In this document: positions 1-40,000 of the stretch, piece after piece
Layout: every line of letters starts with the position of its first letter
Numbering within the stretch: position 1 is the stretch's first letter
Notes under the pieces: generated by a model
What the model saw: the letters and a program-made list of their open reading frames with translations, nothing else
Database searches by the model: none
Told to the model about the DNA's origin: nothing
Made by a program: the position numbers and the translations under genes
Source: Solirubrobacter soli DSM 22325
GTDB lineage: Bacteria > Actinomycetota > Thermoleophilia > Solirubrobacterales > Solirubrobacteraceae
Length of the DNA: 40,000 nucleotides
Reading direction: 5' to 3'
Assembly (NCBI RefSeq): GCF_000423665.1
Contig: NZ_AUIK01000001.1
Span: 360,669 to 400,668, forward strand

Positions 1-474
1 CTCCCGTTCATGGCGGACCTCTACGAAGTGACGCGCGAGGTGGTCTCGCTCGCGGTGCTCGACGGCGTCGACACGGTCTGGATCGAGCAGCTGTCGGGGC
101 GTCTCGCCCCGCCGGTGCCGTCGCGGGTGGGCGGCCGGCTGCCCGCGCACGTCACCGCGGCGGGCAAGGTGCTGCTCGCGTTCGGGCCCGACATCGTCGA
201 CATGTTGGCTTTGGAACGCCACGGTCCGGGCACGATCACCGACCCGGCCGCGTTGCGCGCCGAGTTGGCCGCCGTGCGCGAGCGCGGGATCGCGATCAAC
301 CGCGAGGAGTCGCGAGCGGGCGTGCTCGGCGTCGCCGCCCCGGTATGGCGTGACGGAGCCGTCGTCGCGGCACTCGCGCTGGCGGTCGCGCGCCGCTCCC
401 GCTCAAGCCCCGAGACGATGGCACCCGCGGTTCGCACCGCCGCGCTGTCGCTCGGCCGAGCGCTTTCGCGATGA
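1..474 (+). CDS. IclR-family transcriptional regulator, C-terminal effector-binding part (5-prime end outside window)
   Basis: The frame is open from nt 1, so the ATG at nt 10 is probably internal. IclR-ED-like strings are present: 'GRLPAHVTAAGKVLLAF' and 'ERGIAINREESRAGVLGVAAPV'. The stop TGA at 472-474 overlaps the next ATG (ATGA). Confidence 0.8.
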   Translation, partial: LPFMADLYEVTREVVSLAVLDGVDTVWIEQLSGRLAPPVPSRVGGRLPAHVTAAGKVLLAFGPDIVDMLALERHGPGTITDPAALRAELAAVRERGIAINREESRAGVLGVAAPVWRDGAVVAALALAVARRSRSSPETMAPAVRTAALSLGRALSR

Positions 475-1172
475 TGTCCCTCGTGAATGTCGACGCATCC
501 TTCTCGCCCGAGCTGTTCGCGTTCCTGCGCGAGCTGGGCGCCAACAACGACCGCGAATGGTTCACCGCCAACAAGCCGCGCTTCGTCGCCGACGTCCAGG
601 AGCCCGCGCTGGCGTTCGTCGAGGACGTCGGGATGCGCCTGCCCGAGATCAGCCGCCACTTCGTCGCCGACGCCCGCCCCTCGGGCGGCTCGGTCTTCCG
701 CATCTACCGCGACGTCCGCTTCTCCAAGGACAAGTCGCCGTACAAGACGAACATCGGCATCCAGTTCCGCCACGCCCAGTCGCGCGACGTCCACGCGCCG
801 GGCTTCTACCTGAACCTCGAACCCGATCGCGTGTTCATGGCGTGCGGGTTGTGGCACCCGGATCGCGACACGCTGCACGCCATCCGCACGTCGATGGCGG
901 CCAAGCCAGGCCGCTGGCGCGCCGTCGTGAAGGAGCCGCCGTTCACCGACCATTTCCGGCTCGGCGGCGAGGCGCTCAAGCGCCCGCCGGCGGGGTTCGA
1001 CAAGGACCACGAGCTGATCGAGGACCTGAAGCGCAAGGACTTCATCGCGTACGTGGACCTGAGTGAGGAGCACGCGGTCGCGGGCGACTTCCTCGACCAG
1101 TTCCTGTCGCTGTGCGCGGACGCCGGCCCGTTCATGCGCTACCTCTGCGACGGCGCGCGCGTGCAGTATTAG
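471..1172 (+). CDS. DUF2461 (TIGR02453-type) family protein
   Basis: 233 aa. Hallmark strings 'NNDREWFTANKPRF' and 'FRIYRDVRFSKDKSPYKT' are present. The start is coupled to the upstream gene by an ATGA overlap. Confidence 0.85.
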   Translation: MMSLVNVDASFSPELFAFLRELGANNDREWFTANKPRFVADVQEPALAFVEDVGMRLPEISRHFVADARPSGGSVFRIYRDVRFSKDKSPYKTNIGIQFRHAQSRDVHAPGFYLNLEPDRVFMACGLWHPDRDTLHAIRTSMAAKPGRWRAVVKEPPFTDHFRLGGEALKRPPAGFDKDHELIEDLKRKDFIAYVDLSEEHAVAGDFLDQFLSLCADAGPFMRYLCDGARVQY

Positions 1173-2245
1173 ACGGCTCGCAGCCGGAGCCGCGGGCGGG
1201 CGTTGTTCACGTAGCCCTTCGGGTTCCACAGCGCGGCCTCGTCCTCCGGCTGCGTGGCCGCGGACGAGTCCCACGCGCGCACGGTCAGCTCGTGCTCGCC
1301 GGGCGCGAGCTGGACCGTGATCCGCCAGTGTCGCCACGCCCACGGTCCGAGGTCGTCGAGCAACTCGGCCTGCGACCAGGACGCGCCCGCATCGAGCGAG
1401 ACGTCGACCCGCGCGACGTGCCGCTCCCCGCCCGCGAACGCGTACCCGCGGACCTCGACCGGGCCGGCCGCGACGGTCTCACCCTCCGTCGGAGCCAGCA
1501 CGTCGGCGTTGAGCGCGACCAGCCCGAGCGGCATTCCTGCGCCGCGAGCCGGCGTCGCGTCCTCGGGCAACAGCCGATAGACGACCTGCTGGAAGTAGCC
1601 CTGCCAGGGATGCTCGCGAACCTCGATCCGCTCGAGCCACTTGACGCTGCGGGCGCCGATGTAGCCCGGGACGACGACCCGCACCGGCGCGCCGTGCACG
1701 GGCGTGAGCGGCTCGCCGTTCATCGCCCACGCGAGCAGCACCTCGGGGCGGCAGCCCTTGTCGAGTGGGATCGACCCGCCGAAGTGCTGTGGCGGCTTCG
1801 CCTCGGGGGACGCGTCGGCGCCCTCGAAGCCGACGTGCGTCGCCTTGCGCAGCGGACCGGCGAGCGCGAGAACGTCGCCGAGCGCGACCCCGGACCACGT
1901 CGCGGTTCCCGTCGCGCCCGGGCCCCATGGCGCCTCGCCGGGTATGTCCTTGTAGGCGAGCAGGCCCGCGCGGCGGTTGCCCGCGCACTGCAGCGTCGCG
2001 GTGACCGTGCGCTCGCGAAACGCCTCACGCAGCGTCGCCAGCGACAGGTCGAGCTCCTGCTCGACCGCTCCGAACACCCGCAGCCGCCATCTGCCGGGAT
2101 CGATGTCGGGCACCGCACCGTGCGACCGCACGTAGAACGCGTCCGTGGCGGTGATCGGACCCTCGGCCAGCGCGGACCGGCAGGTCTCGGCGTTGAACGG
2201 CTCCTGCTCGTGGACGATCAGGTCGGCGCGCTTGCCATGGCGCAT
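1169..2245 (-). CDS. sulfite-oxidase-family molybdopterin oxidoreductase (catalytic plus dimerisation domains)
   Basis: 358 aa. It has the Mo-ligand Cys context 'TLQCAGNRR', the string 'HGAPVRVVVPGYIGARSVKWL', and a C-terminal Ig-like part 'VRGYAFAGGERHVARVDVSLDAG'. Confidence 0.85.
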   Translation of the reverse strand: MRHGKRADLIVHEQEPFNAETCRSALAEGPITATDAFYVRSHGAVPDIDPGRWRLRVFGAVEQELDLSLATLREAFRERTVTATLQCAGNRRAGLLAYKDIPGEAPWGPGATGTATWSGVALGDVLALAGPLRKATHVGFEGADASPEAKPPQHFGGSIPLDKGCRPEVLLAWAMNGEPLTPVHGAPVRVVVPGYIGARSVKWLERIEVREHPWQGYFQQVVYRLLPEDATPARGAGMPLGLVALNADVLAPTEGETVAAGPVEVRGYAFAGGERHVARVDVSLDAGASWSQAELLDDLGPWAWRHWRITVQLAPGEHELTVRAWDSSAATQPEDEAALWNPKGYVNNARPRLRLRAV

Positions 2246-2265
2246 CCGCCGACACTACCGTCTCG

Positions 2266-3234
2266 TCACCGCATGACGGCGTCGACGAGCGGCGCATAGG
2301 CCTTGTCGCCGCTCTTCAGTTTCGTGAGGCCGGCCGTCAACGTGCTGAGCCGCTCACCCTTCATGCGCGCTTTGAAGGCCTTCAGGCGAGCGACGAACTC
2401 GTCCTGGACCGCCTTGTCCGCACCGAGCCATTTCTCGGCCGCCGCCACGAGCTCGTTCTCGTAGACGCGATGCGCCCCCTCCTCGACGCCCGGCGCCTCG
2501 ACCGGGAAGCCGGCGATGAAGCCCTCGAGGTGCGCCAGCGCCTCAGTGTTCACCTTCGTGCCCGGGATGCGTTCGCGCACGAGCGCCCGGTCGACCGCCG
2601 ACATGGCCTGCTTCTCCAGCCACCCCTCGAAGGGCAGCTTCGTCGCTTCCTCCCGCCAGCGCTTGAGCGCCTTCGCCGCCAACTGGTCGTGGAACGCGTG
2701 CTCCATCTCGTGGCGCAGGACGCCGAGCGCCGCCGCCTTGTTGCCCGGATCGAACGCCCGCGGGCCGAGCAGGATCGCGACCTTCGGCTCCTCGCCGGTT
2801 CGCGTGGTCGGCAGCTTTCCCGTGTACTCCCCGCCGACGAGGAACCCCGTCTGGCCCCTGGGCTCGAGCCGGGCGACGAAGTTCAGTCCCGGCTTGAGGC
2901 TCGCGGCCTCCGGCCGCAGCGCCGTGTTGATGTCGCTCGCGGCCGTGCCGGCGACGTCCTGGAGCTTGGTCGCCTGGAGCAGCGTCGCGAGCTCGGAGTA
3001 GAGCTGCACGTTCTTCCCGCCGCCGCGCACGTCCGCCGCCCACCCGGCGTCGTCGAGGTCGGTGACCGGCTCGGTCTTCAGCCGCGAGGGGGCGGGCTCG
3101 CGCGCCAGCATCCGGAGCACCGCCTGATTGCCGAGCCCGCGCTGCAGCGCCAGCATCGCGTGCTCGCGTTGCGGCGGCGCGCGTCTGGACGGGCGCGTCT
3201 CCTCGAGGTCCGTCTCGTGCGCTCGCCGGTGCAT
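2266..3234 (-). CDS. hypothetical protein with 'LQRxxGNxAVxRxLARxPAP' leader and HExxH motif (putative metallopeptidase-like)
   Basis: 322 aa with an ATG start (cat at 3232-3234). The N-terminal leader is 'LALQRGLGNQAVLRMLAREPAPS'. 'LRHEMEHAFH' contains HExxH. Coding-like composition contrasts with the Arg/Pro-rich shadow frames. Confidence 0.6.
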   Translation of the reverse strand: MHRRAHETDLEETRPSRRAPPQREHAMLALQRGLGNQAVLRMLAREPAPSRLKTEPVTDLDDAGWAADVRGGGKNVQLYSELATLLQATKLQDVAGTAASDINTALRPEAASLKPGLNFVARLEPRGQTGFLVGGEYTGKLPTTRTGEEPKVAILLGPRAFDPGNKAAALGVLRHEMEHAFHDQLAAKALKRWREEATKLPFEGWLEKQAMSAVDRALVRERIPGTKVNTEALAHLEGFIAGFPVEAPGVEEGAHRVYENELVAAAEKWLGADKAVQDEFVARLKAFKARMKGERLSTLTAGLTKLKSGDKAYAPLVDAVMR

Positions 3235-3291
3235 GGTCCTGGTCGATCATCCGGGCGCCGGCCTCCCTCGTCTATGGGGCGAGCCGCACCC

Positions 3292-3909
3292 TCACGGACC
3301 GATGACCCGGCCGACGAGCCGGATCAGGCGGGCGGGAACGACGGCGTTGCGCTCCTCCTCCCAGACCCGGGCGCGGGTGAAGCGGCGGTACCCCATGAGC
3401 TTGAGCGCGACGTCGGCGCGGGCCGAGGCGGCGCCGTGGCTCTGCGCCGGCTCCCCGCTCAGCAGGTCGATCCGGCACAGGTGCTTGACGTTGACGAACC
3501 CGTAGTGCGCGGGGGCGACGAGCCGCACGGGCGCGCCGTGCTTCGCATCGAGCGGCGCGCCGTCGAGGCGGTCGGCGAGCAGCACGTCGTCTTGGAGCGC
3601 GTCCTCGACCAGCATCACGGACCAGTGGCCGTCGAGCCCTTCGAGGCGCACGTGCGTCGCGTCCGCGGGCGGGTCCAGCACCTCGCGGAGCGGCACGCCC
3701 TCCCAGCGCAGCCCGCGCGCCGACCATCCGGCGACGCAGTGGAAGTCGGCGACGAGCGTCCGCCGCGGAAGCGAGGCGAGGTCACTGATCGTCGCTCCGG
3801 CGATCTCGATCACGGGCGTGGCCGGGACGGTGGGTGGCGGACCTTGGTTCGTACCGAAGCGCGGGAAGCGGTCAAGCGCCCGCTGGCCTGGGGGAAGTGG
3901 AGTATCCAT
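3292..3909 (-). CDS. small molybdopterin-dependent oxidoreductase (sulfite-oxidase-like / YedY-like catalytic domain)
   Basis: The ORF track extends to 4083, but that part is antisense to the TetR gene. The ATG at 3909 gives 'MDTPLPPGQRALDRFPRFG...'. The strings 'FHCVAGWSARGLRWEGV' and 'HGAPVRLVAPAHYGFVNVKHL' are present. Confidence 0.8.
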   Translation of the reverse strand: MDTPLPPGQRALDRFPRFGTNQGPPPTVPATPVIEIAGATISDLASLPRRTLVADFHCVAGWSARGLRWEGVPLREVLDPPADATHVRLEGLDGHWSVMLVEDALQDDVLLADRLDGAPLDAKHGAPVRLVAPAHYGFVNVKHLCRIDLLSGEPAQSHGAASARADVALKLMGYRRFTRARVWEEERNAVVPARLIRLVGRVIGP

Positions 3910-3941
3910 ACGGTTGCGTATGGATACGCTAGCGTATGGAT
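3904..3941. promoter_or_regulatory. candidate TetR operator: three copies of a 9-bp motif spanning both divergent start codons
   Basis: ATCCATACG (3904-3912), a 4-nt spacer, then CGTATGGAT (3917-3925) form a perfect inverted repeat. CGTATGGAT occurs again at 3933-3941. ATACGCTAGCGTAT (3924-3937) is a perfect 14-bp palindrome. Only 33 bp separate the two divergent start codons (3909 and 3943). Confidence 0.6.
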
Positions 3942-3942
3942 C

Positions 3943-4494
3943 ATGCCCGCGCAAGCCCGCACACCGCGCAGCGACTGGATCGCGGCCGGCCTGAACGCCC
4001 TCGCCCGCGGCGGCCCGGAGGCCGTCCGCGTCGAGCCGCTCGCGCGCGAACTGGGCGCTACCAAGGGCAGCTTCTATTGGCACTTCAGCGACCGCGCCGG
4101 GCTGCTCGACGCCTTATTGGATGACTGGGAACGAGCCGTGGTCGATGACGTCATCGCCCAGGTCGACGCCGGCGGCGGCGACGCCCGCGACCGGCTCCGC
4201 CGCTTGTTCGCCCTCGCCGGCACGCGCCGCGACCTGCCGGCCGTCGAGCTCGCGATCCGCGACTGGGCGCGCCGCGACGACGGGGTCGCGCGCCGGCTCA
4301 AGCGCCTAGACAACCGCCGGTTCGCCTACATGCGGCCGCTGTTCGCCGCGTTCGCGGAGGACGACGCCGACGCCGAAGTCCGCTGCACCCTCGCCTTCGC
4401 ACTGTTCGTGGGACACCCGCTGATCGCCGCCGACCACCCGGGCCGCAAGCGCAAGGACGTCCTCGACCTAGCGCTCGCCCACCTGCTGCGCTGA
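3943..4494 (+). CDS. TetR/AcrR-family transcriptional regulator
   Basis: 183 aa from the ATG at 3943, in frame with the 2470..4494 ORF whose upstream part is shadow. The HTH string is 'VEPLARELGATKGSFYWHFSDRAGLLDALL'. Confidence 0.9.
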   Translation: MPAQARTPRSDWIAAGLNALARGGPEAVRVEPLARELGATKGSFYWHFSDRAGLLDALLDDWERAVVDDVIAQVDAGGGDARDRLRRLFALAGTRRDLPAVELAIRDWARRDDGVARRLKRLDNRRFAYMRPLFAAFAEDDADAEVRCTLAFALFVGHPLIAADHPGRKRKDVLDLALAHLLR

Positions 4495-5310
4495 GCGGCT
4501 CTCGACCTCGCGCAGCAACTGCTGAACGGTTGCGTCACGCCGCAGCCGCTCGTCGATGAGCGGATTGACGATCCCGCGCAGTGTGGAGAGCGCCGCCCAC
4601 CGGCGCGGGCGGACGATCCGCGCGGCGCGACGCTCGATCCCGCGTGCGATCGCCTCGCCCGCCGCCTCCGGTGGGAGTCGCTTGTGGAGTTGCTTCGGGT
4701 AGGTCGCGAGCATGCGGTCGGCGAGCGGGTCGGCGTCGATCGTCTCGTGCACCATGTGGGTGTCGATGAAGCCGAAGTAGGCGACGCTCGCGCTCGCGCC
4801 ATGTTGGGCGAGCTCGACGCGCAGGGCCCGCCCGAGCTGCTCGACACCCGCCTTGGCGACCGCGTACGGGGTCGCGCCGACGCCGTTCGCGAACGCGTAC
4901 ACCGATGCCACCAGCACGACGTGCCCTTGGCGCTTCGCGACGTGCGGAAGACCTGCATGCACGGTGCGCCAGACGCCGAGGAGGTCGACCTCGACGACCC
5001 GCTCGAAGACGTCGGGGTCCATCGTCAGCGCGGTCGTCACCTTCGGCGCGATGCCCGCGTTGGCGACGATCACGTCGAGTCCGCCGAAACGTTCGATCGT
5101 GGCTTCGACCGCGTTCTTGATGGCTTCGCGGTCGGTCACGTCGGCTGCGAGTCCGAGCGTGCGTTGTGGGTCGAACGCGGCCGGCGGGTCGAGGTCCACG
5201 AGCGCGACCTTCGCGCCGCGGGCGTGGAGCGAGCGCGCGGTCGCGGCGCCGATCCCGCGCGCCGCGCCGGTGACCAGCGCCACCTGGCCATTCAGCGAGT
5301 AACGGCCCAT
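4468..5310 (-). CDS. SDR-family (short-chain dehydrogenase/reductase) oxidoreductase
   Basis: 280 aa. It has the cofactor motif 'VTGAARGIGAA' (TGxxxGIG), 'NAGI', and the catalytic 'YAVAKAG' (YxxxK). Confidence 0.9.
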   Translation of the reverse strand: MGRYSLNGQVALVTGAARGIGAATARSLHARGAKVALVDLDPPAAFDPQRTLGLAADVTDREAIKNAVEATIERFGGLDVIVANAGIAPKVTTALTMDPDVFERVVEVDLLGVWRTVHAGLPHVAKRQGHVVLVASVYAFANGVGATPYAVAKAGVEQLGRALRVELAQHGASASVAYFGFIDTHMVHETIDADPLADRMLATYPKQLHKRLPPEAAGEAIARGIERRAARIVRPRRWAALSTLRGIVNPLIDERLRRDATVQQLLREVESRSAQQVGER

Positions 5311-5340
5311 GGCGTGACTCTAGTCCGGTTCAATAGGTCG

Positions 5341-6072
5341 ATGTCGTTGGCGCGTGTCCGTGAGGCCACCCCGGAGCTGGACCGCCCCACGACCGTCGCG
5401 CCCGCGCTCGAGTCCGCGCCCCAGGTGGTGCTCAGCCTCCAGCGGACCGTGGGCAACGCGGCCGTCTGCCGCTTCCTTGCCCGCCAGCCCGCGCCGACGC
5501 AGACGAACACGGCTGCGCCCGTCGCGAAGGTCGGGGTCGTCGGCGGCAAGCGCCCGGCGATCACGGAGACATCAAAGAGCTTCGACGACTGCAACGCCGC
5601 CGTGGCATGGATCAACTCCGGCGTCTACACCGGCGAGGCCCAGCCCGTCTACAAGCCGACCGCCGGCAAGATCCGCCACAAGAAGCTGCCCGACGGGACC
5701 CAGCAGGGCGAGGTCGACATCACCTGGGCCTACGACAGCTCCTCCACCGCCGAGGTGATCGTCCCGACCTGGCCGGACATGACCGACGCCGACAAGGCGG
5801 CCGTCGCCAAGTACAAGTCCGCCCTCAAGGCCCACGAGGTCATGCACTTCGACGTCACCGACAAGGTCGTCAAGGCACTCCCGAAGACCGTCACCGCGAC
5901 CGGCAGCGACCCGGCGGACGCCACCACGAACCTCCAGAACGAGGTCAACACCTATCAGTCGGACGCCCAGACCGCGATCGACACCGCCACGACCGACTAC
6001 GACACGCTCACCGGCCACGGCGCGAAACAATCCGCGGTGGGCGGCGTCGACGTGCATCTCGCCTGCCCATAG
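5341..6072 (+). CDS. hypothetical protein with 'LQRxxGNxAVxRxLARxPAP' leader and HExxH motif (putative Zn-peptidase-like)
   Basis: 243 aa from the ATG at 5341, in frame with the 4684..6072 ORF whose upstream part is antisense to the SDR gene. The leader is 'LSLQRTVGNAAVCRFLARQPAPT'. 'LKAHEVMHFD' contains HExxH. Confidence 0.6.
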   Translation: MSLARVREATPELDRPTTVAPALESAPQVVLSLQRTVGNAAVCRFLARQPAPTQTNTAAPVAKVGVVGGKRPAITETSKSFDDCNAAVAWINSGVYTGEAQPVYKPTAGKIRHKKLPDGTQQGEVDITWAYDSSSTAEVIVPTWPDMTDADKAAVAKYKSALKAHEVMHFDVTDKVVKALPKTVTATGSDPADATTNLQNEVNTYQSDAQTAIDTATTDYDTLTGHGAKQSAVGGVDVHLACP

Positions 6073-6106
6073 GGGCGAACCTTCCGCGTCCGCGCCTACA
6101 ACAGGC

Positions 6107-6433
6107 ATGGACGAACCCATCCACGTCATCGTGCCGGGCTCCGGAGACGACCCGCGCATCGACACCTCGATCCCCGGCATCGTGATGCATCGTGTGCCGC
6201 CCCTGCACCCGGATGACCTCACGGTGGTCGACGGCATCCCGGTCACCTCGCCTTCGCGCACCTTGATCGACTGCGCCGAGGACTTGACCCGCGACGAACT
6301 CCGGGCGCTCTTCACCCGCTTCCGAGCACTCGGCCTGCTCGACCCGGACGCGCTCCGGGCGTCGCGGGCGCGGGTGGAGTGGCGCCCGTCGCTCGCGATG
6401 CTCGACGAGGTGATCGCCGAGTTCTGCGACTGA
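6107..6433 (+). CDS. hypothetical protein (108 aa)
   Basis: ATG start with non-shadow-like composition. 'VTSPSRTLIDCAEDL' recalls the N-terminal region of DUF559-associated or AbiEi-like proteins, but no nuclease domain follows. Confidence 0.4.
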   Translation: MDEPIHVIVPGSGDDPRIDTSIPGIVMHRVPPLHPDDLTVVDGIPVTSPSRTLIDCAEDLTRDELRALFTRFRALGLLDPDALRASRARVEWRPSLAMLDEVIAEFCD

Positions 6434-6516
6434 AGTGAGACCTACTTCCGAGTAGTTCGGCTTGACTTGCGCTCACGCACCCTAAGAGGATCGGCGCGAC
6501 TCACCAAGGAGCGCGT

Positions 6517-9500
6517 ATGCGGAAGGCTTGCAGGGCTTTGGGGATCGTGGTGGCGGCGACCGTGTTCGCGGTGCTCGTGCCGCCCGCGGCCGGCGCGGCG
6601 ACGTGCAACTACGTCGCCCCGATGCCCGGCTTCTGGCAGGACCCGCTCAACTGGGACTGCCCGGGCGGGCCGACCGCCACCGACGACGTCGTGCTCGGGA
6701 CCGGCGACAGCGTCACTTTGTCGGCTGACGCCGCAGCCGCCTCACTGTCGGTCACCGGCGCGACCCTCACGTTCGGCACCAGCAAGTTGGACGTGTCCGG
6801 CGCCACCGTGCTCAACTCGGGCACGCTGACGGGCGCCGGGCGTCTCAACGCCGGGGGCGGCTTCGTGAAGAGCACGGCCGGCCAGATGACCCTGACCAGC
6901 GGGGTGACGGTCGCCCCGACCGCCGACTCGACCTGGACCATGGGGGACCTCTGCGTCACGAACGCGTCGACGTTGCGTATCCAGAACGCGTTGGACATCG
7001 CGGCGGGCGCCGGCTCGTTCAACTGCAGCTCGAACGACTCGATCGTGCAGTTCACCGCGACGAGCCTCGTGACGGTCGCGGGAACCCGCTCCTGGTTCTC
7101 GCGGGTCGACAACGACGGCACCGTGTCGCTCGGCAGCGGCACGTTGACGCTCTCGGCCGCGGCGCCGAACACCGACGCGGGCGCTTGGTCGATCGGCGCG
7201 GCGGCGCAGTTGACGATCTCCGCCGATCGCACCGTTGCCGCCGTTACGGGCGCCGGCACGCTCCTGGTCAACAGCGGTACCACGACCGTGCCCAACGGCG
7301 GCACGCTGAACCCTGCTGTGTTGACCGTGTCCGGCGGGGTTGTGAACGTCGACGGCACCACGCCCGCGTTGACGTTGGCTTCGGTCAACCTGACCGGTGG
7401 AACGCTCGGCGGCACGCGCAACCGGACGATCACGTCGCTCGCCGCGCAGTCCGGGACCTTGAGCGGCGCTCAGACCACGACCGTCAGCGGCTCGTTCGTC
7501 AAAAGCACGACCGGGCAGCTGACCGTCACCGGCTCGACCACGATCCGCCCGGTCATTGATGTGTCCTGGAACGCCGGCGACATCTGCATCACCAGCGGCT
7601 CCACCTTCCGGCTGCAGAACGAGCTCGGCATCGCCGCCGGCGCGGGGTCGTTCAACTGCTCCTCGAACGACTCGCTCGTCCAGCTCACGCCGACGGCCTC
7701 GATCGACGTCGCCGGCGGCACCCGCACCTGGTTCTCGCGGGTCGACAACGACGGGCTCGTGTCGCTGGCCGCCGGGGCCCTGACATTGAGCGCCGCGGGG
7801 GCGAATACCGACGCCGGCTCGTGGGCGATCGCCGGTGGGTCCCAGTTGACGATCTCCGCCGACCGCACCCTCGCCGCCGTCGGCGGAGCCGGCACGCTGC
7901 TGGTCAACAGCGGCACGACGACGATCCCCGACGGCGCGACCCTCAACCCCGCGGTCCTGACCGTCTCGGGCGGGGTCCTGAACGTCGACGGCACCGCGCC
8001 CGCGTTGACGTTGCCCGTGGTCAACCTGACCGGCGGGACGCTCGGCGGCACCCGCAACCGCACGATCACGTCGCTCGCCGCGCAGTCCGGGACGTTGAGC
8101 GGCGCGCAGACCACGACGCTCAACGGCTTCGTCAAGAGCACCGCAGGCCAGCTGACCGTCACCGGTGCAACCACGATCCGCCCGGTCGTCGACGTGTCCT
8201 GGAACGCCGGCGACATCTGCATCACGAGCGGCTCCACCTTCCGAATCCAGAACGAGCTCGACATCGCCGCCGCCGCCGGCTCCTTCAACTGCTCATCCAA
8301 CGACTCGCTCGTCCAGCTCACGCCGACCGCCTCGATCGACGTCGCCGGCGGCACCCGCAGCTGGTTCTCCCGGATCGACAACGACGGACTCGTCAAGCTC
8401 GACGCGGGCGGGTTGACCTTGAGCGCCGCTGGGGCGAACACCGACGCCGGTGCCTGGTCGATCGCCGCCCCGTCCCAGCTGACCGTGTCCGCCGACCACA
8501 TTTTCGCGGCGATCGGCGGCGCCGGGACGCTGCTGGTCAACGGCGGCACCACCACGATCCCGCAAAGCGCCACCTTGAACCCCGCCGTCCTGAATCTCAG
8601 CGGCGGAGTCGTCACCGTCGACGGCACCGCGCCCGCATTGACGTTGCCTGTGGTCAATCTGACCGGCGGGACGCTCGGCGGCACCCGCGCGCGGAGCATC
8701 GCGTCGCTCGCCGCGCAGTCCGGAACGCTGACGGGCGCGGCGACCACCACGGTCACCGGCTCCTTCGTCAAGTCCACCGACAACCAACTGACGCTGACCG
8801 GCGGCGTCACAGTCCACCCGGCGATCGACGTGAGCTGGACCGGAGGCAGCATCTGCATCACCAGCGGCTCGTCACTGCAACTCGACCACGCATTGAACGT
8901 GGCCACCGGCGCGGGGTCCTTCAACTGCTCGTCGAACGACTCGCTCGTGCGGGTGAGCGCAACCGGCTCGATCGACGTCGCCGGCGGCACCCGCACCTGG
9001 TTCTCGCAGGTGGACAACGACGGGCTGGTCTCGCTCGACGCCGGCGCTCTGACGCTGGGCGCCGCCGGCGCCAACACCGACGCCGGAGCCTGGTCGATCG
9101 CCGCGCCCGCCCAACTGACGATCTCCGCCGACCGCACCTTGAATGCGATGGGCGGTCCCGGCACGTTGGTGGTCAACGGCGGCACCCTCACGGTGCCGGA
9201 CGGCGGAACCCTCACCCCCACCGTGCTGCAGATGCTCGGCGGCGTGGTGAACCTCAACGGCACCCAGCCGGCGACGTCCTGGGTCCAGGTCGCGTTGCAG
9301 GGCGGAACGCTCGCCGGCACCCGCAACCGGTCGATCGGGAATCTCGCGGTCACGTCGGGCACGATGTCCGGCCCCGCCACCACGACGGTGACCGGCGCAT
9401 TTGGGAAGAGCGGCCCGAACCAGCTCACCCTCAACGGCGGCGTAACCCTGCGCGTGGGCAACAGCGCCTGGGACGGCGGCTCTGTGTGCGTCACGAACGG

Positions 9501-10896
9501 CTCGACGCTGCAGGTCGCCGGGGCGCTCGCGATCGGGGCGGGCGCCGGAGCGTTCAACTGCAGCTCCGCCGACTCTCTGGTCGATGTCGTGGCCGGCAGC
9601 TCAGTCGGCCTGGCGGGCCCCGCGCGCACCTGGTTCTCGCGAGTGAGAAACGGAGGCGTGTTCACGGTCAGCGGCGAGCCTTTGACGTTCGCGGCGGGCC
9701 TGTCGAACGTCGCCGGCGGGACTCTGACCGGTGTCGGCACCGCGGCCGGAGCGATCACCAACGCGGGCGGGTTGATCTCTCCTGGCGCAGGCACTTTGAC
9801 GTTCCCGGACGCGTTGACGCAGACCTCCGGCCAGATCGACGTCGGCGCGGGTGAGACGTTGGCCAACGCGAAAGAACTCACGCTCTCTGGCGGGTCTTTG
9901 ACCGGCTCCGGGACGATCTCGGGCGATGTCGCGAACACCGACGCCACCCTCCGCCCCGGCCGCTTGACGATCAGCGGTGGCTACAAGCAGGGCGCGGGCG
10001 GCGTGTTGGAGACCGACATCAACAGCGTGAGCGACTTCGGCCAGATGATCGTCGGAGGCACCGCAAGCCTGAACGGCACCCTGGCGATCGTGCGCGCTCC
10101 GGCGTTCAACCCACCGACGGGCACGAAGTTCCAAGTCCTGACCGCCGCCACGCGCACCGGCACCTTCGCGACTTTGACCGGCACGACCTTCGGCGCCAAG
10201 TCCTTCGCCGACGACGGCTCCAAGCCCGGCTTCCGCTTGGTCGTCCTCGGCCCCGAAGCTCCCGTCGCGGGCACACCCACCATCACCGGCGAGCCGGTCG
10301 TCGGCAACGAGCTCACGTGCAACGAGGGGGTTTGGACGGGCTCCCCGACGTTCGCGTTCGCGTGGCTCCGCGACGGCGGTCTCGTCGGCGACGGCCGAAC
10401 TTACGACCTCGTCCCCGCCGACGCAGGCCACTCGCTGACCTGCCGCGTCACAGGCACGAACGCGGGCGGCAGCGTCACCGCAACGAGCGCCCCGGTCCTC
10501 GTCCCGGCCCCGACCCCCACACCGACGCCGACGCCGACCGCAACCCCGGTTGCGACCGTCTCACCCGTCGCCACTCCATCGCCGACACCGATCCCAACCC
10601 CGACGCCCCCACTTACGGGAGCAACCCCTCAACAGATCGGAGCGGCCTTCGGCCTCCCGTCCTCGCCCGGCTGCGTCCGCCGCGGCTCCTTCAAGATCCG
10701 CATCCGCGAACCCAGGGGCATCAAGATCAAGTCCGTCAAGCTCCTCCTCGACGGCAAGCCGGTGACCATCCACAACCGCACCGCCACCGTCGACACCCGC
10801 AAGCTCAAGAAGTCGACGTTCGCGGTCACGATCCGCATCACCACCACGGACAAACGCACCCTCACGGGCAAGCGCAGCTACAAGCTATGCAGGTAG
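6517..10896 (+). CDS. large secreted repeat protein (beta-helix/adhesin-like repeats, Ig-like module, Pro/Thr linker, basic C-terminal domain)
   Basis: 1459 aa. AAGGAG (6506-6511) lies 5 nt upstream of the ATG. The signal peptide is 'MRKACRALGIVVAATVFAVLVPPAAGA/AT'. About 4.5 repeats each carry 'GSFNCSSNDS'. The Ig-like module is 'GNELTCNEGVWTGSPTFAFAWLRDG...SLTCRVTGTNAGG'. The linker is 'PAPTPTPTPTPTATPVATVSPVATPSPTPIPTPTPP'. The tail is Lys/Arg-rich. Confidence 0.85.
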   Translation: MRKACRALGIVVAATVFAVLVPPAAGAATCNYVAPMPGFWQDPLNWDCPGGPTATDDVVLGTGDSVTLSADAAAASLSVTGATLTFGTSKLDVSGATVLNSGTLTGAGRLNAGGGFVKSTAGQMTLTSGVTVAPTADSTWTMGDLCVTNASTLRIQNALDIAAGAGSFNCSSNDSIVQFTATSLVTVAGTRSWFSRVDNDGTVSLGSGTLTLSAAAPNTDAGAWSIGAAAQLTISADRTVAAVTGAGTLLVNSGTTTVPNGGTLNPAVLTVSGGVVNVDGTTPALTLASVNLTGGTLGGTRNRTITSLAAQSGTLSGAQTTTVSGSFVKSTTGQLTVTGSTTIRPVIDVSWNAGDICITSGSTFRLQNELGIAAGAGSFNCSSNDSLVQLTPTASIDVAGGTRTWFSRVDNDGLVSLAAGALTLSAAGANTDAGSWAIAGGSQLTISADRTLAAVGGAGTLLVNSGTTTIPDGATLNPAVLTVSGGVLNVDGTAPALTLPVVNLTGGTLGGTRNRTITSLAAQSGTLSGAQTTTLNGFVKSTAGQLTVTGATTIRPVVDVSWNAGDICITSGSTFRIQNELDIAAAAGSFNCSSNDSLVQLTPTASIDVAGGTRSWFSRIDNDGLVKLDAGGLTLSAAGANTDAGAWSIAAPSQLTVSADHIFAAIGGAGTLLVNGGTTTIPQSATLNPAVLNLSGGVVTVDGTAPALTLPVVNLTGGTLGGTRARSIASLAAQSGTLTGAATTTVTGSFVKSTDNQLTLTGGVTVHPAIDVSWTGGSICITSGSSLQLDHALNVATGAGSFNCSSNDSLVRVSATGSIDVAGGTRTWFSQVDNDGLVSLDAGALTLGAAGANTDAGAWSIAAPAQLTISADRTLNAMGGPGTLVVNGGTLTVPDGGTLTPTVLQMLGGVVNLNGTQPATSWVQVALQGGTLAGTRNRSIGNLAVTSGTMSGPATTTVTGAFGKSGPNQLTLNGGVTLRVGNSAWDGGSVCVTNGSTLQVAGALAIGAGAGAFNCSSADSLVDVVAGSSVGLAGPARTWFSRVRNGGVFTVSGEPLTFAAGLSNVAGGTLTGVGTAAGAITNAGGLISPGAGTLTFPDALTQTSGQIDVGAGETLANAKELTLSGGSLTGSGTISGDVANTDATLRPGRLTISGGYKQGAGGVLETDINSVSDFGQMIVGGTASLNGTLAIVRAPAFNPPTGTKFQVLTAATRTGTFATLTGTTFGAKSFADDGSKPGFRLVVLGPEAPVAGTPTITGEPVVGNELTCNEGVWTGSPTFAFAWLRDGGLVGDGRTYDLVPADAGHSLTCRVTGTNAGGSVTATSAPVLVPAPTPTPTPTPTATPVATVSPVATPSPTPIPTPTPPLTGATPQQIGAAFGLPSSPGCVRRGSFKIRIREPRGIKIKSVKLLLDGKPVTIHNRTATVDTRKLKKSTFAVTIRITTTDKRTLTGKRSYKLCR
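6823..9700 (+). repeat. in-frame tandem coding repeats, period 633/636 bp (211-212 aa), 4 full units plus 1 degenerate partial unit
   Basis: Unit starts ('T-L/M-S/T-G') fall at 6823, 7456, 8092, 8725 and 9361. Each unit keeps two Cys ('GD(I/L)C(I/V)T' and 'SFNCSS') and the strings 'TRxWFSRVDNDG' and 'NLTGGTLGGTRNR'. Units 2 and 3 are near-identical over long DNA stretches. The end of the partial fifth unit is approximate. Confidence 0.85.
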
Positions 10897-11256
10897 CGGT
10901 TCAGGTGCATTGCTTGGTGATCGCCGAGCGTGATGACGGCCTCGTCACGCGCTCCGTGCTGCGCTCGCGAGCCTGACTGCTCGGTCCGAGAAATCGGCGT
11001 GGTCGCCGACAGCAGGGGCGAACTCTGCCGCGCTGCGACGACTAGAAGCGTGATCCTCGCACTTCAGCCACAATCTTCGAAGTTTCCAGAGCCGTGGCTC
11101 AACTCGCACAGCCGACTGGCGTGCCGCGCACCGGTTTTCCGCTCCATGCGGGATGAACCCTCCACGCGACCCCCGATCCGTCCGCTCCCCCTCGTACGGT
11201 GCTTGCTCGTGACTGGTCCTGACGCCCGTAGCCACGATCTGACGCTGGAACCGCTG

Positions 11257-11472
11257 ATGTCAGTTGATGACGTCGCGAAGTTCCTCCGGATCTCAGAAAG
11301 CGGCGTCTACCGCCTCACGCGAAGCGGCGAACTGCCGCGGGTCAAGGTTGGGAATCGCACGGTGTTCGACCCCGCCGACGTACGCAACTTCGTCGCGTCG
11401 CGTCGATGCGTGGGGTCGTCTGGCACCGGAACATTCGATGGGAAGACGTCGGGAGGCGTAGGCGATGAGTGA
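11257..11472 (+). CDS. small excisionase/MerR-like HTH (HTH_17-type) DNA-binding protein
   Basis: 71 aa from the ATG at 11257. '[46 protein letters not shown]' matches the 'lt..eaA..lgvs..tvyrl...G.lp..k.G.r..f....l..f' pattern. The 3-prime end overlaps the queC start by 8 nt. Confidence 0.75.
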
Positions 11473-12169
11473 TCGGAACGCAGTCGTGCTGCTCAGCGGG
11501 GGACTCGACTCCGCCACCGTCCTCGCGATCGCGCAGGACGAAGGCTACGTCGTGAACGCCCTCTCGTTCAGCTATGGACAGCGTCACAGCGTCGAACTCG
11601 ATGCGGCGAAGACGATCGCGACGCGTGCGGGCGTCACTCGCCATGTCGTGGCCGATATCGATCTCCGGACGTTCGGCGGTTCCGCGCTCACGTCCGAGAT
11701 CGAGGTGCCCAAGGGGCGCAGTGACGAGCAGATGGGCGAAGACATTCCGGTGACGTACGTTCCCGCTCGCAACACCATCTTCTTGTCGTTTGCGCTCGCG
11801 TACGCAGAAGTGTCGTCGGCCGACCACGTCTTCATTGGGGTCAACGCCCTCGATTACAGCGGATATCCCGATTGCCGGCCCGAATACATCGAAGCCTTCG
11901 AGCGCATGGCAAACCTGGCGACACGGCGCGGCGTCGAGGGCCACGGCCTCACGATCCATGCCCCCCTCCAACACCTCACCAAGGCCGAAATCATCAAGCG
12001 AGGCGTCGAACTCGGGGTGGACTACAGCCTGACCCTTAGCTGCTACGACCCCGCGCCGGACGGTGCATCCTGCGGAACGTGCGACGCTTGCTCCCTGCGT
12101 CTCCGCGGGTTCGCTGAGAACGGTCTCGATGACCCAGCGGCGTATGTTGCTCAGCGAGAAGCTGCATGA
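11465..12169 (+). CDS. queC: 7-cyano-7-deazaguanine (preQ0) synthase QueC
   Basis: 234 aa. It has the PP-loop '[12 protein letters not shown]', the string 'SFSYGQRH', and the C-terminal Zn cluster '[21 protein letters not shown]'. Confidence 0.93.
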
Positions 12170-12927
12170 CGGCGCCTACGACGCTGACACCGCGGGGCCA
12201 CGTCCGCGAGAAGACGTTTCCGATCATTGAGATCTTCGGCCCGACGATCCAGGGCGAGGGCGCGGAGGCGGGACTTCCCACGCACTTCGTTCGACTCGGC
12301 GGATGCGATTACCGCTGCTCGTGGTGCGACACGATGTACGCGGTCGATCCGGAGACAGTCAGGGCGACTGCGGTCTCGATGTCTTCGGACGGTATCGCGG
12401 AGCGAGTAGACCAACTTTCTGGACGACCGGACTGGGTCGCGATCAGCGGAGGGAACCCCGCTCTCCATCAACTCGACGGTCTCGTGGAACTTCTTCACGC
12501 CAGGGGATACCGGGTGTCCGTCGAAACGCAAGGCTCGCTTTGGCGAGATTGGCTTCACATGGTCGACCGTCTCACGATCTCCCCCAAGCCTCCAAGCTCC
12601 GGGATGTCATCCCCAAAGCATCTCGATCAGTTCAGCCGTTTCATGCGTCGCGCCATCGCGCGCAAGGACGTGCCCGCGGTGCTGAAGATCGTCTGCTTCG
12701 ACGACGTCGACCTCGACTGGGCGACGGAGCGCGCTGCCGAGTACCCAGATCTCCCGCTGTTCCTGTCCGCTGGCACGCCGGTGCCGGCAGTAGACGGTCT
12801 CCGCGACGCCGTAGGCATTCGCTATCGGTGGCTGTGCGAGCGGGTCGCCGAATCGCCCGCACTCTCAGCCGCTCGGGTTCTTCCACAGCTGCACGTCATC
12901 GCTTGGGAAGGAGCGAAAGGCGTATGA
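12166..12927 (+). CDS. queE: 7-carboxy-7-deazaguanine synthase QueE (radical SAM)
   Basis: 253 aa. '[34 protein letters not shown]' contains the Cx3Cx2C radical-SAM cluster. There is an ATGA overlap with queC at 12166-12169. Confidence 0.92.
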
Positions 12928-13358
12928 ACCCGATCACTGCTGATCTGCATCAGGCCCGCCCCGCAAACGGGAGCGGATCGCCTGTCCGAACGCGCACGGA
13001 AATCTTCAAGGAGTTCACGTTCGAGGCAGCTCATCGCCTGCCGTTCGTCCCAGCCGAGCACAAGTGCTCACGGCTACACGGACACAGCTTCAGCGTCGAG
13101 ATCCATGTCTCCGGAGAGGTCGATCCCCGAACGGGGTGGCTGATGGACTTCGCGGACATCAAGACAGCCTTCAAACCATTGCTCGATCGGCTCGATCACT
13201 ACTACCTCAACGAGATCGACGGGCTCGAGAATCCGACGAGCGAGAACCTCGCTCAGTGGATCTGGGAGCGGCTCCAGCCGGCCCTTCCGGAGCTCAGCAA
13301 GATCGTCGTTCGCGAGACGTGCACCTCCGGGTGCGTTTACGTGGGGGGCGAGGCGTGA
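12924..13358 (+). CDS. queD: 6-carboxy-5,6,7,8-tetrahydropterin synthase QueD
   Basis: 144 aa from the ATG at 12924 (ATGA overlap with queE). The strings '[10 protein letters not shown]', '[15 protein letters not shown]' and 'DHYYLNEI' are present. Confidence 0.92.
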
Positions 13359-14152
13359 ATCCGCTCGCAGCCCTCGACCTAGAAGACGTCCAGAATCAAA
13401 CCGACGACCGCGGAGTCGCGATCGACCAGGTCGGGATCGCGGATCTGCGGGTGCCGCTCCGTGTCGCTGGCCGAGACGGCAGCGTCCAACAGACGATCGG
13501 GACCATCGAGATGGACGTGGACCTCGCGGCCGAGGTGAAGGGCACGCATATGAGCCGCTTCGTCGAGGCGCTCGTCGAACAAAACGGCCCGCTCGATGGA
13601 CCCGCGGTCGTCGCACTTGTCCACGATGTTCGAAGCCGGCTCGGCAGTACCCGAGCTCGGGTCAGTATGCGCTTCCCGTACTTCCTCAGCCGCTCAGCTC
13701 CGGTCACGGGTTTCGCCGCACCGGTCGACTACGACGGCACACTTCTCGCCGAAGCCGGACCTGTCACATCGCTCACGCTTGGCGTCCGGGTCCCGATCAC
13801 GAGTCTTTGCCCTTGCAGCAAGGAGATCAGCGACTACGGCGCCCACAACCAACGCGGCTACGTCGAGATACAGGTTCGGAGCGACGGCGAGTCGGACTTG
13901 TGGCTCGAAGACCTGATCGATATTGCGGAGGCGGCTGGCTCAGCCCCGATCTTCGCGCTGCTCAAGCGACAGGACGAGCGGCACGTGACGATGCAGGCGT
14001 ACGAGACGCCCGCCTTCGTCGAGGACATCGCCCGAGATGTCGCCGTAGCGCTTCGCAGCGACGCACGAATCGCCGGCTACGTCGTCCGAGTGACCAATCA
14101 CGAAAGCATCCACAATCACTCGGCCGTGGCCACGATCCGAGGCGGCGTGTGA
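13355..14152 (+). CDS. folE2: GTP cyclohydrolase I type 2 (FolE2/MptA family)
   Basis: 265 aa from the GTG at 13355 (GTGA overlap with queD). The strings 'GTHMSRF', '[23 protein letters not shown]' and '[12 protein letters not shown]' are present. Confidence 0.9.
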
Positions 14153-14796
14153 GCGAAGTGGTCAGGCGCGTCCACGTCGTGACGTCGTGCACCGCCCTCA
14201 AAGTCGACACGCGAGTTCCGGTGCCCGCTGAGACCCTCTATCGCGGCCAGCAGCACGTGCGCTTGATGCGCGGGGTGCAACGAGCTCGTGCCTTAGGCGT
14301 CCAGATCGATCTCTCGATCGTGTCCGCGAAGCATGGCGTGATCGCCGGCGACGCCCCCGTCGAGAGCTACGAACAGACGTTTCAAGGCATGGGCGTCGAG
14401 GCGCGCAGAAGTGTCGCTCGCACGCTCGGAATTCCACAAGCAATCCGGACGTCGCTAGACCATCCCTGCGATTTGCACGTCGTGCTTCTTGGGGATGACT
14501 ATCTCGCAGCGTGCGAGCTAGGAGCGGATGTCGCTCCTTCCGCCCCCACGCACCTGTTTTGTGCTGCCGGGTCGGCCCTGGGACTGCCGCGCATGTCCAA
14601 CGTTGCGATCTGGCCCATTCACGTCGAGGACACACGACGCTTCCAGTGCGGATACGTGGCGCTCAAGGGAGAGGTGGGTGGTCGACTTCTAGCGACGCTC
14701 GCCACAGGGCGTCTGTCGTTGGCTGAACTGACGTCCGATCCACTGGCCAAACTGGCATCGGCTGAACGTGATCAACTCGCGCTCTCCGTGGGATGA
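14149..14796 (+). CDS. dpdC: DpdC-like protein (assignment by position and size; candidate preQ0-DNA to ADG-DNA converting enzyme)
   Basis: 215 aa from the GTG at 14149 (GTGA overlap with folE2), located between the preQ0 genes and dpdA. 'VVTSCTALK...PAETLYRGQQ...IVSAKHGVIAGDAPVESYEQTF' resembles the YaaA/DUF328-like 'LSGLYGvl.p.d.i.pYrlem' core. Family membership was not verified. Confidence 0.5.
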   Translation: MSEVVRRVHVVTSCTALKVDTRVPVPAETLYRGQQHVRLMRGVQRARALGVQIDLSIVSAKHGVIAGDAPVESYEQTFQGMGVEARRSVARTLGIPQAIRTSLDHPCDLHVVLLGDDYLAACELGADVAPSAPTHLFCAAGSALGLPRMSNVAIWPIHVEDTRRFQCGYVALKGEVGGRLLATLATGRLSLAELTSDPLAKLASAERDQLALSVG

Positions 14797-16060
14797 CATT
14801 GTGCGCTTCTATTTCCCCGACAGCCAAGACCAGGTCGATCCGAGTTTCGACTTCCTCACTGAAGAGCGTTCGCCGTTCAGGATTCGGCAGCGCGACGACC
14901 TATACGCGCACGAGGTGCTCGATCCTGTCCCGTACACCGGCATGCTTGTCTCGAAGGCGATGGTCGACGGTGTCGATGGCGGCGCCGGCCGATACAGCGC
15001 CCAGCAACGGCAGCGGCTCTATCGAGTCGGGATCCGTGAGTTCTTTCGACTTAACACCCCGGATCGGGCGCACATCGAAACGATGGGCGACTGCGGCGCG
15101 TTTACCTACGTTCGCGAAGACGTGCCCCCGTACAGCGTCGACGATGTCATCGATTTCTATGAAGGCTGCGGATTCGACGCCGGCATTTCCCTCGACCACG
15201 TCATTCTCGGGTTCGAACTGCACGCGCCGCTAAGCGCGGATTTCGTTCCTGAGGACTGGTCTCAGCGCCGGGAACTGACGTTGCAACTCGCTGCGGACTT
15301 CCTCCGTCGCCACGCTGAACGTGGCTGCTCATTTCAGCCGGTAGGCGTTGCGCAGGGATGGAGTCCCGAGTCGTACGCGGCGTCCGTCGAGGCACTGCAG
15401 AAGATCGGCTACGGCCGGATCGCGCTCGGCGGGATGGTGGCGCAGAAGACCCACGAGATCCTCGCCGTGCTGCACGACATCGACGAGATCCGAGATCCGG
15501 CGACCGAACTCCATCTGCTCGGGATCACGAGAACCGAAAGCATCCCGGAGTTCGCCTCTTACGGAGTCACGAGTTTCGACAGTACGTCCCCGTTCCGTCA
15601 GGCGTTCAAGGACGATCGGGACAACTACCACGCCGACGAACGGACTTTTCTCGCGCTGCGCGTGCCGCAAGCCGAAGGAAACGTGAAGCTGCAGCGACGT
15701 ATTCGGGCCGGCGAGGTCGACGGCGCCCTTGCGCGGCGCCTCGAGCGTCGCGCGCTGGACACGCTCCGCTCGTTCGATGCGGGTCGCGCTACCGTCGATG
15801 ACGCGGTCGAGGTCCTGCGCGACTACGAGCGATTGCACGACGGTAAGCGAGATCGCTCGCACGCCTACCGCGAAGTGCTCGAGAGCGCACCGTGGAAGTC
15901 CTGCGAGTGCGCCGTCTGCCGCAGCGAATCGATCGAGGTAATCATCTTCCGCGGGACGGAACGCAACAAGCGGCGCGGATTCCACAACCTGACCGTCTTC
16001 GCGCGACGACTCGAGCGTCAGCTCGGGCAACCCGAGTCCCTGGTCCCGGCGGGAGCATGA
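14768..16060 (+). CDS. dpdA: DpdA, tRNA-guanine-transglycosylase-like DNA transglycosylase (TgtA5 type)
   Basis: 430 aa from the GTG at 14768. An in-frame GTG at 14801, 5 nt after the upstream stop, is an equally good start. The strings 'FYFPDSQDQVDPSFDF', 'MGDCGAFTY', 'ISLDH', 'IALGGM' and 'TSFDSTSP' are present, with the TGT-type Zn site 'CECAVCRS...x22...FHN'. Confidence 0.88.
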   Translation: MINSRSPWDDIVRFYFPDSQDQVDPSFDFLTEERSPFRIRQRDDLYAHEVLDPVPYTGMLVSKAMVDGVDGGAGRYSAQQRQRLYRVGIREFFRLNTPDRAHIETMGDCGAFTYVREDVPPYSVDDVIDFYEGCGFDAGISLDHVILGFELHAPLSADFVPEDWSQRRELTLQLAADFLRRHAERGCSFQPVGVAQGWSPESYAASVEALQKIGYGRIALGGMVAQKTHEILAVLHDIDEIRDPATELHLLGITRTESIPEFASYGVTSFDSTSPFRQAFKDDRDNYHADERTFLALRVPQAEGNVKLQRRIRAGEVDGALARRLERRALDTLRSFDAGRATVDDAVEVLRDYERLHDGKRDRSHAYREVLESAPWKSCECAVCRSESIEVIIFRGTERNKRRGFHNLTVFARRLERQLGQPESLVPAGA

Positions 16061-17211
16061 TGCCCAAATCCAAGAAGTCGCGCGCCGAGTTTCGAGTCCC
16101 CGCGCTCGCGATCGAGCAAACCAAGGGACGTACGCTGTACAGCTTCGCCGTCGACGGCAAAGCGCTTCCTGCGTTCGCTGCGGTGTCGCGTGTCAAGCGC
16201 GAGGCGAATCACGAGCTCGCTGGCTATCAGCGCGCAGAGTCCGTCGCGCACATCCGCACGATTCGGAAATACCTCGAGTCGGCGGACGCGATGTTGCCAA
16301 ATGCGCTTGTCGTGGCCTTCGACTCGAGCGTTCGATTCGAGAGCGACGACTCGGACGATGCGCAGACCAGGGTCGGGCATCTCGTGATTCCGATTATTGA
16401 AGGAGCCACTGAAGCCGAGAAGCCGGGATGGATCGTTGACGGTCAGCAGCGCACTGCCGCGATTCGCGAGGCGGAGATCGAGGATTTCCCGGTCTACGTC
16501 ACAGCGTTCGTCACGGACAGCGTCGCCGAGCAACGCTCGCAGTTCATCCTCGTCAACTCGACTAAGCCCTTGCCCAAGGGTCTTATCCACGAGCTCCTGC
16601 CTGCGACGCCAATCGGGGATCTCCCCCTCCTGCTGCTGAAGAAGCGCTACCCGGCCGTTCTACTCGATCGGCTGAATTACGACCCCGACTCGCCGCTCAA
16701 TCGTCGCATCCGGACACCCACGACGACCGAAGGAACGATCAAAGACAACTCGGTCCTTCGCATGCTCTCGATGAGCATCGAAGACGGCGCGCTGTATCAG
16801 TGGTTCGATCCGGAGAGCGGGACTGGCGACACGGACGCGATGTTGACGCTCGTCAAGAACTTCTGGCATGCGGTCGCGAGTGCCTTCCCGGACGCCTGGG
16901 ATCAATCGCCGCGCCGGTCTCGACTGGTCCACGGCGTGGGAATCGTCGCACTCGGGTCGGTCATGGACGAGATCGCGTACAACCTCCGCGAGGAGGGCGT
17001 CCCAACGGCGCGTCGCTTCGAGGAGCAACTCGCGCTGATCGAACCCCTGTGCAGGTGGACGCGCGGAATCTGGGATTTCGCTCCAGACGATCAGCGCCGG
17101 TGGAACGAACTGCAAAACACCCCCCGCGATATCAAGTTGCTGAGCGACTACTTGGCTCGTGCGTACCGGCGGGAGGCGACCGGTTCAACCAACATTGCCG
17201 CCGCGGCTTGA
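16057..17211 (+). CDS. dpdB: DpdB, DGQHR/DndB-family ParB-like (ATPase) partner of DpdA
   Basis: 384 aa from the ATG at 16057 (ATGA overlap with dpdA). The strings 'LAGYQRAESVAHIRTIRKYL', 'GWIVDGQQRTAAI' and 'QFILVNSTKPLPKGL' are present. Confidence 0.85.
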   Translation: MMPKSKKSRAEFRVPALAIEQTKGRTLYSFAVDGKALPAFAAVSRVKREANHELAGYQRAESVAHIRTIRKYLESADAMLPNALVVAFDSSVRFESDDSDDAQTRVGHLVIPIIEGATEAEKPGWIVDGQQRTAAIREAEIEDFPVYVTAFVTDSVAEQRSQFILVNSTKPLPKGLIHELLPATPIGDLPLLLLKKRYPAVLLDRLNYDPDSPLNRRIRTPTTTEGTIKDNSVLRMLSMSIEDGALYQWFDPESGTGDTDAMLTLVKNFWHAVASAFPDAWDQSPRRSRLVHGVGIVALGSVMDEIAYNLREEGVPTARRFEEQLALIEPLCRWTRGIWDFAPDDQRRWNELQNTPRDIKLLSDYLARAYRREATGSTNIAAAA

Positions 17212-17524
17212 CTCGACGGACCCAGGCTTCGTTGCCTACCTACGAGCCGAACTCGAGGAGCGACTTGAACAACTCGCCGTCGAGCGCGCGAGAATTCAGC
17301 GAGCGCTCAAGGTACTGGCCGACCCGATCGCACCGACGCCGATCGACGACCAAGTCCTCATGGCTGTCGCGGCCGCGCCCGGATCTCGCGGGTCGTTGAT
17401 CGCGCTGTCACTCAATGACAGTGCGGAAACCGTCGCGCGTGTCTTAGACGAACTCGCCGCGCGGGGCCTCGTCGAACGGAACCGGCTCGGCTGGGTGCCT
17501 CGACGCGTGTCGAGAGATACTTAG
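17159..17524 (+). CDS. small coiled-coil plus winged-helix (MarR/ArsR-like) protein; start uncertain
   Basis: Up to 121 aa. Candidate starts are GTG 17159, TTG 17195 and ATG 17360. The helical string 'FVAYLRAELEERLEQLAVERARIQRALKVL' is followed by the wHTH-like 'SLNDSAETVARVLDELAARGLVERNRLGWVP'. The stop TAG at 17522-17524 overlaps the convergent gene's TAA at 17521-17523. Confidence 0.55.
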   Translation: MRTGGRRPVQPTLPPRLDSTDPGFVAYLRAELEERLEQLAVERARIQRALKVLADPIAPTPIDDQVLMAVAAAPGSRGSLIALSLNDSAETVARVLDELAARGLVERNRLGWVPRRVSRDT

Positions 17525-19710
17525 GCGAGAGAGCCCGCGGCGATCTCTCTTTCGACAGCCTCGACGATCCTCGTGCTCCCCTTGAACGCATGACGAATCA
17601 TTGGCCGCTCTGGAGGCCGATGAGCGTCAATGGCGTCAGTGGCAGAATGCTTGGCGCTCCCGATCGCAACCACGAGAAGGTCGACGGAACGAACCATGCT
17701 GACCAGACCCTCCGAGGCGACCTTGTCCTCCCGGTGGACCACATTCAAGCCGGGGTGCCGTCGCGTCAGTCGGTCGCGAGCACGCGCTGCAACCTGTGGA
17801 CTCAACGAATAGATGCCAACGACGCGCCCTTGCCCAACGACAGCGGTTTCATGATCTTCGACCGCCTCTATGGCGTCGAACTCGATGTCCGAGTGCAGTG
17901 CGTCGCTCGTGATCTGCAGGCCTTCACGGACCTCGTCTGGTAGCGCGCGCACACCCAGCGGACCGACACCCGTAACAAACGTGCCGAGAAGCCGCGTCCG
18001 GTCGCCTGGGTGAAACTCGAGCATTTCCATCGTGTCCGCAAACCACGAGGCGTGGCGGCGCGATGCCATCCGTGCCCAGATCATGTCGAGAGCGTCGAGC
18101 ATCTGTCCGTACGCCGTTGCTGTTGGTCCTGCCGCGAGCACCCGCGAGACAAGGTCCCCGGTGAGTTCTAGCCCTGCCGCTTCCCATCCCGGCATCAGCG
18201 CGAGCGACTCGAGCATCGCCATGTGCACGCGTGCGACGCTAGAAGCAGGGGCATCACTGCGATCAAGCCACGACAGGAACGCCGGAAGCCCTGCCAGCAA
18301 CACGCCGCTGGCCGAACTGTCGGCGAGTTCTGCGATGAGCGCGATGGTCTCGTCGAACGCCTTAGTGTCGGCAGCATCGCGGGCGTCGAACTCGAGCTCA
18401 CCACATTCAGCAACGGCCTCTGCCGTCGACCATTGGGGGTCGCCGGCGAGTCGGGCAAACCAATCTCGCCACGTTCGAGGTGGCGGAGGATCAGTCGCCG
18501 CCCCGACGAGCGACTCGAGGGCGTCGAGAGCGTCGCGCACGACGCGGCGCTGACATGCGAGGTGGCGGGCCCGTTCGTCCAACCGGCGCCAGTACGCGAT
18601 CGCGCGAGTTGCCGCCTCGAGCGTTCCCAACTCGTAAGCAGCAAGGAGAATCACGTCCGCGAGGTCGTGGCTGTTCGGCGATTCGACGGCTTCGGCCAGC
18701 GCGATGTCATACGACCCCTGCTCAAACGCCGACAGCGGCGATTCCCGAACCGTTTCGGTTTGACTCGCGTACTGTCTCGCGAGCGCGTCGACCCAAAGCT
18801 TGTCCTCGGCGCTCTCGAGCCACTCTGACATCGCGAGTACTTGGGCACCGTTTTGCCCGACCACGAGAGCGTGGAGCGCGTGGAGCTTTAGAAAGGCTGG
18901 AGAACGCAGCGGCCCGCGCACGCGGGCGAGGTCATCCAACACGTCGCGACGGCGAACATATTCGCTGATGGCCCCAGGGACATCTCCGGCAACTTGAAAC
19001 GGGTCGAAGTAAACATGCTGTGCCGCCGCGGCAAGGGCCTCAGTTACTCGCCAGGGTCGGCGAATCCGACAGAGGTCGTCAAAGTCCGGGTGTGCGGCCA
19101 GTTCGCGCCACCGACTTTGCGCTCCCAGCGCGAGGACCTCGATAAACCGGACGTTTTCAACGCTGATCGACCCGCGCTGGCGAAGATCCTGAAGCAACTC
19201 GAGAGCGAGATGCCCGTCGCCGGCGGCCAAGCTCAGATCGATCTCTCGCAGGATGGCCGTCGTTCCGTGCGGCATCCCCACTCGCGGCGCGGGTCGCTCT
19301 GCCCAGAGCGCCAGCAGGCGCTGAAGCGGCGTCCAGAGCGCTTCGAACTCATTCTGGTTCTCAGTAAAGAACCGGACGTACCGACCGTCGGTGGTCTTAC
19401 GGACGAGGGACTCGATCGCGTCTGTTTCCGCTTCAGGGGCATCGTGAGGCACGATCCAACGCGCGTAGGTTGGCCCGATCGATCCCTTCACGTCCTCCGT
19501 TGCGCGACGGAACCCATCGTCGTCAAACGCCAGCAGGTACCAGATCACCCGCTTGGAATCGAGAAGCATTCGCGGAAGCACCGCTGGACGTCGGAACTCC
19601 TCATCGAACGCGTTGACCAAGGCACGAAGCCGAGGTCGGCTATCGACCTCTCGCCGCCCGAGGCGATTCCCTTCGCCGAAGAACGCGTCCAGAAACTCTC
19701 GAGATGTCAC
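17521..19710 (-). CDS. dpdD: 729-aa protein, last gene of the restriction operon; DpdD-like by elimination, with a DUF2325-like C-terminal domain
   Basis: The GTG start at 19710 forms a GTGA overlap with the PLD gene. No catalytic motif was recognised in the first ~620 aa. The C-terminal ~100 aa 'VVGIYSLSPQVAARARDRL...NVVHREDKVASEGLVSMVRSVDLLVVAIGSAKHSATDAI' fits the DUF2325 pattern (..h.G......l...i...D.vvv.t...sH.a...). Confidence 0.45.
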   Translation of the reverse strand: MTSREFLDAFFGEGNRLGRREVDSRPRLRALVNAFDEEFRRPAVLPRMLLDSKRVIWYLLAFDDDGFRRATEDVKGSIGPTYARWIVPHDAPEAETDAIESLVRKTTDGRYVRFFTENQNEFEALWTPLQRLLALWAERPAPRVGMPHGTTAILREIDLSLAAGDGHLALELLQDLRQRGSISVENVRFIEVLALGAQSRWRELAAHPDFDDLCRIRRPWRVTEALAAAAQHVYFDPFQVAGDVPGAISEYVRRRDVLDDLARVRGPLRSPAFLKLHALHALVVGQNGAQVLAMSEWLESAEDKLWVDALARQYASQTETVRESPLSAFEQGSYDIALAEAVESPNSHDLADVILLAAYELGTLEAATRAIAYWRRLDERARHLACQRRVVRDALDALESLVGAATDPPPPRTWRDWFARLAGDPQWSTAEAVAECGELEFDARDAADTKAFDETIALIAELADSSASGVLLAGLPAFLSWLDRSDAPASSVARVHMAMLESLALMPGWEAAGLELTGDLVSRVLAAGPTATAYGQMLDALDMIWARMASRRHASWFADTMEMLEFHPGDRTRLLGTFVTGVGPLGVRALPDEVREGLQITSDALHSDIEFDAIEAVEDHETAVVGQGRVVGIYSLSPQVAARARDRLTRRHPGLNVVHREDKVASEGLVSMVRSVDLLVVAIGSAKHSATDAIDAHRPPERPMIRHAFKGSTRIVEAVEREIAAGSLA

Positions 19711-20243
19711 CGGAGACCGCCGTAGCGCGCTCGGATGTTGATTCGGGCTGCTGCGACATCGTCTTCGTCCAGCGACAGCGTCACGTGCTCGTCATTTAGA
19801 CGGACACCACGGACCGTGAAGTTCATCGATCCGCTAAGGAAGAACCCATCGCCCAGCAGACCCTTTTCGTGTTGCTCGTCGCCGCGATCGACGACGATGC
19901 GAACACGATCGGCGGCACCAAGTGCCAGTGATGACGCTTCGAGTCGCCGATGGAAAGCGTCGTTGTGCCCATCTGCGCGGGTTGCCACGACGACTTCGGT
20001 CCCCCGCTGGGCAAGGTATGACAGCACCTCGGTCAGCCTCAGGCGGCGGTGCGGCCACAGCGGCTCGATCCCACGAAATGAGGATGAGCGATTGTCGATC
20101 ACTTCGAGGTCGGTGACCCAAGGAGAGATGAGCCACAGGGCGCTCGACGGAGCAAGAGCCTCAATTACGAACAGGTTCTGCAGAACGGTTTCGACTTCAC
20201 GTTCGGATCTACCGCCCCCTTTGAAGATCCGCCGCCGTGTCAT
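19707..20243 (-). CDS. dpdK: DpdK-like phospholipase-D-family (single HKD) nuclease
   Basis: 178 aa with an ATG at 20243 (ATGA overlap). The HKD motif 'HEKGLLGDGFFLSGSMNFT' fits HxKx4Dx6GSxN. Confidence 0.85.
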   Translation of the reverse strand: MTRRRIFKGGGRSEREVETVLQNLFVIEALAPSSALWLISPWVTDLEVIDNRSSSFRGIEPLWPHRRLRLTEVLSYLAQRGTEVVVATRADGHNDAFHRRLEASSLALGAADRVRIVVDRGDEQHEKGLLGDGFFLSGSMNFTVRGVRLNDEHVTLSLDEDDVAAARINIRARYGGLR

Positions 20244-23200
20244 CGCGCTAGATCAAGGCTGAGACCGACTTCGATCGAGTCGCCCACGCGGCGCACGGTG
20301 CGGATGCGAGCGTGGTCGAGCAAGCCTCCGGTCTCCACCGAAGATGCGGTGGCCAGCAAAAGGTCTTGCCTGAGTTCGCGAGCTTGATCAGCACCGCCCT
20401 GCAGGACAACTGCCCCGCCAGATGCGAGCCGGCCGACTGGGTCGAACAGTTCGCTCACGTCCCCCGCCTGGACGGGAGCTGTCTGCGGTGGCAGTTGGGA
20501 GTTCACCAGTGCCGCGTCGACTGGCGGAACGTCTGAAAATCGGTTGCTGAGCGGAAGGCTGCTCCGTCGTGCCGCGGCGCCGCGAGGCCACAGTAGGCCC
20601 TGCACCTGGCTAGCACGCCACCGTCGGAGGCGATCGGTCGGATACACCCCGCCGAGCAATTGATCGACACCTTCGTCGTCGGCGTACAGTCGGGAGAACG
20701 CAGCGAGTTCGAGTTCGATGTCAAGCTCAGCCTCGGTCTCGTCCCACTCGCGGAGCAGTCGGGCCGTCAGGGCATCTGTGTGCTCGCCCGCACCAGGCCG
20801 CAAGAAGCGGGCACTGACGGCAGCGACAACGGGGTGACACACGAACACGCCACGCTCTCGAGCGAGTTCGAGCATCAATTGAAACGCGTTCTCGCGCGAC
20901 ATGTGGTCATCAGCGCGGCGAACGGCCGTCATGGCATCGGCGAAGTCAGCGTCGAGATCGAGAAGCTCCGTGACACGGCCCATTTCCCACGCCACGGACT
21001 CCTGCGTTCCTGGGGAGAGTCCGGCCAGGGTCAAGTCGACGAATGCCGAAGGGTCGTCCACGAGTCGTTCCGCTGCGGCCTGAAGGAGGCCGCTACCGCC
21101 GATGGTCGTTTCTACTAGCCAAATGCGCACCGCGCCGTCCCCACGAGCCTCGAACTCCGGGACGACTTCCTCCGCGTCGAACTCGGGACAAAGGTCTTGG
21201 ATGGCTCGGTGCAGCAGCGCGGCCACCGTGGCCGTCCAACGAGCCGCCAACCATGGCTGCCAGTCGTCAGGCCGCTCACCGAATACCGCGATCGCGTTGG
21301 TCACCACGTCGCGAACACCAGCGTCCTTGAGCGCATCCGAAATTCGCTTCCGAGTGTGTTTGCCCGTCTCCGCATCCTCCGGGGCACTGTCCAGGATTCG
21401 TCCGACCTCGTCCAGGATCTCGTCACCGACCATCTCGAATGCCGTCCTGAGGTCGAGCTTGTGCGCTACGGCCTTCTGGGTCAGCGAAGCTTGGACCGCG
21501 GCAGCCAGTCGCTCTCGATCGAACCGTCCAAGATGGAGGTCCAGTTCCGGAGAGTCTTCGAGAGCAGCGCGGAATCGCTCCGATCTGAGACTCCGAACGA
21601 ATTCGTCGCGGAGATTCACGAAGCGTTCCGGAGGGCTCACATCGATCGATAGCGCGTCGACTGTCGCGTCAAACCCGAGCGCGGCCGGCACGCCGCCGTC
21701 ACGGAACTCAATTCGGCCACGACGGCTTGCAGTTCCCACGCGTAGATCGACCTCCGCCGATGCCGCCCATCGGCGAACCGTCACCGGGCGCCGGTCGGCG
21801 TGTAGATGCCAACACAGATCTCCGGCGCCCGGAATTCGATCACACAGCGAGACATCTCCGCGGCGACCGCTCGTACTTGAACGGATCTCTGATCTCCAGA
21901 TAAGGCGGCCGTGACTACTGCTCAAGGTGTTCTGCGGTGGCTGAACCACACGCAATCCGGTCGGACGGATAACTCGAGTTGCCGCTCCGCCACCAATCGC
22001 ATCCTCGAGTCGCTCATACGACTCACAAAACGTCGATAGGTCGAGGAAACCGACCCCACTCTCGAGCTCGGGCGGAGCGACCCAATGGCGCGCGAACCTA
22101 TTGCCGACGGTCAGACGATGCGAGACCCGCCCTGGAGCATATGCCGTCAAGCTCAAGACGATCGGAAGGTCGGTGCGCTGCTCATCGTCGCCGCGGTTCT
22201 GGCCCGGAGAGATGATCGTGACTTCAGGCAACTGAAGGTCGCCGAATAGACGGCTAACTACGAACTCGGGGAGGGGGCCGTCGGCGACCACCTCGGTTCC
22301 CGGTGGTTCCAGCGTTGTCCAATCGCTCTCGAGTCTTCGAACGGCAGTGGGGATCACCGACGTCAACAGAGGTCGCGGAGGGTCCCAAAGGATCGCATCA
22401 ACCGTGGCGGCATCCAGGCCGAGTGAGCGTTCAATACATGTTCTCAACTGGTCCCGCACGCGGTTGTCGTCGAGAATTCGATGAAGCCACTGGAGCACGC
22501 CATCTCTGTGGCGTCTGACGGCATCGCGAGCGTCTGGAGGGGTGGGTCGCTGAAGAACCGACCAAGTGTTCTCGCGCGTCCCGGCCTTCTCCGTCAGCCA
22601 GTCGATCAGCGCGAATACAGCCTGCATGCGCACGATGGTTGGGCTATTCACGGGGAGATTCCGCGCCCCGAGTGTGGGGTCGAATAATTCCTCGTACCGC
22701 TGGTAGGCGATGCGATCTCTCCCCCCATCCGCAAGCGTGACGATGGTCCAAGGCCGCATCTCTCGCGTGCGTCCGGCGCGGCCTCTCCTCTGGAGGAACG
22801 CTGCCGCACCGCGGGGAGACTTGTGCTGGAGCACTCCACCCACGCGATCGTCGTCAAAGCCGACTTCCAGGGAAGCAGTCGCTGCAATCACCGACGCATT
22901 GCGATCAACCCCGGCATCCTGCGACGTCGTCCGCCCCACGCCGACGCGAAAATCGCCCTCGAGTCGATGACCGAGCGTGGCGAGCGATTCCCAGCTTTGC
23001 CCGGCAGCACGCCGGTTCGCCAAGTCGTCGTGTGGTTTTCGCAGGAATGCGAGCGGCAAGCGTTCCTGCGGGCGCCCGTACGAGTCGAGTCCCTCGGCGT
23101 CAAGGAGGTCGAAATAGAGTCGGTTGACGACATCGAGGTCGTCGGTGAACGCGAACAGCCTTTGGCCGAACGCGCCCTCGCTAACGCTCCGATCAATCGG

Positions 23201-24607
23201 ATCAAGTACCCGCTGAAACAGCATGGAGGTCTGGATAGAGGTCGACAACACACTGGTCCCGGAGGTTGGGTCCGCCCGCAACGCGAGCAGGTACTCCTGT
23301 CCTTCGGACACGACGTCTTCAGATCGCGGCTCGATGCTCGTGATCTGCGTCTCGTGCAGTCCTGTAAGAGCCGCGAAGAACCCGGCCGGATCGCGAAGGG
23401 TTGCCGAGAGCCCAACGAAATGCACCGGACGGCCACGAGCGCGTCGCCAGCGGCGGAGCACGTGAGCTACATGCGCACCAGCACTGCCTTCGTAGGTGTG
23501 CACTTCGTCCAGGAGCATGAGTTGCACCGGTTCGGCTCGCGGCCCCACTCCAACCAGGCGTCGTAAGAAGCCGTCGCCAAGAGCTCTGTTGAGCATCTCG
23601 GTCGTCGTGAAAAGAATGTCGACCGGGCGACTATCCAGCGACCGGCGAGTCAGAGCCAACTCGTCGTCGACGACGTGGCGGCACCGCCGGCAGTGCAGCA
23701 CCTCGCGCTCATTGGTCCGATCCTCATCTTTCCACAGGAGATCGCCCTCATCACACGCCGGACAGCGCATGTAAGGGCAGACCCGGCCTCCCGACGTGGT
23801 CCGCCACGATTCGCGAAGCCATCGGCCTGTCGGAGGGGTTGCGCCGTAGAGCGTGCCGACACGGATCTTGCGCTTGGAGGAATCGAGCCGTCGCGCCTCG
23901 GCGAACGTCGACGCCAACTGATCGCGGAGCAACTCGATGCGCGGATAGACCGCGAGCACCCTGGTACCCCCGCGACTCGCGGACAGCATGCTTAGCGCCG
24001 GAAGATAGAATGCAAGCGTCTTGCCGGCACCGGTACCTGCTCCAACGATCGTGCCCGCTGCTGAGGACGCGCGAAGTCCTTCGAAAACCGCGCGAGCGCT
24101 CTCAGCCTGAAACCTGGAAAGTCGAAAGCCCTCGCCGCGATCCGACAGGAGGCGTTCCGCGCCTGCCAACCACGGCGAATCGATGCCAGCGTCGCTCAGG
24201 CTTTCCAGGACATCGTCGACGAGAACGTCCCGGCGCGGGTACCTGCGCGGTCGAATCGCCAGCCGATAGTCGGCGACGAGCGTGGGAGCCGAAAGCCAAG
24301 CCGAGCCATGCGCGTGCTGGGGAAACATCTGTCTGAGACGAGATGCCAACCGGACGGCCTCGGCCATTCTCGTTCGGTACGTCGTATGGGTTCCGGTGTC
24401 AACGGCGAGCACGAGCCCGCGGCGCTCGAGGTCTGCAATCAGAGACTCGCCTGTAGCTGTGCCGGAACGATCGTGTTCGAGAGCCCACGAGTCAGCGCGC
24501 GACAGCAGCTCGGCACGCTGATGTCCGACGTCCACGTATCCCCAACACAGGAGCCGCGCCTCGATGCCCTCCAACACGCCAAGGAACTCAAGTGCGAGGT
24601 CGGTCAT
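20240..24607 (-). CDS. dpdJ: DpdJ-like large DEVH-box superfamily-2 helicase with Zn-ribbon insertion
   Basis: 1455 aa from the ATG at 24607 (ATGA overlap with the upstream stop); the track ORF extends to 24715. Motif I is 'GAGTGAGKTLAFYLPAL', motif II 'LMLLDEVHTY', motif III 'GLSATL' and motif VI 'FLQRRGRAGR'. The Cys cluster is 'CPYMRCPACDEG...HCRRCRH'. Confidence 0.8.
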   Translation of the reverse strand: MTDLALEFLGVLEGIEARLLCWGYVDVGHQRAELLSRADSWALEHDRSGTATGESLIADLERRGLVLAVDTGTHTTYRTRMAEAVRLASRLRQMFPQHAHGSAWLSAPTLVADYRLAIRPRRYPRRDVLVDDVLESLSDAGIDSPWLAGAERLLSDRGEGFRLSRFQAESARAVFEGLRASSAAGTIVGAGTGAGKTLAFYLPALSMLSASRGGTRVLAVYPRIELLRDQLASTFAEARRLDSSKRKIRVGTLYGATPPTGRWLRESWRTTSGGRVCPYMRCPACDEGDLLWKDEDRTNEREVLHCRRCRHVVDDELALTRRSLDSRPVDILFTTTEMLNRALGDGFLRRLVGVGPRAEPVQLMLLDEVHTYEGSAGAHVAHVLRRWRRARGRPVHFVGLSATLRDPAGFFAALTGLHETQITSIEPRSEDVVSEGQEYLLALRADPTSGTSVLSTSIQTSMLFQRVLDPIDRSVSEGAFGQRLFAFTDDLDVVNRLYFDLLDAEGLDSYGRPQERLPLAFLRKPHDDLANRRAAGQSWESLATLGHRLEGDFRVGVGRTTSQDAGVDRNASVIAATASLEVGFDDDRVGGVLQHKSPRGAAAFLQRRGRAGRTREMRPWTIVTLADGGRDRIAYQRYEELFDPTLGARNLPVNSPTIVRMQAVFALIDWLTEKAGTRENTWSVLQRPTPPDARDAVRRHRDGVLQWLHRILDDNRVRDQLRTCIERSLGLDAATVDAILWDPPRPLLTSVIPTAVRRLESDWTTLEPPGTEVVADGPLPEFVVSRLFGDLQLPEVTIISPGQNRGDDEQRTDLPIVLSLTAYAPGRVSHRLTVGNRFARHWVAPPELESGVGFLDLSTFCESYERLEDAIGGGAATRVIRPTGLRVVQPPQNTLSSSHGRLIWRSEIRSSTSGRRGDVSLCDRIPGAGDLCWHLHADRRPVTVRRWAASAEVDLRVGTASRRGRIEFRDGGVPAALGFDATVDALSIDVSPPERFVNLRDEFVRSLRSERFRAALEDSPELDLHLGRFDRERLAAAVQASLTQKAVAHKLDLRTAFEMVGDEILDEVGRILDSAPEDAETGKHTRKRISDALKDAGVRDVVTNAIAVFGERPDDWQPWLAARWTATVAALLHRAIQDLCPEFDAEEVVPEFEARGDGAVRIWLVETTIGGSGLLQAAAERLVDDPSAFVDLTLAGLSPGTQESVAWEMGRVTELLDLDADFADAMTAVRRADDHMSRENAFQLMLELARERGVFVCHPVVAAVSARFLRPGAGEHTDALTARLLREWDETEAELDIELELAAFSRLYADDEGVDQLLGGVYPTDRLRRWRASQVQGLLWPRGAAARRSSLPLSNRFSDVPPVDAALVNSQLPPQTAPVQAGDVSELFDPVGRLASGGAVVLQGGADQARELRQDLLLATASSVETGGLLDHARIRTVRRVGDSIEVGLSLDLAR

Positions 24608-25323
24608 CGGTACGTCAGGCCTATTCGGGCGTGATGCCCCTCGCGCTTCAGCCAGGTGTGGAAGTCCGGGTCGAGGCCATCGAGCGTCAAGCGTCCGGCG
24701 AGCAGGTCTTCCCACTGTCGTCGATGCTCCTCCGGGACGGCGCTCCGCTTGATTTCCTCTTCGAGGACTCCCAGTCGATCGCAGATCCGAATCAAAGCCA
24801 GTAGCGACTCCGACGAGGTGACTGACTCCCTGGCTGTCTTGTACTGCACCTCGAGTCGACTGTATTCGTCGCGACGCGCGTCAAACGGCGCCAGCAGACG
24901 GGTGACGCCAGACCTAGGCCGCGGGAGCCGATCCAGCAAACGCTCTACCGCGGTGTCGCGCACTTCATCGCCGATGCGCTGCACGGCCACGAGGCTCTCT
25001 TTGCAGGCCTTCCACGTCGAACTGCCCCGCACGTGCGTAGGGGCTCGAAGGAGTTCCGACCGGAACCTGGCGACCGCGGCTGACGCCGTTCCAAGCGCCG
25101 AGATCAGCGATTCACGCTCGGCATCGAGCAACTCGAGTTCTGGCGTCTCGAGGCACAGATGCGCACGTTCCAACCGCTCAGGGTGCGCAACGATCTCGTC
25201 TCGCATCACTGCGAATGCTCGTTGTTGCTCGGCGTCCTTCTTCGAGATGCCAGCTCGCTCGATGGCCGAGCGAGCCGCTTGAGCAAGTACGAGAAGCTCA
25301 GATGGGCTCCCCGCCGCGGTCAC
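24604..25323 (-). CDS. dpdI: DpdI-like hypothetical protein (239 aa, helical)
   Basis: The GTG start at 25323 forms a GTGA overlap. No recognisable motif was found. The assignment rests on size and position between the P-loop ATPase and the DEVH helicase. Confidence 0.5.
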   Translation of the reverse strand: MTAAGSPSELLVLAQAARSAIERAGISKKDAEQQRAFAVMRDEIVAHPERLERAHLCLETPELELLDAERESLISALGTASAAVARFRSELLRAPTHVRGSSTWKACKESLVAVQRIGDEVRDTAVERLLDRLPRPRSGVTRLLAPFDARRDEYSRLEVQYKTARESVTSSESLLALIRICDRLGVLEEEIKRSAVPEEHRRQWEDLLAGRLTLDGLDPDFHTWLKREGHHARIGLTYR

Positions 25324-28300
25324 CGCTGCACGTTCCTAACGAGGTCTGCGAGGCGCTGCTCCAATCGTTCCAGTGATCCCTCGAGTTCGTCGAGCGGGGT
25401 CAACGACGCCGGTTCGTCGCTGACCGCTGCAAGCGCCCGCTCACGGGCGCGACTCAATTCGGTCGCGAACCGCTCAGCGTAAGTCCGGATCGGGGCGAGT
25501 CGCGCCCACGGGACAGTTCCCACGCGACGCGCCCGTTCAATGGAGTCCATCGCACTCCACGACGCTAGGAGCGACCCGATGTTGTCGAGCGCGGCTGTGA
25601 CATCGCGCGGCGCGGGCATCTCTTCGACCACACGACCAAGGTTCATCGGGTAGGAGTCGGCCCGAAGATCCGCATCGGCCTGGGCGAGCGCTCGCGCCGT
25701 GGTTGGCCACGCGCCCGGATCACCTAACGCGGGACGGACGACGGCATGCCACGCGAAAAGTTGGTCATGCGCAGTGTCCAGCGCAGGCGACAGTCGGCTT
25801 TCGAGCAGGAGACGAACGTCACGGTATGCCGGATCGCCATCGGACTCGGGCAAGCCCGTCGTGGAGTTCGTCTGCTGAAGCAACTTGATTACGTCATTCG
25901 TCGACAATCCAAGTTCGCCCCCTCGGTCCCCCTGACGAACTTGGCTGTACGATGTCACGGTGCTGCGCAAAGACGCGCGCCGTTCCTCAAGGCGCGTGAC
26001 CAGGACCTGCCATTCCTCCGGGCCATGCGTTCGGGTGCCTTCCTTGGTCGAGAAGATCGCTGTGAGTCGACCGTCCGCAGTGCGAGCGTCTCCCAGTCCG
26101 AGCACCAGACCGCTGAGGTAAAGCGCTTGAAGGGCGTGTTCACGCTGCGGCCTCTCGAGTAGTGATCGCTGCTGAAGATGGCGAGCGAGCAAGGCCGCCT
26201 GAGTGCTCGCGAAATGGGTCAACGCAGCGAGATGGTCAGTAGCGCCTGGGTATGACCATCGAGAACGCTTGAGTCTCTCGCCTGCCGGCGCGCGAGGGTC
26301 GTGGGCCCGGAGGATGCCTTCGACGAGGAAGACCCCATCCTCATCGGCATTGATCTCGGCTCGAAACCGTCCCGTTGGACGCGAGGACCCGCCGTGTCCG
26401 GCACGCTCAATTGCGACATCCGTGTCAGGTCGAAACGCGCTGTCGACGACGGCCTTAGACAGCAACCGCGCCTCCGGATCCAGGCACCCGAGAATCGCCT
26501 CACCGACGAATCGCCTCACGACGAGGGCGTGAGTCTCTCCCATACTCGACGTGCCATCACGCCACCGACGTACTGCGTCTCCGATGTCGTCACGAGCGAA
26601 CTTCGTCGCCCTAGAAGTCGTTTCCGCCCCCGTCGGGATCTCAACTTCTGGCTCAACTTCGACGGCGCCGTCAATCGGTGGAACGCCAAATGCCTCGTGA
26701 ATTCCCGGCGCCAGGTTTCCGAGCGTTTCCGGAACGCCACCCCAGAACGTCAAGAGGCGAGCCCGTTGTTCCCCTTTCTGCGTTGCACGAGCTCGGCGAT
26801 CGACGTCAAGGGATAGCGTTGGGAGGGTTCCCTGCTGACCCGACACCGGAAACTCGCGTTCCCACTGCTCGGACGGGAAGCGGCCGTCAGCGATGTCCTG
26901 GCCGTGAGCGCCCAGCGTTAGGTTGAGAACGGCCAGTGCGTCTCGAGCGTTGAATTCACGCCCGCGACTTCTCATCGCCCGGTCCACAGCGATCGCATTG
27001 AACGGATAGAGGCCCCGGCCGTCGTCATCCGTGCCGAATGCGTCGTGACACGTCTCGCGATGCGCGCAGACCTCGCACGCGTTGGGAATCAGCGGGTGGG
27101 CAGATTCGAGATCCGCCTTCGTCACGCGTACGGCGTTGAGGTACCCGCCAACAAACTGTCGAACTCTCGAGGGGTCAAACGCCGCTCTCGTCCCGTCGCT
27201 GTCTCCCGCGATGGCATCGAGGCTGTAGATGTGCCCCTGCGCCGCGATGCGCGTCCGCAGAGTGTCACTTGACGTCAAGACCTGCGCGAAGAACCCGTCA
27301 GTGACAGCCATGACCGTCGTCATAGGAGCGATATCTGCGCGACCGACTCCTCGGGGAATCTCGATCATCGCCTCAAGGAGGTCGAACTGGATGCCCTGCA
27401 GAAGCGTGAAATCCTCGATCATAAGAAGCAAACGTTGTCTTGGATTCTCTTCGAGCAGCAACTGACGAAGGTCGCGCATCACGCGCACGAGTTCCATCGG
27501 CGCGACGCCGAATACCTTGCTGAGCGCCTTGTCCCTATGGTGATTCAAGAGCGCGACCGCCGCGTCAATCACCTGTGGATTCTGAAGTTGTCGCCAGAAA
27601 CGCTTCGCTTGTTCTCCCAAGGCGTCGACCTCAGTCAGCGACAGATCTGGACGGACATCGTCCGGAAGAAACTCGGCTTGAGCGTCGGTCCCGCCCTGTA
27701 CAGCCTCGACGACGATGCGGTTGAACGCGCCTCCGTCGCCGACCACTTTATCCAGATAGCCCGCGTCATGCAGAAGCGCGGGCATCTCCTTGGCCACCCA
27801 GTCACGAACTGCGTCAGTGGGCGGTGACTGGCCGAGCGCGAGGGCGAGTTCGTTCCTGAGTCGGATCGCGCGTTCACGATCGTCCATTGACTCAGACGCC
27901 CTGTGCACTGATTCACGAAGTTCGTCGAAACGTCCGCCGACTCGCCCTTCGAGCAGCAACTCGATCACGCCTGAAAGACTTGTGTCACTCTTGGGAACGT
28001 AAATTATCCGTCGGTCGGGATCGTTCTGACGACGGAGCATCTCGCGCAACCACAGAACCAGATGCGATTTTCCGGAGCCTGACGCGCCGATGATCGGGAC
28101 GATCAAGCTCTCATCGGGTGGATTCTGAACAACATCGAGCAGTTCAGACTGATCCACCATCCCTTGGTCGACAAAACCTCCGAGTCGCGGACGGACGCGG
28201 CGAATTGGGGGCGGTACATGCGTCGCAAGCAGGACTTCCGGTGAAGCCGAAGCCGCCTCACGATCCAGCACTGCCTGGACGGAGATCGAGTCCCAGCAGC

Positions 28301-28355
28301 GGTATCCGCGAAATGGTTCCGTGACCGACGTGCGTTGAATCCGTTCCGTCGACAT
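25320..28355 (-). CDS. dpdH: DpdH-like large P-loop NTPase
   Basis: 1011 aa from the ATG at 28355 (TGATG junction); the track ORF extends to 28379. Walker A is 'VPIIGASGSGKSHLVLWL' and the Walker-B-like string is 'RLLLMIEDFTLLQG'. Confidence 0.7.
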   Translation of the reverse strand: MSTERIQRTSVTEPFRGYRCWDSISVQAVLDREAASASPEVLLATHVPPPIRRVRPRLGGFVDQGMVDQSELLDVVQNPPDESLIVPIIGASGSGKSHLVLWLREMLRRQNDPDRRIIYVPKSDTSLSGVIELLLEGRVGGRFDELRESVHRASESMDDRERAIRLRNELALALGQSPPTDAVRDWVAKEMPALLHDAGYLDKVVGDGGAFNRIVVEAVQGGTDAQAEFLPDDVRPDLSLTEVDALGEQAKRFWRQLQNPQVIDAAVALLNHHRDKALSKVFGVAPMELVRVMRDLRQLLLEENPRQRLLLMIEDFTLLQGIQFDLLEAMIEIPRGVGRADIAPMTTVMAVTDGFFAQVLTSSDTLRTRIAAQGHIYSLDAIAGDSDGTRAAFDPSRVRQFVGGYLNAVRVTKADLESAHPLIPNACEVCAHRETCHDAFGTDDDGRGLYPFNAIAVDRAMRSRGREFNARDALAVLNLTLGAHGQDIADGRFPSEQWEREFPVSGQQGTLPTLSLDVDRRARATQKGEQRARLLTFWGGVPETLGNLAPGIHEAFGVPPIDGAVEVEPEVEIPTGAETTSRATKFARDDIGDAVRRWRDGTSSMGETHALVVRRFVGEAILGCLDPEARLLSKAVVDSAFRPDTDVAIERAGHGGSSRPTGRFRAEINADEDGVFLVEGILRAHDPRAPAGERLKRSRWSYPGATDHLAALTHFASTQAALLARHLQQRSLLERPQREHALQALYLSGLVLGLGDARTADGRLTAIFSTKEGTRTHGPEEWQVLVTRLEERRASLRSTVTSYSQVRQGDRGGELGLSTNDVIKLLQQTNSTTGLPESDGDPAYRDVRLLLESRLSPALDTAHDQLFAWHAVVRPALGDPGAWPTTARALAQADADLRADSYPMNLGRVVEEMPAPRDVTAALDNIGSLLASWSAMDSIERARRVGTVPWARLAPIRTYAERFATELSRARERALAAVSDEPASLTPLDELEGSLERLEQRLADLVRNVQR

Positions 28356-29227
28356 CAGCGAATCACTCCTCCGACCCAACGAATCGCATGATATGCCCCG
28401 GCCTCGTCGGCGAAGGTGACCTTTCCCGCGTCCCCCAATCCCTCGTCGAGGGCGATTAGTCCCTCGCGTCGAAGCCGGATCAAGGCGAAACTCAACGATG
28501 AAGAGATGTCGCCGTCTGAGTTCGCGAGATGGCGTTCGGCCAATTGTGCGCGCCAGCTTCCAGTGTCGAGCATTGGTAGGCGTTCGCCGAGGGCCCGCAC
28601 GACGGCCTCAACTGATTGCGGACCTTTGCCGCGAAGAAGTTCCGCCATGACGGGACGTACCGCGATGGACGGGTCGGGGATAAGCGCATTCGCGCCGAAC
28701 GGGAAGGCGAATCCCAAGTACGGCGCCCAGCGCAGAAACTGATTCCATCGAGTGGGGTTCCGGATGACCTTGATTGGGAGTTCGTCCGACTGCTTCTGAC
28801 CAATCGCGTGCGGTCCGTCCCACGACCACGGTGCGTCCTTCACCGACAGGGTCAAGAACCACGTGAGCGACCGAGCCACGTCGATTCCGCCCAGCAAGCC
28901 GACTTCGCCTTCCTCGTCCTCCCAGAAATCACGGCTGCTCGCATCTTCGATGATGGATTGAAGAACAACACGCCGCATCCCGCCTGGCTCAAGACCACCA
29001 GGAACATCGTCGCGGATCGTCAGTGCCTCGTCTCTTTCGACGACGGCTCCGACAGCCCTTAGCTCGTTCAGTGTTGTCACGACCGGGGTTTCGCGCGTGG
29101 CGGGAAGCCCCGGTCGTAGTCGACTGATCAAGGACTCAGCCTTCAATCGCTTTCCCGGCGCTCCGAGCAAGGTCTGATGAATCGCTTCGGCGGCAGCGGG
29201 AAGACGACCGGTTTGGTTGAACGCCAT
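28355..29227 (-). CDS. dpdG: DpdG-like hypothetical protein (290 aa)
   Basis: The ATG at 29227 sits in a TGATG junction. No motif was recognised. The assignment rests on size and position between the RecQ-like helicase and the P-loop ATPase. Confidence 0.5.
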   Translation of the reverse strand: MAFNQTGRLPAAAEAIHQTLLGAPGKRLKAESLISRLRPGLPATRETPVVTTLNELRAVGAVVERDEALTIRDDVPGGLEPGGMRRVVLQSIIEDASSRDFWEDEEGEVGLLGGIDVARSLTWFLTLSVKDAPWSWDGPHAIGQKQSDELPIKVIRNPTRWNQFLRWAPYLGFAFPFGANALIPDPSIAVRPVMAELLRGKGPQSVEAVVRALGERLPMLDTGSWRAQLAERHLANSDGDISSSLSFALIRLRREGLIALDEGLGDAGKVTFADEAGAYHAIRWVGGVIR

Positions 29228-31785
29228 CAGGTCTGCTGAAGGAAGTGCTCGATACGAGCGACGTTGGAGTGGTAGCGCTCGACAAGTTCGCGACCGTGCC
29301 GCGGATCGATCGCCGATTGGTCGACAATGATGACGCGAGGAGGCCCGATTGCGTCGAGCAGGTATGGCTCGGGGTCATTCCGAAGACGCACCACCGCGGT
29401 CGGGAGACTAGGCGCGTTCCACGGCAACCAATCTGGTTCATCGAACACCACACCGTGGGGCGCCAGACGATGGAGGTCGACGAACTCTCCCTTCATGTGC
29501 CCGGAGTCGAGCACCCACAGTCCTCGCGCCGCCAGCGTCCGAATCGCTTGCCTAACGGTGGCGTCATCTCTCGGGTCCGCGAGGAGCACGAGGGGTTCGC
29601 GGACGGTCATGGACGAGAGCCAACTCGCGCGCCATCCGTGATGGTCCCCGCCGATCGTACAGCGAGGCGTCGGGTACTCAAGTTGGCGCGGGGCGCAGCC
29701 AAGCCGGCGGCATCCAGGACAGCCACCGCATGACTGCGCCACGACAATCGGCAACTCGATGTCCATCGACGGAATTGGCCGGTCGATGACGTACGTCGAC
29801 CGAAGCAAGGCGCAGATTCGCGCGTGTCGCTGTAGGGCGCCCCGCATGGCCGCGTGCGCCGCCTCGTCTTCCGAGTGAGCCCGATCCCGAACCGAGACGA
29901 CCGCGGACGCCCACAATTCGTTGTCGTCAGTTGATCGACGAAGGTGGACCACAGCGCTCGCTGTGTGCTCTTCGAAGGCACTGTCTGCACGCGCGGCCCA
30001 GGTATCCTCGTCTTCACCGGACTGTCGTCGTGGTGGTGCCTGAGACTCGAGCGATAACACGCCGGCGCGGTGGAGCAGCAGCAACGTGCGGAGGTTCCAC
30101 GCGCGATTCCTGTCGGAGTCGATCTCGAGGTCTGACGGCATGGCGGTGAGGGGTATTCGCATGCGACCCTCCGGAAGAGGAGTTCGCTCGGCGAGCATCG
30201 CATCCCATCGTTCGCGTCCGCGGTCGATCGAAATGATCTTGCGCCGCGAGAGTTCTCGGGCAACCTGCAGGTCGGTGTTCGAAGCGATCATCATTGCGAC
30301 GGAAGGCTCGCCATCACGCCCGCCGCGACCAACTTCTTGATACCAGCGGTCGAGTGTCTCGGGCACGCACGCGTGCACTACCGACCTCACATCGGGTTGA
30401 TCCACGCCGAGTCCGAACGCGGACGTGGCGATGACTAGGTCCAACGATTGGTCCCGCAACCGATCGATCGCCGCCCGTCGCTCGGCGGCGGAACTCCGGC
30501 CCGTGACGACGTGGGACCGCCGCCAGCCGAGTTCGAACAGGTCCCGCTGAAGCTCACGGGCATCAACGACCTTGGTCGTATATACGATCGCTGGACGAGG
30601 TAGGTGCCGCAGCGCGTCAATGACGCGTCGCCGCCGCTGGTCAGAGTCGCCGACCAGGCTGACCCAGTAGCTGGGCTCGTGTCGGAGCGCGGCCGAGGAG
30701 ACGACGGTGGTCGGTCCTGGGTTCCCGAAAAGCACACCGAGGACGTCGAGACTGTCCTGCGTGATCGTGGCGCTCAGGAGAACGGTCTGAAACGGCTGCC
30801 GACCATTGGCTCGGCACACCGCGAGCAAGTCCTCCCGCAACCCTGCTATGGCCTGAAACGCCGGGCGGAATTCCGCGCCCCACTGAGCCACGACGTGAGC
30901 CTCGTCGACGACGAACGCATTCAAGAGTCCTCGCTCCGCCGCGAGATACAGCGCAGAACTCAAGCCTGATGCGACTGCCTCAGGGCTCACGAACACGATG
31001 CCCTGGGAACCGTCGGCTACGCCGGAACGGATGTCGCGCTTGGCCTCGTCAGTCAACTCTGCGTGATAAGCGAGCTCGAGAGGAAACGCTCGCGCGTCAG
31101 TCCGGTTCGCAACCAAGTCCGCAAACGCACGGGACTGGTCGAGGGCGAGTGAGGTAGTTGGAATTACGAAGACCGTGGTGCCTCGAGCCTTCGTCAACGC
31201 CTGCATGTAGCCGACCGTGCTCTTGCCGGACCCCGTGGGTAAGTTCGCGACAAGAGTTGCTCCGGGGACGGCAGATGCAGCCCACCGGATCGCAGCCCGC
31301 TGCCCGAGTGAACGGTAGCTGCGCCTTCCAGTGGCTTCTCTGAAGAACCCGTCAGCTCGTAGATTCTCCGACTCGCGATGCGTGTGCTCATTGCTACCGC
31401 GGAATGCAGCCGCGGCAGGATCCTGTTGGCCGTCAAGCCAGTCGGGACGCCAGGGGTTCGCCTGCACACGTAGGCGCTCTGCGTCAGTACCCACGACGTC
31501 AAATCCGAACAGCCTCCATTCAGCGGCGGTCGGCCAAGGCTGGGCAATCGGAGTGGCCAGGTTGAACAGGGTCTGTGTCATCTCGGTCTCCGCCCGAGCG
31601 ACGTGTCTCAATAGAACGGCGAGGTCCGCGGCGCCCACGGAAGCCGTATCGCCGGCAGCCGCCCGCATCGCCAGCAGGAGCCGCCGAGCACTCGCAGAGA
31701 GAGTCGCTGGCAAGGGCGAATCTTCAGGCCATCTTGCCAGCGCGTTACGGACTGAGGCGAGATCGCCTGGGTTCAACCCGGGCAT
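29227..31785 (-). CDS. dpdF: DpdF-like RecQ-type DEAH helicase
   Basis: 852 aa from the ATG at 31785 (TGATG junction); the track ORF extends to 31824. Motif I is 'NLPTGSGKST'. The RecQ signature is 'FVVDEAHVVAQWGAEFRPAF'. 'LLSATIT', 'ATSAFGLGVDQPDVRSVVH' and 'YQEVGRGGRDG' are present, with the C-terminal Cys cluster 'SCGGCPGCRRLGC'. Confidence 0.8.
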   Translation of the reverse strand: MPGLNPGDLASVRNALARWPEDSPLPATLSASARRLLLAMRAAAGDTASVGAADLAVLLRHVARAETEMTQTLFNLATPIAQPWPTAAEWRLFGFDVVGTDAERLRVQANPWRPDWLDGQQDPAAAAFRGSNEHTHRESENLRADGFFREATGRRSYRSLGQRAAIRWAASAVPGATLVANLPTGSGKSTVGYMQALTKARGTTVFVIPTTSLALDQSRAFADLVANRTDARAFPLELAYHAELTDEAKRDIRSGVADGSQGIVFVSPEAVASGLSSALYLAAERGLLNAFVVDEAHVVAQWGAEFRPAFQAIAGLREDLLAVCRANGRQPFQTVLLSATITQDSLDVLGVLFGNPGPTTVVSSAALRHEPSYWVSLVGDSDQRRRRVIDALRHLPRPAIVYTTKVVDARELQRDLFELGWRRSHVVTGRSSAAERRAAIDRLRDQSLDLVIATSAFGLGVDQPDVRSVVHACVPETLDRWYQEVGRGGRDGEPSVAMMIASNTDLQVARELSRRKIISIDRGRERWDAMLAERTPLPEGRMRIPLTAMPSDLEIDSDRNRAWNLRTLLLLHRAGVLSLESQAPPRRQSGEDEDTWAARADSAFEEHTASAVVHLRRSTDDNELWASAVVSVRDRAHSEDEAAHAAMRGALQRHARICALLRSTYVIDRPIPSMDIELPIVVAQSCGGCPGCRRLGCAPRQLEYPTPRCTIGGDHHGWRASWLSSMTVREPLVLLADPRDDATVRQAIRTLAARGLWVLDSGHMKGEFVDLHRLAPHGVVFDEPDWLPWNAPSLPTAVVRLRNDPEPYLLDAIGPPRVIIVDQSAIDPRHGRELVERYHSNVARIEHFLQQT

Positions 31786-34700
31786 CAGTCGTCTTCGACT
31801 ATGAGTAGCGCCACGCTGCTCCATCTCGCAACCGGCGCTCGCAGAGCGGCGAGTAGGGCATCGTCGACCCGTGCTGCCACGTCTGCCGCACGACCCGCCG
31901 CTTCCTCGCCGCGACGATGTCGCAGCCGCAGACGTGCGACTCGTTCGCCCCAGGCAATCCTTGCCTGCGCCGTCGCGGACTCGATGTCGCCGCTGGCGTG
32001 GCTCCGCTCCACGGCGACATTCGGCGCACGTCTCCGAACCGTGGCGAAGTACTCATTCGCGGTCGTTGCGCCCAGGAGAGCGCCGAGGTCGCGAGTGCTC
32101 TCAGACGTCCACTCGCTGGTCGCTTCTGGATCGGCGAGTTGTCTCTCCAGTACCTCGATCCATTCTCGGTCTGTGATCACTTCCGCGTTCTCGTCGAACC
32201 ACAGCGTTAGGGCTTGAGGCGGCAGGAACGCGTCGACGCGGCGCTGCAATGCCGCAACGGCAAGAGCCGCGTCGGCATCGGTCCGGACCTCTCCGCGATT
32301 CGGGCGTTCGCGTTCGGCATGCTGCCACGCGTCGAGAGCATCGGTCGGATCCGCGGCGACCACAAAATCCGCGCGCACCGCTGCGGTCGCGGTTGTGCCT
32401 CTCATACGCGCAACAAAAAGTTGGCAAGACTCGTCCCAGTCGGCCTGCTCTCGCAGCAGTTCCACGATCGGGTCCCCCGGCAACATCAGCGCCGCGTCCT
32501 GCCCATCAACCGCACGCACACGTGACGAAGTCCACGTCCCTCCGCCTGGCCTACAAAGAGCGCGGAAGTCTGCCGTAGCGCTCGTGGTCCGGCCGACGGT
32601 CACACCGACCGTGATCCCGTCGCCGAGTCCGAGCTTCAGGTCGAGCGCCGGCCCCACCACCTCGCTTAGCTCGCACGAGGCGTCCAGCAGAGAGGTCGCA
32701 TGTGACGTCTCAGCGTCGATGACTCGATCGATGAAGTCGTCACTGCGAAGGTCCGTCTGGGCCAGCAGATCGAACTCGTCGAGTCGGTCGATCCGGCGCT
32801 GTTCCTCCTCGACCTTAAGGCGCAACGCACCTACGGCGTCTTCAGCCCCGCCATTCGGAAGACCATCGAGGAACCACGCCCTGCGTTGCTCCATCTCCAC
32901 GGCCTCGATCGCAAACATCGTCGAGGACGTCGAAGCCCGAAAGACGCCAAACACGTCGCTCAGGAGCGCCAGCCACGCTTCCGCGAATCCTTCGTTCGAC
33001 CACATGAACACTCGACACTGAACAGGCCCCGCAACGCCGCCGTGCCGATCCGCGCGCCCGATGCGCTGCTCCACGCGACTCGTCGCTCGTGGGAGGTCCG
33101 CGTGGACGACCGTAGTGGCATTCTGCAGATTCAGTCCCTCCTCCGCTGAGGCATCGCACACGAGCGTCGCGATGATGCCGTCCCGGAAGGCAGTCAGCAC
33201 CCCCCGGCGTTCGTCTCGGTTCAGATCAGCAGTGAGCGCTTCGACGCCTCCAGGGGACAAGACCATCAGCTCGTCGCACAGGAGTTGGGCGGTCGACGCC
33301 GCGGAAGTAAAAACGACTGTCGGCCCGTCACACGCGCTGGCAACTGCGCGAGCGAGTACGCGAATCTCGGCGGCCTCGTCGGGATTGCCCTCGAAGTCGC
33401 GTTCGGGCTCGAGAAGTCGGATCACTTCGTCCAAAGCCTCTCGGATCTCCGGTGTCGTTTCGACCGCTTTCAAGGCGCCGCGGGCCGCGAGATCGATGCC
33501 TGACCGCGCGAGATGCTGGCGCCGAAGAGTCGTCTTATAGAGCGCTGCGTGACGGAGGCACTGCAAATCGCCGGTCGACGCCTGCACGAAGCACCAGAAC
33601 GCCTCGGCGTAGATGCTGATCCATTCCTCGCCGCGGTCATTTGCCGCACTCACGAGAGCCGCCCGCAAGTTCTCAAGCCATCGTTCGACTTGAGGGCGCC
33701 TCGGGTCCGCCTCAAAGACTGCCGGCGCGAGAGATCGGCCCCGAACGTCGTACAGCTTTCCAGCGATGCCAGCCCGTCGGTTGCGGATGAGGCGCGCATG
33801 AATGCGATACGAGTCCGTCAGGTGCCCACGGACCTCGGCAAGGCCGAGTTCGCGGGATCCATTCTCCGCACCGACATCGATCACTGAAATCAAGGCACCC
33901 AATTCCCGATCCTCAGGGAAGTTCTCTCGGATGTCGCTGAGCGCTCCATCGAGGAGAAACGGTGGTGTATCTGGACCGATCGAAAGGAAAAGTCGCCCGA
34001 TTTCTTCACGCCGGCGAACCTTCGCTTCGAAAGCTTCAAAGTCGTCGAGACGAAACGTGTCGGGATCGAGAAGGTGGAGCATCGCGAGCAGATCCCTCTC
34101 GCGATTCAAAACCGGCGTAGCGCTGAGGAGCAACACCCGTGCTGCTTCGTCGGTCAACTTCTGGGCAAGCGCGTACCGCTCGGCTTCCTCTTTGACCCGA
34201 GAACCCCAGCCGGCAGCGATCCTGTGGGCCTCGTCGATCACGACGAGGTCCGGGACCTGCAAACGCTTCCAGGACCGGTCGTCCTCGTGGGCGGCGACCT
34301 CGATCCCACCTTGTCGGAACCAATGGAGCCCGAGTCGATCCTCGAGTTCATCTTGCCATTGAGGAACCAGTTGCGATGGAACCAAGACGACAACCGTCGA
34401 ACGCGGAGCGTCAATCAATCGCTGGCGAATGAGAAGCCCCGCCTCGATCGTCTTGCCGAGGCCGACCTCGTCGGCAAGCAGGTAGCGCTGCACAGGGTCG
34501 TCCAGTACTCGGCGCACAACGTCGAGCTGGTGCGGGAACAAAGACACCGGCGCCGAGAGCACGCCCGACAAACCGCGCTGCGCGGCTTTCAGCTTGTAGT
34601 AGCCGGCTAGGAATGCCCGCCGCTTCTCGGTCGCGTCGCGGTCACCGGCGAACCCGGCCGACAACAGCGCAAGCGGATCTCGCACGGGACCAAAGTCACG

Positions 34701-35558
34701 CACCCGCACGGCGTCTTTCTCGACGCGTCGGATCGCGCGGCCGGGTCCGACCGTGACGTGCGAATCCGACGCGCTATTTACCGCGCCGCGCGACCAGCCT
34801 TCTCCGACGTCCTCCCACCACACGATGTCGCCGCGAACAAGCGCGTGAGAGCTCGCCGTCTTCGACGGGATCCGCACAACTTCGACGTCATTCCCTGGTC
34901 CGCGGAAGACCTCCACGTCGTAGGACTGGCCCACGGTTTCTTTGATGCGCCCCACATGGGAGGCCGGCGTATGAAATACGACATCCTGTTTCGCGTCGTA
35001 TCGCGGCATTGCAGCACTAGCGTCTGTACCTTGCGCACGCCCTCCGCACGCGCGGCACCGCTTCCAAAAGTCGCCCTCGTCGCCGCGGTTGCGCCGCAAC
35101 CACCGGACGGCGTCGCGTTCGTCTGACGCGTAGCGCAGGCTGACGTACTGGCCCACGGCCCCCAACCACTTGCACCCGGAGGCGTGCAAGACACTGGTTC
35201 GCTCGGTGTCTCGCGCGTAGTGGTCAACCAGAACGACTCCTCCCTGGGCGCGAATCGCGCTCAGATCCTGTCGCCGGAACTGTCGGAAGGTGCTGTCGTC
35301 AACCAAAGCGGGCATAGCTCTCAACTCGTCCTGCGCGCCGCGGTTCACGGCTCGCGGCACCACATCATCATGCCTGAGTGATCGGACTGTCCAACCCGGA
35401 CCTCCATCCCACAAACGTGCGATTAGTCTCTCGACAGAAACAAGCGCGGCAACCCAACGTTCGTCCAGTCTCCAGCAGCCAGCTGTGGGAAATCTGTTCA
35501 TAGCGATATCGCATGCGGACCAACGCTTTGTCGTTCGTATCCCTACGGTGCGCAGCAA
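31785..35558 (-). CDS. dpdE: DpdE-like SNF2/RapA-type helicase, first gene of the restriction operon
   Basis: 1257 aa from the TTG at 35558, or 1238 aa from the ATG at 35501. The strings 'LFPHQLDVVRRVL', 'LLADEVGLGKTIEAG', 'LVVIDEAHRIA', 'LLLSATPVLN' and 'GLNLQNATTVVHADLPRATSRVEQRIGRADRHG' are present. The region before the ATPase core looks Tudor/SH3-like. Confidence 0.8.
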   Translation of the reverse strand: MLRTVGIRTTKRWSACDIAMNRFPTAGCWRLDERWVAALVSVERLIARLWDGGPGWTVRSLRHDDVVPRAVNRGAQDELRAMPALVDDSTFRQFRRQDLSAIRAQGGVVLVDHYARDTERTSVLHASGCKWLGAVGQYVSLRYASDERDAVRWLRRNRGDEGDFWKRCRACGGRAQGTDASAAMPRYDAKQDVVFHTPASHVGRIKETVGQSYDVEVFRGPGNDVEVVRIPSKTASSHALVRGDIVWWEDVGEGWSRGAVNSASDSHVTVGPGRAIRRVEKDAVRVRDFGPVRDPLALLSAGFAGDRDATEKRRAFLAGYYKLKAAQRGLSGVLSAPVSLFPHQLDVVRRVLDDPVQRYLLADEVGLGKTIEAGLLIRQRLIDAPRSTVVVLVPSQLVPQWQDELEDRLGLHWFRQGGIEVAAHEDDRSWKRLQVPDLVVIDEAHRIAAGWGSRVKEEAERYALAQKLTDEAARVLLLSATPVLNRERDLLAMLHLLDPDTFRLDDFEAFEAKVRRREEIGRLFLSIGPDTPPFLLDGALSDIRENFPEDRELGALISVIDVGAENGSRELGLAEVRGHLTDSYRIHARLIRNRRAGIAGKLYDVRGRSLAPAVFEADPRRPQVERWLENLRAALVSAANDRGEEWISIYAEAFWCFVQASTGDLQCLRHAALYKTTLRRQHLARSGIDLAARGALKAVETTPEIREALDEVIRLLEPERDFEGNPDEAAEIRVLARAVASACDGPTVVFTSAASTAQLLCDELMVLSPGGVEALTADLNRDERRGVLTAFRDGIIATLVCDASAEEGLNLQNATTVVHADLPRATSRVEQRIGRADRHGGVAGPVQCRVFMWSNEGFAEAWLALLSDVFGVFRASTSSTMFAIEAVEMEQRRAWFLDGLPNGGAEDAVGALRLKVEEEQRRIDRLDEFDLLAQTDLRSDDFIDRVIDAETSHATSLLDASCELSEVVGPALDLKLGLGDGITVGVTVGRTTSATADFRALCRPGGGTWTSSRVRAVDGQDAALMLPGDPIVELLREQADWDESCQLFVARMRGTTATAAVRADFVVAADPTDALDAWQHAERERPNRGEVRTDADAALAVAALQRRVDAFLPPQALTLWFDENAEVITDREWIEVLERQLADPEATSEWTSESTRDLGALLGATTANEYFATVRRRAPNVAVERSHASGDIESATAQARIAWGERVARLRLRHRRGEEAAGRAADVAARVDDALLAALRAPVARWSSVALLIVEDD

Positions 35559-35819
35559 CCGTGCCCGACACCTCGCCGGGCAGGCGTCGGTCGACTAGCA
35601 CCAGTCCTCGTGGCCCGCGACGAACCTAGCGAGCCCAATCCGGTGCTGTATCGCGACTCCGGGCCATCAACTCACCGCCGGTGTCCGCGGCGTGACCATC
35701 GACACGATCGGTGCTGTCGCTGTCGATCCGATCGCCAGCTTAGGGCTCGAGCCGCGCGACCGAGAGAGTCGCCGCGGGGCACGACGCGTTGCGTCGCGCG
35801 TGCTGCCAACCTTGACGCG
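35559..35819. promoter_or_regulatory. divergent intergenic control region between dpdE-like and the DGQHR-HNH operon
   Basis: This is the only sizeable non-coding gap inside the island (261 bp, or 318 bp if dpdE starts at 35501). Short inverted repeats are CGATCGG (35705-35711) with CCGATCG (35728-35734), and CGACGC-GTT-GCGTCG (35782-35796). No convincing -35/-10 boxes were identified by eye. Confidence 0.35.
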
Positions 35820-37244
35820 ATGAGCGACACGACCCAACCGCGTACGTACAAGTACACGGCGTTGCGCGTAGAGCAGCAACCCGGATCCCCGTTGATGTAC
35901 GTCTTGGCAGTTAGCGCCGCACAACTTCTGGAATGGGCCGATGTGCCTAACGCCAAAGCCGACTACATGGCGGGATACCAGCGGGTATACAACGCGGATC
36001 GCGCGCGGTCCATTGCGGAGTTCCTCGAGACCGACCCGAACAACGTTATCCCGGGCGCAATTATTGTCACAGTCGACGCCGACAGCGTCTCGACCCACAG
36101 CAGCGCGGTCCCTGGGGTCGATGACATTGCAATCAATGTCACCGACCGAGCGTTCGAAGATCTTCTCTCTGGGGTCTACGAGACGTTCCTAGCACGCTTG
36201 TCCGACGCGGAGAAGGCCAGTGCTGCCCGTCCTAGCGCGGAATCGGCGGAGGCCGAGGAGTCGGAAGATGAGTCGCCCGAGAACTCTGGAATTCCGGAGT
36301 CGTATCTCGCCACGTTGACAGCAGAACTTCGTGAGGCCCAGGACAACTACAAGTCACTGCCGCCAGAACGCCAGGCAGCGATCCGCAACTACGTCCAGAC
36401 GATGTCTAAACCCGGCCTGATCATCGATGGTCAGCATCGGGTATTTGGAGGGAAGGACGTCGCGAGTCACGACGTGATGCTTCCGGTCGTTCTCTTGCCT
36501 GGATTGCCCGTCGCGGAACAGGTGTTTCACTTTTACGTTCTCAACAATAAGGCAAAGCCGCTTACTCCGACCGAACTTCGGCGGACGATTAGCACATCCC
36601 TTACAAATCAGGAGATCGATGGCCTCTGGGACAGGTTCGAAACCGCCGGAGTCAATCCCGAGGCGACCCGTTGGACGCACAAGATGGACGCTGACCCGTC
36701 CTCGCCGTTTCTCCATCTCCTCGACTTCGGACTCGGCGCGTCGGGATTCCTCAGAGAGAATGTCGCTTTCCAGTTGGTTTCGAAGTTCGTCAACATGCCA
36801 CGGAAATACAGACTGCTTTACAAGGACGTACCTGCCTGGCAGAACCAAAGTGACGAGCGACTTGCCTACTTCTTCACCTTCTGGTCCGCAGTACGCGACC
36901 GCTATCAGTCCACCTGGGATGAGGGCGTCAGAGCCGGCGGAAACCAGTTGTTCATGAAAGCTGGAATGCTCGTACTCCAAGAACTTGTCCTGGACTTCCT
37001 GGTACAGGTGATGACAGTACGTCAGATCGAGGGCAAGCCTTCCCCGTTCGCCGATCGCGACGACCTGGCTGACCTGGTTGTAGCTTCCCTGAAGTACCTA
37101 CCGTCGGAATTCTTCTCGCGCGAGTGGCAAGAGAAGCAACTGGACACAAGTGAGCGCCGAGCATTCTTGCGAGCGCAAATGGAGATAACGATCCGCAACC
37201 AGGGCAAGAACATCGGGAACCAGCAACTGTTCAAGAAGAAGTGA
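35820..37244 (+). CDS. second DGQHR-domain (DndB/DpdB-family, ParB-like) protein
   Basis: 474 aa from the ATG at 35820, in frame with the 35610 ORF. The strings 'YMAGYQRVYNADRARSIAEFL', 'PGLIIDGQHRVFGG' and 'FHFYVLNNKAKPLTPTELRR' are present. An acidic insertion 'SAESAEAEESEDESPENSG' lies between the N-terminal part and the DGQHR motif. Confidence 0.8.
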   Translation: MSDTTQPRTYKYTALRVEQQPGSPLMYVLAVSAAQLLEWADVPNAKADYMAGYQRVYNADRARSIAEFLETDPNNVIPGAIIVTVDADSVSTHSSAVPGVDDIAINVTDRAFEDLLSGVYETFLARLSDAEKASAARPSAESAEAEESEDESPENSGIPESYLATLTAELREAQDNYKSLPPERQAAIRNYVQTMSKPGLIIDGQHRVFGGKDVASHDVMLPVVLLPGLPVAEQVFHFYVLNNKAKPLTPTELRRTISTSLTNQEIDGLWDRFETAGVNPEATRWTHKMDADPSSPFLHLLDFGLGASGFLRENVAFQLVSKFVNMPRKYRLLYKDVPAWQNQSDERLAYFFTFWSAVRDRYQSTWDEGVRAGGNQLFMKAGMLVLQELVLDFLVQVMTVRQIEGKPSPFADRDDLADLVVASLKYLPSEFFSREWQEKQLDTSERRAFLRAQMEITIRNQGKNIGNQQLFKKK

Positions 37245-38086
37245 CGCCGGCGAACTTCGGATCTCTCGAGGCACTCCTGGACCAGCTCGTCGTCACGGCG
37301 AGTCGTGACGTCGAGTCCGAACAGGAACGGTACTACCAGTCAGTCGCGTTCGACCGCGCACTGCGTCTACTTCGCGTAGCCGACGACGATCGGGAACGCG
37401 TCTTGTTCGAGACGCGTTTGCGCCTGGCGCTGCACCTGGCCCCACGCGATGCGATCGCCTACTCTCACGATAATCCTGTGCCTCGATGGCAACTCGTTCG
37501 AGACCACCTCGTGTCTCGGTACGGACGTCCGGCCGAACTCGCTGCCCCAGCCGCTCGTGGAATTGCTGTGGTTCTGGACAACTGGGACCGTGGGCGAGAC
37601 CCGGTGTCGTCTCGACGCGCTCTTCTAATACGGCGACATGGCCCAGTGTGTCGGCACTGCCACGTTCGGTTTGATGTCGAACCGGTCACGCTTGCGCATC
37701 TGGACGCGTACAAGCCGTATTTCCGATCTCCTGAGGAATTGCTCAGCCCTGAGGTCGATCACGTCGAAGCAATCAGCGCGATCGGTACCAACGAACTGCG
37801 GAATCTCCAGTTGCTGTGTCGACTCTGCAACGCCGGCAAAGGCGACGGACTTGGAATGGAGGTTCGTCACGAGGCGGCATTTGCAGGATATTCAGTGGAA
37901 CGGATCCCGACAGCGCATCTGGCCCGGTTAGTCTATTACGTCATCGACCGTGACAATCGGCATTGCACACAGTGCGACCGCGATGACCTCGAACTCACAA
38001 TCCGTCCAATCGTGGATACGGGCGGCGTCGTTCGCTCCAATCTGCGCACCGTTTGCGTCGCCTGTGGTGGTTCGTCGCCGGCGTAG
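37241..38086 (+). CDS. HNH (His-Me finger) endonuclease with second Cys4 module
   Basis: 281 aa with a GTG at 37241 (GTGA overlap with the DGQHR gene stop). 'CRHCH...EVDHVEAISAIGTNELRNLQLLCRLCNAGKGDG' has the CxxC ... DH ... N ... CxxC-N pattern. A downstream module 'RHCTQCDRDDLEL...SNLRTVCVACG' follows. Confidence 0.8.
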   Translation: MTPANFGSLEALLDQLVVTASRDVESEQERYYQSVAFDRALRLLRVADDDRERVLFETRLRLALHLAPRDAIAYSHDNPVPRWQLVRDHLVSRYGRPAELAAPAARGIAVVLDNWDRGRDPVSSRRALLIRRHGPVCRHCHVRFDVEPVTLAHLDAYKPYFRSPEELLSPEVDHVEAISAIGTNELRNLQLLCRLCNAGKGDGLGMEVRHEAAFAGYSVERIPTAHLARLVYYVIDRDNRHCTQCDRDDLELTIRPIVDTGGVVRSNLRTVCVACGGSSPA

Positions 38087-38664
38087 ATACGTGCCCACCT
38101 TCGGCGCCACACGTCCTAGGGATCGTTCGATACACAACCGCATCCCCGCCCGTTCGAAACACTTGACGACCGTCGACCTGCTCAACTCGGAGACTCACAG
38201 GCCAGTCGCTCATCAAGGCCAGAAGTGACTTGAGGGCATAGACCGCCGCCGACGGAACTCTCTTGGGCCATCTGCGCACTTGTCTCGGACCCCTCGTCGC
38301 CGCGTCCTTGTAGGCGTCTCTCGCGTGGCCGATGCGTTGCGCCGGCCCACATGTGCGCCGACGGGTCGGAGGTGCCTACAGGGGTCACTGCGCGACGTGA
38401 CTTGACGACCACGGGCGCCGTTCAGTTGAACTCACTCGCGCCGGACGATCCATTGGTCGACAGGCACAACCAACCGGCCCGGCTCGCGATTCGCGTTTTC
38501 TGCACAGAGATCAGCGTCGAAGCCGACCCTCCAGACGACGACGTCTGCACGACCCTGATTGGAGTCGTCGGCGGCGGACGTGCAGCAGTCGCCGAGATCG
38601 CGGCGACGATCGTAGCCGGTGCTCCGCAGCGACGAAGGTCCCCTGCGTGCGGGCCTTTGCGGGA

Positions 38665-38737
<73 letters not shown>

Positions 38738-38759
38738 GTGCGGGGAAGCAGGGTAGCGC

Positions 38760-39953
38760 CTAGAGAGCGGCGAGGCGATCTGCGATGACGCGGGCGATCG
38801 CCAGGGACGAGGTTGCGGCCGGGGATGGGGCGTTGCGGACGTGGAGGACGCCGAGGGATTCGGCGAAGGCGAAGTCGTCTAACAGCTTGCCTTCTCGGGT
38901 GACGGCCTGGGCTCGGACGCCGGCGGGGCCGGGCTCGACGTCGGACGGTTTCAACGAAGGGACGTAGGCTGCGCACGCGTCTACGAACGACCTTCGGTTC
39001 ATAGCGAAGCGGAGTTCTGAGACGCCCGTGCGCCAGAACTTGCGGGCCAGTCGCCAGGTGCCTGGCCAGGTCAGGGTTGAGCGGGCGTCGGCGCGGTTGA
39101 AGGTACGCAGCGAGTACGCCGTGCGGGACGGGGCCAACAGCGCTGTGGGGCCGAGCCAGACCTCGCCGCTCACGGTCTTGGTCAGGTGGACGCCGAGGAA
39201 CGGCAGCGCGGGATCGGGGACTGGGTAGATCAGACCGCGAACCAACTCGGGGCGGCGCAATCGCAGATAGCCGCCTCGGAAGGGGACGATGCGCAGGTCG
39301 TCCGGTTCGCCGGAGCGGACGGCCAGCCGGTCGGACCAGAGGCCCGCGCACGCGACGGCGCACGCCGCTGGGATCGCGCCCTCGGAGGTGTTGACGACCG
39401 TGACCCCGCCGTGGCGTTCGAAGCGCGACACGGACACGCCCGTCTGGATTGTCGCGCCCATCGCGCGCACATCCGCGGCGTAGGCCCTCGCGACCGCGGC
39501 GAAGTCGACAATGCCGGTCGAAGGCGAATGGAGGGCGGCGACGCCGACGGCGTGCGGTTCGATCTCCGCGATCTCACCCGAAGAGAGACGGCGGAGGCCC
39601 GGGACGCTGTTCGCGACGGCGCGGCGTTCAAGTTCACCGAGGGCCGGGACCTCGGATGCGTCGCGCGCGATGATCAGCTTGCCGCAGCGCTCGTAGGGCA
39701 CGCCCCGCTCGTCGCAGTACGCATAGAGCTTCTCGCGGCCCTCGGTACACAACTGCGCCTTCAGTGATCCGGGCGCGTAGTAGATGCCCGCGTGCACCAC
39801 ACCGGAGTTGTGGGACGTCTGGTGCGCGGCGATGTCCGGTTCGCGCTCGAGCACCAACACACGCGAGTCAGGGCGGCGCAGCAACAGCTCTCGGGCCGTC
39901 GCGAGGCCGAGGATGCCCGCGCCGACGACCACCACATCCCAGGGAGCCGTCAA
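38760..39953 (-). CDS. lhgO: FAD-dependent L-2-hydroxyglutarate oxidase-like oxidoreductase
   Basis: 397 aa with a TTG start at 39953 (TTGA overlap with the upstream stop). The Rossmann string is 'DVVVVGAGILGLATA'. 'QTSHNSGVVHAGIYYAPGSLKA' is typical of the LhgO/YgaF family. Confidence 0.75.
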   Translation of the reverse strand: MTAPWDVVVVGAGILGLATARELLLRRPDSRVLVLEREPDIAAHQTSHNSGVVHAGIYYAPGSLKAQLCTEGREKLYAYCDERGVPYERCGKLIIARDASEVPALGELERRAVANSVPGLRRLSSGEIAEIEPHAVGVAALHSPSTGIVDFAAVARAYAADVRAMGATIQTGVSVSRFERHGGVTVVNTSEGAIPAACAVACAGLWSDRLAVRSGEPDDLRIVPFRGGYLRLRRPELVRGLIYPVPDPALPFLGVHLTKTVSGEVWLGPTALLAPSRTAYSLRTFNRADARSTLTWPGTWRLARKFWRTGVSELRFAMNRRSFVDACAAYVPSLKPSDVEPGPAGVRAQAVTREGKLLDDFAFAESLGVLHVRNAPSPAATSSLAIARVIADRLAAL

Positions 39954-40000
39954 TGAATCGCGACTTCGTCGACGCCGCCGGCGCCTTCGAGGAAGTCGAA
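39950..40000 (-). CDS. 3-prime end of an unidentified gene running in from outside the window
   Basis: The minus-strand frame is open from nt 40000 and reads '...FDFLEGAGGVDEVAIH*'. The stop TGA at 39950-39952 overlaps the TTG of the next gene. The fragment is too short to identify. Confidence 0.3.
   Translation of the reverse strand, partial: FDFLEGAGGVDEVAIH

Follow-up and report, generated by a model that had tools for sequence, protein, structure and literature searches.

The window that we analysed is a stretch of 40,000 nucleotides from Solirubrobacter soli DSM 22325, and between positions 11257 and 35009 it holds what, judged by its genes, is a full Dpd 7-deazaguanine modification/restriction island. 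Profile searches of the window's ORFs recovered all the described Dpd genes, intact and with significant scores. Thirteen genes exceed the curated NCBIfam equivalog cut-offs (DpdA, B, D, E, F, G, H, J, and K, together with QueC, QueE, QueD, and FolE2). The first-pass annotation had assigned the gene set to the Dpd system, and the matches to the DpdA-K families bear this out. It had also regarded the system as a known one, rightly so: four of the six proteins that we looked up in the RefSeq record are already named (DpdA, DpdB, DpdD, and DpdG), and the Dpd system of S. soli is thus not new. The genes are tightly packed, adjacent ones overlapping by 1 or 4 nt at almost every junction. GC content is ~0.63 from ~10.9 kb to 38 kb, compared with ~0.70-0.72 outside. 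A tRNA-Thr(GGT) gene on the minus strand (38665..38737), identified by ARAGORN and matched in Rfam with 67.9 bits, marks the right-hand border of this low-GC island and is the sole match in an Rfam scan of the window. Domain searches of the window found no integrase domain, and a search for att sites found, close to the left border, no direct repeat of ≥11 nt from the tRNA-Thr region. The drop in GC and the adjacency of the tRNA were thus the only signs seen of a tRNA-integrated mobile island, and the mobility of the island is unsupported.

The modification genes form a plus-strand operon of nine coupled genes: an HTH gene, queC, queE, queD, folE2, a DUF6884 DpdC-like gene, dpdA, dpdB, and a winged-helix gene. 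The first-pass annotation had correctly placed the preQ0 genes in one overlapping operon, but with three further genes (seven in total) and in the order folE2, queD, queE, queC. The actual order is queC-queE-queD-folE2, and the count rises to nine with an HTH_17 gene in the lead and a winged-helix gene at the end. The leading gene (11257..11472; PF12728, E 1.5e-13) encodes a 71-aa DNA-binding protein of the excisionase/MerR type and shares 8 nt with queC. It is found in this slot in 10 related cassettes, is fused to QueC in the loci L006 and L007, and is a probable regulator of the operon. The preQ0 (7-cyano-7-deazaguanine) synthase gene queC (11465..12169; TIGR00364, 215 bits, cut-off 150) has an SGGLDS loop and a C-terminal Cys cluster in its translation. 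It is followed by queE (12166..12927; TIGR03365, 260 bits, cut-off 206), for a radical-SAM 7-carboxy-7-deazaguanine synthase with the motif CDYRCSWC, by queD (12924..13358; TIGR03367, 113 bits, cut-off 89; in agreement with a 144-aa gene call), for a 6-carboxytetrahydropterin synthase, and by folE2 (13355..14152; NF010200, 267 bits, cut-off 215), for a GTP cyclohydrolase IB. The de novo pathway to preQ0 is complete, each of its four enzymes scoring above its equivalog cut-off. The cassette from the HTH gene to dpdB is kept in at least 11 other loci. The last gene of the operon (17195..17524) encodes a 109-aa winged-helix protein with weak matches to MarR_2/TrmB-type HTH domains. A 34% identical gene lies 3' of dpdB in two other loci (L003 and L004), and the stop codons of this gene and of dpdD overlap by 4 nt. 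The protein is probably also a regulator of the operon; we considered, and dismissed for want of similarity, that it might be the C-terminal domain of DpdC in a gene of its own.

The gene for the DNA-guanine transglycosylase DpdA (14801..16060, plus strand; NF041059, 582 bits, cut-off 200) matches the solved Salmonella DpdA (PDB 7UI4) over its full length (E 7.5e-126). Residues D97, D132, D260, F101, L240, and F269 align to D95, D130, D256, F99, L236, and F265 of that structure. The catalytic aspartates (D95 and D256 in Salmonella) are kept, and the TGT-like protein with a CxCxxC...H zinc site that had been read from the sequence is indeed there, the site being present as CECAVC...FHN. H181 is replaced by Q, a change seen in 59 of 69 related loci too. 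The next gene, dpdB (16057..17211, plus strand; NF041060, 468 bits, cut-off 300), overlaps dpdA by 4 nt and encodes its ParB/DndB-like ATPase partner. The DGQQR motif by which it was originally recognised as ParB-like is found in the Enterobacter DpdB too. The roles of DpdA, DpdB, and DpdC have been demonstrated in vitro (PMC10164549).

A small dpdC-like ORF had been expected after dpdB. The only ORF of the window with similarity to DpdC lies instead between folE2 and dpdA (14149..14796, plus strand), and the homology, which is remote, stands. This gene encodes a DUF6884 protein of 215 aa (PF21818, 33.5 bits, cut-off 30) that matches the PADLOC DpdC models with E 4e-4 at best. A comparison of the DUF6884 family with the Enterobacter DpdC using hhalign gave 95% probability and E 3.5e-8 over 167 columns, covering the conserved LY.G, SAG.G, PY..TF, and DY..A blocks. 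The slot upstream of dpdA is that of DpdC in Enterobacter cloacae pPOL9A (L002) and E. coli GE3 (L101), and in Allocoleopsis PCC 7113 a DUF6884-like region lies within a single annotated dpdA CDS. The S. soli protein stops ~85 residues short of the C-terminus of canonical DpdC; seven columns are invariant among 59 DUF6884 homologues. Its AF2 model is of high confidence (pLDDT 94.5). Foldseek against the PDB gave no convincing neighbour (best TM 0.49), and the structural matches are viral DUF6884/YaaA models only. DUF6884 has been equated with dpdC (PMC12235509). DpdC, which turns dPreQ0 into dADG, is of the DUF328/DUF6884 type. We class the protein, from these sequence comparisons, as a short, remote homologue of DpdC.

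Convergent with the modification operon, eight minus-strand genes form the restriction operon dpdE-F-G-H-I-J-K-D. Seven of their products (DpdD, E, F, G, H, J, and K) exceed the NCBIfam equivalog cut-offs, align end to end with the models, and occur in the canonical order. The operon opens with the SNF2-family DEAH helicase gene dpdE (31785..35009; NF041062, 689 bits, cut-off 500), followed by the RecQ-like DEAH helicase gene dpdF (29227..31785; NF041063, 775 bits, cut-off 550) and by dpdG (28355..29227; NF041064, 133 bits, cut-off 80; 'protein DpdG' in RefSeq). Next come dpdH (25320..28355; NF041065, 542 bits, cut-off 450), for a P-loop NTPase with the Walker A motif GASGSGKS, and, beyond dpdI, the gene of the YprA-like DEVH helicase, dpdJ (20240..24607; NF041067, 1450 bits, cut-off 800), whose ATG at 24607 agrees with a 1455-aa gene call. 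The operon ends with dpdK (19707..20243; NF041068, 197 bits, cut-off 100), encoding a phospholipase-D-family nuclease with a single HKD motif (HEKGLLGD), and dpdD (17521..19710; NF041061, 396 bits, cut-off 300; 'protein DpdD' in RefSeq). DpdD, DpdG, and DpdI have no known motifs. The remaining gene (24604..25323; 239 aa, hypothetical in RefSeq) is assigned as dpdI mainly by position and size, with weak similarity: it occupies the same slot as DpdI in E. coli GE3 and aligns end to end with NF041066 at 21 bits (cut-off 150), and it has no match among the PADLOC DpdI models.

These results confirm the helicase, NTPase, and nuclease calls of the first-pass annotation and its matching of the minus-strand ORFs to the Dpd restriction families, DpdI scoring far below its cut-off. 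The convergent eight-gene operon also stands, but not its length of 18.2 kb. The NF041062 match and all relatives of DpdE start near residue 166-215 of the ORF, and its first 183 codons (35010-35558) are common to no relative and do not have a coding GC pattern. The start of dpdE is therefore most likely the ATG at 35009 and not 35558, which gives an operon of ~17.5 kb. Nor is dpdD displaced, as had been thought, since the order E-F-G-H-I-J-K-D is also that of E. coli GE3 and Enterobacter pPOL9A.

Divergent from dpdE, two further genes lie on the plus strand. The first (35895..37244; TIGR03187, 76 bits, cut-off 59) encodes a second DGQHR (DndB/ParB-like) protein, distinct from DpdB, whose model gives it 70 bits against a cut-off of 300; the DGQHR motif is invariant among 36 homologues. 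The other (37241..38086; PF01844, E 2.7e-10) overlaps it by 4 nt and encodes an HNH nuclease in which C137, C140, D173, H174, N188, C193, C196, and N197 are invariant among 46 homologues. The AF2 model of the nuclease (pLDDT 93) has a helical N-domain, for which Foldseek against the PDB found no convincing neighbour, and an HNH core like that of the Gme HNH nickase. A search of the PDB yielded no sequence relatives of the pair, and one of viral contigs none of its DGQHR protein. The gap between dpdE and the DGQHR gene (~810-885 bp, depending on the start of the latter) contains one weak promoter-like site. We found in it no terminators and no operator in common with the other promoter region; nor is it conserved among 101 loci, and we left it as non-coding.

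The original edge of the system, at 35558, leaves out this pair (which extends to 38086), even though it accompanies dpd genes in other genomes. In a sample of 15 loci with flanks of up to 10 kb each, an HNH gene adjoins the DGQHR relative in 13, and wherever the context amounts to 4.5 kb or more, dpd or TGT genes lie within 10 kb of the relative. The linkage occurs in Streptomyces, Mycolicibacterium, Prescottella, Acidimicrobiales, a Solirubrobacteraceae MAG, and a haloarchaeon, with varying placement and orientation. A metagenome scan returned eight loci. Only three of the 80 DpdA-anchored loci (a set without the locus of Kineococcus radiotolerans) carry the pair, which is thus an optional accessory. 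In at least two of the pair-bearing islands we detected no DpdD-K within reach, the pair being the only candidate nuclease seen. Two islands (L029 and L102) consist of the modification cassette and the pair, with housekeeping genes adjoining, and L102 has an extra DndB-like gene; two more (L043 and L090) probably consist of cassette and pair only.

Taken together, these data very probably describe a ~27-kb island, acquired horizontally by S. soli, that encodes a Dpd restriction-modification system with a modification arm, a restriction arm, and an extra DGQHR/HNH module. The identity of the genes, the integrity of their catalytic motifs, the coupling within the operons, and the conservation of the linkage are established by the sequence comparisons above; the chemistry and the restriction are inferred from the work on Salmonella. 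By that analogy, FolE2, QueD, QueE, and QueC would make preQ0 from GTP, and DpdA, driven by the DpdB ATPase, would exchange guanines of the host DNA for preQ0. The nitrile of preQ0 would then probably be hydrated by the DUF6884 protein to give dADG. The three helicases, the P-loop NTPase, the PLD nuclease, and the three motif-less proteins of the restriction operon would attack unmarked DNA. The HTH_17 and winged-helix proteins would probably control the modification operon, and the divergent DGQHR/HNH pair would be tied to the same 7-deazaguanine mark.

Several parts of this account have alternatives. The preQ0 genes might instead supply the synthesis of tRNA queuosine or of a deazapurine secondary metabolite and be linked to dpd by accident, preQ0 being a precursor common to Q, archaeosine, and toyocamycin-type products (PMC5699537). 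Yet they share one operon, with 4-nt overlaps, with the dpdC-like gene and dpdA, and the eight-gene preQ0-dpd cassette is found again in other loci. Domain searches of the window revealed none of tgt, queA, queF, queG, or tailoring enzymes, and preQ0 genes are present in about 27% of dpd islands (PMC12235509). We consider this explanation extremely improbable. The restriction arm might be decayed or inactive, leaving an anti-restriction DNA-modification element only, as the strong divergence of DpdI and the copies of the cassette without DpdD-K on mobile elements (L005 and L006) could suggest. This is highly unlikely given eight full-length restriction ORFs that align end to end with their models, with intact catalytic motifs and with the 1- or 4-nt coupling still in place. 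As for the final base, modification could stop at dPreQ0 or give another derivative instead of dADG if the short, remote, and weakly similar DUF6884 protein, truncated relative to canonical DpdC, were no working equivalent of DpdC. Some validated dpd islands do not make dADG (PMC12235509), and in many related actinobacterial cassettes the place of the DUF6884 gene is taken by a second DpdB-like gene. This outcome seems to us rather unlikely in view of the homology to DpdC across the conserved blocks, the invariant columns, and the translational coupling to folE2 and dpdA, so that hydration to dADG by the DUF6884 protein remains the probable course.

We infer that the DGQHR/HNH pair is a second, compact restriction module. 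It is possible, at somewhat less than even chances, that it is a so far unnamed component of the Dpd system: a two-protein restriction effector that reads 7-deazaguanine and can replace the eight proteins of DpdD-K. In support of this, islands such as L029 and L102 (and probably L043 and L090) combine the preQ0-DpdC'-DpdA-DpdB cassette with the pair only. Such a substitute effector would be to a modified base what SspE is to a backbone sulphur, the host phosphorothioate mark by which SspE directs the nicking of invading DNA (PMC9646914). The SspE/GmrSD family has, by analogy only, the same combination of a ParB-like DGQHR NTPase and a His-Me/HNH nuclease. The same design, shared by GmrSD, SspE, and BrxU (PMC4619093, PMC9646914), would also suit an independent, unrelated defence system with no functional tie to 7-deazaguanine, such as a GmrSD-like Type IV enzyme in two parts that cuts foreign modified DNA. 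Defence genes tend to cluster in islands, and the rarity of the pair among DpdA-anchored loci fits this view. However, in varied taxa, all relatives with usable context have a dpdA, TGT, or dpdJ/K gene no more than 10 kb away, and in L029 and L102 the cassette is accompanied, but for the DndB-like gene of L102, by the pair alone, beside housekeeping genes. A Type IV enzyme against deazaguanine DNA would moreover be self-toxic beside its own modification cassette. GmrSD/SspE-type enzymes join a DUF262 N-domain and a DUF1524 C-domain in one polypeptide, whereas the pair consists of two separate proteins that matched only DndB and HNH/HNH_5, and neither DUF262 nor DUF1524, at a Pfam E of 0.01. 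The pair is thus not a member of this family and works like it at most. We find a free-standing system unlikely and retain a second restriction module tied to the same mark as the working interpretation.

The Dpd assignment itself adds nothing new, the labels of the NCBI pipeline being already in the S. soli genome. The main use of the locus is as a natural and compact example in which one operon leads from GTP to modified DNA and two candidate restriction modules are neighbours. Should the DGQHR/HNH pair restrict unmarked DNA, it would be a far simpler system than DpdD-K in which to study the recognition of a sparse 7-deazaguanine mark by a nuclease, an open question in the literature on Dpd.

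Relative to the Dpd systems of Salmonella Montevideo and of the E. coli leuX island, the S. soli proteins are 23-49% identical. For the dpd maps of S. Montevideo and K. radiotolerans, records of E. coli and Enterobacter served as indirect sources. The likenesses include DpdA with its catalytic residues and zinc site, DpdB with DGQQR, and a DpdC-type gene just upstream of dpdA. E. coli GE3 has the order C-A-B-E-F-G-H-I-J-K-D and thus shares E-F-G-H-I-J-K-D with S. soli, but the restriction operon is convergent in S. soli and co-directional in the Salmonella and E. coli system. The DpdC-like protein has 215 aa instead of 283 aa. S. soli carries the full preQ0 pathway within its operon, whereas E. 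coli has queD alone nearby, and it adds the two small HTH genes and the DGQHR/HNH pair. The E. coli island lies by a tRNA-Leu with an integrase, that of S. soli by a tRNA-Thr without one. Enterobacter cloacae pPOL9A has an identical layout, C-A-B facing D-K-J-I-H-G-F-E, and the best plasmid match to DpdA (48.5% identity); its DpdC is canonical (PADLOC E 6e-142), and it lacks the preQ0 genes, the HTH genes, and the pair that S. soli has. Among Actinobacteria, K. radiotolerans has a dpd island, and both dADG and dPreQ0 have been detected in its DNA (PMC12235509, PMC5699537). Apart from the neighbouring DGQHR/HNH nuclease pair, the Dpd island of S. soli is ordinary for its kind.

The first-pass annotation's reading of 11257-35558 as a complete Dpd 7-deazaguanine DNA modification and restriction system stands as a whole, in observation and in interpretation, once the operon size, the position of dpdD, the start of dpdE and the type of DpdC are corrected. 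The preQ0 genes had been placed in one overlapping operon with three more; the operon is indeed overlapping, with 4 nt shared at most junctions, but it has nine genes, not seven. The same plus-strand set emerges from the ORF listing, from the family searches and from gene calling done independently on an identical Logan contig: an HTH_17 gene (11257-11472), queC (11465-12169), queE (12166-12927), queD (12924-13358), folE2 (13355-14152), a gene encoding a 215-aa DUF6884 protein (14149-14796), dpdA (14801-16060), dpdB (16057-17211) and, last, a gene encoding a 109-aa winged-helix protein (17195-17524). The products of queC, queE, queD, folE2, dpdA and dpdB score above the NCBIfam equivalog cut-offs, and the DUF6884 protein above that of Pfam. 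The stop of the winged-helix gene overlaps that of the convergent dpdD (17521-19710, minus strand) by 4 nt, which leaves no space for terminators between the two operons.

The identification of DpdA as a TGT-like protein with a zinc site was confirmed by an alignment, over the full length, with 7UI4, the crystal structure of the S. Montevideo enzyme (E 7.5e-126). Among the key residues named for that enzyme are the general acid/base Asp95 and the nucleophile Asp256 (PMC10164549). The window protein keeps the equivalents of both, and of Asp130, Phe99, Leu236, Gly206/207, Phe265 and CxCxxC...H. His181 is replaced by Gln, which is a common variation (Q in 59 related loci, H in 10). DpdB has the DGQQR motif by which it had been recognised as ParB-like, as does DpdB of Enterobacter.

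DpdC has been described as DUF328-like (PMC5699537) and as DUF6884 (PMC12235509). The small ORF previously called dpdC-like is a homologue, if a remote and shortened one. Although it passes the Pfam DUF6884 cut-off, its product matches the PADLOC DpdC models at E 4e-4 only, and BLASTP gives 26% identity over 140 residues with the canonical DpdC of Enterobacter pPOL9A. An alignment of 59 family members matches residues 3-199 of this 283-aa protein (hhalign, 95% probability, E 3.5e-8, 167 columns); the ~85 C-terminal residues of canonical DpdC have no counterpart in the family. The gene occupies the slot of DpdC in Enterobacter and E. coli. In an annotated 698-aa 'DpdA' on a plasmid of Allocoleopsis franciscana PCC 7113 (753-2849 of locus L096), a DUF6884-like region at the N-terminus precedes the DpdA domain, an apparent DpdC-DpdA fusion. 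The AlphaFold2 model of the window protein is confident (pLDDT 94.5) and matches models of phage DUF6884 proteins and YaaA; the structure search found no solved neighbour. We conclude that this protein is a remote, shortened DpdC homologue that may make dADG.

A scan of species-representative genomes gave 418 loci encoding relatives of the window DpdA, of which we compared 80, querying them with the window proteins by tblastn. Two cassette types were seen among these 80. The window type (HTH_17-queC-queE-queD-folE2-DUF6884-dpdA-dpdB) occurs in at least 11 loci, and in two metagenomic ones HTH_17 is fused to QueC (L006, 7134-8075; L007, 6978-8021). The first gene, despite its excisionase-like look, is therefore a conserved component of the preQ0-dpdA cassette and not an excisionase. 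Its product also has weak similarity to the MAD1 HTH from the defence system MADS. In the other type, often seen in Micromonospora, Nonomuraea and their relatives, a second DpdB-like gene replaces DUF6884. Most actinomycete relatives (L009-L087, e.g. L011, L022 and L037) encode a second DpdB-like DGQHR protein (~39% identity) just upstream of dpdA. The partners of the cassette differ by locus: DpdD-K, mobile-element genes only (L005, L006), or a five-gene set replacing DpdD-K (DndB-like, unknown, DUF87, AAA_16 and SLFN_AlbA_2+PLD; L003, 13548-19680; L004, 4695-10827). The latter may be another alternative restriction module.

The restriction operon is transcribed from the minus strand in the order dpdE, F, G, H, I, J, K, D, with overlaps of 1 or 4 nt at every junction once start codons are re-examined. 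The expected matches to DpdE-K plus D were obtained above the equivalog cut-off, end to end, for seven of the eight proteins; DpdI, with 21 bits for a cut-off of 150, was assigned by position and size. It looks under-annotated in RefSeq, which has at 24604-25323 only a 200-aa 'hypothetical protein'. The helicase, NTPase and PLD motifs are all there: DEAH in DpdE and DpdF, DEVH in DpdJ, Walker A in DpdH and, in DpdK, one HxKx4D only. Codons 1-183 of the dpdE ORF match neither the DpdE model nor any relative and do not show the GC pattern by codon position seen in the remaining gene, so dpdE probably starts at ATG 35009. The proposal that DpdD is displaced does not hold: near-identical dpdA-dpdB DNA is present in 159 E. 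coli genomes, and in one of them, GE3, the order is C-A-B-E-F-G-H-I-J-K-D; the convergent layout of the window recurs exactly in Enterobacter pPOL9A.

GC is about 0.63 from ~10.9 kb to 38 kb and 0.70-0.72 in the flanks. These encode ordinary proteins (molybdopterin oxidoreductase, TetR regulator, short-chain dehydrogenase, DAO oxidoreductase) and one 1459-aa protein to which no domain could be assigned with confidence. A tRNA-Thr(GGT) gene (38665-38737, minus strand) adjoins the island at its right edge, yet the island, bordered by 10900-11256 and 38087-38737, has neither an integrase nor a second copy of the tRNA end. The Dpd system itself is of low surprise, as it was annotated automatically beforehand: RefSeq already uses 'tRNA-guanine transglycosylase DpdA' (WP_028062152.1), 'DGQHR domain-containing protein DpdB', 'protein DpdD' and 'protein DpdG'.

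The point most worth pursuing lies just beyond the right edge of the region first annotated, where two plus-strand genes diverge from dpdE. The first (35895-37244) encodes a DGQHR protein of 449-474 aa that matches TIGR03187 (76 bits, cut-off 59) and scores only 70 bits with the DpdB model (cut-off 300). It has 252 homologues at E 1e-5 or better, and its motif is invariant in 36 aligned ones. The second (37241-38086) overlaps it by 4 nt and encodes a 281-aa HNH protein; it looks under-annotated in RefSeq, which has a 96-aa 'hypothetical protein'. Across 46 homologues, neither the cysteines that bind metal nor the catalytic His and Asn vary. The core of its model (pLDDT 93) resembles the Gme HNH nickase, and its helical N-domain had no known structural neighbour. 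The likely start of dpdE is ~810-885 bp from that of the DGQHR gene, depending on the DGQHR start chosen. In this gap (35010-35894) we found neither a conserved ORF nor an RNA family nor a repeat; the long ORFs that extend into it from either end look like artefacts of high GC.

In 13 of 15 other loci with a DGQHR relative at ≥40% identity, the HNH gene adjoins it, and in all loci where 4.5 kb or more of context is available, dpdA, a TGT gene or dpdJ/K lies no more than 10 kb away. Such loci include those of Streptomyces fungicidicus, Mycolicibacterium mucogenicum, Prescottella equi, the archaeon Halorussus litoreus, and Acidimicrobiales and Solirubrobacteraceae MAGs. This linkage is much tighter than shared residence in defence islands would predict. 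In two loci (L029, L102) the island consists of the modification cassette and the pair only, plus one DndB-like gene in L102, with housekeeping genes beside it and no DpdD-K within reach. Standing beside its own modification cassette, such a nuclease is best explained as a putative restriction partner for that cassette's mark. At a distance of 6-9 kb from the H. litoreus pair (17305-21386 of L100) are a TGT-like gene and the genes for a BrxC/AAA_22 protein and for one of 967 aa that weakly matches DUF6884; this locus may be a haloarchaeal Dpd-like (BRIGADE) system. Additional copies of dpdB have been reported as frequent and HNH genes as occasional (PMC12235509); we found no description of the pair in the literature searched. 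The pair falls outside the SspE/GmrSD family, being encoded by two genes and having neither DUF262 nor DUF1524, but its design, a ParB-like NTPase with a His-Me nuclease, recalls that of SspE and GmrSD.

Follow-up and report, generated by a model that had tools for sequence, protein, structure and literature searches.

Dpd has been described as surpassing all other known restriction-modification systems in size and complexity, with the reading of its mark still open (PMC5699537, PMC10164549), and the identity of its restriction nuclease is likewise an open question (PMC5699537). The dpd island of Solirubrobacter soli DSM 22325 is complete (queCDE/folE2/dpdA-K) and holds, at its tRNA-Thr edge, two more genes that lie outside the described dpdA-K set (PMC5699537, PMC10164549), as the original prediction had pointed out. 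What do these two genes, ORF1 and ORF2, contribute to the island? All coordinates below refer to the window, i.e., the whole stretch of 40,000 nucleotides that was analysed, in which the following features were found.

11465-17211, plus strand: modification module (queC, queE, queD, folE2, dpdC (DUF6884), dpdA and dpdB), given as context
17521-35558, minus strand: canonical restriction module (dpdD, K, J, I, H, G, F and E), NCBIfam equivalogs
31785-35558, minus strand: dpdE (NF041062, 689 bits), divergent from ORF1-ORF2
35559-35819, no strand: dpdE/ORF1 intergenic region, presumed promoter region, possibly down to ~35364 if dpdE starts later
35820-37244, plus strand: ORF1, 474 aa, a DGQHR-domain, DpdB-paralogous putative NTPase of ParB/DndB fold ('DGQHR2')
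37241-37244, plus strand: GTGA overlap, the ORF2 start codon on the ORF1 stop codon
37241-38086, plus strand: ORF2, 281 aa, a predicted standalone HNH (His-Me finger) nuclease
38665-38737, minus strand: tRNA-Thr(GGU), found by ARAGORN, ~580 nt past ORF2

The modification module was identified through the NCBIfam equivalogs of DpdA (582 bits), DpdB (468 bits), QueC, QueE and FolE2, together with DUF6884 (33.5 bits, dpdC) and PTPS (133.5 bits). Every equivalog of dpdD-K scored above its NCBIfam cutoff except DpdI (21 bits). The tRNA-Thr(GGU) is the probable island boundary; housekeeping genes follow beyond it, including a DAO-family oxidoreductase and a dihydroxy-acid dehydratase, and a search of the rest of the window for an att-type repeat of the tRNA end came up empty. 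Around ORF1-ORF2, a repeat search and simple scans for promoters and terminators gave nothing above chance.

The original prediction, made from the letters alone, had proposed two open reading frames joined by a GTGA overlap and divergent from dpdE, all of which are present. The frame of ORF1 is open from 35610 to 37244 (plus strand), but a longer protein starting at the GTG at 35610 was rejected because the homologues begin at the in-frame ATG at 35820. In RefSeq, ORF1 is WP_028062161.1 with the product name 'hypothetical protein', and of ORF2 only a 96-aa fragment is called (WP_371683447.1). The GTG start of ORF2 lies inside ...AAGTGACG..., where the GTGA doubles as the stop of ORF1, an overlap predicted to couple the translation of the two genes.

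ORF1 is a second DGQHR-family protein of the island, as had been proposed. It scores 76.4 bits against the DGQHR-domain model TIGR03187 (cutoff 58.85) and contains the following elements.

35967-35984, plus strand: MAGYQR, the 'QR' motif of DGQHR/GmrS domains (PMC4619093); Y53, Q54 and R55 invariant in 116 sequences
36201-36293, plus strand: acidic low-complexity loop SDAEKASAARPSAESAEAEESEDESPENSGI, within an insertion at aa ~95-195
36420-36443, plus strand: IIDGQHRV, the DGQHR signature and presumed NTP-binding loop; D203, G204, Q205, H206 and R207 invariant
36507-37241, plus strand: C-terminal domain, all-helical in a high-confidence model, without a nuclease motif
36525-36563, plus strand: FxxxN motif FHFYVLNNKAKPL, in the C-terminal domain; F238 and N242 invariant in 116 sequences

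The closest comparison is with DpdB, the ATPase that DpdA requires for preQ0 insertion into DNA (PMC10164549). Like ORF1, DpdB (NF041060) is a dpd-island protein with a DGQ(H/Q)R ParB-like N-terminal NTPase and a helical, nuclease-dead C-terminal domain, and ORF1 is collinear with the island's own DpdB (15892-17211) and alignable over ~390 residues at 23% identity. However, ORF1 reaches only 69.5 bits against the DpdB equivalog (cutoff 300 bits; island DpdB 468.3) and, in PADLOC-DB v2, only a weak DpdB match of 73 bits (true DpdB 487). It carries DGQHR where the local DpdB has DGQQR, its C-terminal domain is longer, and its insertion of ~100 aa, acidic loop included, has no counterpart in the alignment with DpdB, which bears out the earlier description of an acidic insertion that DpdB lacks. 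The loop is poorly modelled (pLDDT <50 at aa 145-158, compared to 89.9 for the whole protein); across the family it varies in length, is always acidic and is followed by an invariant P159-x-S161-Y162. Nor is ORF1 adjacent to dpdA, as a DpdB would be: the dpdA end at 16060 is ~19.8 kb away.

ORF1 also shares the DGQHR superfamily with DndB, but its context is a dpd rather than a dnd cluster, its match to the DndB model PF14072 covers only the N-terminal 67 residues at 27.5 bits (gathering cutoff 29.1), and TIGR03233 gave no match. Fold neighbours of the ORF1 model in BFVD were DndB-like, GmrSD N-terminal-domain and ParB proteins. The C-terminal domain had no Pfam match even at E≤1; the profile of the ORF1 family, which numbers at least 252 proteins, covers this domain in family members only and leaves it uncovered in generic DGQHR proteins. 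As H206 is the sole invariant histidine of the family (116 sequences), there is no EHxxP-type nuclease site in it.

ORF2 scores 40.7 bits against the HNH model PF01844 (cutoff 21.4) and was modelled with a pLDDT of 92.5. It is divided into three parts.

37241-37639, plus strand: family-specific N-terminal helical domain of 6 or 7 helices in a high-confidence model
37649-37849, plus strand: HNH core CxxC...D173-H174...N188...CxxC-N197 (CRHC at 37649-37660, DH at 37757-37762, N188 at 37802-37804, CRLCN at 37817-37831)
37964-38065, plus strand: C-terminal Cys4 zinc ribbon CxxC...CxxC; C242, C245, C272 and C275 at least 90% conserved

All 64 sequences compared have C137, C140, D173, H174, N188, C193, C196 and N197 in the core. 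With every catalytic and zinc residue kept, ORF2 is, judged by residue content, a catalytically intact HNH protein, and the His-Me finger nuclease with a second Cys4 module that had been read from the sequence is recovered. The fold of the core matches locally the Gme HNH nicking endonuclease 4h9d (probability 0.72) and McrA 6ghc, and its sequence matches the HNH domains of ZRANB3 and Cas9. ORF2 has the core of two CxxC pairs, DH, N and N in common with McrA/Gme-type zinc HNH proteins (PF01844) but adds the helical N-terminal domain, the Cys4 ribbon and a near-constant DGQHR partner. The N-terminal domain has neither a Pfam nor a PDB fold match; R59, R61, L62, H65, P68, A71, R82 and R119 are kept within the family (65 proteins), and the domain is a candidate adaptor to ORF1 or DNA. 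The Cys4 ribbon, predicted to contain two short strands, is likewise without Pfam or PDB match, and ORF2 as a whole matched nothing in PADLOC-DB v2 at E≤0.001. For neither protein was there a significant whole-chain match among solved structures by sequence profile or Foldseek, which returned just weak ParB N-domain matches and local HNH-core matches.

The original prediction had described the pair as a module bolted onto this island and had proposed a survey of how often the two genes co-occur. The survey revealed that the cassette is no one-off but recurs, in three or more sub-architectures. A same-strand HNH gene adjoins 34 of 35 distinct ORF1-type genes, the spacing being -4 to +23 nt at loci with two unambiguous ORF starts, and paired loci occur in Actinomycetota, Pseudomonadota and haloarchaea. 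The pairing is near-obligate. The two genes also co-diverge: pairwise identities of ORF1 and ORF2 correlate across 25 loci with r = 0.90, a value reached by 0 of 2000 Mantel permutations. In the well-sampled clade P0074 (L087/88/93), an ORF1 protein without HNH gene is encoded right after dpdB. 'Upstream-type' HNH partners (MLWKP... family) were considered as full homologues of ORF2 and dismissed; hhalign aligns only the HNH core (probability 63%), so that their N-terminal domains differ from that of ORF2.

These results bear on whether ORF1 could be a DndB-like regulator of the dpd operons, acting on the divergent dpdE promoter region, with the HNH gene as a selfish or unrelated neighbour. 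DndB is itself a DGQHR protein with a regulatory role, and ORF1 diverges here from dpdE across a common intergenic region. We nevertheless regard this as very improbable, given that the placement of the cassette with respect to dpdE varies between loci and that the intergenic region shows no conspicuous operator-like repeat. Moreover, a gene that is coupled to ORF1, co-diverges with it and is found at 34 of 35 loci does not resemble a passenger.

The cassette is tied specifically to dpd genes, an enrichment that the survey was also meant to look for. A dpd gene lies within 10 kb at 23 of 27 family loci, compared to 1 of 88 generic DGQHR loci (Fisher p = 4e-19). Neither dnd nor ssp genes came up among the neighbours identified at these loci, where the survey looked for dpd genes. 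Linked cassettes were seen in Streptomyces, Mycolicibacterium, Prescottella, a haloarchaeon (TGT and DUF6884 8 kb from the cassette) and on Bradyrhizobium and Agrobacterium plasmids. Taking non-random linkage across phyla as the operational test, the pair is a Dpd-associated gene set. It usually sits beside dpdB-dpdA-dpdB and que genes, or between modification and restriction modules, and the ORF1-type gene adjoins the HNH gene, never abutting dpdA. The cassette occurs both with and without dpdD-K in view: dpdD-K was not seen in the 20-40 kb view at L001, L002, L005, L007, L083, L089 and L090, and 'absence' at many loci refers to views of ≤20 kb. About 2 of 17 DpdA-bearing plasmids have the pair, which makes it a minority accessory of Dpd; the Salmonella-type or Enterobacter-type cluster (L185) lacks it. 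Wadjet, HipA, AbiE and other defence genes are found near some cassette loci. Together, ORF1 and ORF2 are a translationally coupled, recurrent and unnamed two-gene accessory of Dpd islands.

Could the pair be an independent two-gene defence system that is merely co-housed with dpd in defence islands, as had been offered as an alternative? The two genes of the cassette shift position together with respect to the other dpd modules, dpd genes are missing within 10 kb of a distant pair (L008), and the nearby Wadjet, HipA and AbiE genes would fit such a system. But the linkage is to dpd genes in particular, across phyla and plasmids, rather than to defence islands in general, and the closest characterised relative of ORF1 is a Dpd protein. 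This tight linkage leaves the idea scarcely credible.

A second proposal, a type-IV-like back-up, would have the pair cut foreign hypermodified DNA such as phage 7-deazaguanines unlike the host mark. Its appeal lies in the combination of ParB-like NTPase and His-Me nuclease, which is the design of GmrSD, BrxU and SspE, and in the GmrSD N-terminal-domain proteins among the viral-fold neighbours of the ORF1 model. The QR, DGQQR and FxxxN motifs of GmrS have their homologues in the DGQHR domain, and its partner GmrD is HNH-like; the two can also be separate proteins (PMC4619093). However, while the pair shares the design logic of GmrSD/BrxU (DUF262 + DUF1524), its ParB subfamily is DGQHR/DndB-like and its HNH is the classical zinc CxxC...DH...N...CxxCN type instead of DUF1524. 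Neither DUF262 nor DUF1524 matched the whole ORF1 and ORF2 at E≤0.01, or half-proteins at E≤1, and by these domains the pair falls outside the GmrSD/SspE/BrxU families. Type IV enzymes such as GmrSD/BrxU are not linked to, and have no need of, a modification module, yet the pair keeps to genes that install the modification, a linkage that is hard to square with a back-up role. An enzyme sensing 7-deazaguanines would also endanger a host with preQ0/ADG in its own DNA. We thus consider this explanation improbable.

The pair might also serve on the modification side. In this case ORF1 would give DpdA a specificity factor or an alternative loader of the DpdB type, and the HNH protein would nick or open DNA for base exchange, or set a second target motif. 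ORF1 is paralogous to DpdB, which is responsible for the ATP-dependent step when preQ0 is inserted; the cassette is most often directly beside dpdB-dpdA-dpdB and que genes, sometimes on the same strand downstream of dpdB as at L001, L015, L087 and L101, and clade P0074 retains ORF1 right after dpdB even without the HNH gene. On the other hand, insertion in vitro needs no more than DpdA, DpdB and ATP, DpdC acts independently, and two DpdB-like genes already flank dpdA in most pair-bearing islands. An intact and universally conserved HNH site is unexpected in a transglycosylation helper, and few of the DpdA-bearing plasmids have the pair. A modification-side role therefore appears unlikely, though less so than a type-IV-like one.

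The best functional analogy is SspE, a modification-coupled protein with a DGQQR ParB-like NTPase and a nuclease that senses the mark and nicks phage DNA (PMC10164549). The DGQQR motif, homologous to DGQHR, is required for the NTPase activity of SspE and lies within the ATPase domain of DpdB, itself a nuclease-dead SspE relative without the EHxxP motif (PMC10164549). The pair shares with SspE the ParB-like NTPase, the His-Me-type nuclease and the coupling to modification. SspE is, however, one polypeptide of DUF262-type N-terminal domain and EHxxP nuclease C-terminal domain, whereas the pair has its HNH in a separate protein and the C-terminal domain of ORF1 lacks a catalytic histidine; the mark is phosphorothioate for SspE and 7-deazaguanine in the islands of the pair.

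From these comparisons we tentatively favor, at somewhat less than even confidence, the interpretation that the pair is a split, SspE/GmrSD-like NTPase-nuclease effector that is coupled to Dpd and probably restricts unmarked DNA. ORF1 is a distant DpdB paralogue that retained the ParB-fold nucleotide site (QR, DGQHR, FxxxN), gained the helical insertion with its acidic loop and has a helical C-terminal domain without nuclease site. The nuclease would be supplied in trans by ORF2, its zinc-bound core held between the helical N-terminal domain and the Cys4 ribbon, and the two proteins would assemble following SspE or GmrSD logic. The DpdB-like subunit may load on DNA and interrogate, via NTP binding or hydrolysis, the preQ0/ADG mark laid down by DpdA/B(/C) of the island, and may then allow nicking or cutting of mark-free DNA by the HNH subunit. 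We infer complex formation, NTPase and nuclease activity, an unmarked-DNA substrate and a defence phenotype of the pair; the direction, i.e., cutting of unmarked rather than marked DNA, would follow from the linkage logic only.

Such an effector could be the sole restriction arm of islands without dpdD-K in view; in islands that have dpdD-K, such as the one of this window, it could be an extra arm. The pair and DpdD-K, whose DpdK is a PLD-type nuclease candidate, share an island and plausibly a restriction phenotype, but they are not homologous and the pair is also found in islands where DpdD-K is not seen. Counting against a restriction arm is the full dpdD-K set of this island, including DpdK, which makes a second restriction nuclease look redundant here. 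Somewhat more speculatively, the pair together with dpdA/dpdB and the preQ0 genes may form a compact, self-sufficient Dpd restriction-modification system without dpdD-K, the 7-deazaguanine counterpart of SspE. It would then also be the first nuclease demonstrated to tell DNA with the 7-deazaguanine mark from DNA without it.

Searches for fused, viral or previously described forms of the pair complete the picture. At E≤1e-10, 160 of 1.84 billion cluster representatives are strong ORF2 relatives, each 260-317 aa or a fragment. The best 150 of these include no DGQHR-HNH fusion, nor do 120 ORF1 relatives, so that a complex has no Rosetta-stone support. No phage copies were found in IMG/VR, where the matches were generic DGQHR proteins only. 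Consistent with the original prediction that the pair is undescribed, no Pfam, NCBIfam or PADLOC model covers it; against the eleven Dpd models of NCBIfam or PADLOC, ORF1 gave a sub-threshold match to DpdB alone and ORF2 matched none. Our literature search found no paper describing a DGQHR-HNH pair. Extra dpdB copies in dpd islands have been tallied in bulk (801), uncharacterised and not HNH-paired (PMC12235509). The names dpdL and dpdM were ruled out for the pair, as they designate phage genes.

The cassette amounts to two conserved genes of 2.3 kb whose linkage to dpd modification genes is specific. Many dpd islands that look 'restriction-less' in the stretch viewed have their sole classical nuclease active site in this cassette. 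Defence-system finders miss it because its genes are annotated as 'hypothetical protein' or 'HNH endonuclease' and ORF2 is mis-called at 96 aa. With dpdA/B and two genes instead of eleven, it offers a tractable test system that could reveal how a ParB-fold NTPase senses base modification. If our interpretation is true, the GmrSD/SspE/BrxU design of ParB-NTPase and His-Me nuclease would gain a split version and a third kind of DNA mark.

The 7-deazaguanine DNA modification-restriction island of Solirubrobacter soli is complete within the window (65% GC): it encodes all of the preQ0 pathway and all of dpdA-K, and the NCBIfam equivalog scores of its genes are mostly far over cutoff. In the described Dpd system, DNA is modified by DpdA, DpdB and DpdC and restricted by DpdD-K, whose individual roles in restriction, nuclease included, are not assigned in the literature (PMC10164549, PMC5699537). 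The island and its right-hand border are laid out as follows:

10930-11472: HTH_17/excisionase-like gene at the island's left edge, immediately before queC
+ strand: modification module in the order queC, queE, queD, folE2, dpdC (DUF6884), dpdA, dpdB
12999-13358: queD (PTPS, 133.5 bits); its ORF overlaps long folE2/dpdA ORF calls
13807-14796: dpdC (DUF6884, 33.5 bits); its ORF overlaps long folE2/dpdA ORF calls
Minus strand: restriction module in the order dpdD, K, J, I, H, G, F, E
34965-35558, - strand: N-terminal extension of dpdE, ~190 aa beyond the DpdE profile
35820-37244, + strand: ORF1, putative NTPase with a DGQHR domain
37241-38086, + strand: ORF2, HNH nuclease
38665-38737, - strand: tRNA-Thr(GGU), ~580 nt downstream of ORF2

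Because the tRNA-Thr gene and then housekeeping genes lie downstream, the ORF1-ORF2 pair forms the edge of the island and the tRNA probably marks its right border. No direct repeat of the tRNA end was found elsewhere within the window. In one ORF2 homologue, P0164, the reading frame appears to continue into tRNA-like sequence, a hint of the same tRNA-adjacent placement in another genome. At the opposite edge, the HTH_17/excisionase-family protein also weakly matches the MADS1 antiphage HTH, and in L087, a related locus, QueC carries a fused HTH_17 domain. Just outside the island, a 1459-aa ORF (6517-10896, + strand) without significant Pfam or NCBIfam match lies near a DUF922 protein (4684-6072) and a TetR-domain ORF. 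The dpdE extension includes a Cys/His-rich stretch (...HASGCKW...CRACGG) that matches nothing in Pfam; where dpdE really starts is uncertain, a second gene caller placing it at ~35363.

As originally predicted, ORF1 and ORF2 are two + strand ORFs divergent from dpdE, the GTG start of ORF2 overlaps the ORF1 stop within GTGA, and every quoted motif was found at its expected place. The longest form of ORF1 runs from GTG 35610 to 37244; this start was set aside since homologues begin at ATG 35820. The resulting 474-aa protein passed the DGQHR domain model (76.4 bits, cutoff 58.85). With the DpdB model it reached only 69.5 bits, where 300 is the cutoff, compared with 468 for the island's own DpdB, to which it aligns collinearly at 23% identity. 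Between its QR and DGQHR motifs, ORF1 carries a ~100-residue insertion with a disordered acidic loop (pLDDT <50). In a 116-member family alignment, the QR pair, D203-G-Q-H-R207, F238 and N242 are invariant, and H206 is the sole invariant histidine. This pattern indicates that ORF1 retains the ParB/DndB-fold nucleotide site, and that its predicted helical C-domain lacks a His-Me or EHxxP-type nuclease site. Pfam gave nothing for the C-domain, even at E<=1. The AlphaFold model of ORF1 is confident (pLDDT 89.9); it matched no solved structure significantly, and its fold neighbours among viral proteins were DndB-like, GmrSD N-terminal-domain and ParB proteins.

ORF2 encodes 281 aa with a PF01844 score of 40.7 bits. 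Invariant residues are C137, C140, D173-H174, N188, C193, C196 and N197, alongside a conserved second Cys4 cluster. The core locally matches the Gme HNH nicking endonuclease and McrA; the 133-residue helical N-domain gave no match in fold or Pfam searches. In Solirubrobacter soli, RefSeq reduces ORF2 to a 96-aa hypothetical fragment (WP_371683447.1), so the full HNH gene is missed by standard annotation. Together, the domain scores and invariant residues support the proposed combination of a DGQHR paralogue with an HNH nuclease.

The claim that this module is undescribed is likewise supported: we found neither a paper describing the pair nor a model for it in Pfam, NCBIfam or PADLOC. In dpd islands, a genome-mining paper counted 801 further dpdB copies, with HNH genes mentioned only in passing (PMC12235509). 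Two DpdB-like genes flank dpdA in many islands (dpdB-dpdA-dpdB; L001, L002, L083, L085, L090, L186-L192 and L194), and PGAP names both of them DpdB; the window island has one only. This arrangement probably accounts for much of the published extra-dpdB count.

To follow the cassette across genomes, as the original prediction had proposed, we took loci from genome contigs, metagenome contigs, specific encoding contigs and plasmids, and scored all their ORFs with profiles of both families and the HNH motif. Homologues in the 90%-clustered collection numbered at least 252 for ORF1 and 65 for ORF2, and many of them come from contigs of matching length. ORF1-type proteins fell into three tiers (>390 bits, the orthologues; ~250 bits; 95-185 bits), all covering the profile over its full length; generic DGQHR proteins, DpdB included, scored <70 bits with less of the C-terminal part matched. 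A same-strand HNH gene abuts 34 of the 35 distinct ORF1-type genes with a visible neighbourhood, at a spacing of -4 to +23 nt where both starts are unambiguous. It usually lies downstream; in one proteobacterial sub-type it lies upstream and resembles ORF2 in the HNH core alone. The sole exception to pairing is one well-sampled clade (L087/L088/L093, represented by P0074), in which no HNH gene is present, the ORF1-type gene directly follows dpdB, and the genes after it lie on the opposite strand without family match. Among the best 150 of 160 strong ORF2 relatives, all were standalone (260-317 aa) or fragments, and none was fused to a DGQHR domain. Pairwise identities of ORF1 and ORF2 correlate (r = 0.90, 25 loci), a value reached by none of 2000 Mantel permutations. 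That ORF1 is a DndB-like regulator and the HNH protein a passenger is very improbable.

Several cassettes depart from the simple layout. Two different DGQHR-HNH cassettes stand back to back in a Stenotrophomonas MAG (L007; 9989-12304, + strand; 12515-14874, - strand), next to dpdB-dpdA-dpdB; the HNH gene is downstream in one of them and upstream in the other. IS elements break the cassette in two genomes (L083 11428-13587; L186 28018-31030); the HNH gene is split by an IS element in Mycolicibacterium mucogenicum, and IS5 lies between the DGQHR and HNH genes on an Agrobacterium vitis plasmid. Such interruptions could reflect counter-selection or simple decay.

At stringent thresholds, 23 of 27 family loci (>=8 kb long) had a dpd gene no more than 10 kb away, compared with 1 of 88 generic DGQHR loci (Fisher p = 4e-19), and the lone generic positive was a frameshifted family member. 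Three of the four "negative" family loci contain divergent dpd candidates, namely TGT and DUF6884 genes 8 kb off in Halorussus and a DpdJ-like helicase in two brine contigs; the fourth, L008, has none in view. In Halorussus litoreus (L086), Beta-CASP/RMMBL genes stand on both sides of the cassette (9585-9995, a 136-aa fragment; 12304-13536, 410 aa), with TGT, BrxC/BrxD-like ATPase and DUF6884 genes 6-9 kb away. Hosts include Streptomyces, Mycolicibacterium, Prescottella, Acidimicrobiales, Solirubrobacteraceae, Terrabacter, Stenotrophomonas, a haloarchaeon, and Bradyrhizobium and Agrobacterium plasmids. The single-locus claim thus extends to a conserved, dpd-specific cassette, and an unrelated system that happens to be co-located is the least credible explanation of the pair. 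With DpdA as the starting point, only 2 of 17 DpdA-bearing plasmids carried the pair, which makes it a minority accessory within such islands.

Typical positions of the cassette are next to dpdB-dpdA-dpdB and que genes, or in the space separating the modification module from the restriction module. No dpdD-K gene was seen at L001, L002 (Mycobacterium sp. URHB0044), L005, L007, L083, L089 or L090 (Bradyrhizobium pB41S5) (20-40 kb viewed; 21 kb for L007); other cassette islands, including that of the window, have the full set. A helper on the modification side is an unlikely, though the most plausible, alternative role. Less likely still is a type IV enzyme directed against foreign modified DNA, given that the nuclease is almost never apart from the genes installing the mark; for the same reason, the pair reads as the R component of a restriction-modification system.

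The best-supported reading, which we hold tentatively, is that the pair acts as a split effector of the SspE/GmrSD kind, with its action tied to Dpd marking. Like those enzymes, the pair would combine a ParB-type NTPase with a His-Me nuclease; here, the HNH partner is separate and would be supplied in trans. The kinship of DGQQR and DGQHR domains was noted in GmrSD work (PMC4619093), and DpdB itself is a ParB-fold ATPase whose C-domain resembles the SspE nuclease but lacks EHxxP (PMC10164549). The DpdB-like NTPase would interrogate the DNA mark and then license the HNH protein to nick or cut; we infer that unmarked DNA would be the target. For researchers working on Dpd and other defence systems, the pair would thus represent a putative effector, built from a ParB-type NTPase and a His-Me nuclease, that is tied to a DNA-modification system.
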